Assembly (NCBI RefSeq): GCF_039654945.1
Contig: NW_027361765.1
Location: 14,322,001 to 14,386,000 of the forward strand
Direction of reading: 5' to 3'
DNA from: Dendrobates tinctorius
Taxonomy: Eukaryota
DNA: 64,000 nucleotides
The notes under the pieces are model-generated. The model was not told the DNA's origin and made no database searches. It was given only the letters and a program-made list of their open reading frames with translations. Below are positions 1 through 64,000 of this stretch, piece after piece. Both the position numbers and the translations under genes were made by a program. Every line of letters starts with the position of its first letter. Within the stretch, counting starts at the first letter, position 1.

Positions 1-109
1 TGCTTGTGTATTTAACCCAAAATCCCAATGGCAGCAAACATACTATCTTATAGTGGTCAGAAAATTACCCAAACCACCAACTGGCATTAGCCATAGGAAA
101 ACTCCAATA

Positions 110-1040
110 TTTGTACCCATGCGAGAAGAAGGAGTCTATATCCTCAGATAAAATCACATAATTATTTTATTATTCATTAAATCACAAATTTGCATTGACA
201 CAGTAATACAATAGTAATATGGCTGAGTGTCAGAAGGAGACCTAGGTACAACAAAGAGTGCAGTACTACAGACAGCAGGGAGGAGTAGTATATAAATTGT
301 CAGTGCAAATAAGTTCAAGAGGCCCAAAATTGCAAATTAGCAAAGGTATAGTAATCCCCTAGTGAGGCGTGAATAAGCATAATCCTTAGCTAATCCGTCA
401 TTAGGTCATAATCCCATACTTATTCCTTACCCATGGCTGTCAGGAGCACCACACGCTGCGCCCCAACACACGTTTCACATGGGCTTCTTCCGGGGGCTGT
501 TGCAATTTATATACTACTCCTCCCTGCTGTCTGTAGTACTGCACTCTTTGTTGCACCTAGGTCTCCTTCTGACAATCAGCCATAATACTATTGTATCACT
601 GTAATCCAAACAAAATTCGATCACGAGTAAAGAGCTGCCCTGGTCCACCGCCCCTACGCGCGTTACGCCGTGGCTTCTTTAGGAGGCACTTTGTATTTGA
701 TATTTATAAATATTGTATGAAAATTAACATATAAAAACTAATTGCTAATTTTTGTGCTTCATTATATCGATCTGTGCCCTGTGTTTTTGTAGTACTATGC
801 TCTGATTAGTATTTTAATATGTTTAATAAAATTGAGATTTTAAGCATTAAAAGCTCAGAATTTTCCTTTTCTTAATTGAATGGAATTTTGTTTGGATGAT
901 ATTGTATTCGAGTTGTGCTTCCCAGTTTTAGGGAATTTGTGATCTTATTGTATCACTGTGTCAATGTAAATTTGTGATTTAATGAATAATAATTATGTGA
1001 TTTTATCTGAGGATATAGAATCCTTCTCGCATGTGTACAA
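110..1040. mobile_element. Penelope-like element remnant(s): nested inverted-repeat structure with degenerate hammerhead motifs
   Basis: 197-300 is the reverse complement of ~500-602, and 110-212 of ~946-1040. The right arm is split by an insert (603-945) flanked by a 14-bp direct repeat tattgtatcactgt (589-602, 946-959). Minus-strand HHR-like motifs at 461-496 and 650-687. Confidence 0.55.
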
Positions 1041-1112
1041 GTGCTTGTATATTGTAGAGCCCAGTATGTTGTAGTGCACAGTATGTTATACCCGGCTCAT
1101 TTCTCTGGAGAC

Positions 1113-1366
1113 TAGGGATGAGCGAATACCTTTGTATAAGTGCTTATTCGAATAGTTTTAGCGGTTTTCAAATAGCTGCATCAGAGCCCAACAAACAGAC
1201 TCTCCATGCATTTGTTGTGACTGTCACAAAGCCGCGGCACATGCAGCTGCGGTGCCGAACTGCTGATAACCGGGAGCGCTCCAGGTATCCGGGTTCCCGA
1301 TGCAGCTGTTCGGAAATAGCTAAACCTTCGGATAAGCACTTATCCGAAACTATTCGCTCATCCCTA
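1113..1366. mobile_element. hAT MITE (TAGGGATGAGCGAA TIR)
   Basis: TIRs tagggatgagcgaata / tattcgctcatcccta; perfect 8-bp TSD ctggagac (1105-1112, 1367-1374). Confidence 0.9.
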
Positions 1367-4064
1367 CTGGAGACATATACCTGTAAATTAAGCTGGCTGT
1401 CATCACTGCAGAAGTACCAAATATGTGAACGCTAAATGTAGTTTAGACATACTGTGGGTCTCAGAAGTGAGGGGGGAATTTGGATTGGGGAGTACAGAAT
1501 TTTTGCCCTGACACTTGCGCCCTGACTTCACCAGAGTATATTAGCAGAGCCACGTTGGGCTGGTACAGGACTGTAGCCCATACCCTTGTCAGCCTCTGCA
1601 GTATATGGACTAGGCTCAGCGGAAGGTACCGGACACCGCTGCCACCAGAAGACGGGGCATTGTTCCCCACAAGACCCCTTTGGAAAAGACACTGCGCCAG
1701 CTGTTGCTGGCACCATTGAAGTCTCAGCAGGAGTTACAGTTGGCAGAAGTCCTGACACAAGTGCTTCACAAGAACTGCCGTTATCTGAACCGTTGTTCTT
1801 CTACTACAATATACTTTGCCATCTAAACTGTTGAATCCACCGTTTAATCCTTTACCCCCCCAACATCCTTTTCCATTTATACTGTTCAACCTTTTACCTC
1901 CCTGCGTCGAGTATTCCCATGTTACTAAACTTGTTAACCCTTGCACTGCCTCCTGTCCGTCACTGCATCCCCCGTTTGTGCGATTTCTACATATTTCCCT
2001 TTCTCTTCAGTTTGTTCTCTGCTGATATGTTTGATGCCACTAGCTGGCTTGTGATGATGTATTCTCCTCAAAGAAATGTCAATCAAGTAAAAACAGAACA
2101 GCTCCAACAAATGTGACCCTTTAGTAGACACTTGTAACACATCTACACTAAGTAGCACACATATTTACCTGAGTCTAGCATTATAAATTCGATGTGCAGC
2201 AGTGATACCTAATTTCAATAAAAGCACAACGGCTATCAACAGCTTTGTAAACTATAAATGCATGCCAAATAATTCATAAAGTAAACGTATAGTAAAAAAA
2301 AACAAAACATATGTTCACAATACAGTACATTTACCTGATTACTAGAAAACCAGAAGAAATAAAATGAGTCTGAGCAATCTACATTAGATGCTTTGTTTAT
2401 AAGTAAGTAGGCCATTGTGGAAATTCATTTATGTAATTGCCCCTACAAGTTGTTGAAAAAGTTAAATCCATTATGTCCAGTACGTGTTTATTATTATTTT
2501 CTCTGTGCACAAATTCAAAAAAATGGGAGAAAGTTGAAGCCGCTATTTGGCTGAGCCGCACATGGCAAGGCAAATGGTTAAAAACATAAATATAAAATGA
2601 ATAATACTCCCGCTACAGCCCCTTTTCTTGGTCCTGTGTGCTTCTTGTTTCTCCCTACCTTTGTCGCATGTTTTTCCTTCATCTTTTCACTCTGGGCCCT
2701 GGCTTCCAGCTTGACTAGACCTTGGACGTCACTGTGTGCCATGACGTCATGGCACTACATATTGTAAGGCCACAACATTCTGATATGCAACACCTGAGTG
2801 ATGTTCCTGAATGCAGAGACGTTAGAGGCCTAGTCAGGTCGAAAGCCAAGACCTAGAGTGAAGAGGATAAAGGTAATGCGATAAGACAGGGCAAAGGAAG
2901 AGACAAGATGGAGGGCTGTGGAGGCGGTGGGATACATGAGTGGTGAGGAGTTTTTTTTTAATTTATGTCCTATAGTTATGATGGGGGGGCTGGAAGAACC
3001 CCAAGCATAGTAAGTAACATTCAATCTGCATCAAATAACTTTGCTGCAATTCAAATTTTCCTGTAAAATCCGAGCGAATTAGTGAATTTCAATCTTTACA
3101 GATTTAACCATCCCTCTTTATTACTCTTACTGACAACTCTTTTCAGCTCCAAAATTTTGGAATATGTTCCCACATCCTTTAATCTAGTTAGACATTAGTT
3201 AGGGTTAGGTGGCTTTCCAAGTACAATTTACTGGTATTTACCAAACCTTATACAATATTATGCAATATTGTGCATGAACATGTCTTTCAATGAGGTAAAT
3301 GCATTAACTATTTTATTCATCTTATTCTTATTTTATTCTTTTATTCAAAGAATTTCTCCATTAGAGTTATTTACCGGAGATGTGCATGTGCCATTATTGT
3401 GACAGACGGTGAATTCCTGTGTTGCTTGCTGAGAACTTTCTGCGCATTATGCAGTTTTACAATATGGTGACATTTAAATGTACATTAATCACTTTCATTT
3501 GGTGGCATTTCCTAATCTGTCGTATATTACGGCTGTACTATTTTTAGCTATTGCTAAGGTATTGTCAAGCACAGCAAAAATGGAATAAATGGCCCTTTCC
3601 TCCAGGGAGTAGTAAAAGATTCCTGCAGTAGTACTGAACTGAATTCTATATTTCTTTTTATGTTATGATTTACAGGATATAATACATATAATTGATTTTA
3701 AATCGTTCCCATTTTAACAATGTTTTATTGATGAAAGTTGTCAATTATCTGCTAGTTTTCTGTAGACCACTTGGTTTAGCCATTAAGGCTGTGGATTCCA
3801 AGGAGCAAGTATGGGATAATGGAGTATTGTACTTTTACAATCATGTATTCAGTAATGTATTAACAATGGTGACTTGCAATGTAGTTACTATCGGGCCAAT
3901 GACTCAAAGCAACCTAGTGCTAAATGACCAGGTCCCCTGCTTCCGCATCTCCAAAATGAAGCCATAAATTAACAGGATTTCTATAGAGTCGGCTCATCTG
4001 CAGAGCCCACTGTATACCTGACTGGTACTGGCTATTTTATCCAGCAGACATTTATAACTGGTAA

Positions 4065-4560
4065 GGCCGGTTTCACATTAGCGCTTTTTCAGCGCACGCA
4101 CGGCCGGGGGTAGCTCCGCCCCCGAGCCGGCTCTCTGCCCGGCGTGCCCGCCCCTTGCTTGTAGCGCCGCCTACTAGCGGACAGCGGCGCCTGCGATCGG
4201 CGCACCCTATCTTTAGCATAGGGTGCGCAGATCATGCGCAGGCCGTGCGCTAGTTGCGCTTTGACCTGCGCTGTGCACTTTTGACGGTGCGCCGTGCGCC
4301 AAAATCAAACTTTTCGGATTTTGGCGCGCACGGCGCACCGTCAAAAGTGCGCAGCGCAGGTCAAAGCGCAACTAGCGCACGGCCTGCGCACGATCTGCGC
4401 ACCCTATGCTAAAGATAGGGTGCGCCGATCGCAGGCACCGCTGTCCGCTAGTAGGCGGCGCTACAAGCAAGGGGCGGGCACGCCGGGCAGAGATCCGGCT
4501 CGGGGGCGGAGCTACCCCCGGCCGTGCGTGCGCTGAAAAAGCGCTAATGTGAAACCGGCC
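4065..4560. mobile_element. PIF/Harbinger-type fold-back MITE
   Basis: Near-perfect 496-bp palindrome ggccggtttcacattagcgc...gcgctaatgtgaaaccggcc with TAA on both sides. Confidence 0.85.
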
Positions 4561-5082
4561 TAACTGCTGCGATTGGAACAGATAGAAGCAGTTTAACCTC
4601 TTAGATGCCATGGTGAACAGCAGCCCTGACAGCAATAGATGTGGGCGTGTGCAAGCGTTTTTTTGAGACAGGTCGGACGGACCAAAAATGCAACAGGTTG
4701 CGTCTGGCGCGCCTAGGCGCACACTACAAAAAACGCATGCACATGAAAACACATATGAACGCGTGCATACGCTAGACCATGCGCCCCCATGTTAAAGATG
4801 GGGGTGCAGGACACATGCGCATGGACGCGCATGAAGCGCAGCACTAAAGAACGCTAGTGTGAAACCAGCCTTACTATAACTTATTTACTTAATATTACTA
4901 CTACTTATTGTATCTGCCCATTGATCAAGTAATAGCGAAACGTGTGTCTGGCACAAACTTGGGGTGTTTGTTTGATCCAGTCATACCATGTTTACTGTTT
5001 CTTATTTTTTGTCCCTGTGGGGTCTCTTCTGTGGATACATCAGGACTAGTTCATCCATTATATGCTTATGAAGCATAGTAAT

Positions 5083-5395
5083 TAGTGATGAGCGAGTATA
5101 CTCTCGTTGCTCTGGTTTTCCTGAGCATGCTCGGGTGTCCTTCGAGTATTTTGGCGTGCTCGGAGATTTAGTTTGTGTCAACGCAGGTGCATGATTTGCA
5201 GCTGCTGGACAGGCTGAATACATGTAAGGAATGCCTTTTTGTTAGGGAATCCCCACATGTATTCAGGATGTCTAGCAGCCGCAAGTCATGCAGCTGCTTC
5301 GACACAAAATAAATCTCCGAGCACGCCAAAATACTCGGAGGACTCCCGAGCATCCTCTGGAAAACCCGAGCGATGAGTATACTCGCTCATCACTA
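5083..5395. mobile_element. hAT MITE (TAGTGATGAGCGAG TIR)
   Basis: TIRs tagtgatgagcgagtatactc / gagtatactcgctcatcacta; perfect TSD atagtaat (5075-5082, 5396-5403). Confidence 0.9.
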
Positions 5396-5531
5396 ATAGT
5401 AATATGTCATAGTAAGCTGCACCTTTGTCAAAGTTATTTGAGCACAGAAACATCCAAGGTGCCCAAACTTTTGCATTGGACACATTTCCTTTTTTGCAAT
5501 TTTTAAAATGTAAAAGATGGAAATAAATATA

Positions 5532-6270
5532 CTGTATTTTTCGCTTTATAAGACGCTCCGGATTATAAGATGCACCCCAAATTTTGAGGAGAAAAATAGG
5601 GAAAAATTTTTTTTTTAATAAAATGGTGGTGCTTCTTATAATCCAGCCATCATATTGCTTACTGGGGTTGGTGGCTGTGGTGAAGTGGGGTCCCAGGGTT
5701 GCTGCTGGAAGAGGCAGGAGTGGAACGTTGCTGCTGGCATGAGGGGGTATTTTGATGTTGCCGGGTGTTGCTGTCACTGCGCTCTGTACCTGGTGCTGCC
5801 GCCCGCTCTGTCCCCCGATGCTTGCCGCTGCCATGCTCTGTACCTGGTGCTGCCGCCCGCTCTGTCCTCCGGTGCTGCCGTCGCCGCGCTCTGTCCCCCG
5901 GTACTGCCGAGTGCTGCTGCTGCCACTGCGCTCTCTACCTGGGGCTGCCGGGTGCTGCCGCTGTCAGCACTGAAGATTTCCCGAAATTTCAGTGCCAAGA
6001 TCTCCATCTGCTCATGCGCAGCGACCATTTTCCGGGAAGGACTCCACCGCACAGGCAAACATGGATGGAACAGCAGAGGCCCCCCTCGCAGCATGGGACA
6101 GAGAGCGGTGGTGGTGGCAGCACCCGGCAGCACCGGGGGGACAGAGGGCGGCAGCGGCAAGCACCTGACACCCGCAGCACAGATAAGGTATATCCACATT
6201 GTAAGACGCACCCCTATTTTCCCACCAAATTTGGGGGGAAAAGTGAGTCTTACAAAGCAAAAAATACGAG
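5532..6270. mobile_element. pogo/Tigger-like non-autonomous element with GC-rich internal repeats, nested in a Tc1-type MITE (~5430-6398)
   Basis: Termini ctgtatttttcgctttataagac / gtcttacaaagcaaaaaatacgag flanked by TA. Same family as 52899-53523. Confidence 0.7.
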
Positions 6271-6684
6271 TATACATTTTTTTTTAATAAAATACAAAGG
6301 AATTTTAACTTTAGAAATCATTTTATCTTCAGCTTGCTTAACTATTCCCAATAACAGTAATTTTTACCAGAGGTGCCCAAACTGTTACATGTCACTATAT
6401 GTAGCACTCTTTTTGCATTTTTCAGTCACTTTTTACATACTTGTTTTCTATAACCTCTTGTACTTTATCATATACAGTGGGGAAAAAAAGGATTTAGTCA
6501 GCCACCAATTGTGCAAGTTCTCCCACTTAAAAAGATGAAAGATTCCTGTAATTGACATCATAGGTAGACCACAACTATGAGAGTCAAAATGAGAAAACAA
6601 ATCCAGAAAATCACCTTGTCTGATTTGGCAAGATTTATTTTGCAAATTATGGTGGAAAATAAGGATTTGGTCATTAACAAAAGT

Positions 6685-7700
6685 TCATCTCAATATTTTG
6701 TTATATATCCTTTGCTGGCATTGACAGAGGTCAAAGGTTTTCTTCACAAGGTTGGCACACACTGTTGGTGGTATGTTGGCCCATTGCTCCATGCAGATCT
6801 CCTCTAGAACAGTGATGTTTTGGGCCTGTCGCCGGGCAACACGGACTTTCAGATCCCTCCAAAGGTTTTCCATGGGGTTGAGATCTGGAGACTGGCTAGG
6901 CCACTCAAGGACCTTCATTTGCTTCTTATGAAGCCACTCCTTCATTGCCCTGGTGGTGTGCTTGGGATCATTATCATGCAGAAAGACCCATCCACGTTTT
7001 ATCTTCAATGTACTTGTTGATGGAAGGAGGTTTGCACTCAAAATCTCACGATACATGGCCCCATTCATAGTTTCATGTACACAGATTAGTCGTCCTGGAT
7101 CCTTTGCAGAGAAACAGTCCCAAAGCATGATGTTGCCACTCCAAGCTTCACAGTAGGTATGGTGTTCTTTGGATACAACTCAGCATTCTGTCTCCTCCAA
7201 ACACAACGAGTTTTGTTTCTACCAAACAGTTCTACTTTGGTTTCATCAGACCATTCTTCCAATACTCTTCAGGATATTCCAAATGCTCTCTAGCAAACTT
7301 CAGATGGACATGAACATGTACTGGCTTAAGCAGGGGGACATGTCTGGCACTGCAGGATCTGAATCCCTGGCGGCGTATTGTGTTACTGATGGTAGCCTTT
7401 GTTACAGTGGTCCCAGCTCTATCCACGTCATTCACTAGGTCCCCCAGTGTGGTTCTGGGATTTTTGCTCACCATTCTTGTGATCATTTTGACCCCACAAG
7501 GTGAGAACTTGCATGGAGCCCCAGATCGAGGGAGAATGTCAGTGGTCTTGTATGTCTTCCATTTTCTTATTATTGCTCCCACAGTTGATTCCATCACACC
7601 AATCTGCTTGCCTATTGCAGATTCAGTCTTCTAGCCTGGTGTAGGGCTACAATTTTATTTCTGGTGTCCTTTGACAGCTCTTTGGTTTTCACCTTAGTGG
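6685..7700 (-). pseudogene. Tc1 DD34E transposase, frameshifted
   Basis: ORFs 7232-7597 ([22 protein letters not shown] region) and 6685-7128 ([27 protein letters not shown]). Confidence 0.9.
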
Positions 7701-7783
7701 AGTTTGGACTGTGACTTTTTGAGGTTGTGGAGAGGTGTCTTTTATACTAATAACAAGTTCAAGCAGGTGCCATTACTACAAGT

Positions 7784-9171
7784 TGTAATGGACACAGCAC
7801 CAGAGTCAGATTGTGCACCCACGGAAGTGCAGAGGAAGTCTGAGGACTCCTGCTGTAAGGTGCGGCAGCGGCCATGAGTGCGCCGCTGTTAGGAGTGGCG
7901 GACGGCACTAAAAAAATAAAGTGCCTTCACCCCTCGGGGTCCACCGTGCGGTGGATGAAAAAACCGCTGCTGAGAGAGGCAGAGCACTAATATGCACAGG
8001 GTTCTAACTCACCCAGGTGCAATGAGGCAAGCTCTGTCTCTGTTATATGACACAGAGCTGCAGGAAAATAATACACAATAGTATCGCTGAGCCTGTTAGC
8101 AGCACACGTGCGGTAGCCGGAAACCGGAGTAGTTAAATACAGTCACTACAGCCAAGCGGACTTACCGTGTACACGTGTGCTCAGCGTCACAACTGCGCAT
8201 GCCTGGACAGACTGTCAATATCGCAAGCGCGATGCAGGACGCTAAACTGCTGGAAGGATGGAGCTTGTGCGCGCTGGCGCTAGCGCAGGTGCTGACAGAG
8301 AACCACTCACTCACACAGACGTAATAACCGAGGAAAGTGGTTTCTTAATGAGTCAGTCACCAGACCAAGCATCCATCACCACACACACAGCAGCAGTATA
8401 AAAATACTAGCGCATGGCAGAACGGCCATGCGCACTTTTTATAGCGTATGGGACCTGCCAGAAATCTCCAGAGTCCTGAGCTAAGCCAATGAAATCAGGA
8501 GCAGGACCTGAGCACGTGGCCCCTGAACTCCAATGGGAGCTCGTCCTGTGGGCATGCTCAGAAGCTGGAAAAAAGGACTTAGCCTCTGGAGACACATGTG
8601 TGAACCTAGATTCCCGCATAGGCATCATAGAACCCAGATTCCTAACAGCCGCAGGTTAACAGGACCTGCAACACGTGATAACTGGGGGAGTGGCTGGAGG
8701 TGGAACAAAGCCCCATACTCCAAAGAACAGCGACGGGAGCCAAGATAAGAGTCAAGCAATCCGAGGTCAGATCAGAGGGTAACACAGTAACCAAAGGAGG
8801 AGACAGACAGCGTGGTATAATACAAGCTGGGGTCAGAAGCCAGAGAGGGTAACGCGGTCACCAAGAGCACAAACAAGAGAATAGTCAAGGAACTTTAGCC
8901 AAGGTCAAAACCAGAGATAAGACAGAAGGTACAGAGTCTAAGCGCAGATACAAAACGAGGGACGGGCTGGGTCATACACGGTACAAGCATACAAGAACAG
9001 GCAGTATACACAGGTATCACAAGGGTCAGCTGCTCAGCCGAGAATGGAAGTATCAATGATGACGAATACAGCCCAGTGGCGGGTAAATAAAGCCCTCCAC
9101 AAACCAAAGGGAGGCCATGCAAAATTAACTCTAGAAGGACGGTGAGGGAAATCCCGTCCAGAGCCATGACA
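7784..9171. mobile_element. Solo LTR or LTR-derived insertion within the Tc1
   Basis: TG...CA ends with short inverted termini tgtaatgg / ccatgaca; 5-bp TSD caagt/caggt; Tc1 sequence resumes on both sides. Confidence 0.7.
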
Positions 9172-11094
9172 CAGGTAATGAGTGGAGGACAGAGGAGCCT
9201 CTTAAAGAAGAAGTTACAGGTCTGTGAGAGCCAGAAATCTTGCATGTTTTTAGGTGACCAAATACTTATTTTCCACCATAAATTGCAAAATAAATCTTGC
9301 CAAATCAGACAAGGTGATTTTCTGGATTTGTTTCCTAATTTTGATTCTCATAGTTTTGGTCTACATATGATGTCAGTTACAGGCCTCTCTCATCTTTTTA
9401 AGTGGGAGATTTTGCACAATTGGTGGCTGATTACATACTTTTTTTCCCCACTGTAGATATCTGTATATATTATTAGATTTTTTTATTATTAATTTTGTGA
9501 ATTTTCCATTAATTATTACCATTTTACTCACAGCACTTTTTTGCCTACATTTCTGCCTTTGTCACTGGTGACACTGTATTATTGAAGACTAGCATCTACA
9601 GTATATATTAGGAATGTTCACCGTTTTTAGGGATTTCATGCTTTCCCTATTCTACTGTCATTTATTTATATATTCTCTTTTTCCTGTAACACAATATCAA
9701 CTACTGTACTTTAGAGCCATTTTTAGATATATTTTGATTCATGGGATTATGTATACATAACCAGTCATTTCTTGGTTGATATTTGTAAGACTGACTCCAT
9801 GCATGTTTTAAATGTTTCTATAGGTTAGTAATACATATATATTTCTAAACTATTTATGGTATATGTAGTCTTTCTGTACAAGTTTAACATGTATTTACAT
9901 ACTGCAGGGTATTTGCTCATTGTTTTTAGGCTAGGATTTGCCTGTTAATGGCTGCAGTGTGAATTTGCACCTACACATTGCACCTATGCTAACAGGTATG
10001 TTGGCCCATGGTTTCGGTTTAGCATTAGTTTCTTGCTAATGTTACACTTGGGGTAGGGACTGCTCCCATTCGTACTGTGCACCTACCTTGTCTATTTAGC
10101 TCTCCAAATGTAGGTGCAAAATACAGTCAGGTCCAGGTCTAGCTTTGCTTTTCCCCCTCTCTAGTTTGAAGCCTACTGGCACATTGCGAGTTTAGTCTCT
10201 AGAGCACTGGTGGACACAGATGGAAAATGGCCCCAGAGCAAGAACATTATATAGGCCCTTTGTAATAATATTATTGCTAGTATTATTATTAGTATTATTT
10301 TTTTTATAATAATACATAATTCCTCCTGCTGTGGAGGTGGAAACGGGCCCACTTGCCTCTTTGGCCCCTGTGCGGCTGCACCAATGGTATGTTTGCCCCC
10401 TTTTCTTGAGTTAGGGTCTCTCCTGATTGAGTACACATTGTCGAGTTTACGCTCTTTCCAACAAAATTACGAAGCACACTGTGTTTTTTTACATGCATTA
10501 TTACTACTTATTGTCGGGTAACTATTCATCGCTTTCATTCTAGGTTTTATATGCACCTGCATGTAGTATTCCGAGGCAAGTCTGAATAGATGGCAGATGA
10601 GGAGACATTCGAATCACCCTTTTCACCACACACAACAATAGATCCAGGCAGTTGATCCCATCCAAACTGATAGTAGAAGAATGCAGTAACAATTTTCATC
10701 TCATCACAGATGTACCACTATTTCATTGTTTTCAGCAAATCTAATATTGTTTTATTACAAACACACTGAATTTAACACTATTAGACCACCTGACCAGCTG
10801 TTCTCAGCACTACCAGCAGAACAATGTAAGCAGTTGCAAAGCTGAACACCACCACTTCGTCAACTTTAAGAAAAGGTCATCAGTATCATTGCGGTGGGAC
10901 AACCCTTTAAAATTCGCGTAATAAAGGTTTAAGAGGAATTCACCAAAAATGTAAAAAAAACTCATATATTATAAATCATAAATTAGAGCAGCAGCCACAG
11001 TTTGATAATTGTATATAATTTATATAGACATTGACATTTTATTTACTTGTCTTTTTAGAACAATTGACAGTAGGAATATTTGTAAGGAATTAAT

Positions 11095-11150
11095 TCAATG
11101 ATGACCATCCATATGGCTGCACTTTCTATCATCCCTACTGCAAAAATGGC
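11095..11150 (-). other. Candidate host terminal coding exon ((G)HFCSRDDRKCSHMDGHH*)
   Basis: Strong minus-strand acceptor tttctctcacttttctgtttgttgtgcag. Phase compatible with candidate exon 26131-26205. No homology recognised. Confidence 0.25.
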
Positions 11151-11198
11151 CTGCACAACAAACAGAAAAGTGAGAGAAATGCAAATAAATATATTAAC

Positions 11199-11743
11199 TA
11201 GAGATGAGTGAGCACTAAAATGCTCAGGGGCTCGTTGCTGGAACCAAGAAATTCCTGATACTCGCTTGCTCATTTTGAGTAGTGAGTATAATGGGAGTCA
11301 ATAGGAAAGCCAAGCTTTTTTTCAGGCAGATGGTGCAGAGGTCTGGGGGCAGTGAAAATTTTCAATTGGATGGGAAAACTGCTGGATGGGAGATGGCTAT
11401 GGGATTACAGTGACTCACAGGCAATTACCTGCATGCTTATTGGCTGCATAACAAGTGCCAAAGATACGGGGATAAAAGTCAGTGATAAGCGGTCATAGAG
11501 GGGCGCTTAGGAAGCGCTTCCACCTGATGAAGGAGGATCCTCCGTCGAAACACGTTGTGGTTTAACCCCATCTCTTGTCTGTGTCTCTTTCCTGCGCTCC
11601 TAAGACCGTTTCCATTTTCTCAAAGATACGGGGATGGGATTTGAGTTTTACATCGAGCACTGCCCATTACTTGATGAGCAACAAGCACATCCAAGCACTT
11701 TGATACTTAAAAGAGTATTACCGAGCACGTTCGCTCATCCTTA
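11199..11743. mobile_element. Diverged hAT MITE containing a small hammerhead-bearing insert
   Basis: Termini tagagatgagtgagc / gttcgctcatcctta; TSD not recoverable. Confidence 0.6.
11520..11560 (+). ncRNA. Type I minimal hammerhead ribozyme motif (Penelope/retrozyme type)
   Basis: ccac-CTGATGA-a-ggag.gatc.ctcc-gtc-GAAA-cac-GTT-gtgg: stem I ccac/gtgg, both conserved core boxes, minimal stem III. Confidence 0.65.
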
Positions 11744-12755
11744 TTGTGCACCAAATGTTCATTCTGTGTAAATGTTAAATATACAGTATCTCTGCCCAGT
11801 ACTGTACTGGTTTAGGTAAATTAGCTCTGCATATGTGGTAAATATGATCTCAGCTTATGATCTCTGATTATTCCATCTTTTCATTGACCATGTGTCTCCA
11901 CACACAAAGCTAAATGCTAAAGTCTAGGAACTGGAACTGGTACTTTTATTCTTATTCTTTTCATTATGAAAAATTATTCATTTTAATCAAGTCTCACTGC
12001 TAAAAAAAAATAGCAAGAACACCAACATTGAAGTAGGGAAATTACATTTATGTGCTCTCGAGAAAGAAGTATTATTTTGAATAGATGAGTTAGATCTTAG
12101 TAGGATGTAACTGCAGCTTCATGTAACACGAGGATTAACTTCACGGGTGGTCTGATGGCAGAGAATAGATCATCTTGTGAGAACAGGAAAATAATACTTT
12201 TTTCACAGATTTATATATGTTTAGTTTGAGTACATCTGCCATTCTTTCTTATAACATATTGCAGAAGATTTTTTTTTAAAACAACATCTCCATATGTAGT
12301 GTCTTCAGTGTATATTCTGAAATGTCATGTTATATTCAGTGATATGCTAGTAAACTTATACATTTTGCTCGTAAATAAATGCAGAGCAATAAATATGTTT
12401 TTTTGTAAGCAGCCAAACTAGTTATCTATTAAAGAACAAATAAAGCTCTACCATGCTGTCTGTATTCAGGTCCTGAATATTGCTCCCCTCCTCTGTAAAG
12501 CTTACAATCTAATTCTGATAACCAATTGGAAATTGGTTGTTGCGCTCTTTTCATGTTAATAAAATCTGAGGATCAATTAGGATTTCTGAGGATCAGTTTG
12601 GAAAGCAATCCATCAGAGCTGTTATGGTTCAACTGTGAACATACTGTAAGCCATGAATGTAAGTCAAGAGTGTGGTCAAGCGAAGGCTTCATTCACACAT
12701 CCGTATTTAAAAATGAATGTGAAAAAATGGTACCTGTGTGCTCAGTGTTTCGGAT

Positions 12756-13197
12756 CAGTGTCATCAATGTATGGTCCTTGTGTTCGTTTTCACCGTCAAT
12801 GTCTCATCAGTGTATGGTCCATATGTTCATATTCACCATCAATGTGTCATCAGTGAATGGTCCATATGTTCATATTCACCATCAATGTGTCATCAGTGAA
12901 TGGTCCATATGTTCATTTTCACCATCAATGTGTCATCAGTGTATGGTCCATGTGTTCATTTTCACCATCAAAGTGTCATCAGTGTATGGTCGTTGTGTTC
13001 ATTTTCACAATCTATGTGTCATCAGTGTATGGTCCTTGTGTTTGTTTTCACCGTCAAAGTGTCATCAGTGTATGCTTCAGGTGTTCGTTTTCACCATCAA
13101 TATGTCATCAGAGTATGGTCATCGTGTTCATTGTCCCCATTAATGTGTCATAAGTGTATGGTTCAGGTGTTCATTTTCACCATCAATGTGTGATCAG
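12756..13197. repeat. 43-bp minisatellite, left part (~10 units)
   Basis: Unit tcatcagtgtatggtccttgtgttcattttcaccatcaatgtg; period 43 (e.g. 12847 to 12890). Lies inside a Harbinger-like MITE starting ~12683. Confidence 0.95.
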
Positions 13198-13809
13198 TAG
13201 AGTTGAGCGAAACGGGTCGAAAAAATTCAAAAGTCGCTGACTTTCGCCAAAGTCGGGTTTCATGAAACGAAACCCGACCTCAGCGTGAGGTCGGCCACGA
13301 GGTCGGCGACTTTAGCGCCAAAGTCGCGTTTCAAAACATGCTTCAGCGCCCTTTTTTAGCCAATGAGGAAGAACGGACACTGTGGGCAACGTGATAACAT
13401 AGGCAGCGGTCCCCACCATCTTTGAGAAGGGCATGCAAGTGATTGGCTTGCTTTGGGGGGCGTCACAGGGGGTATAAAATGGCGTGCACGCCGACCGCCA
13501 TCTTACTTCTGCTGATCTCAGTATAGGAAGAGATGCTGCTGCTGCAGATTCTGTAGGGAGAGCGTTAGGCAGGGAAGAAGAGAAAAATCAGCTGCTGCTG
13601 CTAGCGATTTTGCCTGTACAACACACCAGTCACTGTGCAGTGCAAGGGGAGGCTATATTTTGGTGAATCAGCTCTGTTGGTTGTTAGGCTTCCTTATAAG
13701 GCTACCTGATAGCTGCATTGCTGGTTTCACACTGCTTTGCAAACTGCTTTTTTAAAAGCAATCCTTTTTTTTTTGTCCTGGTGAGATACTGAGCGTGCAT
13801 TTTTTCACA

Positions 13810-14447
13810 CCGTACAGCGGTGTACGCTGCTCTCTCAGTACCGTGTAACGGCTGTTATCACGGCCACAGTGAAGCTAAGGGTGTGACTCTGTAAGGATAA
13901 GTCGAGGTGATGTTCCGTTCTTACAGACCTCCACCTTATAGTTTTGTCTGTTTTTCAAACAGTCTAGTCTATTTGCTGTTTGATTACATTCAAAACTATA
14001 GAGAGACAGCGTGTGTCAGTCCGTATACTAAAAAAAACGGAGCTTGACAATTTAACATACATCGGACAGTGGTGTACGTGCACGCTGCTCTCTCAGTACT
14101 GTGTAACGGCTGTTATCACGGCCACAGTGAAGCTAAGGGTGTGACTCTGCAAGGATAAGTCAAGGAGTTGTTCCGTTCTTACAGACCTCCACCTTATAGT
14201 TTTGTCTGTTTTTCAAACAGTCTAGTCTATTTGCTGTTTGATTACATTCAAAACTATAGAGAGAGAGCGTGTCTCAGTCCGTATACTAAAAAAACACGGA
14301 GCTTTACAATTTAACATACACCGGACAGCGGTGTACGTGCACGCTGCTCTCTCAGTACCGTGTAACGGCTGTTATCACGGCCACAGTGAAGCTAAGGGTG
14401 TGACTCTGTAAGGATAAGTCGAGGAGTTGTTCCATTCTTGCAGACCT
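13810..14447. repeat. ~259-bp tandem repeat x2.5 inside hAT copy 1
   Basis: Anchor gctgctctctcagtac at 13826, 14084 and 14343. Confidence 0.9.
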
Positions 14448-14459
14448 AAGCTCTAGGGA

Positions 14460-15805
14460 GATTCCAATCCTGCCCTGTCCTATATAACATTTTTCACACC
14501 TGCCAAATTCATCCTGTCATACAGCGGTGTGATATACATTGGGCCTCACACAATACATCAGTGTCCAGAAGTGTGTAAGGACATTCCATTTCGGCCGTCC
14601 TTTGTTACATTTTTCACACCAGCCTAATTCAGCCTGTCATACAGCGGTGTGATATACATTGGGCCTCACACAATACATCAGTGTCCAGAAGTGTGTAAGG
14701 ACATTCCATTTCTCCCGTCATATATCACATTTTTCACACCAGCCAAATTCAGCCTGTCATACAGTGGTGTGATATACACTGGCCTGACACAATACCTCAG
14801 TGTCCAGAAGTGTGTAAGGACAATCCATTTCTGCCATCCTATGTCACGTTTTTTCACACCAGCCAAATTCAGCCTGTCATACAGCGGTGTGATATACATT
14901 GGGCCTCACACAATACATCAGTGTCCAGAAGTGTGTAAGGACATTCCATTTCGGCCGTCCTTTGTTACATTTTTCACACCAGCCTAATTCAGCCTGTCAT
15001 ACAGCGGTGTGATATACATTGGGCCTCACACAATACATCAGTGTCCAGAAGTGTGTAAGGACATTCCATTTCTCCCATCATATATCACATTTTTCACACC
15101 AGCCAAATTCAGCCTGTCATACAGTGGTGTGATATACACTGGCCTGACACAATACCTCAGTGTCCAGAAGTGTGTAAGGACAATCCATTTCTGCCGTCCT
15201 ATGTCACATTTTTCACACCAGCCAAATTCAGCCTGTCATACAGCGGTGTGATATACATTGGGCCTCACACAATACATCAGTGTCCAGAAGTGTGTAAGGA
15301 CAATCCATTTCTGTCGTGCTATGTCACATTTTTCACACCAGCCAAATTCAGCCTGTCATACAGCGGTGTGATATACATTGGGCCTCACACAATACACCAG
15401 TGTCCAGAAGTGTGTAAGGACATTCCATTTCTCCCGTCATATATCACATTTTACACACCAGCCAAATTCAGCCTGTCATACAGCGGTGTGATATACACTG
15501 GCCTGACACAATACATCAGTGTCCAGAAGTGTGTAAGGACAATCCATTTCTGCCGTCCTATGTCACATTTTTCACACCAGCCTAATTCAGTCTGTCATAC
15601 AGCGGTGTGATATACATTGGGCCTCACACAATACATCAGTGTCCAGAAGTGTGTAAGGACATTCCATTTCTCCCATCATATATCACATTTTACACACCAG
15701 CCAAATTCAGCGTGTCATACAGCGGTGCGATATACACTGGCCTGACACAATACATCAGTGTCTAGAAGTGGTAGGAGAATTAAATTCTCCCCTGTCCTAT
15801 ATACA
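14460..15805. repeat. 119-120-bp tandem array x~11 immediately upstream of the transposase ATG
   Basis: Anchor acagcggtgtgatatac at 14521, 14641, 14761, 14881, 15001, 15121, 15240, 15360 through ~15719. Confidence 0.95.
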
Positions 15806-15867
15806 CCTTGCACGTTGTTTTACAGTTCCATATCGTTGGTGGAATTGTGGGTACATTTTTCAAAAAA

Positions 15868-18800
15868 ATGAGGAAGTGTGGTGTAAGAGGCCGTGTTAGT
15901 GGGCGGGGGTTGCCAGCTGTTAATGATGGTGTTGGTGTTGGATCTGCTGGTAGTGGCAAAAGCAAAATAACACCTAATGCAGGAGGTGTTAAGCCTGCGT
16001 CATCGTCTGGCTCCACAAGGCCTCGAAGGCTCCCTTTTCTGGGAGTAGGTAAACGGCTTTTAAAGCCGGATCTTCAGGAACAAGTTTTGGCCTACATTGC
16101 TGACTCGGCCTCCAGCTCTATCGCCTCCTCTTCGTCTTTGGAGGCTCATGGTCATGAACCACACCTTTCTTTGTGTCCTTCACCCCAACCAAAATTGAAG
16201 GATGCGGCAGGCCACACAACAGATTACTCCATGGAGCTATTTTCACATACCATGCCTGGGTTATCAAGTGAAATGGTGAATTACCCAGGCCAAGATGAAT
16301 CTGACATGGAGTGCACTGATGCACAGCCACTGATAGATGATTCTGCTGGTACATTCACTCAGAGAACGACATTGTCCTCACAGTGTACTGAGCCAGATTC
16401 TGACCCTGATGAAACTCAGGTGCCCCTTCCCGCATACTATACCACCGTACATGGTGACACAGAGGAAGGTGCACATGACATTGAAGAGGAGGTGATGGAT
16501 GACCCATTTGTTGACCCAGATTGGCATCCATTGGGGGAAGAGGGTGCCGCTACCAATAGCTCCGAAGAGGAGGAGGAGCATACGCAGCAGGCATCGACAT
16601 CGCAACAGCTGTTATCTGGCAGGCACGGAGCAGTCCAAAAACGGGTTGCAAAAAGTCAAAAAGTTGCTGGACTGCTTGGCCAGACAGTCAAAATAGCATA
16701 GCGTGCAAGGACGCAAAATGTCTTCCATAGTAGGAAGAGTGCAGTGTGGCACTTTTTTGAACAAAATCCTAATGATCAGGCCAAGGTTATCTGTAAGAAG
16801 TGCGCAAAGACCTTTAGCCGAGGGAAAAATCTGAAAAATTTGAATACCAGTTGCATGCTTAGACATTTAACCACCATGCACTTGCAAGCGTGGACGGAAC
16901 ACCAAACCTCAAGTACCACATGTGCAAATGCTCCCGAAGAAGGTAGTCAGCAACGCTACATTGTTTCCCCCACTGTAAGCCCACCGGTTAGCACAGCAGC
17001 AAATGTTGAGGTGTCGTTGCAAGGCCAAAGCTGTCAGGGAATCACAATGTTATATCAACGAAAGACTGAATCTAGGCCATCAGAAAGAACAGCAACTCCA
17101 TCACCATCATCAACCCTCTCTCAGTCCGCCCTGTCCACCGCTAGTTCCACCATATGCAGCTCTCAAGTCCAGCTCACCCTGCCAGAGACTATGAGTAGGA
17201 CAAGAAAGTACTCATCCTCTCATCCGCGTACACTGGGTTTGAACGCCCACATTGCCAAACTAATCTCGTTAGAGATGATGCCCTATCGGTTGGTGGAAAG
17301 CGCAGCTTTCCTCGAACTCATGGCCTACGCAGTACCACGCTATGAACTACCCAGTCGCCACTTCTTTTCTCGCAAAGCCATCCCAGCCCTCCACCTTCAT
17401 GTGAAGGACCGCATTGTCCATGCACTCAAGCAATCAGTGAGTGGAAAGGTGCACCTCACAACTGATGCATGGTCCAGTAGGCATGGCCAGGGCCGTTATG
17501 TGTTCATCACTGCGCACTGGGTTAATGTGGTGGATGCAGGGTCCACAGCGGACAGCGGTGGTGGGACTGTGCTGCCTAACTGTTGTGAGTTCATTTTCCC
17601 CTTCACTACTGAGGCCCGAGGAACTCCCTCTTCTGGTAAAGAAAGGTAGTGAGCCTGATTATCAAACACCTGAGCCTGATGACGATGACTGGCTGAGTGG
17701 AGTTACTGACTGGATATAAGGCTGCCGACGCCCTTCTGCCCTGCGGGTGATTTCTCTGTGGGATCCTTGGAGACCAGTCTGAATTCCTGCTCTTCTAAAG
17801 CTAAGTTTTCTGCTCGGCTTTTTGCATTTGTGCTTTGACTTTGTTTTGCTTTTTTTTCTGGATTTCTGCCATTCCCTGCTGGGGTGTGCAGAATTCCTTT
17901 TTTGCTCTGTCTTCTGAAGATACCTGAGTGCTGATTTAGTTTTTGAAGCCTGGCTGCTTCAGGGTCTTTTTCCATATCAGCTTGTTGGCTTATGTCTTTG
18001 GTGGGGTTTTGGCGGATTGCAGACAGCAACCTTCCTTTCCTGTTCTGTTTGGTTAGCTTGGGCCCCATCGTTTGCTCGGCCTGTCTTTCTGTCTGTGTGA
18101 GTGTTTTTTCATCTTGCTTCGCTGTCATTATATGTTGGGGGCTGCCTTTTGCTTTGGGGTCTGCTCTGGGGCAGTTTGGATTTCCTTTTCTGTCTTTGGG
18201 CTATTTGGCTCTCCGGCTGTGATCGAGGGGTCTGGGGCATCGTAGGAGCCCCCCACGGCTACTGCTGGTTGTGTTGATGGGTTCAGGGGTCTGCGGTCTG
18301 ATAGTTGCCAACTTCTCTGGTTTTCTGGACGTAGCTTCTATTTTTGTGTCTGCCTCCTGCGGTGACTCAATCATAACACTAGCCCACGGTATAGGAAACA
18401 GTTGACTGTAGGCCTTCGACCCTCCTCCTCCTACTCCTCTAGAAGCAAAAGCTCATCCCCAGAGCGCAGTCGCAGCAGCACTCCATCCGCAGCTGCCAGT
18501 GTTGCACACGAGGTGTCCCCCTATCGATCAGCTAGTGGAAAGCGTCAGCAGGCTGTGTTGAAGATGATGTTTTTGGGCGACAGACACACCGCGGAGGTAC
18601 TGGCTGACTACTTTCAGCAACAAACTGAGTCATGGCTGGACAGTCCACATCTTGAGGCAGGCAAGGTAGTCAGCGATAACGGCCGTAATTTTGTGGCTGC
18701 CATAGCCCTTTCAAAACTCAGACACATACCTTGCTTGGCTCACACCTTGAACCTGGTGGTGCAGTGCTTCCTCAATAATTATCCAGAGTTAACAGGCCTG

Positions 18801-20192
18801 CTCCAGAAGGTTCGAAAACTGTGCTTGCACATCCGCCGGTCGCCTGTACACTCCAGTCGTATGCAGAAGCTGCAGCGATTGCTACACCTTCCCAAGCACC
18901 AGCTAATTATCGATGTTGCAACAAGGTGGAACTCCACCCTGCACATGGTTGAGCGGCTGTGCGAACAGAGGCAGGCCGTAATGCATTTGTGGGAGGATAC
19001 CCGGACAGGCACTTTGAGGGCAGACATGGAGTTTACAGGTGTGCAGTGGTCAAAGCTGAAAGACCTCTGTAAAGTCCTTCAGTGTTTTGAGGAATGCACA
19101 CGGCTGGTAAGCGCAGACGACGCCATCATAAGCATGACCATCCCACTTATGCGTCTGCTCATGCAAACTTTGACGCACATTAAGGAGCAGGCGTCTGCAG
19201 CCGAGGTTGACGAAGAGGAAGAGGAGGAGGAAATCCTTGATGACAGTCAGCCATTGTCTGCTCCGGGACCTCTCCTGGACGAGGTGGAGGAAGAAGAGGA
19301 AGAGGAGGAGGAGGGTGATGATGGGGATGATTATTTAGGGGAGGAGGATGCTTCTCGTGTGTCCAGAGAAAATGTTGGCATGGCAAGCTCTGGTACAGGG
19401 TTTGTGCGTGACTGGAGGGATGTGGATTTGCCAGAAAGTGCTCCTCCACCAAGCAGTCGCACTGCATCATTGACACCGGGAAAATTGGCCCACATGTCAG
19501 ATTATGCCTTGCAGATCCTAAAAAGGGACCCCCGCATTGCCAAAATGATGAACGATGACGACTACTGGTTGGCCAGCATCCTGAATCCACGCTATAAAGG
19601 CAAATTCCAAAACATCATGCCACAGGAGAACCTTGACCTAATATTGGCTAACAAACAAGCTACTCTGGTAAACCGGTTGGTTGAGGCATTCCCAGCACAC
19701 AGCAGCGGTGATGGTTCTCACACGAGCCGTAGGGGCCAGGGGCAGCTTGGAAGAGGTGTTTGTGGTGCACACATCAGAAGTGGCGTTGGAGACAGGGGTT
19801 TCATGACCATGTTGTGGACTGATTTTTCAAGTCCCGCTCACTCGACTGGTAATACTGCATCGATGGAAAGTGACAGGAGACAGCACTTGTCAACTATGGT
19901 TACAAACTACTTTTCCTCCCATGTCGATGTTCTCCCTCACAGGTCATTCCCCTTTGACTATTGGGCTGCTAAACTGGACACCTGGCCTGAATTGGCACAA
20001 TATGTGCTACAGGAGCTCGCTTGCCCAGCTGCAAGTGTGCTATCGGAAAGAGTCTTCAGTGCTGCTTGGTCAATCCTGACAGAAAAAAGGACCCGTCTGT
20101 TGACCCAAAATGTGGATGATTTAACCTTCATTAAAATGAACCATGCATGGGTTTCCAAGGATTTTGTCCCACCTTCCCCTGATGACACATAG
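15868..20192 (+). pseudogene. BED-finger hAT transposase (ZBED-like TE protein), ~1173 aa when reconstructed
   Basis: ORFs 15808-16701, 16744-17649 and 18402-20192 join in frame after reading through TAG 16699-16701 (CAG in copy 2) and removing the solo LTR plus one TSD. Motifs: BED finger (VWHFF..CKKC..MLRHLTTMH), D in LTTDAWS, D in VSDNGRN, CLAH, TRWNS, E in SVLSERVFS, hATC dimerisation domain. Confidence 0.93.
17581..18378. mobile_element. Solo LTR (798 bp) inserted in the hAT transposase
   Basis: Termini tgttgtga...tcataaca; 5-bp TSD ctaac/ctagc; empty site gtgctgcctagccca present in copy 2 (~44477-44491). Confidence 0.88.
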
Positions 20193-20396
20193 GTTGACAG
20201 AAAAATGGCTTGCTTTGGTCCTCCTCTTCCTGGGACTTGAACAATTTCGCCTTTTGCATCAGCTGAATGTCCAACATCAACATATACCACTTTCTAAAAC
20301 TCCCTAAATGTGCTGCCTCCCCCCCCCATGGCCGGAGTCACCACCTAGCGCATGAAACCGTGCGAGTGCCGTTGCCCTGGACAGGTGGGTAGGCCG

Positions 20397-20530
20397 ACTC
20401 TTGGGCACGGGCACTGGCACACGGTCCCTCATAGTGCAATCAAGTGTCTCTGACGGTGGTGGTGCACACCCGCCGTCAGACACACCGCCGTACTATGAGG
20501 GGCCCAGTGCCAGTACCAACGCCCAAGAGT
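20397..20530 (+). other. ~134-nt stem-loop downstream of the transposase stop, conserved in copy 2 (~49326-49438)
   Basis: Pairings actcttgggc/gcccaagagt, actggcac/gtgccagt, ccctcatagt/actatgaggg, tctgacgg/ccgtcaga. Confidence 0.75.
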
Positions 20531-20612
20531 GGGCCCCCCTTGCTTGGGCAGGGCCCGAGCATTTGCAATCTTTACCTCTCCCTGCTCCTCCGCTGTGTAG
20601 TCTGGGCCGTCA

Positions 20613-21035
20613 AATCCATACTGGGCCTGACACCGTCTGAGCCTGCCTCCTGATCTATAGACATATATTTTGAATGTGTACACTATGCTATCCATACATG
20701 TTATCCAGTGATTCGGTACCCTTTCTCACCTTTGTGCAATCACGTGTAATCCATACTGGGCCTGACACCGTCTGAGCCTGTCTCCTGATCTATAGACATA
20801 TATTTTGAATGTGTACACTATGCTATGCATACATGTTATCCGGTGATACGGTACCCTTTCTCACCTTTGTGCAATCATGTGTAATCCATACTGGGCCTGA
20901 CACCGTCTGAGCCTGCCTCCTGATCTATAGACATATATTTTGAATGTGTACACTATGCTATCCATACATGTTATCCGGTGATACGGTACCCTTTCTCACC
21001 TTTGTGCAATCACGTGTAATCCATACTGGGCCTGA
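20613..21035. repeat. 135-bp tandem repeat x3 inside hAT copy 1
   Basis: aatccatactgggcctga at 20613, 20748, 20883 and 21018. Confidence 0.95.
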
Positions 21036-21140
21036 GAACGGCTGGCGAGCTGTTAAGCAAGCTACAGCACCTGTGGTTTGCACACGTAAGTTTTTCATTT
21101 TTTCAGGAATGACGGTTAGGCCTAATTCCGGAACTGCGGT

Positions 21141-21616
21141 TGACCTGCACTTACTGGGAAATCATCGTTTGCGGGTAATAATTGTAATCCCAGATCCCCA
21201 TCACTAACGGTGTTCAGCGGGTTATCTGCACCTGTAAGCGACAAACGCTGGCCCTTTCAGTGTAGCGCACATGCAGCCACGGACATGTAAGGGCATGACA
21301 CACCAGTTATTGGCCAATCTCACGTGTCAGAGCCTCATGTGTCCCTCTAGTAAGCCGGACTCGGACCGCGGGGCATGACGGAGTCTCGTTCGTTAACGGA
21401 ATTAAGCTTGCAATGTGTGCATCTTTTTTGTTGCGGGATGGTTGAGGTTGCCCGTGTTGAGTCAAATTACGCCGCAGGCTCCACTCCTGGTGGTGCCCTT
21501 CTGGACATTCCTTTAAGGTTCAGCTTTGCAACCATACTGCCCACGTAAAACAAACACTTTGCCTTCATGAACGCTGTTTGGAGGGTCGTGACTCATGGGA
21601 ATAACGCCGCCCAATC
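21141..21616 (-). pseudogene. Diverged partial 18S rRNA fragment (approx. vertebrate 18S nt 1100-1660) captured inside the hAT
   Basis: Collinear reverse-complement matches to conserved 18S segments: cacttactgggaa, gatccccatcac, tcagtgtagcgc, ggacatgtaagggcat, gagtctcgttcgtta, cccgtgttgagtcaaatta.gccgcaggctccactcctggtggtgcccttc, ttcagctttgcaaccatact, tcatgggaataacgccgcc. Internal deletion near 21407-21434. Confidence 0.92.
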
Positions 21617-21704
21617 AGTTAACCTGCTAGACAATGCTCCCAAGTATGTTCCTAGGAGGAAGGTAATGCCACTGTGGCGACCGTAGTCCTGGGGGCGACA
21701 CAAG

Positions 21705-21995
21705 TGCACTGATGCCCAGCCACTGCTCGATGAATCTGCTGGTACATTGACCCAGACCACTACATTCCCCTCGCACTCTACACGGCCTGAATCTGACCCT
21801 GATGAATCTCAGGTTACCCTTCCCATATACTGTTCCATCTTACATGGTGACAAAGAGGAAGCTGCAGATGAAAGTGCAGGTTCGGCCCACCCGCCATCAG
21901 ACACACCACCGTACTATCAGGGGCCCTGTGCCAGTGCCGTCGCCAATGAGTGGGCCCCCCTCTGCATGCTCAGGATCACAGCACTTGCAAGGTTG
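21705..21995 (+). other. Internal duplications of a transposase N-terminal segment (21705-21870) and of the 3' hairpin arm (~21887-21995)
   Basis: Similar to 16311-16478 (gtgcactgatgc.cagccactg...ctgaccctgatgaa.ctcagg) and to ~20467-20570. Confidence 0.85.
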
Positions 21996-22825
21996 AAATA
22001 CTGTGCAGTGAGATGGAAGATGGGGACAATGAGGAGTCCAGACTAGTACAGGGATTCCCTAGCGAGGAGACTTATTTCATTGTTTTCAATGTTGGGACAG
22101 CAATTTTTGGGGAGCACTATACTCTGGAGAATGATAGATGGGGCCCACCATACACTGGAACATTCTAAAGGTGGACATCAGACACTGGAGCAGCATTTAA
22201 AGGGCCCATTATACACTAGAGCATTAGAAATGGGGCCCATTATGTATGGAGCATTATTTGGGCCCATAAGACAGTGGAGCTTCATCCATGGGGACCAACA
22301 TATACTGTAGCATTATGTGGAGCTCATCATATACTGTTTCAAACATTATATGGGACCAATGATTCTGTATGGAGAAAAAGATGGGCCTCATCATGAGATG
22401 TAAAAAGTGATGTATTTTTCTTTGTAGTATACCACTATTTCTCTGCCGTATCGGAGCAGCATGAGTTGTGGTATGTGTTAAAGGAGCGCTCTTTCGCCCA
22501 GGGCACATGAAAACCTGGAGCCAGCCCTACCCCCCCACAACTTTAGCCAAATAACCCCCATTTTTCAGTGCGTAACTAGTATTATGAAGTAAATAAAGGG
22601 TGACAAGCTTCAGTAATAAGAATTTATGCTTTTGGCATTCAAATGGGCACTGTAAGTGTGTTTCCTGTCCTCCTCTCACTGCCGACTTTTTTTCCCCATT
22701 TACTTACATTGGGTTTCGTGTTTCAGTCGGACCCCCGACTTTTCCCTATAGTTGGCCGATTTCGTTCAACCCGACTTTTGTGAAACCCAACTCGACCCGA
22801 AAAAAGGCAAAGCCGCTCATCTCTA

Positions 22826-23915
22826 GTCATCAGTGTATGGTCCTTGTGTTCATTTTCACCATCAAAGTGTAATCAGTGTATGGTCGTTGTGTTCATTTTC
22901 ACAATCTATGTGTCATCAGTGTATGGTCCTTGTGTTCGTTTTCACCGTCAATGTGTCATCAGTGTATGGTCGTTGTGTTCATTTTCACAATCTATGTGTC
23001 ATCAGAGTATGGTCCTTGTGTTCATTTTCACCATCAATGTGTCATCAGTGTATGGTCCATATGTTCGTTTTCACCATCAATGTGTCATCAGTGTATGGTC
23101 CTTGTGTTCGTTTTCACTGTCAATGTCTCATCAGTGTATGGTCCATATGTTCATATTCACCATCAATGTGTCATCAGTGAATGGTCCATATGTTCATACT
23201 CACCATCAATGTGTCATCAGTGAATGATCCATGTGTTCATTTTCACCATCAAAGTGTCATCAGTGTAAGGTCATTGTGTTCATTTTCACAATCTATGTGT
23301 CATCAGTGTATAGTCCTTGTGTTTGTTTTCACCGTCAAAGTGTCATCAGTGTATGCTTCAGGTGTTCGTTTTCACCATCAATATGTCATCAGAGTATGGT
23401 CCTCATGTTCATTGTCCCCATCAATGTGTCATAAGTGTATGGTTCAGGTGTTCGTTTTCACCATCAATGTGTCATCAGTGTATGGTCCTTGTGTTCATTT
23501 TCACTGTCAAAGTGTCATCAGTGTATGGTCCTTGTGTTCATTTTCACTGTCAATATGTCATCAGTGTATGGTCCATGTGTTAGTTTTCACCATCAATGTG
23601 TCATCAGTGTATGGTCCTTGTGTTCATTTTCACTGTCAATATGTCATCAGTGTATGGTCCATGTGTTAGTTTTCACCATCAATGTGTCATCAGGGTATGG
23701 TCCTTAGGTTTGTTTTCACCAGCAATGTATCATCAGTGTATGGTCCATGTGTTTGTTTTCCCCATCAATGTGTCATAAGTGTATGGTCCTTGCGTTAGTT
23801 TTCCCCATCAATGTATCATCAGTGCATGATCCTTGTGTTCGTTTTCACCACCAATGTGTTATCAGTGTTTTGGATCAGTGTGTTATCAGTGTATGGTTTG
23901 TGTTTCAGTTTTTAC
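22826..23915. repeat. 43-bp minisatellite, right part (~25 units)
   Basis: Same unit as 12756-13197; resumes in phase after the hAT TSD. Confidence 0.95.
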
Positions 23916-25592
23916 CATCACTGTTTTTCACAGATGGATAAATAAATTACAAAGCTTCTCCTATACTTTGCAAGGGCATACGCATACAGCACACGAATGA
24001 TACATGGATGAAATCTGTGGGCTAAACGTGTTTTTCTCTGATCCATAGACTTGAATGGGCTCTTTTCATCCATGATACTCGAGAAAAATGAACATGTCTC
24101 CATGAGTTTGCATAGACACATGGTTTGTGATAAACTATGGCTATGTGAATAGCACCATATATTATAATGGGAACGTGTTGTATCCGTGAAAATACTGTGA
24201 ATGACTGACTGACAGCTGGCTCTGTACTGATCTAGCTGTCAGTCAGTTTGGGGGCATGGCTACTGCTACCGCTCACTGTGCAACTAGCAGTGACTGAAGC
24301 TGTGCTGGCCGCAACTCTATGGCTGGAGTCACACTGCCGAATTTCTCATACGATAATCGCATAGTACGGACTGGCCGGCACCTCTCCTGACCTGAGCATG
24401 ACAGCGTGATGGATTACTATGCAGCTGTCAAGCTCAGGTCAGGGGAGGTGCCGGCCAGGGCAAGTTTTAGGATCCGATTCTTGGACGAAAAATACGCCAG
24501 TGTGTCTCTGCCCTCTAAGTGAAAGTGGGAGGCTGCCTGGAGGAATAATCGCAGTGCCCCATTTTTACAAGATAGTATCATGTATTGACATGACATTTTC
24601 CCTTTAAAGTAATGAGAATGTAGAAATATCTCAATGACCTAAGATGTCAGTTGTTTTTATGCTTAGTTTTAACAGAAAAGAGTTGTCAATTCTTAAAACA
24701 TTTTTACAATGTTAAAGAGATGATTTACTGTTTTGTGTGATAAAAGCTGACACTGTCATAAATACATGCAAGAAAAAAAATGATAGAATTTTGCTTATGG
24801 TGATGGCTATAAAGTTTCTTTCCATTGACCCCTTTCACCCAAGGATTTAAAAAAAAGTAATGTCCTTCCTCTCGTTGAGAGAAAGTAACAATTTGTCAAG
24901 TAACAAATACTTAATATGGTGGAATGTATGTAGAACTTAGCACAAATCAATTAATATATCTTGAAAGACAATAGAAATATGGGGAATAATTCTAGTTGGG
25001 GATTTATTGTGAAGGAATCAATGCAGTATTAGCCACATCAGCTAGTTAGCCAGGAGGCTACAAACATCCATACAGATTCTGTACAGGTTTGTTAACCATT
25101 TGCTAGCATAACTGAAGTGCTACGCTGTTATGCCAGTGCACCTACTCCATTTATCTAGGCGGTCGTTCAATTACTTGACTGAGACTGGATGCATATGTAG
25201 ATAGCATAGGTGACGCTGGCAGAGTAAAACGCCATCTGGCACGCACTTTCTACATCTGTATATTGAGGAGTCTCTTTTCGTGTATCTCACTCCACATTTG
25301 CTGCCTTTCAATATTTCTGCTTTATCTCTATGCAGGGGATGCAAGACCATTATTAATAGCATTTTTGGGTATTATGGCATTTTTCTGTGATTTCATTTCT
25401 ACTTGAGTGCTTTGTTTTAATATCAGTGTAAGGACTCAGAAGTCTGATTTAATAGTATGGGTAATTATATACTGTATGTCAAACAGGAATCTCAGTTTAA
25501 AAAAAAAAGAGAGTATAGTCTGCTATACCACTGGGATGTGCAAGTATTCAGGGATTAAACGTACTCTTGTATGCAACCAATATTGTTCTTAA

Positions 25593-25971
25593 AGGGAATA
25601 TGTCAGCAGGTTTTCACTATGTTATTTGAGGACAGCATGAGGTAGCGTATGAGACACTGATTTCAGTGATGTGTCACTTATTAGGCTGTGTGCTGTTGTT
25701 TCAATACCATGAATGTTTATAACTGCCTGGACTACAGCTCCTGTGAGCCCTGGTCCAACCATGCTTCTTCCTGTGATAAGCAGCTCACTGTCAATATACA
25801 ATGTACATAGAAAACTTTCTGAGCTCTGCTACAATCTACATCTAAAAACTCTGATTGCATCACAACAGCTGCACCCAGTAAACTAAGTGACACATCATTG
25901 GATTCAGGGTCTATTTTCCTACATTATGCTCCTCTCAGATGAGGTAGCAAAAACTTGGGTTACAGATTCCT
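25593..25971. mobile_element. T2-family (Kolobok-type) MITE
   Basis: TTAA-agggaatatgtcagcaggtttt ... aaaacttgggttacagattcct-TTAA. Related starts near 37903 and 60735. Confidence 0.75.
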
Positions 25972-26130
25972 TTAACATTAAACCCAGGGATTGATTGGAT
26001 GCTCTTTCTCACGCTCTCCTTCAAACAGGGTGGTGCTATTATATGGTGAAATAGAAAATGGGACCATCCTTGCCATAGTGTCATGGGAATATAACAAGAA
26101 AAGGCAAAACTGTGACTAACTCAATCTTAC

Positions 26131-26205
26131 CCTTGGACAGATATCTCATTATCTTAAAAGTAACATTTGCTAGATCGGTATCGAAACTGTTGGCGAGAAG
26201 CATCC
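26131..26205 (-). other. Candidate 75-nt phase 1-1 host coding exon (MLLANSFDTDLANVTFKIMRYLSK)
   Basis: Acceptor ttttatttaacctcctgctgctcag, donor AAGG|gtaaga; only one of three frames is open; lies in non-repetitive sequence. Gene not recognised. Confidence 0.4.
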
Positions 26206-27877
26206 CTGAGCAGCAGGAGGTTAAATAAAACTTAAAATAGGCAGCAAATGTGTTTCTCTACAAGGTCATTTACTACAGCAGTGCTCGGCTTACAAAAGAA
26301 CTATGTCAGGAGGAAAAGCCGAGAAAAAGACATAAAGCATTTAGAGTTATTCATAGTAAATAGGTCTCATCCAGTCCTTCAGTTAGACACTGATGCAGGT
26401 TAAGTATGTGATCACTTCAAGCATCGTAGGCAATCCCATTTAAATTTTGCAGTGGGAATATATGAGCTAGCTCCTATGTACTCAATCAAGGAAGTGGTAT
26501 TGAGTTTAACACATCAGAGGAAATCAGCAGATGAGGCATATGAATTCTCCAGTTTCCAGAAGTGCTGCTAAAAATGTCATCATGAAAAAATAGAAGTGGG
26601 CAAAAAATAAAATGAAGTGAAACTGAGAAGAATTGTTCTGCAGCCAGAAGTGCAGACACTCAGCCCATATATTGTGTGTGGAAATAGACTGCTGTCTATA
26701 ATATGAGAAACTGGACTCCTGCCAATTTAAACTGCTTTCTGCGGGCACTGTCCTTAAACTACATCTGGGGAATAATCTGAAATCGTGCACGATATATAGT
26801 TATCTATTTCCTCTTGTTGACATGCAATGAAACATAAGTGCCCTGGGTTCCTTTAAGCAAGCTCAATATGAGATTTCTGCCTTGAAAGTGTTTTGTGTTG
26901 TAAAGTTTCAGTTATCATTGTATAAAGTGGTGGATGTTCACAATATTACAATCCTTTTCTTTTATGGCTAATGTCAAGCAGTAAATACTGTTGTGTGGCT
27001 ATCACAGAAATCAATCAGTTTTATGTGGAGGGTTACTGCCAAGACATTTTACAACTATCACCTCTGTGCTCTAACGACATCCAAGTGCCCATGGACAAGT
27101 AGAAACATCATGATGCCCCTACAGTCCACCTTTAAAGGTAACCTGTAATCCATGTCTGAGCATAAATAGTTTTCAACCTGGATGGTGCCAAGATGCATCA
27201 CGGGCGCTGAGCTCGCAGCAGATCGTTCCCCTGTGGTTCTCAACCTAGACCGTCACATATTGGCACCTTCCAGGTTGAAAACTATTTATCCTCCATGGAT
27301 TACGGCATGGGACAGAACGTTGGAAAGATGAGGAATATTTTATTTTTTTTATTTTTGTTTTACTACAGGAGACGAGGGATTCAGTGGAATTAGGCGTTAG
27401 GTGAGTATAGCTGTGTTTGTTATTAAAAATAAAAAAAGTGTGTTTTGGTTTTATTTCTAATAAAATACTTTTATACTTGATGTGTCTTTATTTACAATAT
27501 ATCTACAGGATTAGCCATGGATAGGTATCTTATAGATGCCTCTCCATTACGAAGCCGTGGGCTTCATGTCACCGGACAATACAAAGGTGACATCAACCCC
27601 ACAGGTATGAACCCCACTTGCCATCACTACAAGTTATTACAAATGAGTGGATAAAGCAAAATTAATATTTTTCCATGAACTTAATGTCACTTATTTCACT
27701 TTGGAGCATAATAAATGTAATATATAAAAAAATAAAGAGAAAATCCTTATAGTCACCTAACTGCTCTTATCACCATTATGGGGCACAAATATCGGAATGG
27801 AAATAAACCCTTTCTTTCCTTGCACATCCAGTTTGGGAGGAGGGTTTGAACATAGGGGGGAGGTATGTGGTGCAGTG

Positions 27878-30751
27878 TCTCAAGATTCTCTCTTATTTGA
27901 CATGTTCTTCCACTGTCTCTTTTATTAGTTGTATCTCCTGATCTTGTTCTCTTTTGGCCAGCACATGTCGCACCACTAATTCTTTAACTATATCGTCAAA
28001 GGGTACCACTGAGTCAGTCCTATCAGTCGAGTGAACCCCCCGGTTACCCTCTGACTGTGTTTCTATTCCCGTTATCCTCTCGATCAGGTTACCACCAGTC
28101 CTGTCACGAGTTTCAGTCAGCACAGCATTAGATTCTGTCCTAGTGGTGGCTACTGGCAATAACACGTCACAGTCACACCACACCATACGGTGAACCCCCA
28201 AGACACTCTCTATCCGTGTGTCAGCTCTGCTCTTTTTGTTTACCACACCATTCTCATTCACACTGTGGAACGCTTCAGGTGACGTCAGGTCAGTAAATTT
28301 GTCTGACGCAATTCTTTCTCCGATCGCCCTTACGTCTGGCCTGTCCACGTTAGGAGGCGTCAGCGTCTCAGTGTCTGCTAGCTCTACAGTAGAAACGTCT
28401 CTATCCTCCTGCCCCACATCTTTAAACATGACAAAGTCCCGGCGCCTCTCAAAGGTATGCACTAAGTTTGGTGGCATGCTACCACCTTGGCACTCCCCCT
28501 TTGTCATCTCAATTAGGACTCTGTCCACCTTATAATTCACGATGACACCGTGGAGGCAGCGAACTCTGACGTTTTTCTCGGTCAGAGCTAAAAGAAGCGG
28601 AGTTCCTGTGAGAGTCACCTGACTCTTTGAGTCCAGCCTACCAGGGACTCCTTCCCGATGCAGCCTCACGGTACACACCTGTGGCCCATTGTCACTATCT
28701 GGAAAGGATATCCCACATTCTGACCAAGTCATACACACACACACTGCGGTACTCCAGACATACCCACTGAGTCATCTAGTGCTGTCATTTCTTCAAACTT
28801 GGCCCTTTTCTTGACCACCACCCCACTTTGGGTTGACGCCCCCTCCCGGGACTCCACCCCTTTTTGGGTTACCGCGCCAATTTGGGACTCCACCCCCTTT
28901 TGTGCTACTACCCCGATTTGGGTCACCGCCCCCTTTTGGGACTCCACCCCCTTTCGGGATCTCCTCATGTCTGTTATACCGGTCTTCTCAGACCACAGTT
29001 CACACCACACAGTTTGTGTCTCTTACGATACCACACAAGTCTTTGTTGGCACCACCACAGCTCCTGCTGTCACCGATCACCGGCAACACCGGCTGCTGTT
29101 CACACACAGCTGCTGGTGTCACTGCAGCTCCTGCTGCGCCATCTTCATGGACCCGCCGATCCACCAGAAGCCGCTTGTCCCCTTCGTAACCCCGCCGGGT
29201 TACCGGAAGCCGCTTGTCACCCTCGAAGATAAAAGAAACCACAAAAGCGCGCCCATAGGGCCTTACCAGTGCAGGTATAATTGGTATAAAGAAATAATAC
29301 AGGGTACTCACCCTTAATAGTTGTGTAAAGCCACAACTACTGTATCCGCTTAGTCACATGCAATAAAGCTGCAGCAGGATGGTGTAGACAGACAGTGTCT
29401 GCTACCAATGCTCAAAGAGGAGATCCCAAAAAGGAAAACACCAGGTCCCTGTGCCGCGAGACCTTCGTGACCCCACTGAGCCACAGCAAGCACCTTCAGG
29501 TTTTTTGCAGAGGAAAAAGAAAAAACACATGCACGAAAAAACTCCAAAAAACGCACGTATCCTGTCTGTGCGCAATTTAGGATGTACCGTCTCCGCCTGA
29601 GACCGTTCAACACACAGGGCACACCGGGTGCTATTCAGGGAGCCGATCCTCCTCCCAGGGTCTCCCAACACACCGGCTTCACCAGGTCCAAGGTCATATC
29701 ACGTGTTCCAGGGATTCGATTCCTCTCCCAGAATCTCCCAACACTGACCCTCGAGGACCTTGCTCACTGATCCAGGTCAGTACAACAACGAACACCTGTT
29801 CGCTACCTGTGTCGGCCACACAGGTCCTCGGGTACCTCTTATCTGCAGGGGCACCCTAGCTATCACCAGTCTCTTTCACTGAGCTGCTGTCAGTATACGG
29901 CTTTCACAACAGTCAGCCCTCCTGGCTCAGCGTTGCCAGCACTGCAACATGTGCTGTTGGAACAGCAGCCCTTAGCAACAAAGTTTTTTTTTTTTGGCAG
30001 TCCTTTTCCGTTGCCCCCCGCAACAAGGCTACTATATTGCCCTTAGCAATTCTCCACCATTTGTGAGGTAAGTAGGGGTTCTCGCTTGCAGCGATCAAAA
30101 AAAACACATCCGGCACAGGATTTTTCAACAAATCATAGTCCATGAGGTTTATTCATCCTTCATAAACCTCCAGCCGTAATATGCAACAGTCTTATAGCAG
30201 ACAGCAGGGTATCTTCACACTGGAGCTCTGCTCCCCTATAGCCCTCCTAGTCACACAGGCTGTGCTTCATCTAGCCAGCAGGCTATACAGTCTCTCAGTA
30301 GCAGTCCCATCTCCGGGTTACCTTGCATGCTGCTTTACACTGCAAACGTTCCTTCCCTCTCCCTGGGAATGGTCAGGCACACATCGCCATTAGTCACAGC
30401 GTCCACACGTGCTGTTAGTGAGGAGATCCTTCTCCACACGGGACCTTCCAAACTGGACCAATCAGGTCCCAGCATTCACCCCCTGTGACCAGACCTCAGG
30501 TACCTTATATGGTCCATAACCACACCCACAGGTGATCACATGGCTATGACCTCACCCAAGGTCCTATTGCACACAACCACACACAGGCTTCCCTGACACA
30601 TTGTAAGAGAACGTACTAGTCAGCAGTACCTCTGCTGATCATTATGATCTTTCAGTATCCTACACCTATCAGGGCAATGGAAATGTTTATACGGCTGTCC
30701 TGGGACACCCACACAGCGCCCCCTAGCGGACACAGCGGTCACTGCACCACA
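27878..30751 (-). mobile_element. Truncated Ty3/Gypsy (Gmr1-like) LTR retrotransposon: 5' LTR, PBS, gag-protease remnant
   Basis: LTR 30062-30751 (TGTGGTG...CTCACA on minus); PBS TGGTGGAGAAT complementary to the tRNA-Ala 3' end (~30049-30059); degenerate protease motif LDSKSQVTL..VRCLHG in ORF 27893-28744. Confidence 0.8.
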
Positions 30752-32005
30752 ATACATACTTCATATATACTACATTCATACAACATACATACATACATAC
30801 ATACATACTACATATACACTACATTCATACAACATACATACATACATAATACATACTACATACATACTACATATATACTACATTCATACAACATACATAC
30901 ATACTACATACGTGCTACATATATACTACATTCATACAACATACATGCATACTACATATTACATAGATACTTCATATATACTACATTCATACAACATACA
31001 TACATACTACATACATACTACATATATACTACATTCATACAACATACATACTACATATTACATAGATACTTCATATATACTACATTCATACAACATACAT
31101 ACTACATACATACTACATTCATACAACATACATACTACATACAGTACATACTTCATATCTACTACAGTCATACAACATACATACATACTACATATACGCT
31201 ACATTCATACAACATACATACATAATACATACTACATTCATACAACATACATACTACATATATACTACATTCATACAACATACATACTTCATACATACTA
31301 CATATATACAACATACATACATACATAGTACATACTACATACATACAACATATATAAAACATGCTACAGACATACTACATACATACTACATACAATACAT
31401 TCATACAATACATACATATAGACATACAGTACATATAACAGAGTACATACTCGCCATCACTTGTCACTTTGATCCCCGAAGCCAGTGTCATCTGTAAAAA
31501 ATATTAAAATAACAAGCAACCAATATACTCCCTGATCCGCAGAAATCCACGAGTGTCCCACGACGATGTCTATATGTATGTCTTGTATGAATGTATTGTA
31601 TGTGGTATGTATGTTGTATGTATGTAGCATGTTGTATATATGTTGTATGTATGTAGTATGTATGTATGTTGTATGAATGTAGTATATATGTAGTGTGTAT
31701 GTAGTATGTATGTATGTTGTATGAATGTAGTATATATGTAGTATGTATGTTGTATGAATGTAGTATATATGTAGTATGTATATATTATGTAGTATGAATG
31801 TAGTATATACTGTATGTAGTATGTATGTAGTATGAATGTAGTATGTATGTATGTTGTATGAATGTAGTATGTATGTATGTATGTTGTATGAATGTAGTAT
31901 ATATGTAGTATATATGAAGTTTGTATGTAGTATGTAGCATGTATGTATGTTGTATGAATGTTGTATATATGTAGTATGTAGTATGTATGTGGTATGTATG
32001 TATGT
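30752..32005. repeat. Inverted pair of compound ATAC/TAC-rich (30752-31440) and GTAT/GTA-rich (31570-32005) simple repeats
   Basis: Direct reading; probably internal to a hAT-type element ending with TIR gtatcggaatgctcaacatta at ~32619. Confidence 0.85.
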
Positions 32006-32139
32006 TTTTTTGCTTTTTTTTACATTCAACACATTAGCCGGATGATGGGACTACTACTGTCCCATCATTGGCTAATGTGTCAATCACTGTCATTGTAGCA
32101 GGCATAGCCCGATGGGACTTGTAGTCCCATCGGAAGATG

Positions 32140-32418
32140 CCTGCACACACACAACCCCCGGCAGGCCCGCACAGACCTCCGGCAGCCCGCACAGACCCCT
32201 GGCAGGCCCGTACAGGCCCGCACAGACCCCCGGCGGCCCGTACAGGCCCCCGGCAGGCCCGTACAGACCCCCGGCAGGCCCGCACAGACCCCCGGCAGGC
32301 CCGCACAGACCCCCGGCAGGCCCGCACAGACCCTCGACAGCCCGCACAGACCCCCGGCAGGCCTGTACAGATCCCCGGCAGGCCCACACAGACCCCCCGG
32401 CAGGCCCGCACAGACCGC
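32140..32418. repeat. GC-rich ~21-bp minisatellite
   Basis: Unit ccccggcaggcccgcacagac repeated ~12 times. Confidence 0.9.
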
Positions 32419-33679
32419 GCATCATGATGACATCATTTCAGCAGCCAATCACATCCATGCCATTAGTTAATATGGCTAATACAACTGGCTCATTGCATTA
32501 TGGGAACTTCTGATTCCGGTATTCGATATTGTAAAAATATCGGAACTCGGTATCGAAACTCCGATACAGCGAATATCGGCCGAAACCCGATATTTGCAGT
32601 ATCGGAATGCTCAACATTATGCAGGACACATCTAGTTGGAAAGTGATCAGAAGTATACAAATATCATGTTTGTGCTGACATGACTGTCCACGCTTACTGT
32701 CAGCAAGGGAGAATCCTAAAAGTGTGCAGTGCATGTGCTGTGAGAATTCAGAAGCCTGCAGTCATGTAGTGTGACTGCAGACTTTCATCTAAAACCTGGA
32801 CAAATTATTTAGTTATAAAATGAAGACCTGCAGGCAATCCAAACAGCGTGTAATATCCTCACTTTCAGGATTCAGCTCTGCTTGCAGGTGCCAACAGTCA
32901 TCACATGGCCACTTCACTCATATGCGATTTTCAGACTTTTTAACCTGTGACAACTAGCTTCTCTTCCTGTTTCTCTCAGTTTTTCACTGAACAGTGAGAG
33001 AATTAGGAAGAGCAGCTCGACGGTATGACTAAGTGTGCAAATCGCATATGTGCCTGGGGGTGGGGGGGAAGCAAACTGAATTCTTGCCCCGAGTGCCAGA
33101 AAATCTAGATGCACCTCAGGCCGAACACATGACGCACATTATGCATAAAAAATTCATAAGTATTGTAATCTCTGCATAACTGTTTCTTTGGTCATTTACT
33201 ATTGGCTCTGTTGGGGGTATTTTCAATGTATCATATTTACAGATATCTCAGTACTTTTATATTCATGGAGGTGTCTTTGAATCAATTAGGATGTATTTGG
33301 CTAGAATGCTTTACTTGATGTGGAATGACTCATATTAAATCACATTTTTCTACATCAAGCTTTGTGCTATGGATTGCCTTGAGCTAGATCTATATATAGA
33401 ATGGATATGATTTCTTGTGGAGATTGGAAGTTAGTACTTATGCCTTATAGTTTTATTATACACATCATTGCTGAATCACGGACTGTAGCTCTTGAGAGAT
33501 GAAGTCTTAGTTTTCTAAATGTGTAAATAAAGGTGATGTATAGAATGTCTGAATGAAGCATCATACTTCATTATTAAAATTATTATTGCCTATTTATGTG
33601 GCTTTTATATTTCATGCTGTAATAATGCTATATGGTGTGAATTCTAACAAAATCAAAACATAAATGAATACATTGTATG

Positions 33680-34400
33680 CGTACATCAAAAGTTTACATA
33701 CCCTGCAGAATTTTTGCTTTCTTGGCCTTTTTTCAAAGAATATGAATAATAACTCCCAAACTTTTTCTCCACTCATGGTTAGTGATTGGGTTAAGCCATT
33801 TATTGTCAAACTACTGTGTTTTCTCTTTTTAAATCATAATGACAACACAAAACATCCAAATGACCCTGATCAAAAGTTCCCATACCCCATTTATTCATAC
33901 CGTGTTGCCCCCTCTAACATCAATGACAGCTTGAAGTCTTTTGTGGTAGTTGTGCATGAGGTTCTTTATTTTCTCAGATGGTAAAGCTACCCACTCTTCT
34001 TGTCAAAAAGCCTTCAGTTCCTGTAATTTCCTGGGCTGTCTAGCATGAACTGCGCTGTTGAGATCTCCCCAACGTGGCTTAATGATATTGAGGTAAGGAG
34101 ACTGAGATGGCAACTCGAGTACCTTTACTTTGTTCTGCTGTAGCCAATGACAGGTCAACATTGCTTTGTGTTTTGGATCATTGCCATGCTGGAACGTCCT
34201 AGTACATCCCATGCGCAGCTTCTGGGCTGATGATTGAAATTTGCCTCCAGTATTTGCTGATAACTTGCTGCATTAATCTTTCCTTCAACTTTGACCAATT
34301 TTCCTCTGCCTTTGTAGCTCACACATCCCCAAAACATCAGTGATTCACCTTCATGCTTCACAGTAGGAATGGTGTTCCTTTCATCGTAGGCCTCATTCTG
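33680..34400 (-). mobile_element. Tc1-like transposon fragment (3' half of transposase)
   Basis: PTVKHEGESLMFWGC..KINAASYQQILEAN; FQHGNDPKH; SQSPYLNII; terminal aaaagtttacataccc motif. Confidence 0.85.
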
Positions 34401-34475
34401 CCGGGGTTTGTTAACTTTTAAGCACAACGGTATACATACTAATATATTATCAATAACGAATAAATGTATACTTAA

Positions 34476-37359
34476 CCCATTTCTGACACATGATGTACTA
34501 TCCCGTCCATGTGCCCTGTGCCTTAATGCCCATGGACGGGATAGTACATCATACCCGATCAACCGCACTCACAGGGGGAGTGTGGCTGATCGCGGTCAGT
34601 TGTCAGCTGATTCTCACAGCTGACACCCGGCACAAAGTGCCAGGAACAGTCACGGACCACTCCCGGCATGTTAACCCCCGGAATACTGTGATCAAACATG
34701 ATTGTAGCATTCCGGGAGCAGTCAGAGGGGCTGTCAGCTGTGACAGACCCTCTGTCTTTGGATCGGAGACCCCGTGGCATGACGTGGGGTCCCGATCACT
34801 GCCATGGAGACCTGATGTCATTATGAAGACATCTGGGTCTTCAGGCCTGAGAGACTTCCTGTCATGCACAGTGCATGTCAGGAAGTCTCACAGGTCAGTG
34901 CAAAGAAGCTGCAGCACTGACAGTTTCTATAGTATGCAGCTCTGCATGCTATAGAAGCGATCAGGCTGCACAAAATAAGTGTCCCATAGTGGGACAAGGT
35001 GTAAAAGTAATAATTAATAAAAAAAAAATTAAATAATTTTAAAAATATTTTAAAAAATAATATAAAATCAATATTTATTCCAGCAATAAATATTTAAATT
35101 AAAAAATCTAGACAACAAAAGTACACATATTTAGTATCGCCATGCCCGACCTATAAAACTGTCCCACTAGTTAACCCTTTTAGTGAACACCATTAAAAAA
35201 AAACAAGGCAAAAAAAATGCTTTATCATCATACCGCAGAACAAAAAGTGGAATACCATGCGATCAAAAAGACAGATATAAATAAATGTGGTGCCACTAAA
35301 AATGTAATCTTGTCCCGCAAAAAACAAGCCACCATATAGCTCCATCACCGGAAAAAGTTATAGCTATTAGAATAAAGGGATGCAAAAATAATTATTTATT
35401 ATATAAAATTATTGTATAAAAGTGCCAAAACATAAAAAATTATATAAATGAGGTATCGCTGTCATCGTACTGACCCGAAGAATAAAAATGCTTTATCATT
35501 TTTAGAACACTTGTGAAAGGTATTAACACCCCCCCAAAAGAAATTCATGAATTGCTGGTTTTTGTTCATTCTGTCTCTCAAAAATCAGAATAAAAAGCGA
35601 TAAAATTTCATGAGCCCGAAAATGGTTAAATAAAAACGTCAACTCATGCTGCAAAAAACAAGACCTCACATAACTCTGTGGGCTAAAATAAGGAAAAATT
35701 ATAGCTCTCAAAATGTGCTGAGGCAAAAACTATTTTTTGCAATAAAAAGTGCCTTTAGTGTGACAGCTGCCAAACATAAAAACCTGCTATAAAAACCCTT
35801 TATAAATAGTAAATCAAATCCCCCTTTATAACCCCTTAGTTAGGGAAAAATAATTAAAAAAAAAAGCATTTATTTCCATTTTCCCTTTAGGATTAGGGCT
35901 AGGGTTAGGATTAGGACTACGGTTAGGGTTGGGGCTATAGTTAGGGTTAGGGTTGGAGCTAAAGTTAGGGTTAGGGTTGGGGCTAAAGTTAGGATTACGG
36001 TTACAGTTGGGATTAGGGTTAGGATTAGGGTTGGGGTGTGTTAGGGTTATGGTTATGGTTCAGCTTAGAGTTAGGGGAGTGTTGGGGTTGGGGCTGGAGT
36101 TAGAATTGGGGGGTTTCCACTGTTTAGGCACATCAGGGGCTCTCCAAACATGACATGGCGCCTGATCTCAATTCCAGCCAATTTTGCATTGAAAAGTCAA
36201 ATGGCGTTCTTTCCCATCTGAGCTCTGCCATGTGTCCAAACAGTGGTTTACACCCACATATAGGGTATCAGCATACTTAGGACAAATTTCACAACAACTT
36301 TTTGGGTCTAATTTTTCCTGTTACACTTGGGAAAGTAAAAAATTGGGAGTGAAAATATCATTTTTGTGAAAAAATATGATTTTTTATTTTTACGACACTA
36401 CATTATAAACTTCTGTGAAGCACTTGGGGGTTCAAAGTGCTCACCACACATTTAGATAAGTTCCTTAGGGGGTCTACTTTCCAAAATGGTGTCACTTGTG
36501 GGGGGTTTCCACTGTTTAGGCACATCAGGTGCTCTCCAGATGCAACATTTGTCATTCGATCTCAATTCCAGCCAATTTTGCATTGAAAAGTCAAATGACG
36601 CTTCTTCCCTTCCGATCTCTGCCATGCGCCCAAACAGTGGTTTACTTGAATATATGGGGTATCAGCATACTCAGAACAAATTGTGCAACATCTTTTGGGG
36701 TCCAATTTCTCCTGTTACCCCTAGTAAAATAAAACAAATTGGATCTTTTTTGTGAAAAAAAGTTAAATGTTCTATTTTTAAAAACATTCCAAAATTTCCT
36801 GCGAAGCACCTGAAGTGTTAATAAACTTCTTGAATGTGGTTTTGAGCACCTTGAGGGGTGCAGTTTTTAGAATGGTATTTTCTATCCTATAGAACCCTCA
36901 AAGTGGCTTCAAATGTGATGTGGTCCCTAAAAAAATGGTTTTGTAAATTTTGTTGTAAAAATGAGAAATCACTGGTCAGCTTTTAACCCTTATAACTTCC
37001 TAGCAAAAAAAATTTGGGTTCCAAAATTGTGCTGATGTAAAGTAGACATGTGGGAAATGTTACTTATTAAGTATTCTGTGTGACATATCTGTGAATTAAG
37101 GGCATGAAAATTCAAATTTGGAAAATTGCCAATTTTCAACATTTTCGCCAAATTTCCATTTTTTTCACAAATAAACGTAAGTCATATCAAAGAAAGTTTA
37201 CCTCTATCATAAAGTATAATATGTCACAAGAAAACAGTGTCATAATCACCAGGATCCATGGAAGCCTTCCTGAGATATTACCTCATAAAAGGACAGTGGT
37301 CAGAATTGTAAAAATTGGCCCGGTCATGAACGTGCAAACCACCCTTGGGGTTAAATGGG
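34476..37359. mobile_element. Non-autonomous piggyBac-type element
   Basis: TTAA-cccattt...aaatggg-TTAA; internal ~390-bp direct duplication (~36110-36490 / 36500-36870); no transposase. Confidence 0.75.
35886..36108 (+). repeat. Degenerate (TTAGGG)n interstitial telomere-like tract
   Basis: ttagggttagggttgg... hexamer variants over ~220 bp. Confidence 0.85.
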
Positions 37360-40315
37360 TTAATAATACATACCTTACTTTTTGAGATGAGTGGCGTACG
37401 CAAAATTAGAATTTGCATAGTTGCACAAATTTTCCCAGGAAATTCTATTGCAAAGAAGTTATTCTCTGTGAATTAAACGTCCCTCATTATTCTCTTGTGT
37501 CTCTCCAGATCATAATTAATGTAAGACAAAAAAACAAACTCTCCTGACTGATTACCATCCTGGTTTTTGCGCTCCTCACATCAACCACCTCATCTTCATC
37601 ACAGCTTTATGACAATGAGGAACAGAGTGCCAGAGAAGTGAGTGGTAAGGTAAATGTGTTTTTTTTTTTTTTTTTTTTTTTTCTTGCATTTTGATGACCC
37701 TTTATGTTTCAGAAAAAGGCAGTCACTAAATTTGCACGGAAGCGATCTACAAAGAAATCTGCATTTTTATGAATGCGGATTTTTGTAATATTTGAGTAGA
37801 ATTCAATTGCACTTGAATATTCGCTCATCTCTAATCATTTTGTAAAGGTGTAAAGTATATGTAAAAGAGAAGTGAGCAAAATCAAGCAATTTTGTATGTT
37901 TCTTAAAGGGGATGTGAGGTGTTTGCTCCTCAACTGAGAGCAGCATGATGTAATCAAAGAGAACCAAAATCCAGTGATGTATCACTTAGTTTACTGGGTG
38001 CAGAAGTTGTGACACAATCAGAGTTCTTAGATGTAGAATGGAGCAGAGTAGAGAAACCTGACCCTGCCCACACCAGGCTCTCTGTACATAATCTATTGAC
38101 AGTGAGCTGCTTATCACAGAAGGGGGCAGAGTCGTTTTGTGCACATTAGACCTTTCAGTGATAATGTCCTAGTGATAATAAAAGCCTTTACATTTCATAT
38201 TTAGATGGAAAGGTAATAATAACAAGAAGCAAACTTTCAAGACATGCCAATTATAGGATATATAGGATTGCTTAAAAATATATGCAAAGCACATTTTTCC
38301 GCTAGTGAGAGGCAATTGGGTTCCCTCAGGAACAAGAAAATGGTGAGCTTACTACATATGCACCCCTAGAACTTGACCCCCTGGCATTACTTATAAAAAT
38401 AATTTTCCAATTTTTTATATAAAATAATGATATCATCTAGAAAAACAAGATTTGCTTTGGTGATTGTGCTATTAAAGTGGTGGCCACATTCATGGTTCAA
38501 CTTTACCACTCACATAATAAGAAAATATGTAGTCATTAAAATGAACCTGTGACCATGAAAAAGTAGTAGGAATCTGCATCCACCATATAATAGAGCCGAA
38601 TGATTCAGCTTTGATCTAGTCACTTAAATATCTGCTCTTTCTGGGATTATTAGTCTACTGGGTAGTCCTAGCAGTGACTGACAGATTTCTTCATATAAGC
38701 GTGCGTATGGGCATAGCTGTCAATCATTGATAGGACCACCAACTAAACTGAAAATGCCCGAAAGAGCAAAAGTTTAAGTGATTAAAACACAGGTTATACA
38801 AGATCTTGTCCCACAAATCATCCATGATTCACTCAGATACATACACACAGGGAGAGACCTGACAGTCTAAATGAGCGGGACATGGACAGTCTGACAGGGA
38901 CCTATGTCCTGAACTAGTCATCCTTGTCATCTTTTCCCTGGCTTTTAAAGTATGTGTTCTATGAAACTCTACTGGTTTTCAGAGTACAATTTTACACAAC
39001 TCTCCAAGGTGTACAGGACTCCACTTCCTTCCCCATCCACATCGGATTTTTCAAGTTGCCCAGCGTGGATCCATGACATAACCTCTGTAGCCCTATTTAA
39101 GGCCAACAAAACACACACTTGTGTCTTGGGATTGAAATTGATCCCTGATTGGTTTCTACTTTATCCATCCTGATGCTCCGGAAATCATTGACTGTGCCTA
39201 GTACTCACTTCCCAAATGCCTTCCTGCTTGCTCCATCAACACTCAAGGTCCCTGTTTCCACCCAGATCTGAGGTTTAGAGGATCCATCTCACCAAGTGAG
39301 CCTAACACAAACATATCTGGCTGCAATAATGGAGCTGATCACTTATGCATGCTACTCATGGTTTGCGTATTTAGAATTTCCTGTTGGGTGCTCTTTAATT
39401 ATTGTGACAATATTGAAGCATATGGATCAACTGTTTCTACACATTGCCTGACTCAGTGTGTTAAGAACATCAGGCTTTTATAGTACAAAAAAATAGCATC
39501 TTTCGTGGAGTTGTCTGAAAGTATTTAGGAAAACAAGAAAGGCTTCAGGCACTGAAATAAACTGTAGATCCTAAACTATTCTCACTCGATAAAGCAGTTA
39601 TAAATAAAACACAAAATGTGCTGTGACAAGGTCAAGAGGACACACAGAGGATGTCATGTTTGGCAAAAAGCATCATTCCAGCTCAGCCTGAGCACACTTA
39701 AGCATCCGACATCTCATAAAATCGGTGGCAGATCCCACGAAAAGTCATCAATCACTTCCAAGCCAGCACTTGTGTCCAAGACTTAATTTAAATTTGGCCT
39801 TTCATAAAACTAACTGTGACATGCTATTTTAAAGCTATTAGGAGGAAAGATTTCAGTTCATGTGGAATTCTCCATCAGTATGTTTCTTCCCACAAAGTCA
39901 GAAAGGAGAAAAAAAATGTTTTGCAATACATTCTGAATCAGTAATACCTAGAGTTGAGCAAAACGGGTCGGTCAAATTCAAAAATAGCCGACTTTAGCTA
40001 AAGTCGGGTTTCGCTGATCGAAACCCGACCATAGCCTGAGGTCGGCCATGAGGTCACCGATCAGAGCGCCAAAGTCGCGTTTCAAATAATGCTTCCAGCG
40101 CCTTTTCCCAGCCAATGATGGAGGACGCATACTGTGGGCAACGCGATGACATGGACAGTGGCCACCACCATCTTAGAGAAGGGCATTGAAGTGATTAGAT
40201 GGCTTTGTGTGGCGTCACAGTGGGTATAAAAGGTTGTGACCACCGACCGCCATCTTACTTCTGCCGATCTTAGAATAGGGAGAGGTGCTGCTGATTCTGA
40301 ACAGGGAGAGCATTA

Positions 40316-40990
40316 AGCTGGAGTCACACATAGCGACTTACCAGCGATCCCGACAACGATATCAACGTGTCAGGATCGCTGGTAAGTCGCTATGTGATCG
40401 CTGGTGAGCTGTCAAACAGACAGCTTCACCAGCGATCAGCACAGCGATGCCGAGCGTGCGGCATCGCTGTATTTGTTAGCGCTGATGCCATCCCTGTAAA
40501 AAAATAGAATTAAAATAAAAAACATTGTTGTTCTCACCTTCCAACGTCCCGCGCAGCCATCCCGCCTCTCTCCACGTTCCCGGTCCCAGTGATCCTTTGC
40601 ACGAATGACTGCGAGACTTCGCGCTCCCGCGAGACCGTGACATTCTCGCGGTCATTCTTGCAAAGGATTACTGGGACCAGAGCGTGGAGAGAGGCGGGAT
40701 GGCTGCGCGGGACATCGGAAGGTGAGAATAACAATATTTTTTATTTTCTTTATTATTTTTTACAGCTGATCGCTGGTCTCCCGCCTGTCACACGCAGCGA
40801 TGCGTGCTGGCCAGCGGGAGACCAGCGATGAAAAAAAAGTCCAAAGGTTTCTTGTAGCGATCAGCGATACCGGCAGGGGGGCCGATCGCTGTGACACACA
40901 GCGATCTCGCTGGTGAGATCGCTGTTACGTCACAAAAGTTGTGACTCAGCAGCGATCTCGCTAACGAGATTGCTATGTGTGACTCCAGCT
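40316..40990 (+). mobile_element. PIF/Harbinger-type MITE A
   Basis: agctggagtcacacatagc / gctatgtgtgactccagct; TTA TSD; empty site gagagcgttaggcaggg in copy 1 (~13559). Confidence 0.88.
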
Positions 40991-41051
40991 TTAGGCAGGG
41001 AAGAAGAAAAAAAAACTGCTTCTGCTGATAGCGCTTTTCACTGTACAGTTA

Positions 41052-41735
41052 AGCTGGAGTCACACATAGCAATCTCGCTAGCGAGATTGCTGCTGAGTCA
41101 CAACTTTTGTGACGTAACAGCGATCTCACTAGCGACATCGCTGTGTGTGACAGCGATCAGCGACCGGCCCCCCTGCCGGTATCGCTGATCGCTGCAAGAA
41201 ACCTCTGGACTTTTTTTTTCGTCGCTGGTCTCCCGCTGGCCAGCACGCATCGCTGCGTGTGACAGGCGGGAGACCAGCGATCAGCTGTAAAAAATAATTA
41301 AAAAAATATTGAAATATTGTTATTCTCACCTTCCGACGTCCCGCGCAGCCATCCCGCCTTACTCCACGCTCCGGTCCCAGTAATCATTTGCAAGAATGAC
41401 CGCGAGAATGTCACGGTCTCGCGGGAGCGCGAAGTCTCGCGGTCATTTGTGCAAAGGATCACTGGGACCGGTAGCGTGGAGAGAGGCGGGATGGCTGCGC
41501 GGGACATCGGAAGGTGAGAATAACAATATTTTTTATTTTAATTCTATTTTTTTACAGGGATAGCATCAGCGCTAACAAACACAGCGATGCCGCGCACTCG
41601 GCTTCGCTGTGCTGATCGCTGGTGAAGCTGTCTGTTTGACAGCTCACCAGCGATCACATAGCGACTTACCAGCAATCCTGACACGTTGATATCGTTGTCG
41701 GGATCGCTGGTAAGTCACTATGTGCGACTCCAGCT
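41052..41735 (-). mobile_element. PIF/Harbinger-type MITE B (same element as A, inverted)
   Basis: Same TIRs, TTA TSD; interior is the reverse complement of MITE A. Confidence 0.88.
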
Positions 41736-41924
41736 TTAGTGTGCAGTGAAAGGGGAGGATTTTTGTTGTGTGCAGCAGCGCTGGTGGTGATTAGGCTGCC
41801 TTATAAGGCTACCTGCTAACTGCATTGCTGTGTGCACACTGCTGTTCAAACTGCTTTTTTCAAAGCACTCCAACTTTTATTATTTTTGTCCTGGTGAGTT
41901 ACTGAGCGTTCATTTTTTCACACA

Positions 41925-42720
41925 CCATAAAGCGGTGTACGCTCTTCACACACTACCATGTACTGGCTGGTATCACAGACAAATAGAAGCTATCTGGGTG
42001 TGACTCTGGAAGAACAAGCCAAGGAGTTTTTCCATTTTTCCAGACCTACACCTTAGTTTGCTGTCCGCTTTTCAAACAGTTTCGTATATCTGCTGTTTGA
42101 TTACGGTCAAAACTAGACAGTCCCTATACAAATAGATGGAGATTGACAATTTTCCATACAGACACCGTATAGCGGTGTACGCTCCTCACACACTACCGTG
42201 TACCGCCTTGTATCATGGACAAATAGAAGCTATCTGTGTGTGACACTGGAAAAAAAAGCAGAGGAGTTTTTCCATTTTTCCAGACCTACACCTTAGAGTG
42301 CTGTCCGGTTTTCAAACAGTTTCATATATATGCTGTTTGATAACGGTCAAAACTAGACAGACAGCGTGTGTCAGTCCCTATACAAAGAGGCAAAGATTGA
42401 CAATGTTCCATACACACCATATAGAGCTGTCTGATTCTCAAACAGTATTGTATATCTGCTGTTCGCATTACAGTCATATCTCTACAGAGTCAGCGTGTGT
42501 GTGTGACACTCCGTAAATACATATATGGAGATTGTTACACAAAAAATGTATACAGCTGTACACTTCTGATACAGTTCCGTATATCTGCTTGTTGGATTAC
42601 GGTCCAATACATACTGTGAGAGCGTCTGTGACTAACAAAATATATACGTAGATTTAATTTTTTAATACACCTTACACAGCTGGACACACCTCATACAGTA
42701 CCATCTCTCTGCTGGTATTT
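41925..42720. repeat. Diverged ~240-bp and ~120-bp tandem units upstream of the copy 2 transposase
   Basis: agcggtgtacgctc.tcacacactacc at 41931 and 42171; related to 13810-14447. Confidence 0.75.
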
Positions 42721-45700
42721 TTGGTACATTTTCCCAAACTTGAGGAAATATGGTGGAAGAGGCCATGGACGTGGGCAGGGGGGCACAGCTGGTACTGATG
42801 GTGGTGGTGCATCGGCTTGTTCTGGCAAAAGCACAATAGCAGGTAAGGCAGGAGGTGTTGAGCCTGCGTCATCGTCTGGCCCCAGAAGGCCTGTAAGGTT
42901 GCCTTTTCTTGGAGTAGGAAAACTGCTTTTAAAGCCGGAGCATCAGGAATTGGTTTTGGCGTACATTGCCGAAACCGCCACCAGCTCTATCGCCTCCTCT
43001 TCTGAACGTTCAAAACCTGCAAGCACGGAGTCGTCAGTGCAGGGTTCTGGTCAGGAATAACACCTTTCCTTGTGTCCTTCACCCCCACCAAAAGTTAAGG
43101 ATGCGGCAGCCCACACTTCAGATTACCCTATAGAGCTCTTTTCACATACCATGCCTGGGTTATCCAGTCAAATCCAGAATTCCCCAGTCCAAGATGAATC
43201 TGACATAGAGTGCACTGATGCACAGCCACTGCTAGATGATTCTGCTGGTACATTGACCCAGAGCACTACATTGCCCGCACAGTCTATTGAGCCAGAATCT
43301 GACCCTGATGAAACTCAGGTGCCCCTTCCTGCATACTATACCACCTTACACGGTGACACAAAGGAACGTAAAGAGTAAGGTGCAGATGACTTGAAGAGGA
43401 GGTGATGGATGACCCAGTTCTTGACCCGGATTGGCATCCATTGGGGGAGGAGGGTGGCGCTGGCAATAGTTCAGATAAGGACAAGGATCCACAGCAGGCA
43501 TTGTCATCGCAGCAGCAGTTAACTGGCAGGCCCATAGCTGTCCAAAAACATGGAACAAAAACTAAAAGAGTTGCAGGACAGGTTGGCGAGACGGTCAACT
43601 TAGCACAGTGTGCAAGGCCAGAAAATGTATACCATAGTAGGAAGAGTGCAGTGTGGCACTTCTTTGTCCAAAATCCTACTGAGGAGGCAAAGGTTACCTG
43701 TAAGAAGTGCGGAAGGACCTTTAGCCGAGGTAAACAACTCAAAAATTTGAATACCAGTTGCATGCTTAGACATTTTATCAACATGCACTTGCAAGCGTGG
43801 ACGGACTACAAAACCTCAGGTAGCACATGTGCACCTGCTCTGACTGAAGGTAGCCAGCAACGCTCCATCGCTTCCCCCACTGTAACACCACCACCACCGT
43901 TAAGCACACCACCAGCACTAAATGTGGAGGTGTCGTCGCAAGGCCAAAGCACTCAGGGAATCACAATGGTTTTGCAACACAACACTGAATCTAGGCCATC
44001 ACCACCAATACCATCACCAACCCCCTCTCACTCCGTCCGGTCCACCGCTACTTCCCCCATATGCAGCTCTCCAGTCCAGCTCACCCTACCAGACATTCTG
44101 AGTAGGACAAGAAAGTACTCATCCTCTCATCCGCGTACACTTTGTTTGAATGCCTACATTGCCAAACTAATCTCATTAGAGATCATGCCCTACCGTTTGG
44201 TTGAAAGCGAAGCTTTCTCCGACCTCATGGCCTACGCTGTCCCATGCTATGACCTACCCAGTCAGCACTTCTTTTCTCGAAAAGCCATCCCTGTCCTCCA
44301 CCGGCATGTGAAAGACCGTATTGTCCATGCACTAAAACAGTCAGTGAGTGGAAAGGTGCACCTCACAACAGATTCATGAACCAGTAGGCATGACCAGGGC
44401 TGTTACGTGTCCATCACTGCGCACTGGGTTAATGTGGTGGATGCAGGCTCCACTGGGGACAGGGGCGGTGGAACAGTGCTGCCTAGCCCATAGTATAGGA
44501 AGCAGTTGGCTGTAGGCTTTTGATCCTCCTCCTCTATCAGCGAAAGCTCATCCACAGAGATCAGTTGCATGAGCACTCCATCCGCAGCTGGCAGTGTTGC
44601 ACATGAGGTGTCCCACTATCGAACAGCTAGTGGTAAGCTTTAGCAGGCTGTGTTAAAGATGATGTCTTTCGGCAACAACAGACACACCACGGAGGTACGG
44701 GCCGACTTCTTGCAGCGACAAACTGAGTCATGGCTGTGCAGTCTACATCTTGATTCAGGCAAGGTAGTCAGTAATAATGGCCGTAATTTTGTGGCAGCCA
44801 TAGCCCGTCCAAAACTCACACACATACCTTGCCTGGCTCTCACTTTGAACCTGGTGGTGCAGTGCTACCTTAATAATTATCCAGAGTTAACATCTCTGCT
44901 CCATAAGGTGTGAAGACTGTGTTCGCACATCCGTCGCTCAAACGTCCACTCCACTCGTATGCAGAAGCTGCAGCAATTGCTCCACCTCTCCAAGCACCTC
45001 CTAATGATAGACGTTGCAACAAGGTGGAACTCCACCCTGCTCATGGTTGAGAGGCTGTGCAAACAGAGGCAGGCTGTAATACATTTGTGGGAGGATACAC
45101 GGGCAGGCAGTTTGAGGGAAGACATGGAATTGTCGGGTGTACAGTGGTCAAAGCTGAAAGACCTCTGTAAAGTTTTGAGGAATGCACATGGCTGGTAAGC
45201 ACACATGATGCCATCATAAGCATGAGCATCCCACTTATGCGTCTGCTCATGCAAGGTTTGACACACATTAAGGATCAGGCGTCTGCAGTGGAGGAGGAGG
45301 AGGAGGGAAGCCTTGCTGACAGTCAGCCATTGTCTGGTCAGGGAACTGTCCTGGACAAGGTGGAGGAAGAAGAGGAGGAGGATGAGGGGGATGATTATTT
45401 TGGGCAGGAGGATGCTTCTCAGGGGGCAAGAGAAAGTATTGGCGTTCCAAGGTCAGGTACAGTGTTTGTGCATGACTGTAGGGATGTGGATTTGCCAGAA
45501 AGTGCTCCTCCACCCACCACTGGCAGTGCATCATTGACACCTGGAAAATTGGCCCACATGTGCGATTATGCCTTGCGGATCCTAAAAAGGGACCCCCCGC
45601 ATTGACAAAATGATGAGGGATGACGACTACTGGCTAACAAGCAACTCTGGTAAACCATTTGTTTGAGGCTTTCCCTGCACACAGCAGCAGTGCTGGTTCT

Positions 45701-46117
45701 CCCACGAGCCATAGTGGGCACAATGGAAGAGGTGTTCGTGGTGAACACAGCCAAAGTGGCGTTGGAGACAGGGGTTTAATGACCATGTTGTGGAATGATT
45801 TCTCAAGTACTGCTCACACGACTGCTAATACTGCATCGATTAAAAGTGACAGGAGACAGCAGTTGTCAACTATGGTTACAAACTACTCCTCCCATATCGA
45901 TGTTCTCCCTCACAGGTCATTCCCCTTTGACCATTGGGCCTCTAAAATGGACGCCTGGCCTGAATTGGCACAATATGCCATACAGGAGCTCGCTTGCCCT
46001 GCTGCTAGTGTGTTATCTGAAAGAGTCTTCAGTGCTGCTGGATCAATTCTGACAGAAAAAAGGACCTGTCTGTCTATCCAAAATGTTGATGATCTAACCT
46101 TCATTAAAATGAACCAT

Positions 46118-49061
46118 TATTATTATTATGCATTTATATATCGCCATTTATTCCATGGCGCTTTACATGTGAAAAGGGGAAATATAGACAAGTAAAATAA
46201 ACATGTGTAAGACAAGGGACACACAAGTACATAAGGAGAGGGGACCCTGCCTGCGAGGGCTCACAGTCTACAGGGATTGGTGAGGATACAGTAGGAGAGG
46301 GTAGAGCAGTAGTGTGGTTCAGTAGACCGAGGAGCATTGCAGGCTGTAGGCTTGTCAGAACAGGTGGGTCTTCAGGTTCTTCTTGAAGGTTTCCACTGAT
46401 GGTGAGAGTCTCATGTGTTGTGGCAGGGAGTTCCAGAGCATGGGGTAAGCACGGGAGAAGTCTTGTATGCAGTTGTGGGAAGAAGAGATAAGGGGGGAGT
46501 GGAGAAGGAGATCTTGAGATGATCGAAGGTTGCATGCGGGTAGGTACCTAGAGACCATGTCACAGATGTATGGAGGAGACAGGTTGTGGATGGCTTTGGA
46601 TGTCATGGTTAGGGTTTTGAATTGTAGCCTCTGGGCAATAGGAAACCAGTGAAGAGCCTGGCATAGGGGGTAGGCTGGGGAATAGCGGGGAGACAGGTGG
46701 ATTAGTCGAGCAGCAGAGTGTAGGATGGACTGGAGCGGAGCCAGAGTGCTAGACGGGAGGCCAGAGAGTAGGAGGTTGCACAATACTCAGGAGGTGTTCC
46801 AGCAACTTCGACCAAAGGATGGTTAAAATCAAAAGACTTTATTCCAAAAAAATGATTAAAAACAGAATAGATGCATAAAAAACATATGGTTCACCATTGT
46901 GACAGACGCTTACGCGTTTCGGACTGGAGGGTCCTTATTCATAGCTTAACATGGAATAACATTTTGTCAGATTGTTCCATAAAATTAATGTCCCTTATTA
47001 TCCAATATGAGGAAGAAAAAGTTTCCGTTTTCGATAAAAAAAAATCAAAGATATTGAAACTGAATTAATACAATTTGAGAAAACGGATTATTTTATTAAA
47101 TCTAAAAAGAAGATCTTTGATAATCTGAATATGCTGGAAGGGGACATTGTAAAAAGGAAACAAGAAAAATTTAAAAGAGACATTAGAGATTATGATGAAA
47201 ATGTGGTCTACAGTTGGAAAACATTCAATAGAAATAATACCCTGAACAGTAGCTTTCAAAAGCGGTATAAATCGCAAAGCAGCCGTTGACATTGATGGAT
47301 AAGTCTGGTAGAGGGGTAGAGTGAGATAGGGGAAAGATGATGAATTCTGTTTTGTCCATGTTCAGTTTGAGAAAGCGAGCAGAGAGGAAGGCTGAGATAG
47401 CAGACAGACATTGTGGGATTTCAGTCAGTAAGGAGGCGAGGTCGGGTCCAAATAGGTAGATCTGCGTGTCATCGGCATAGAGGTGATACTGCAAACCGTG
47501 GGATTCTATGAGCTGTCCCAAGCCGAAGGTATAGATGGAAAATAGTAGGGGCCCTATGACAGAGCCATGGGGAACACCGACAGACAGGAGGCGAGGTGAG
47601 GAGGTGGTGTGTGAGAGGGAGACATTAGGTGTTCGGTCTGTTAGGTATGATGAGATTCAGGATAGGGCCAGGTCTGTGATGCCAAGAGATGAGAGAGTCT
47701 GTAGCAGGAGGGAATGGTCTACGGTGTCGAAGGCAGAGGACAGGTCCAGGAGAAGGAGGACAGAGTAATGTCGCTTGCTCTTGGCGATTAGTAAGTCGCT
47801 AATGACTTTAGTTAGGGCAGTTTCAGTTGAGTGATGCGGTCGGAAGCCAGATTGTAACCGGTCAAAGAGGAACAGGAGGAGAGGTGGGAGGACAGTTCAA
47901 GATATACATGCTGTTCCAGTAGTTTTGAGGTGTAATTGAGAAGAGATATTGGGCGATAGTTAGACACAGAGGATTGGTCAAGGGAGGGCTTTTTGAGGAT
48001 GGGTGTGATTGAGGCATGTTTGAAGGATGAGTGAAAGACACCATTTGTAAGTGAAAGGTTGAAAAGGTGTGTTAGAGATGGGATGAGGACTGTGGCTAAG
48101 TTAGGGATGAGGTGAGATGGGAGTGGGTCGAGGGCACAAGTGGTGAGGTGTGATCTTGACAGAAGTGTGGAGAGCTGATCTTCTGTCATGGTGGAGAAGC
48201 TGGCTTTTGCAGAACAGGGCTTAGCGGCTAAGAGGGGCATTGGGGGCTGCGCACCAAAGTTTTGTCTGATCGTGTCGATCTTCTGCTTAAAGGAGGCAAA
48301 GTCTTCAGCAGAAATGAGAGGAGGGGGAGGAGGTGTTGTGGGACGGAGTAGAGAATTGAAATTGTTGAAGAGCTGTTTAGGGTTGTGAGACAGGGAGGAT
48401 ATGAGAGATGCGAAGTAAGTTTGTTTTGCGGCAGAGAGCGTGGACTTAAAGCTGACAAGGGACTGCTTTTATGCATTGAAGTGCTCAGTAGAATGGGTTC
48501 TCTTCCATCTCTGCTCAGCGGCCCTGGAAACCCATCTCAGTTCTTTGGTCAGGCTGGTCAGCCAGGGCTGCCTGTTGATTGTTTGAGTTTTGCTCTGCAT
48601 GGAGGGCAGCCGAATCGAGTGTTGCTGTTATTGTGGTGTTATAAAAAGTGGCAGCAGCATCTGTGTCATGAAGGGAAGCTATGTCTGTAAGAGGGAGAAG
48701 GGACTCAGAGAGTGATTGTAAATTGAGGTGTTTGAGATTCCTGCGAGGGTGAGCGAGTTTATGGAGCGGGGGTTGCGCAGTAGGAGAGGAGAGGGAAGAG
48801 AATGTCAGTAGGTTGTGGTCAGACAGGGGGAGGGGTGGGTTATTGAGGTTAGTGAGGGACCAGATACGAGTGATGATAAGGTCCAGTGTGTGACCATCTT
48901 TGTGAGTGGCCGCAGAGGACCATTGAGTTAGGCCGAGGGAAGCCGTGAGCGATAGAAGTTTAGAGGCAGCCGGGGTGGAAGTGTCAATGGGGAGGTTGAA
49001 GTCGCCCATGTTGATGGTGAGGATGTCAGCAGAAAGGAAATGGAGTAGCCAGGTGGGGAAG
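46118..49061 (-). mobile_element. 5'-truncated L2-clade LINE (APE + RT pseudogene)
   Basis: MGDFNLP and LSDHNLL (endonuclease); NYRPISLL and [11 protein letters not shown] (RT); LHWFPIAQRLQFK, LRSS and LWNSLP (L2 C-terminus); (TAA)n tail; no TSD. Confidence 0.92.
46781..47280. mobile_element. Penelope-like fragment replacing part of the L2 RT
   Basis: AT-rich insert; HHR-like motif on minus at 46908-46946 (gctATGAATAAggaccctccagtccGAAAcgcgTAagc); peptide WNNILSDCSIKLMSLIIQYEE resembles amphibian PLE N-terminal regions. Confidence 0.55.
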
Positions 49062-49521
49062 TGGGTTTCAAAGGATTTTGTCCCACCTTCCCCTGATGAC
49101 ACATAGGTTGCCAGAAAGCTTCCTCGCTTTTGTTCTCCTCTTCCTCGGACTTGCCCAATTCCGCCCTTTGCAGCAGCTGAATGTCCAGCCAACACATCAA
49201 CATATGCCATTTTTTTAAACCTCCCTAAGTGGGCTGCTCACCCCCCTGAATGGCTGGGGTCAACACCTGGCGCACCAAGGCAAGTGCCGTTGCTCTGAAC
49301 AGGTGGATGGGCCCACAGATGGCCGACGGCACTGGCACAGGGCCCCTCATAGTACATTACAGTGTCTCTGGCGGTGGGGGGACCCACTCGCCGTCAGACA
49401 CACCAGTGTACTATGAGGGGCCCTGTGCCAGTACCGTTGACCACGAGTGTGCCCCCCCTGCTTGGTCATGGCCACAACACTTGCAAGTTGCAAGACTTAC
49501 CTCTCCCTGCTCCACCGCTGT

Positions 49522-50110
49522 GTAGTTTTGGCAGTTAAATCCTTCAAAGGGATGGCCACTAGAAATTTGGTGTATTGATCGATGATGGTTAAGATCTATG
49601 CCCTGTCCTGCTGGCCTCTACCTTCAGATGATCAATGGCTACCATTTGAAATGGACGTCAACTTACAAGCGGATGCAGTGGTGCTTTATGATCACCTATC
49701 ACAGTTGTGATAGTCACAGACGTGTGCCATTCCTGCCACCATTTTTCAATGTCTCCTCTCATGCCAATCCAAAAAAATCACCTATGATATGTGGCTTCTG
49801 TCTTTTGCACTCCAAAATGACCAGACACATCATGATAGGCAGTGAGGACCATGCCTACATCTCTCCCTGTGATCACAATTTGATGGAGACGAGCAATGGT
49901 GATGTGATCCATGCTACTGCGATAAAGCAATCCTTTCTTCATAAAGAACCATTTTCACTGTCTCCACAGACACGGTAATTGAGGGTCTGCATCGCCTCTG
50001 CAACATCTACCGGGAGGTTTTCCCGCGATGAGTAATTCCCAAATTTCTGCTAACACTCGACTTTCCGTCTGTACTTGTATCCATTTAGTTTCCAGTAGTG
50101 GAGAGTCTGG
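49522..50110 (-). pseudogene. Ty3/Gypsy integrase fragment (connection region, HHCC zinc finger, first catalytic D) captured inside hAT copy 2
   Basis: Manual minus-strand translation: WIQVQTESRVLAEI..LWRQ*KWFFMKKGLLYR..HQIVI..AYHDVSGHFGVQKT..*FFWIGMRGDIEKW..KAPLHPLVS*RPFQMVAIDHLKVEASRTG (frameshift) ILTIIDQYTKFLVAIPLKDLTAKTT. No LTR or TSD. Confidence 0.88.
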
Positions 50111-51030
50111 ACTGGCTTACTGAGATTGAAATATATACGAAGATTTAAAAGTACCACAACACTGTATACTGTTTTACGCTTCGACTACCTTTCCCTTTTT
50201 CTATTTGTTAAATTCTGGTGTAATACATACTGAGCCTGTGAGTGTCTGTGTCTGACTCCAGAAGTATAGATGGAAATTTACAATTACCCCTAAACTGGAT
50301 ACACCTGGTATGTGCTGATACAGTACCTTTGTTCAAAATTTTGTATTACGGTATCATCCATAGTGAGTGAGCATGTGTGGTTTACGCCTTCTATGTATAC
50401 GGTGAATCGGAGATAACAATTTTTACCCTATACTCGATACAGCTTGTATCTTGTTATACAGTAGCTTTGTTCGACATTTAGTATTGCGATCAAATCCATA
50501 CTGAGTAAGCGTCTGAGACTGACTACGGGACTATGTATACGGAGATTTCAATTGTACCATATAATATATATACTTGCTATCTTGTTATCCAGTACCTTTT
50601 TTACAACATTTTTTATTATGGTCAAACCCAGACTGAGTGAGCATCTGAGGGTGACTCCGAAAATATATACTGAGATTTCAAATTTGGCCAACACTGTATA
50701 CAGCTGTACGCTTGTGTTACATTACCCATTTACAGCTTTTCATATTTTTGTGTAATCCATACTGGGCCTGAGAGCGTTTATGTCTGCCTCCTGAAATGTA
50801 TACGGAGATTCAGAATGTTTACATTATACAATATATACCTTGTATCTGGTGATACTGTACCCTTTTTCACCTTTTTATTTTATTGGGTAATCCATACTGA
50901 GCCTGTGAGCGTCTGTGTATGACTCATGAAATATATACAGAGATTTACTGTTATCCCTAGACTGTATAGAGCTGTACGCTTCTGATACAGTACCATATAT
51001 CTGCTGGTATTTTGGGTCAATTTTCTAAAA
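50110..51030. repeat. Diverged ~125-135-bp tandem units (~7)
   Basis: Recurring ccatactgag...gtctgtg...tatatacggagatt..caatt; related to 20613-21035. Confidence 0.75.
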
Positions 51031-51031
51031 C

Positions 51032-51451
51032 ATGAGGAAGTATGGTGGAAGAGGACGTGGACGTGGGGGGCCACCTGGTACTGATGGTGGTGGTGGTGCA
51101 TCTGCTGGTAGTGCCAAAAACACAATAGCAGGTTAGGCAGGAGGTGTTGAGCCTGCGTCATAGTTTAGCTCTGGAAGGCCTGTAAGGCTACATTTTCTGG
51201 GAGTAGATAGACTGCTTTTTAAGCCAGAGCATCAGGAACTGTTTTTGGCTTACATTGCTGATACAGCTTCTAGCTCTATCGCCTCCTCTTCTGAAGTTTA
51301 AAAAAATGCAAGCACTGAGTCGTAAGTGCAGGCTTCTGGTCAGGAGTAACCACTTTCCTTGTGTCCTTCACCCACACCAAAAGTGAAGGATGCGGCAGCC
51401 CACACTTCAGATTACTCCATGGAGCTCTTTTCACATACCATGCCTGGGTTA
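51032..51451 (+). pseudogene. Second, truncated copy of the transposase 5' end within hAT copy 2
   Basis: atgaggaagtatggtgga...ELFSHTMPGL, matching 42740-43160 and 15868-16262. Confidence 0.88.
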
Positions 51452-52326
51452 AATAAAAATGGGGCCCATCATATACTGGAACATTCCAAATGGGGCAGAT
51501 CAGACACTGGAGAAGCCTCTATGGGGCACATGATACACTGGAGCATTAGAAATGGGGCCCATTATATATGGAGCATTATTAGGGCCCATAAGACACTGGA
51601 GCATGATCCATGAGACAAATCATATACTGGAGCATTCCAAATGGGGGACATCAGACACTGGAGCAGCATTTACGGGGCCCTTTATACACTGGAGCATTAC
51701 AAATGGAGCCCATTATTATTATTATTGTTATTATTTATATAGCACCATTGATTCCATAGTGCTGTACATGAGAAGGACATTGAGGGACACTGAGCATTAT
51801 TAGGGCCAATCATACACTGGAGCATCATCCAAGAGGCTCATCATGTACTGGAGCATTCCAGATTGGGGACATCAGACACTGGAGCAGCATTTATGGCACC
51901 CATTATACACTGGAGCGTTAGAAGTGGAGCCCATTATATGTGGAGCATTATTTGGGCCCATAACACACTGGAGCATTGTCTATGAGGACCATCATATACT
52001 GCAGCATTATGTGGAGTTCATCATATACTGTATGGAACATTATATGTGGCCAATTATTCTGTATGGAGAAATATATGGGGCTCATGATTCTGCATGGCGC
52101 ACAATGTGGAGGCCATAATACTGTATGGAGTAATATATTGTCCTTTTTTTGAGCTATTGTACAATTTAAAATAGATCAGTCATGTCCTGTAAGCAGTGAA
52201 TTATTTGTCATTGTACTATACCTATATTTCTGTGCCGTATTGGAGCATCATGAGTTATGGTATGTGTTAAACGGGCGCACTGACACTCTTTGGGCCAGGG
52301 CGCCTGAAAACCTGGAGCCAGCCCTA
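51452..52326. repeat. ~40-bp minisatellite plus the right end of a different hAT MITE (also at ~22100-22528)
   Basis: Units ggggcccat.atacactggagcatt; ends aaaacctggagccagccct in both large copies. Confidence 0.7.
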
Positions 52327-52898
52327 CCCCCCCACAACTTTAGCCAAATAACCCCCTGTTTTCAATGCGTAACTATTATTATGAAGTAAATTAAGGTTGA
52401 CAAGCTTCAGTAATATGAATTGATGTTTTTGGCATTGAAATGGGCACTGTAGGTGTGTTTACTGTCCTCCACTCCCTGCTGACTTTGCTTCCCCATTGAC
52501 TTGCATTGGGTTTCATGTTTCAGTCGGCCTCCGACTTTTCCCTATAGTCGGCCGATTTCGTTCGACCTGAGTTTTGAGAAAGTCGGGTTTCATGAAACCC
52601 GACTCGACCCTAAAAAAGGCCAAGTCGCTCATCTCTAGTAATAACAAATTTTGAAAATAGATCAAATGTCAGTGTCGGTGCAAGAATATAGAAATGAAGA
52701 CTCTCAAATGTGTTGTACAAGTGTGAGCTTTCATGAAATGCCTCATATGCTATGTTAAGATGCATGGCCAATTCTATTAAGCAGACCTGGTGCTCCACAT
52801 GTATAAGGAACATGGAGCTGAAAATGGAATATCTTGGCATTGTGAATAGTGGGATATTGAAGCGAGCATTTTTGTACAGACATTAATATGGAGAATAG

Positions 52899-53523
52899 CA
52901 TATTTTTTAGGACTATAAGACTCACCGGACCATAAGACGCACCCCAAATTTTCAGAAGAAAAATAGGGAAAAAATTTAATGCGTCAAACAAGGGTCAGTC
53001 TTACAGTCTGAATTATTCAGCTTACTGGGGGGTAGGGTGCGATCGGGAGTTCTAGTGGAGCAGGGTCACAGGAGGTGTTCGGTGGTCTGGCGATGATCTG
53101 ACTTATCCCAGGCTGGTGCAGCAGGTTTGGTGGTGCAGGGACTCTGCCATTTGTGAAAGCCCCCATACATCCATCCTAGGCTGATGCATGGCAGTTTTGC
53201 AGATGCTAGGTGGTACGGGGGCTTTGCTGACATTTTGTGATATCCCAGAGCCCCCACACATCCATCCTAGGCTGTGCGTGTCACTTTTGGAAATGCTCGG
53301 TGGTGTGGGGGCTCCACCGACATTTTGTGACAGCCTGGAGCCCCAGCACTTCCGTTCCTGTAATGCTGTGGTCTCCAGGAAAATGGCCGACGGAGCCCCC
53401 ACACCACCGAGCATCTGCGAAACTGCCGCTCATCAGCCTGGGTTGAGACTCTTGGTAAGTGCATCCAGACTTTAAGACGCAACCCCATTTTCCTCCAAAA
53501 GTCATATAGTCCAAAAAATACAG
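52899..53523. mobile_element. pogo/Tigger-like non-autonomous element
   Basis: catattttttaggactataagac ... tatagtccaaaaaatacag; same family as 5532-6270. Confidence 0.65.
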
Positions 53524-53688
53524 TCGTTTATTATTGAAGGCTGGTCTAAACAATAGTTATATTAGTAGACAATGAAGAGATAAAGATAGGTGCATCAGTT
53601 TAATAGAACAATGATATGAGCTCAAAACTTTTAGCTAAATATATAAATGAAGATTGTAACTCTAGAAAAATATTTAGACTATGTAAAT

Positions 53689-54450
53689 TGTCACACCGCC
53701 TTGTGGGATGCAGGGCCTAGTACTTCGGAGGGTGGTTCAGTCATGGTGACTCCGATGGCTCTAACAATCCCTAGGTTAGGTGACAATTTTAAAAGGGGGA
53801 GTTGACAGATATATGAGACTGAGGGTTATGTTAATGCCAGCAAGGTATGAGGCCGCTGACGAAAGAAGCATACACCGAGGATCTCGTGCAAACTTGAAAG
53901 ATGAATTTTACTGAATACTTGTAACAATTCTTATGCTTTTCCATATAACAGTCATGGATAGCAGATACAATTTTCCTTACACATTGTGTTAGTCAAAGCC
54001 TTTTCTAGGTCCCGGCCTTGGGAGGATCGCAATAACTTTTCATTTGATTAACTGTGCTGCGTGAAGGGGGAGGATTAGCTGACCTTAATCGGATCGGTGT
54101 ATCCAGAAAATCAGCTGCGCAGCTCCTTCTCTTGTCTCAGCACTCTGTTGCTGCAAATTCGGGGCACTCCGAAATGGGTGCTATTTGTACTACCCGCTTG
54201 TCCTAGACGAGGAGCCTCAATTTCCTACCTCCTCTCACCACCAAAGCCGCACGTAACATGACCCTTTCAGTCTCACTCAAACCTCCAACTGCCACTTATC
54301 TTCAAATCAGAAAAACAAGTTGCAATACAAAACTAAGGCAGAAGGAGCCAGCATAGCACTACAAGTTGTAATACCAAAACAAGTCAGAAGAGGGCAGCAT
54401 AACATGAAATAATTTACCTCCTCCCAAGGCTGGACAGGAAACCAGTGTCA
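53689..54450. mobile_element. Probable solo LTR
   Basis: tgtcacac...gtgtca termini; flanks taaat/caaat. Confidence 0.55.
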
Positions 54451-54570
54451 CAAATGCAATTATATAAGGGATAGAGAACACACTTACCATATGACAAATA
54501 ACATACATTAGTAATGGTTTTTCTGGTCATTACAGAAACACTTGGATGTATAGCTTAAAAATAAATTTAA

Positions 54571-55233
54571 ACTCTTAGTGACCACCAATACATCTTTTTT
54601 TACTGACCTGAGATCTAAGAGAATAGTATCCTCTAGCGGGTGAAAATGCTGCAGGTATAGCTGACACCCGCATCAGCCACAATCAGTGTTGGCATCAAGC
54701 CTGCTCATTTAACCCCTTGACACTCCTTGAGACAGCCACCAGGCAAAACATATGTCCTATTCAATGGAACCACTGGGCACTTACAGTGGAACTTCCTTTA
54801 TTCTTCCCCTTTGGTGATGTTTAGTGCCTTCCTTATTATTTTGACCCATATTTATTTCTGGAATATTATGCCCTAATGCATATGTGTATGCACTTTTTCA
54901 CAGTAACGTCTGCCATGGACCATATTTATGGAAGTCCTAATGTTGTATAGCTACTATACCCACTATCAATACTCTTTGCAGTTCTTGTACAGGACCTGTT
55001 TTCCCCTCTGTGTGTTTTAACTATTTTCTATTTTTTTATATATTAATTGAATAAAAAATTATTTTTATTTATCCATTTCTTGTGTTTATTCACTTCTTTG
55101 AGTGGGTAAAAATACAGTATAATATGACACAAAAAACAATCTCAAAATTACTGGGATATGTTGAAACATTTCAGTTATTGTCACATAAAGTGACACGGTC
55201 AGATCTGAAAAATTCGACCAGGTCACTGAGAGG
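54571..55233. mobile_element. Non-autonomous piggyBac-type element
   Basis: TTAA-actcttagtgacc ... ggtcactgagagg-TTAA. Confidence 0.6.
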
Positions 55234-55862
55234 TTAAATGCAGTTAATTTTACTTTTTATCCTAATATGCATCATTTATTATAAGATATTTTAATGTAGA
55301 TGCATATTCAGAATTCTGCTAAGTTATTTTAAAGAGGACTTGTTACAAGATCAAATGTGACTATTTTTGCTCCTGTTTATACCTGCTGCTCCCCTGAGTA
55401 TTTCAGGTTTTTTTTGTGTGTGTTTTTTAAATCCAAAAAAGGGTTATAGATATATGGCCCTTTTTATCTAATTCAAATTTCATGGTTTTTCCAAGGAAGT
55501 ATTGCTCACAAGTTGATAATGCAGAGGTGCCTATAGATAAGCTTCCAGGTAATCAGATCTAAATAACAAGAGCCTTATCTCTGGAACTGTATTACATATT
55601 TAAAGAAAACAAAAAATGGATTGCGCAAGAATCAGATATTAAAACGAGCAAAAAAAAAACCACTTTTGAAAGGATGATAAATCTAGTTTAAATCCCAGAA
55701 AATCATCAATTTCTGAGATACACAACCCAAACTGCGTGACATGAACATTCATTTCATAGTCTTCATCGCCTTCTAATTATTGCATACCTTTATGAAATGA
55801 GTTGCTATCACATGATTGCAAAATTGGAAGAATTTATTGTCAGAAAACCATCTATCATTTAA

Positions 55863-57045
55863 CTCCTTTATGACCTTTGAAGTAAAGGTACGTCAAACAT
55901 CGTGGCCGTGCCTTTGAATGCGTGCTCCAACGTTGAGCCTGCATCTTTTCTGGTATGTGACAACTGATCTAATCAGCTGTCATGTACCTCTAACAGCCAC
56001 GGGTGGATCTGAGATCCACCCTTGGCTGCTAACCTGTTAAATGCTGCAGTGAATCACTGACAGTAGCATTTAACACACGCCTGGCGGAAGTGCGTCACAA
56101 GCCAAGCTCATCGGCTCCCCCATGCACATGATCAAAGGGGACGGATGGGTTGTCATGACAGCAAACTCCCGTGTTTATCATTGTGAATATCCCATGAATG
56201 CCAGTTTGTGGCCGGCACTCATAGGAGATCATGATTTTTGCTACACATAGTAGAGCTAAAGCCCTGCTTATGAATAGCACAGGCAATAGGTTAATCAAAG
56301 CTTCTAAGGGGACTACTGAAGCCAGTAAAAAAAAGTTTTAAAAAAATATAAAAAAAACTCACAAAACTTCAAATCACTACCCTTTTGGCCCACTGAAAAT
56401 AAAACCATTAAAAAATATTCACTTATTTGGTATCACTGCATTCAGAAATGTCTGATTTATCAAAATCTAAAGTAATTTAATTAGAAAAAATCTAGCAGCG
56501 AACATTTTTTTGGGCAGCCGCAACATTACAATAAAATGCAATAAAATGCAATAACGAGCGATCAAAACATCTTATATCCCCCATAATACTATCAATAGAA
56601 ACTTCAGCTCGTGGTACAAAAAATAAGCCATTACCCAGCCCGAGATCATGAAAAATGAATATGCTATTGTCAGAAGATGGCGGCATAAGCAAATTTTGGT
56701 TTTTTCTTATAAATTTTGGGATTTTTTTTGACTACTGAAATAAAAATGAACCTATTCATGTTTGGTATCAGCGTATTTGTATTGACTTGGGTAATCATAT
56801 TGCCTGGTCAGTTTTAGTATTTGGTAAACATGATAAATAAAAAACCCAAAGAACAATTAGTGTACTGTTTTTCAGTACACTCTATGGTAAACTCAATGGC
56901 ATCATTCAAAAGTACAACTCATCTCGCAAATCAAGCTCTCATATGGCAAAATTGACAGAAAAATAAAAAAAAAGTTATGGCTATGGGAAGAAGGGGAGCA
57001 AAAAAATGAAAGCGCAAAATGGAAAATTGTAAGGTCACAAAAGGG
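55863..57045. mobile_element. Non-autonomous piggyBac-type element
   Basis: TTAA-ctcctttatgacc ... ggtcacaaaaggg-TTAA; interior resembles 34476-35720. Confidence 0.7.
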
Positions 57046-57355
57046 TTAAATTAGATGTTATATGGAACATATTTCTGTATAAAAAGTTCATGCCATTATT
57101 TATATTAAAAAAGGCTACAACCTTGTAGTTTTCACTTTGACTGCTCCGCCTCAAGCACACCAATACTCTGTTTTGTAAATATCACTTCTCAGCACTTTTC
57201 TCCCAAAAATGTGGAGATCTCCCATTCTGCAGGAGTACTTGGCAAATCACTTAGGTTAACGTTCCAGGTTTCTTTTGGTTGCATTACCAAATTAATGGTA
57301 AGGTCACATTTGTACTTCAGATTTTGCTTTTTCATTTATGCGTATAGGTTACAGC

Positions 57356-57862
57356 CAGGGCCGGCCCGAGAGATTACGGCGCCCTAGGCGAAACTATTTT
57401 GTTGCGCCCCTACTATTCTTGGCAGTAGATGAAAACTTGAGATATAAATTTAGGAGCAAAATAAACCACAACAAGACTGATTAATTAACTCTCTCCTAAC
57501 TCTTTAATCTTCTGAGAAGTTGTATAGGACAAATATATACAAAGTAATCAATAACACAAAACAAAAACGACCATAGGTAATTAAAATTTTTGTTTCCTTG
57601 CCTTTTTTTGAAAAGGATGACGCTAAGTCACCGAGATTAATTTGTTTAGCAACTTCAGATTCTATCTAAATTGTTGCCAACCCAACCAACCTCTCTTGCG
57701 TCATATTTGCCCTTAAATATGTACACTTTTCTTTCCATCCCTAAAACTTTTTGCCTTTTGAAAAGATTTTTTATAATTTTTTTCTATTTTTTCTCTGGTG
57801 CCCCCTTTGGGTCGGCGCCCTACGCGGCCGCCTAGTTCGCCTATACGTTCGGGCCGGCCCTG
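57356..57862 (-). mobile_element. Internally deleted hAT-Tip100-like element
   Basis: TIRs cagggccggcccga / tcgggccggccctg; perfect TSD gttacagc (57348-57355, 57863-57870); minus-strand remnant TYLRANMTQERLVGLATI*IESEVAKQINLGDL. Confidence 0.88.
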
Positions 57863-60800
57863 GTTACAGCTTTTTGTAGAGTTCTACTTCCAAATGCTAT
57901 ATATTCAAATAAAAATGTACAAGATTAGTAAACAGCTACATTCAGTACACTGAATCATTTTGTATTTTTCTGTTTCTCATGAGACCAGTAGTAGAGATTA
58001 TTTGCAAAAACATCTTTTATTGGTCAAACAGTGACATGTACTATAAAACTAAGATCTACAGTGAAGAGAATCTTCAGAGAAGAGAAGATGTGATTATATT
58101 GGTATAGAATTATAGAAGAGAAAACATTATCTTTAGAATATAAATGCAGCCTTTATGACATGATAATTTGCATTCAATATGTTTTACAACGTTTGCATGA
58201 CATTTCAAATAAATGAGGCATTTATGCTTCCATAATGAACTTTCAATATAACCAAATACTAAATTATCTAAAACATGTTACAGTATGTACTGAATAAAGC
58301 ATATATTAGCGATGAGCAAATTTGTTCGAGGCTAATTGAATTTTTCTGCATTGAGTGATATGGCAGCGGTCATTTTAGGTGATTCATGAGAAGTAAATTG
58401 CAAATCCTTCAAATTTGTTGGGTTCAGTGTATGGAAGAGCATATCATGCAAAATCTGAATTCGCCTGTTCACATGTTTCATCCCAGGAAATTTGATTATA
58501 TCTCCTCCACAAATGTAATGTCCTTTATTGTGTTTTACATTCTGTACCAATTCGAGAGCATAATAGCCATAATACATAAAAAATATAAATATTTATACTC
58601 ATTGCTCACCTCTCCGAACCCCATGTAACTCAAAGCCATTTATCTGGTCTTCAACTGCCTCTTTGAATCGCGGTGTTGGCGACGCTGAAATCCTTGGGTT
58701 TGCTAGACTCAAAAGGGTTCTGCACAAATGCCTGCAAAGATTGCTATCATGGGCCACAACCTTTGTGGACACATGCGCAGGACCCTCCTAGCAAACCTGG
58801 AGGGATTTCAGTGCCGCCAAAGCAAGATGCGACAAGTACCGAACAGGTGGCGGTGAGTAACGGAGCATTGCATTACAAAAAAATCCTTATTTTGACGAAT
58901 GCAGATTTCTGTAAAATTAGAGTAGAATTCAGTTCCACTCTAATATAGTCGCTCAACTCTAGTTCCATGAATTCTTACAAATTTGACACAAATTCGATTT
59001 GAATTAAGTTCATTTACTCACCTCTTAGTGGTGTATTCTACTTTGATATTAAAAGCTTTGGGCACCAAAGGTTGCTCAAAATATCAAATATCTGCCTCTA
59101 ATTTGTGTGCTACAAGTTAATAATAATTGTTCACTCTATGGTACCATTATTTCGTCACCATGTAATATAGTTTGAGGCAATACAGCATCCGCAAAAATAG
59201 GTAAGATAAAACTTCATTTATTGAAAAAAGATTAAAACAAAAGTATATATAAAATCATGATTGCACGAGAAGACATTGGGTCTACACAGCAAAGCTCTTA
59301 GTTTTGACAATGTGTTTTATAGAAAACAGATTATTTAAAGAAAATGCAGTACTCCAGAAGGAGGATAGTGGCTTATCACAATCTTTGGAAGTAAGTCTAT
59401 GTCTGATATTCCTTTCATCATTATATGCACTATCATTGGAACAGAGTCTACGGGCTCTGATACAGGAAGATTTTTTTTAAGCCATGGGTTGAGTGGAAAC
59501 TGGCGACATGTAATAGCAAATTACCACTAGTTGGTTTGCAGTATAGTTTTGTATTGATTATATTATTTGTGGGATTGCCTGATACCCAAACATCCAAGAT
59601 GTTTTATTCATAACATTAATGTTAAAAAATATGAAAAATCAGAGGAAGAAAAGGAATTATGTTGCCAGATAAAAAGCAAGTCATCTATGTATCTTCCATA
59701 CCACTTGATGTTATTGTGAAAAGGTTTTGTGGTCACCTATTGAATTTATATTCAATATTGTAATCACCTATTGTAATCACCTATTGAATTTCAATTCAAT
59801 TGAGTAGGGATGACTATGGAAGTTTGGGTTCTGTTGCCCGATCCAAACTTTATTCCAAAGTTCGAATTGGGTACCAAAGCTGTATCCAAACTTTAACCAG
59901 AACCCGAACCCCATTGATAGCAATGGGGACCCAAACTTTTGATCTGGAAAATATTCTTTGTCTCTCTCTCCTCTGGTCTTCCCTCCCCCAGGACTCCAAA
60001 CATTGCAACAGATTTCTAGGAGAAGTCAGTGTTCGTTTTTTAGCACCGGACACTAACTGTACAGTACAAATGCAAAACTTTTAATTTTGGGTTCTCTCAT
60101 CTCTAGACATGAGAGCTGCAGGAATGCTGTCACATCACTGATAACACATTAATAATAAGGTGACCATTTAAGTCTGTTCAAAACTCAATTACCCAGGATC
60201 GGCTAGAGCTTTCCGCACACCAACCTATGATGGAATTCCTCCTGCATCGCTAAGATGATGCTTATGCTTTATGGCAGCATTATGTCATGAAGGGATTTGT
60301 TAGAAATAGAAAGTATGTGTAGAAATGTGTTCAGTGCTACTATAGTTTGGAATTGTGTCTACATAGGCAAAAATATAAAAAGCAAGACTTCACATTCTGA
60401 CTATTGAAACACATTTCCATGGGTTCAGGATTTCCATAGAAAAAAGCGCATTATATAAGTCATATCGGGTTTAAAGTATGTGTGCTGTTGGTCAGTTTAA
60501 GATGTCTGTATTTCTTGTTGTTCTTGCTCTTGGACTTTCATTATAGACCATGAATTCCTGCCATTTTTTTTGTAACTGATGTCATAACTAGAGTTTAGGG
60601 ACTATCTTTGTTTCCCCGCTTATTCTGCAAGCTATAGCGCTTGCCAAATAAGCTTCCTGGATCGTGCCGACTGAACAGCTGATCACCGCCACAGCTGTGT
60701 GTGTCATGGCTGTGTCACTGTCACAGCACATGCATTAAAGGGAATATGTCACCAGGATTTTTATTACCCCATCTAAGTTGCTTGCTGCAGTTTAGAAAAA

Positions 60801-61019
60801 ATCACTGTTTTATCTGCTGCAGATCAACCAGTTCTCTGAATGCTGAGCTCTGTATAAATCCGCCCACAGAACTGATTGGCAGATTTCTACATACACTGTG
60901 TATAGGCAGAAAGCTGCTAATCTGTGATGGTAGCTAGCTTATACAGAGCTCATGAATTTGAGGGACTAGTGGGCAACAGGTTTACTATTAGGGATAGGCA
61001 ACCCCAAACAGTAACGTCC

Positions 61020-62521
61020 ACATCTACTGTTCGGAAACGGATAACGAACACAGACTTCATCAGGAAGTCTTGTTACTGTTCGGGCTTGGCCCCCAACTGT
61101 CGCATGTTTCTCACACTGTCATGTACATGACAGTGTGGAAAACACTGCCTCTGATTGGCAGTAAAATCATTACCGCCAGTCAGACAGCTGCGGCTGTTAA
61201 TGCATTGTCAAATGACAGGGTGAGCCCGAAGCTGTGTTCGTAGGCTCCCATCAGTCTACGCCTACTACCGTTAATAACAGCTAGAGCAGCTGGTGGTTGA
61301 TGGGAATATTACTCAGCCGGCACCTGCGCTTTAAATATTGATTGCATATTGATATTGTATTTTTGATAACCAGCCATTCAAAACTGACAACTGTAGGCTG
61401 CAACCCCCAGCTGTCAGCTTTAGCAAGGTTGTTTATCAAGAATAGAGGGGTCCCCACACTTTTTTTGTTATTTAAATAAATAAGTAATAAAATAGTGTGG
61501 TATACCCACTATATTTGGGACAGAATGACGGACATGTGAGGGATATGGTAGTTTTTTATTTTTGTTTTATTACAGGAGATGAGGGCTTCAAAGGAATAGG
61601 CATTAGGTGAGTATAACTGTTTTTTTAAATAACAAAGGAAAACTGTTTATTTCAAATAAAAGACTTTATACTTGTATGTTTATTTACACTATAACTATAG
61701 GATTAGTAATGGATAGGTGTCATCTAGACACTTCTCCATTACTAATCCATATGGTTGAAGTAACCGGACAATACAAAGGTGACATCAACCCCAAACATAT
61801 AAACCACACTTTCCACCGCCACAGGGCAAGTGGGAAGAGCCAGGCAAAGCACCAGAATTGGTGCATATAATAGATGCGCCTTTTCTGAGAGGCTCTGAGC
61901 TGCTATTTTTAGGCTGCGGGGACCAATATCCATTGCCCCTTACCAGCCTAAGAATACCAGCCCCCAGTTGTCTGCTTTAGCTTCACTGGTTGTCAAAAAT
62001 TGGGAGATCACACGCTGTTTTTTAACTTATTTATTTAAATAATTAAAAAAACAGCATGGGGACCCCTCTATTCTTGATAATCAACCTTGCTAAAGCTGAG
62101 AGCTGAGGGTTGCAGCCCACAGCTGTCAGTTTTGCCTGGCTGGTTATCAAAAATACAATATCAATATGCATTCAATATTTAGAGTGCTGGAAACAAACAA
62201 GTAATAATCCCATCAGCAGCCATCTGCTCTAGCTTTTATTAGCGGTAGCAGGTGCAGACTGATGGGAGTAGTAGTCCCATCAGCCAAAGTCAATGACCGG
62301 AGGTAAACTTTCACTTCTGATCACAGCTGCAGGCTCACACTGTCATTTGACAGCGTGGGAACCGCGGCTAACTGACTGGCAGTAATGATTTTACCGCCGA
62401 TCAGAGGCAGTGTTTGCTGCACTGTCATCCACATGACAGGTTGGAAAACACTGGTTGTTCAGCCCCCGTTCAAGTGAATGGGATCCAGGTATGAGCCTGG
62501 GTACTATACTAGTACCCAAAC
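61020..62521. mobile_element. Fold-back MITE with long internal inverted repeats
   Basis: ~61120-61470 pairs with ~62030-62450; central part resembles 27300-27630. Confidence 0.65.
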
Positions 62522-62522
62522 T

Positions 62523-63490
62523 CAGGGCCGGCATCAGCACCCGGCGCACCCGGGCAAGTGCCGAGGCCCTGATGACACAGGAGGGCCCACTCAGCTGTCT
62601 GGGATATCTGCCGGCCGCTGCCACACCCCCCATGTACTGACCCCATCCTGCGCCCTCCGCGAGGGACCCACGCAGCCTTACAGCCAGCAATGATCATCGC
62701 TTCCTTTGGCTGTAATCTTGTGTGCTGTGCCGGCACAGGACCTGTGATGAGGTCACAGGAGGGGAGGAGTCAGGGGTCACATGATCAGGGTGGCTGCAGG
62801 ATCTGCTGTGCTGGTTGCTCGTCATTATGGTGCTGGTCTAGATGATGAGGTAAAGTTTGTGTTTGGGACAGTGAGGTCAGGAGGGGTTTACTAGGTGGAT
62901 GTAGCAGAGCCGTGTGTGTACTTGTGTGGGGTCAGGAGGGCTTTACAAGGTGGATGTAGCAGTGCCATGTGTGTACTTGTGTGGGGTCAGGAGGGGTTTA
63001 CAAGGTGGATGTAGCAGAGCCGTGTGTGTACTTATGTGTGGGGTCAGGAGGGGTTTACAAGGTGGATGTAGCAGAGCCGTGTGTGTACTTGTGTGGGGTC
63101 AGGAGGGGTTTACAAGGTGAATGTAGCAGAGCCGTGTGTGTACGAGGTGTACGGAGCGGAGCCGTGTGTGTACGAGGTGTGAGGAGCGGAGCCGTGTGTG
63201 TACGAGGTGTGCGGAGCGGAGCCGTATGTGTATGAGGTGTTCGGAGTGGAGCCATGTGTGTATGAGGTGTGTGGAGCCGCATGTGTACGTGGTGTACGGA
63301 GTGGAGCCGTGTGTGTATGAGGTGTATGGAACAGAGCCCTGTGTGTACGAAGCTGAGCCGTGTGTTTATGGAGCGGAGCAGAGCCGGGGGTGTACGGAGT
63401 GAAGCCGCATGTGTACAAGGTGTACGGAGCGGAGCCATGTGTGTACGAGGCATACAAAGCGGAGCCGTGCGTGTACAAGGTGCATGGTGG
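62523..63490. mobile_element. hAT-type element start (cagggccggc) carrying ~54-bp and ~30-bp minisatellites (62870-63490)
   Basis: TIR-like start; units ggtcaggaggggtttacaaggtggatgtagcagagccgtgtgtgtacttgtgtgg and ggagcggagccgtgtgtgtacgaggtgt; right end not seen. Confidence 0.6.
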
Positions 63491-63811
63491 GGAGCATTTA
63501 TACCTCCCAAGGAGTACATGGCAGAGCCCCAAGGAGCAATTTAAAACTCGCACGTAACGTTCTACCGGAAGTGACATGCTGGAAGCTGACCATAAATGAG
63601 GTAATTTCGGGAGGAGATTGTGACGGAACCATGGAGGCACTTCAGGGAATGCTTCAGATCCATCACCGTGTCCTCCTCTGACAGAGCGGACAGCGGGATC
63701 TCACCTTGGAATCGGGGATGTTGGCCATGTGAGCGGATCATGATATGTCCTGCACCAGGAGGCTCAGGTGTGCACTACAATGGGAGCTGGGCTGCTATGG
63801 TATCTTTATAG

Positions 63812-64000
63812 AATTTTTCTTTCTCTGTTTCTTTCTCTCTCTCTGTTCTTTCTCGCTAATCTTTTTTTTCTGTCTCTGTTCTTTCTTTCCCTCTCTGTTC
63901 TCTTTCTTTCCCCTCTTTCTGTCTCTGTTCTTTCTCTCTCTCTCTCTGTCCTCTTTCCTCTTTCTTTCTCTCTGTTCTTTCTTTCTCCTTTCTTTCTTTC
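63812..64000. repeat. CT-rich polypyrimidine low-complexity tract
   Basis: Direct reading. Confidence 0.9.

What the first reader, a model, noticed from the sequence alone, without database searches (positions are those of the whole stretch)
13198..52637. Large 'Pack-hAT' family with a variable cargo bay between transposase and right TIR
Seen: two TSD-bounded copies share the layout left TIR - tandem arrays - BED/DDE transposase - hairpin - variable region - shared minisatellite/MITE end - right TIR. The variable region differs: 135-bp array + 18S rRNA fragment + transposase fragment in copy 1; Gypsy integrase fragment + array + transposase 5' duplicate in copy 2. The 18S and integrase pieces lack their own termini or TSDs, unlike the later nested insertions, and both lie antisense to the transposase. 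Established: capture by template switching during gap repair is known for Pack-MULEs, CACTAs and Ac/Ds. Inference: this is a coding vertebrate hAT family that repeatedly captures and spreads foreign sequence at one site. Read-through transcription could make antisense RNA against rRNA and Gypsy elements.
Basis: partly seen in the sequence, partly recalled or inferred. Interest (0 to 1): 0.85.

Follow-up and report, generated by a model that had tools for sequence, protein, structure and literature searches.

The report
Frog hAT transposon carrying old passenger fragments
Two dead copies of a poison-frog cut-and-paste (hAT) transposon carry a decayed piece of the 18S rRNA gene and a piece of a Gypsy integrase gene; each piece was picked up once, long ago, and then copied passively, a known habit of such elements and not a cargo bay that keeps refilling.

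Summary
The window contains two hAT copies (13198-22825 and 39949-52637) with the same layout. Each has a 12-bp TIR and an 8-bp TSD matching at 7 of 8 positions. The antisense 18S piece in copy 1 and the antisense Gypsy integrase piece in copy 2 are real.

Seven further complete or partial copies fetched from Dendrobates tinctorius and two Ranitomeya species change the interpretation.
- **18S piece:** an independent D. tinctorius insertion with its own perfect TSD carries a deletion derivative of it, so it was transposed with the element. This scan had already noted the same 18S cargo in more than ten other windows of this genome.
- **Integrase piece:** it is not specific to copy 2. Remnants lie at the same junction in Ranitomeya copies, with 12 of 16 bases in copy 1, so it is ancestral and was eroded to different extents.
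- **"Transposase fragment", "hairpin fragment" and downstream arrays:** these are duplicates of the element's own sequence. The first two are conserved across genera.
- **Ranitomeya:** the "bay" varies almost only in tandem-array copy number.

So there were two old captures next to a strong conserved palindrome, followed by deletion and array turnover. hAT filler DNA (maize Ds2/Ds-l4) and multicopy frog Pack-hAT elements are already published. I found no evidence for an antisense-RNA role. Interest is modest.

The parts
13190..13197 (.). Copy 1 left TSD (GTGATCAG)
   Evidence: It matches 22826-22833 at 7 of 8 positions. The flank is a 43-bp minisatellite that continues at 22826.
13198..13541 (+). 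Copy 1 left TIR (13198-13209) and subterminal region
   Evidence: 82% identical to copy 2 at 39949-40293 and 96.8% to L001 copy 3.
13820..15806 (+). Copy 1 upstream tandem arrays (258-bp unit at 13820-14447; 120-bp unit at 14454-15806)
   Evidence: TRF. The 120-bp array is expanded in L001 copy 3.
15808..20192 (+). Copy 1 transposase reading frame (BED zinc finger and hAT dimerisation domain). It has one in-frame stop at 16699-16701.
   Evidence: With the nested 800 bp skipped, the frame stays open for 1194 codons with one internal stop (count only).
17579..18378 (.). Nested 800-bp repeat inside the copy 1 transposase gene
   Evidence: Absent from copy 2, L001 copy 3 and all Ranitomeya copies. 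Related sequence occurs elsewhere in L002-L006.
20193..20601 (+). Copy 1 post-stop region with conserved palindrome (arms 20392-20435 and 20492-20535)
   Evidence: -51.4 kcal/mol, z -9.1
20602..20617 (-). 16-nt remnant of the integrase-derived sequence in copy 1
   Evidence: 12 of 16 identical to copy 2 in fixed register after the shared anchor. Absent from the downstream duplicate of the post region.
20613..21035 (+). 135-bp tandem array, weakly homologous to the element's own sequence upstream of the transposase gene
   Evidence: TRF. Homologous to copy 2 at 50127-50946 and to 42387-42693.
21036..21111 (.). 76 nt of unknown origin next to the 18S piece, also present in L001 copy 3
   Evidence: the only matches are itself and L001 36863-36938 (98.7%)
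21112..21630 (-). Decayed 18S rRNA fragment (Rfam model positions 1118-1666, with extra upstream 18S seen by eye)
   Evidence: L001 copy 3 keeps 21455 onward and lacks 21112-21454, with a TG microhomology at the junction.
21703..21879 (+). Duplicate of transposase 5' segment 16310-16486 (ancestral; present in all Ranitomeya copies)
21886..22002 (+). Duplicate of part of the post-stop hairpin region (ancestral)
22119..22391 (+). Minisatellite shared with copy 2 (51457-52085); not found in the Ranitomeya copies
22399..22825 (+). Copy 1 right subterminal region and right TIR (22814-22825)
22826..22833 (.). Copy 1 right TSD (GTCATCAG)
39941..39948 (.). Copy 2 left TSD (GTAATACC)
39949..40293 (+). 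Copy 2 left TIR and subterminal region
40294..41739 (.). 1.45 kb absent from copy 1. It holds a 272-bp direct repeat pair and MITE-like pieces that recur in other loci.
41740..42693 (+). Copy 2 upstream 240-bp array plus the segment just upstream of the transposase gene
42694..46117 (+). Copy 2 transposase remains (BED and hAT dimerisation), with many frameshifts and stops
46118..49061 (-). Nested LINE fragment with reverse-transcriptase ORFs, interrupting the last codons of the transposase
   Evidence: (RVT_1)
49062..49526 (+). Copy 2 post-stop region with palindrome (arms 49309-49367 and 49396-49454)
   Evidence: -59.8 kcal/mol, z -11.4
49527..50110 (-). Gypsy-type integrase fragment (H2C2 zinc finger plus the start of the catalytic core), broken by stops and one frameshift
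   Evidence: A syntenic remnant lies at L002 13504-13599 and in L005.
50127..50946 (+). Degenerate 132/135-bp arrays, homologous to 42299-42700 of the same element
50575..51451 (+). Direct duplicate of 42299-43162 (upstream segment plus transposase 5' end), 73.7% over 892 nt
51457..52085 (+). Minisatellite shared with copy 1
52188..52637 (+). Copy 2 right subterminal region and right TIR
52638..52645 (.). Copy 2 right TSD (GTAATAAC)

Best explanation
These are two inactive copies of one dendrobatid hAT family. Copy 1 is young and nearly intact; copy 2 is old and broken. The family's 3' non-coding part is a fossil of aberrant repair or replication. The master element reads: left end, arrays, transposase, post-stop palindrome, Gypsy-integrase filler, then a partial second copy of the element's own sequence, then the right end. 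That partial second copy consists of the upstream segment, transposase 5' piece, deletion junction and palindrome region. It was probably built by serial template switching next to the strong palindrome. In one Dendrobates sub-lineage a second filler, about 0.5 kb of 18S rDNA plus 76 nt of unknown origin, replaced part of the duplicated block. Both fillers were then copied passively by ordinary cut-and-paste transposition with gap repair. Differences between copies come mainly from deletion of parts of this patchwork and from expansion or contraction of tandem arrays, not from new captures. Shown here: the structure, the sharing of fillers among independent insertions and genera, and the self-derived nature of the rest. 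Inferred: template switching as the mechanism, and the fillers' lack of function.
For: A third copy (L001 27516-38200, D. tinctorius GCA_039654945.1) has a perfect TSD (TTTATTAC) at a different locus. It is 96-98% identical to copy 1 and carries the same 18S piece, with identical substitutions in the 88 nt compared, minus an internal 343-nt deletion. Ranitomeya variabilis and R. imitator copies (L002-L006) share the order post region, variable part, transposase fragment (positions 526-692 of the copy 2 transposase segment that starts at 42694), post duplicate, right end. The post region and its downstream duplicate diverge right after the same anchor, and integrase-derived sequence starts at that point. 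Against copy 2, L002 matches 29/37 (z 10.6), L005 39/61 (z 5.3), tblastx gives 56% over 32 aa, and copy 1 matches 12/16 in register. In copy 2, 50575-51451 duplicates 42299-43162, and the 132/135-bp arrays match the upstream segment (z 10-37). The five Ranitomeya variable regions are 81-88% tandem array and almost entirely shared. No 18S was found in L002-L006. The palindrome is conserved and very stable, and both ancestral breakpoints lie within about 70 nt of it. No TSD flanks the 18S piece. Filler DNA from genes and LTR retrotransposons in hAT (Ds2/Ds-l4) is documented in PMC3260210, and multicopy Pack-hAT in Xenopus in PMC8277862.
Against: Only nine complete or partial copies from three assemblies were examined, and no genome-wide census was possible. 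No second copy holding the long (0.6 kb) integrase piece was found, so its ancestry rests on short remnants; two Ranitomeya copies are marginal and one shows none. The donor sequences are not in hand, so junction microhomology at the capture sites could not be checked. Two breakpoints near a palindrome is a small sample. The left end of the copy 3 deletion coincides with the Rfam end of the 18S piece. That leaves open that the short form is older and the long form arose by re-copying from rDNA.
Confidence: 0.7

Rival explanations
1. One reading: an active 'Pack-hAT' family with a dedicated site downstream of the transposase that repeatedly captures new foreign DNA, so that each sub-lineage carries different cargo.
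For: Two unrelated foreign pieces (18S, integrase) lie in the same 2-kb interval between the palindrome and the right end. Both lack termini and both were propagated. A private 340-bp AT-rich segment in one R. imitator copy (L004 53755-54093) and the 76 nt of unknown origin at 21036-21111 could be further captures.
Against: The integrase piece is ancestral to all copies examined, not specific to copy 2. Five Ranitomeya copies show no differing foreign cargo. Most of the 'variable' content is the element's own sequence or arrays. The two pieces are not at one site; they lie about 0.5 kb apart, on either side of the array.
Confidence: 0.15
2. The foreign pieces are leftovers of ordinary nested insertions into a master copy, later trimmed by internal deletions. 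The integrase piece would come from a whole Gypsy element. The 18S piece would come from a LINE-mediated retrocopy of an rRNA fragment. No template switching is needed.
For: Nested insertions do occur in these copies (the 800-bp repeat and the LINE). An A-rich stretch adjoins the 3' side of the 18S piece when read in the 18S sense (21089-21102). Internal deletions are frequent, for example copy 3 lacking 21112-21454.
Against: No LTR, poly(A) tail proper or TSD is detectable around either piece. The integrase filler begins exactly where the post region and its duplicate diverge, next to self-derived duplicated segments in direct order. That is the signature of serial template switching rather than of insertion plus two deletions.
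Confidence: 0.2
3. The antisense 18S and integrase pieces are functional. Read-through from the transposase gene would make antisense RNA or small-RNA precursors against rRNA or Gypsy elements, and the cargo would be kept by selection.
For: Both pieces are antisense to the transposase. Earlier scan notes say the 18S piece is retained in many copies (unverified here).
Against: Two of two antisense has p = 0.25 by chance. The 18S piece scores only 121 bits over about 430 nt, with an internal deletion of about 100 nt and heavily substituted blocks. Copy 3 lost two thirds of it, and most lineages lost the integrase piece. Both patterns point to neutral decay. No transcript data are available.
Confidence: 0.04

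Closest known systems
Maize Ds2 / Ds-l4 elements of the Ac/Ds (hAT) family with 'filler DNA' (Du et al. 2011, PMC3260210)
   Same: hAT ends with an 8-bp TSD. Internal sequence is replaced or supplemented by unrelated filler copied from genes, LTR retrotransposons, other transposons or intergenic DNA. Clusters of copies share one filler. The origin is attributed to errors in repairing excision breaks.
   Different: Ds elements are non-autonomous deletion derivatives. Here the filler sits in an element that still has a full-length transposase frame (copy 1 has one stop plus one nested insertion; L002 has a 1068-aa ORF). The host is a vertebrate, and one filler is rDNA.
Animal Pack-TIRs, for example multicopy Pack-hAT-N8_XT of Xenopus tropicalis (Tan et al. 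2021, PMC8277862)
   Same: A frog hAT element carries a few hundred bp of non-transposon host DNA between its ends and is amplified to several loci with distinct TSDs. Template-switching models (gap filling, FoSTeST) were proposed. Antisense transcription was discussed as a possibility.
   Different: Those elements are short and non-autonomous, with recent captures and identifiable parental genes. Here the carrier is a 9.6-12.7 kb coding-type element. The captures are old (one predates all copies examined in two genera), and the cargo is rRNA and retrotransposon sequence.
Plant Pack-TYPE elements (Pack-MULE, Pack-CACTA and others; Gisby and Catoni 2022, PMC8903248)
   Same: TIR elements that mobilise captured DNA.
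   Different: By definition they are non-autonomous and carry fragments of protein-coding genes. Neither holds here.
Large dendrobatid hAT elements with internal tandem arrays and palindromes
   Same: Same genome, with long tandem arrays flanking a BED/hAT transposase and hairpin-forming repeats.
   Different: Whether they are the same family was not tested. A sequence look-up with the left end of this family returned nothing.

Membership tests
hAT superfamily DNA transposon | 8-bp target site duplication | tested here: met
   Copy 1 and copy 2 each match at 7 of 8 positions. L001 copy 3 matches 8 of 8.
hAT superfamily DNA transposon | Short terminal inverted repeats with subterminal short repeats | tested here: met
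   12-bp TIR TAGAG(T/A)TGAGCG at both ends of both copies. AAGTCGGGTTTC-type motifs recur in both subterminal regions.
hAT superfamily DNA transposon | Transposase with a C-terminal hAT dimerisation domain (PF05699), often with an N-terminal BED zinc finger | tested here: met
   Pfam: zf-BED E 4e-11 and 6e-11; Dimer_Tnp_hAT E 3e-10 and 1.5e-11. L002 has a 1068-aa ORF with both domains.
hAT superfamily DNA transposon | RNase-H-like DDE catalytic core | tested here: inconclusive
   My scans of the window ORFs gave no Pfam hit for the core. Relatives P0005 and P0007 carry precomputed PF27039 (ZBED1 RNase-like helical). Catalytic residues were not mapped.
Pack-TYPE / Pack-MULE-like element (plant definition) | Non-autonomous: no transposase gene | tested here: not met
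   Both copies carry the transposase gene. The copy 1 frame is open for 1194 codons apart from one stop and one nested insertion.
Pack-TYPE / Pack-MULE-like element (plant definition) | Cargo is fragments of host protein-coding genes | tested here: not met
   The cargo is an 18S rRNA fragment and a retrotransposon integrase fragment.
Animal Pack-TIR (Tan et al. 2021) | Non-transposon sequence flanked on both sides by sequence of one TIR element | tested here: met
   The 18S piece lies between element sequence on both sides in copy 1 and in L001 copy 3. The integrase piece is transposon-derived and would not count.
Animal Pack-TIR (Tan et al. 2021) | Multicopy with distinct TSDs, showing transposition after capture | tested here: met
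   Copy 1 (GTCATCAG) and L001 copy 3 (TTTATTAC) are at different loci. Further copies are reported only in unverified scan notes.
Animal Pack-TIR (Tan et al. 2021) | Identifiable parental copy of the captured sequence | not testable with these tools
   No frog rDNA or donor Gypsy sequence was available. The eukaryotic genome cannot be searched by DNA with the tools at hand.

The most novel reading that the evidence does not exclude
The conserved palindrome just after the transposase stop is a built-in hotspot for template switching. It would make this hAT family unusually prone to internal duplication and filler capture. Its very abundant 18S-bearing sub-lineage would then feed antisense 18S-like and Gypsy-like RNA into the germline small-RNA pathway. 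That would make it a coding vertebrate DNA transposon acting as a recurrent sequence-capture vehicle with regulatory side effects.
Probability: 0.08. Interest if true: 0.65.

Novelty: new member of a known kind. Interest (0 to 1): 0.3.

Why it matters
- **Annotation:** an abundant transposon carrying 0.2-0.5 kb of 18S-like sequence scatters false rRNA hits through dendrobatid assemblies. Its transposase is also fused into many chimeric gene models: Ranitomeya imitator 'proteins' combining it with Ras, P450, Ig or fibronectin domains appeared.
- **Transposon biology:** this is a clean, datable vertebrate example of filler capture and partial self-duplication in a coding-type hAT element. The breakpoints lie next to a conserved palindrome, which makes the link between palindromes and template switching testable.
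- **Limits:** it does not show a new mechanism, and it gives no sign that the cargo does anything.

Tried and rejected
- **Copy-2-like relatives by protein:** I searched with the BED ORF of copy 2 and found only Ranitomeya proteins. A search with the 126-aa ORF antisense to the integrase piece found nothing. So I have no second copy with the long integrase piece.
- **Scan-index look-ups:** queries with the left end and with the 18S piece returned nothing. The operators state that such blanks mean nothing.
- **Solved structures:** a search with the H2C2 piece gave only a chance ribosomal-protein hit.
- **P0007 locus:** I fetched this D. tinctorius locus hoping for more copies. It holds a different hAT family (43% identity) and no member of this one.
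- **TSDs around the 18S piece:** none found.
- **Ranitomeya array homology:** the downstream 115-124-bp arrays showed no detectable homology to their upstream arrays at this sensitivity. The self-duplicate origin of the arrays is therefore shown only for the Dendrobates copies.
- **The copy 1 'stub':** as a free local alignment it is not significant (z 1.0). It is convincing only because its register is fixed by the adjoining anchor (12 of 16).
- **What I did not do with broken genes:** the integrase pieces were searched apart and never joined or mended. The copy 1 transposase was read across the nested 800-bp insert only inside a script, to count stop codons. The joined sequence was not printed, saved or searched.
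- **Human sequence:** no fetched contig looked human.

Full report
**What is in the window**

Self-comparison shows two collinear elements on the + strand, 80-88% identical segment by segment.
- Copy 1 runs 13198-22825. It is inserted in a 43-bp minisatellite that resumes at 22826.
- Copy 2 runs 39949-52637.
- Both begin with TAGAGTTGAGC and end with its imperfect inverse. Both are flanked by 8-bp duplications matching at 7 of 8 positions.

Pfam finds a BED zinc finger and a hAT dimerisation domain in both copies.
- In copy 1, skipping a nested 800-bp repeat (17579-18378) leaves the frame open for 1194 codons with one internal stop. This was a count in a script only.
- Copy 2 is badly broken, and a nested LINE (46118-49061, minus strand) cuts off its last codons.

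TRF confirms the arrays: 258- and 120-bp units upstream, a 135-bp unit downstream in copy 1, and 240-bp and 132-bp units in copy 2. The palindrome after the stop codon is real and very stable: -51 and -60 kcal/mol as DNA, z -9 and -11.

**The two foreign pieces**

*18S.* Rfam places a eukaryotic SSU rRNA match on the minus strand at 21112-21542 (120.9 bits, E 4e-32, model positions 1118-1666). Read by eye, recognisable 18S sequence continues to about 21630. The piece is heavily decayed: well-conserved blocks alternate with strongly substituted ones, and about 100 nt are missing internally.

*Integrase.* On the minus strand of copy 2, translation of 49527-50110 reads as the N-terminal third of a Ty3/Gypsy integrase.
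- The pieces follow in order: zinc-binding H2C2 region, first catalytic-Asp motif, one frameshift, second catalytic-Asp motif.
- Searched apart, the pieces give Integrase_H2C2 E 9e-4 and rve E 0.067, in the right order.

Neither piece has termini of its own. No TSD is detectable around the 18S piece: one shared 7-mer, with one expected by chance.

**Related copies from elsewhere**

The C-terminal transposase ORF finds dendrobatid proteins. Their loci gave seven further complete or partial copies.

| Locus | Source | Content |
|---|---|---|
| L001 | Dendrobates tinctorius GCA_039654945.1 | Copy 3 (27516-38200): perfect TSD TTTATTAC, unrelated flanks, 96-98% identical to copy 1; plus the start of a further copy |
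| L002, L003, L006 | Ranitomeya variabilis | Copies 75-85% identical to the window copies |
| L004, L005 | R. imitator | Copies 75-85% identical to the window copies |

L002 has a 1068-aa ORF with both domains.

**The 18S piece travelled with the element**

Copy 3 lacks window positions 21112-21454 but keeps 21455 onward. The first 88 nt there are 100% identical to copy 1, including every departure from the 18S consensus. The junction shows a TG microhomology. Two insertions at different loci, each with its own TSD, thus share one capture.

Notes from other windows of this genome report the same antisense 18S piece of about 470-480 nt in hAT copies more than ten times. Follow-up agents called it a passive passenger present in most copies. 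I did not verify those notes, but they agree with copy 3. None of the Ranitomeya loci has an 18S match. The capture therefore belongs to a Dendrobates sub-lineage.

**The integrase piece is ancestral, not specific to copy 2**

In every copy the post-stop region occurs twice: once after the transposase, and once (in part) just before the right end. The two versions diverge immediately after the same short anchor (alignment A1). In copy 2 the integrase-derived sequence starts at exactly that point. The sequence following the anchor in other copies compares with copy 2 as follows.

| Copy | Match to copy 2 after the anchor | Significance |
|---|---|---|
| L002 | 29/37; tblastx 56% over 32 residues covering the second catalytic-Asp motif | z 10.6, 0 of 300 shuffles |
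| L005 | 39/61 | z 5.3, 0 of 300 shuffles |
| L003, L006 | marginal | z about 2.5-2.8 |
| L004 (first copy) | none | z 0.1 |
| Copy 1, copy 3 | 12/16 in fixed register (binomial p about 1e-4) | not significant as a free local alignment |

The simplest reading is a single old capture that different lineages eroded to different degrees. Copy 2 kept about 0.6 kb and copy 1 kept 16 nt.

**The rest of the "bay" is the element's own sequence**

- The "transposase fragment" of copy 1 (21703-21879, a copy of 16310-16486) and the following "hairpin fragment" (21886-22002) occur in the same order in all Ranitomeya copies: transposase-segment positions 526-692 joined to post-region positions 221-461, then the right end.
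- That join looks like the deletion junction of a non-autonomous derivative.
- In copy 2, 50575-51451 is a direct duplicate of 42299-43162 (73.7% over 892 nt). The 132/135-bp arrays of both window copies are homologous to the segment just upstream of the transposase gene (z 10-37).
- The 3' part therefore reads as a partial second copy of the element: upstream segment, transposase 5' end, deletion, palindrome region, right end. It is joined to the first copy through the integrase filler.
- In the copy 1 lineage the 18S piece, plus 76 nt of unknown origin (21036-21111, also in copy 3), replaced part of that block. In copy 2 a different part was lost.
- In five Ranitomeya copies the interval is 2.3-4.7 kb long, 81-88% tandem array and almost entirely shared. 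The only private non-repeated stretches are the diverged integrase remnant of L002 and one 340-bp AT-rich segment in L004.

**Mechanism**

What is shown is the patchwork structure, its conservation, and the propagation of both fillers. The rest is inferred.
- I infer serial template switching during repair synthesis or replication, as proposed for Ds filler DNA (PMC3260210) and animal Pack-TIRs (PMC8277862).
- The direct order of the self-derived segments fits this. So does the filler sitting exactly at the point where the post region and its duplicate diverge.
- Both ancestral breakpoints lie within about 70 nt of a strong conserved palindrome, which also fits. That is only two breakpoints.
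- Nested insertion followed by deletions remains possible. An A-rich stretch beside the 18S piece keeps a retrocopy origin alive, at low odds.
- Nothing supports an antisense-RNA function. Orientation is uninformative (two of two, p = 0.25), and both pieces show the losses and substitutions of neutral DNA.

**Comparison with what is known**

The element meets the hAT criteria I could test: TSD, TIR, BED and dimerisation domain. The catalytic core was not mapped.

It is not a Pack-TYPE element in the plant sense. It is not non-autonomous, and it carries no host exon. It works like Ds2/Ds-l4 filler-bearing elements, and like the multicopy Pack-hAT-N8_XT of Xenopus (PMC8277862). That paper counts 208 hAT-associated captures across animals. 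The D. tinctorius genome paper reports hAT elements as 3.91% of the assembly but does not describe this family (PMC11152451). I could not query Dfam or Repbase.

**Verdict**

This is a new, well-resolved member of a known kind: a hAT element carrying filler DNA. The new details are a coding-type carrier, an rRNA filler, a retrotransposon filler older than all copies examined in two frog genera, and a "one-and-a-half element" architecture. Interest is modest, about 0.3.

Noticed in passing
window 35887-36076: An interstitial telomere-type repeat, (TTAGGG) about 32 times, imperfect (67% matches), between the two hAT copies.
   Followed up: no
window 30752-32007: An 11-bp microsatellite-like array (ATACATACTAC)n at 30752-31451 is followed by its reverse complement at 31566-32005. 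Together they form a palindrome of about 1.2 kb made of simple repeats.
   Followed up: no
window 12758-13198 and 22826-23868: A 43-bp minisatellite (about 34 units in all) is the insertion target of copy 1 and is split by it.
   Followed up: partly
window 27893-28744 (-): A 283-aa ORF with a weak retroviral Gag_p30 match (E 0.0015), probably part of an LTR or endogenous retrovirus-like element between the hAT copies.
   Followed up: no
window 32213-32416: A GC-rich 21-bp minisatellite of about 10 units.
   Followed up: no
L007 10001-12526 (D. tinctorius JAYMGB010000273.1): A different hAT family (43% identity) with an uninterrupted 841-aa BED/hAT transposase gene, annotated as ZBED4-like. It could be an active or domesticated element.
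   Followed up: no
L002 9941-13147 (R. variabilis CM120277.1): An uninterrupted 1068-aa ORF of this family's transposase. The family may still be active in Ranitomeya. I could not find a matching TSD for this copy.
   Followed up: partly
Proteins P0001, P0003, P0004, P0006, P0017, P0039: Ranitomeya imitator gene models fuse this transposase to Ras/Roc, Ig, P450, fibronectin, kinase or vomeronasal-receptor domains. These are most likely annotation chimeras caused by intronic hAT copies.
   Followed up: no
L004 53755-54093: A 340-bp AT-rich segment private to one R. imitator copy, inside its downstream array.
   Followed up: partly
window 40294-41739; L003 37257-37571 and 44604-45435; L005 15841-16297; L007 14045-14364: Short pieces (50-150 nt) of the extra 1.45 kb in copy 2 recur as inverted pairs in several loci of all three species. 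This suggests an unrelated MITE nested in copy 2.
   Followed up: no
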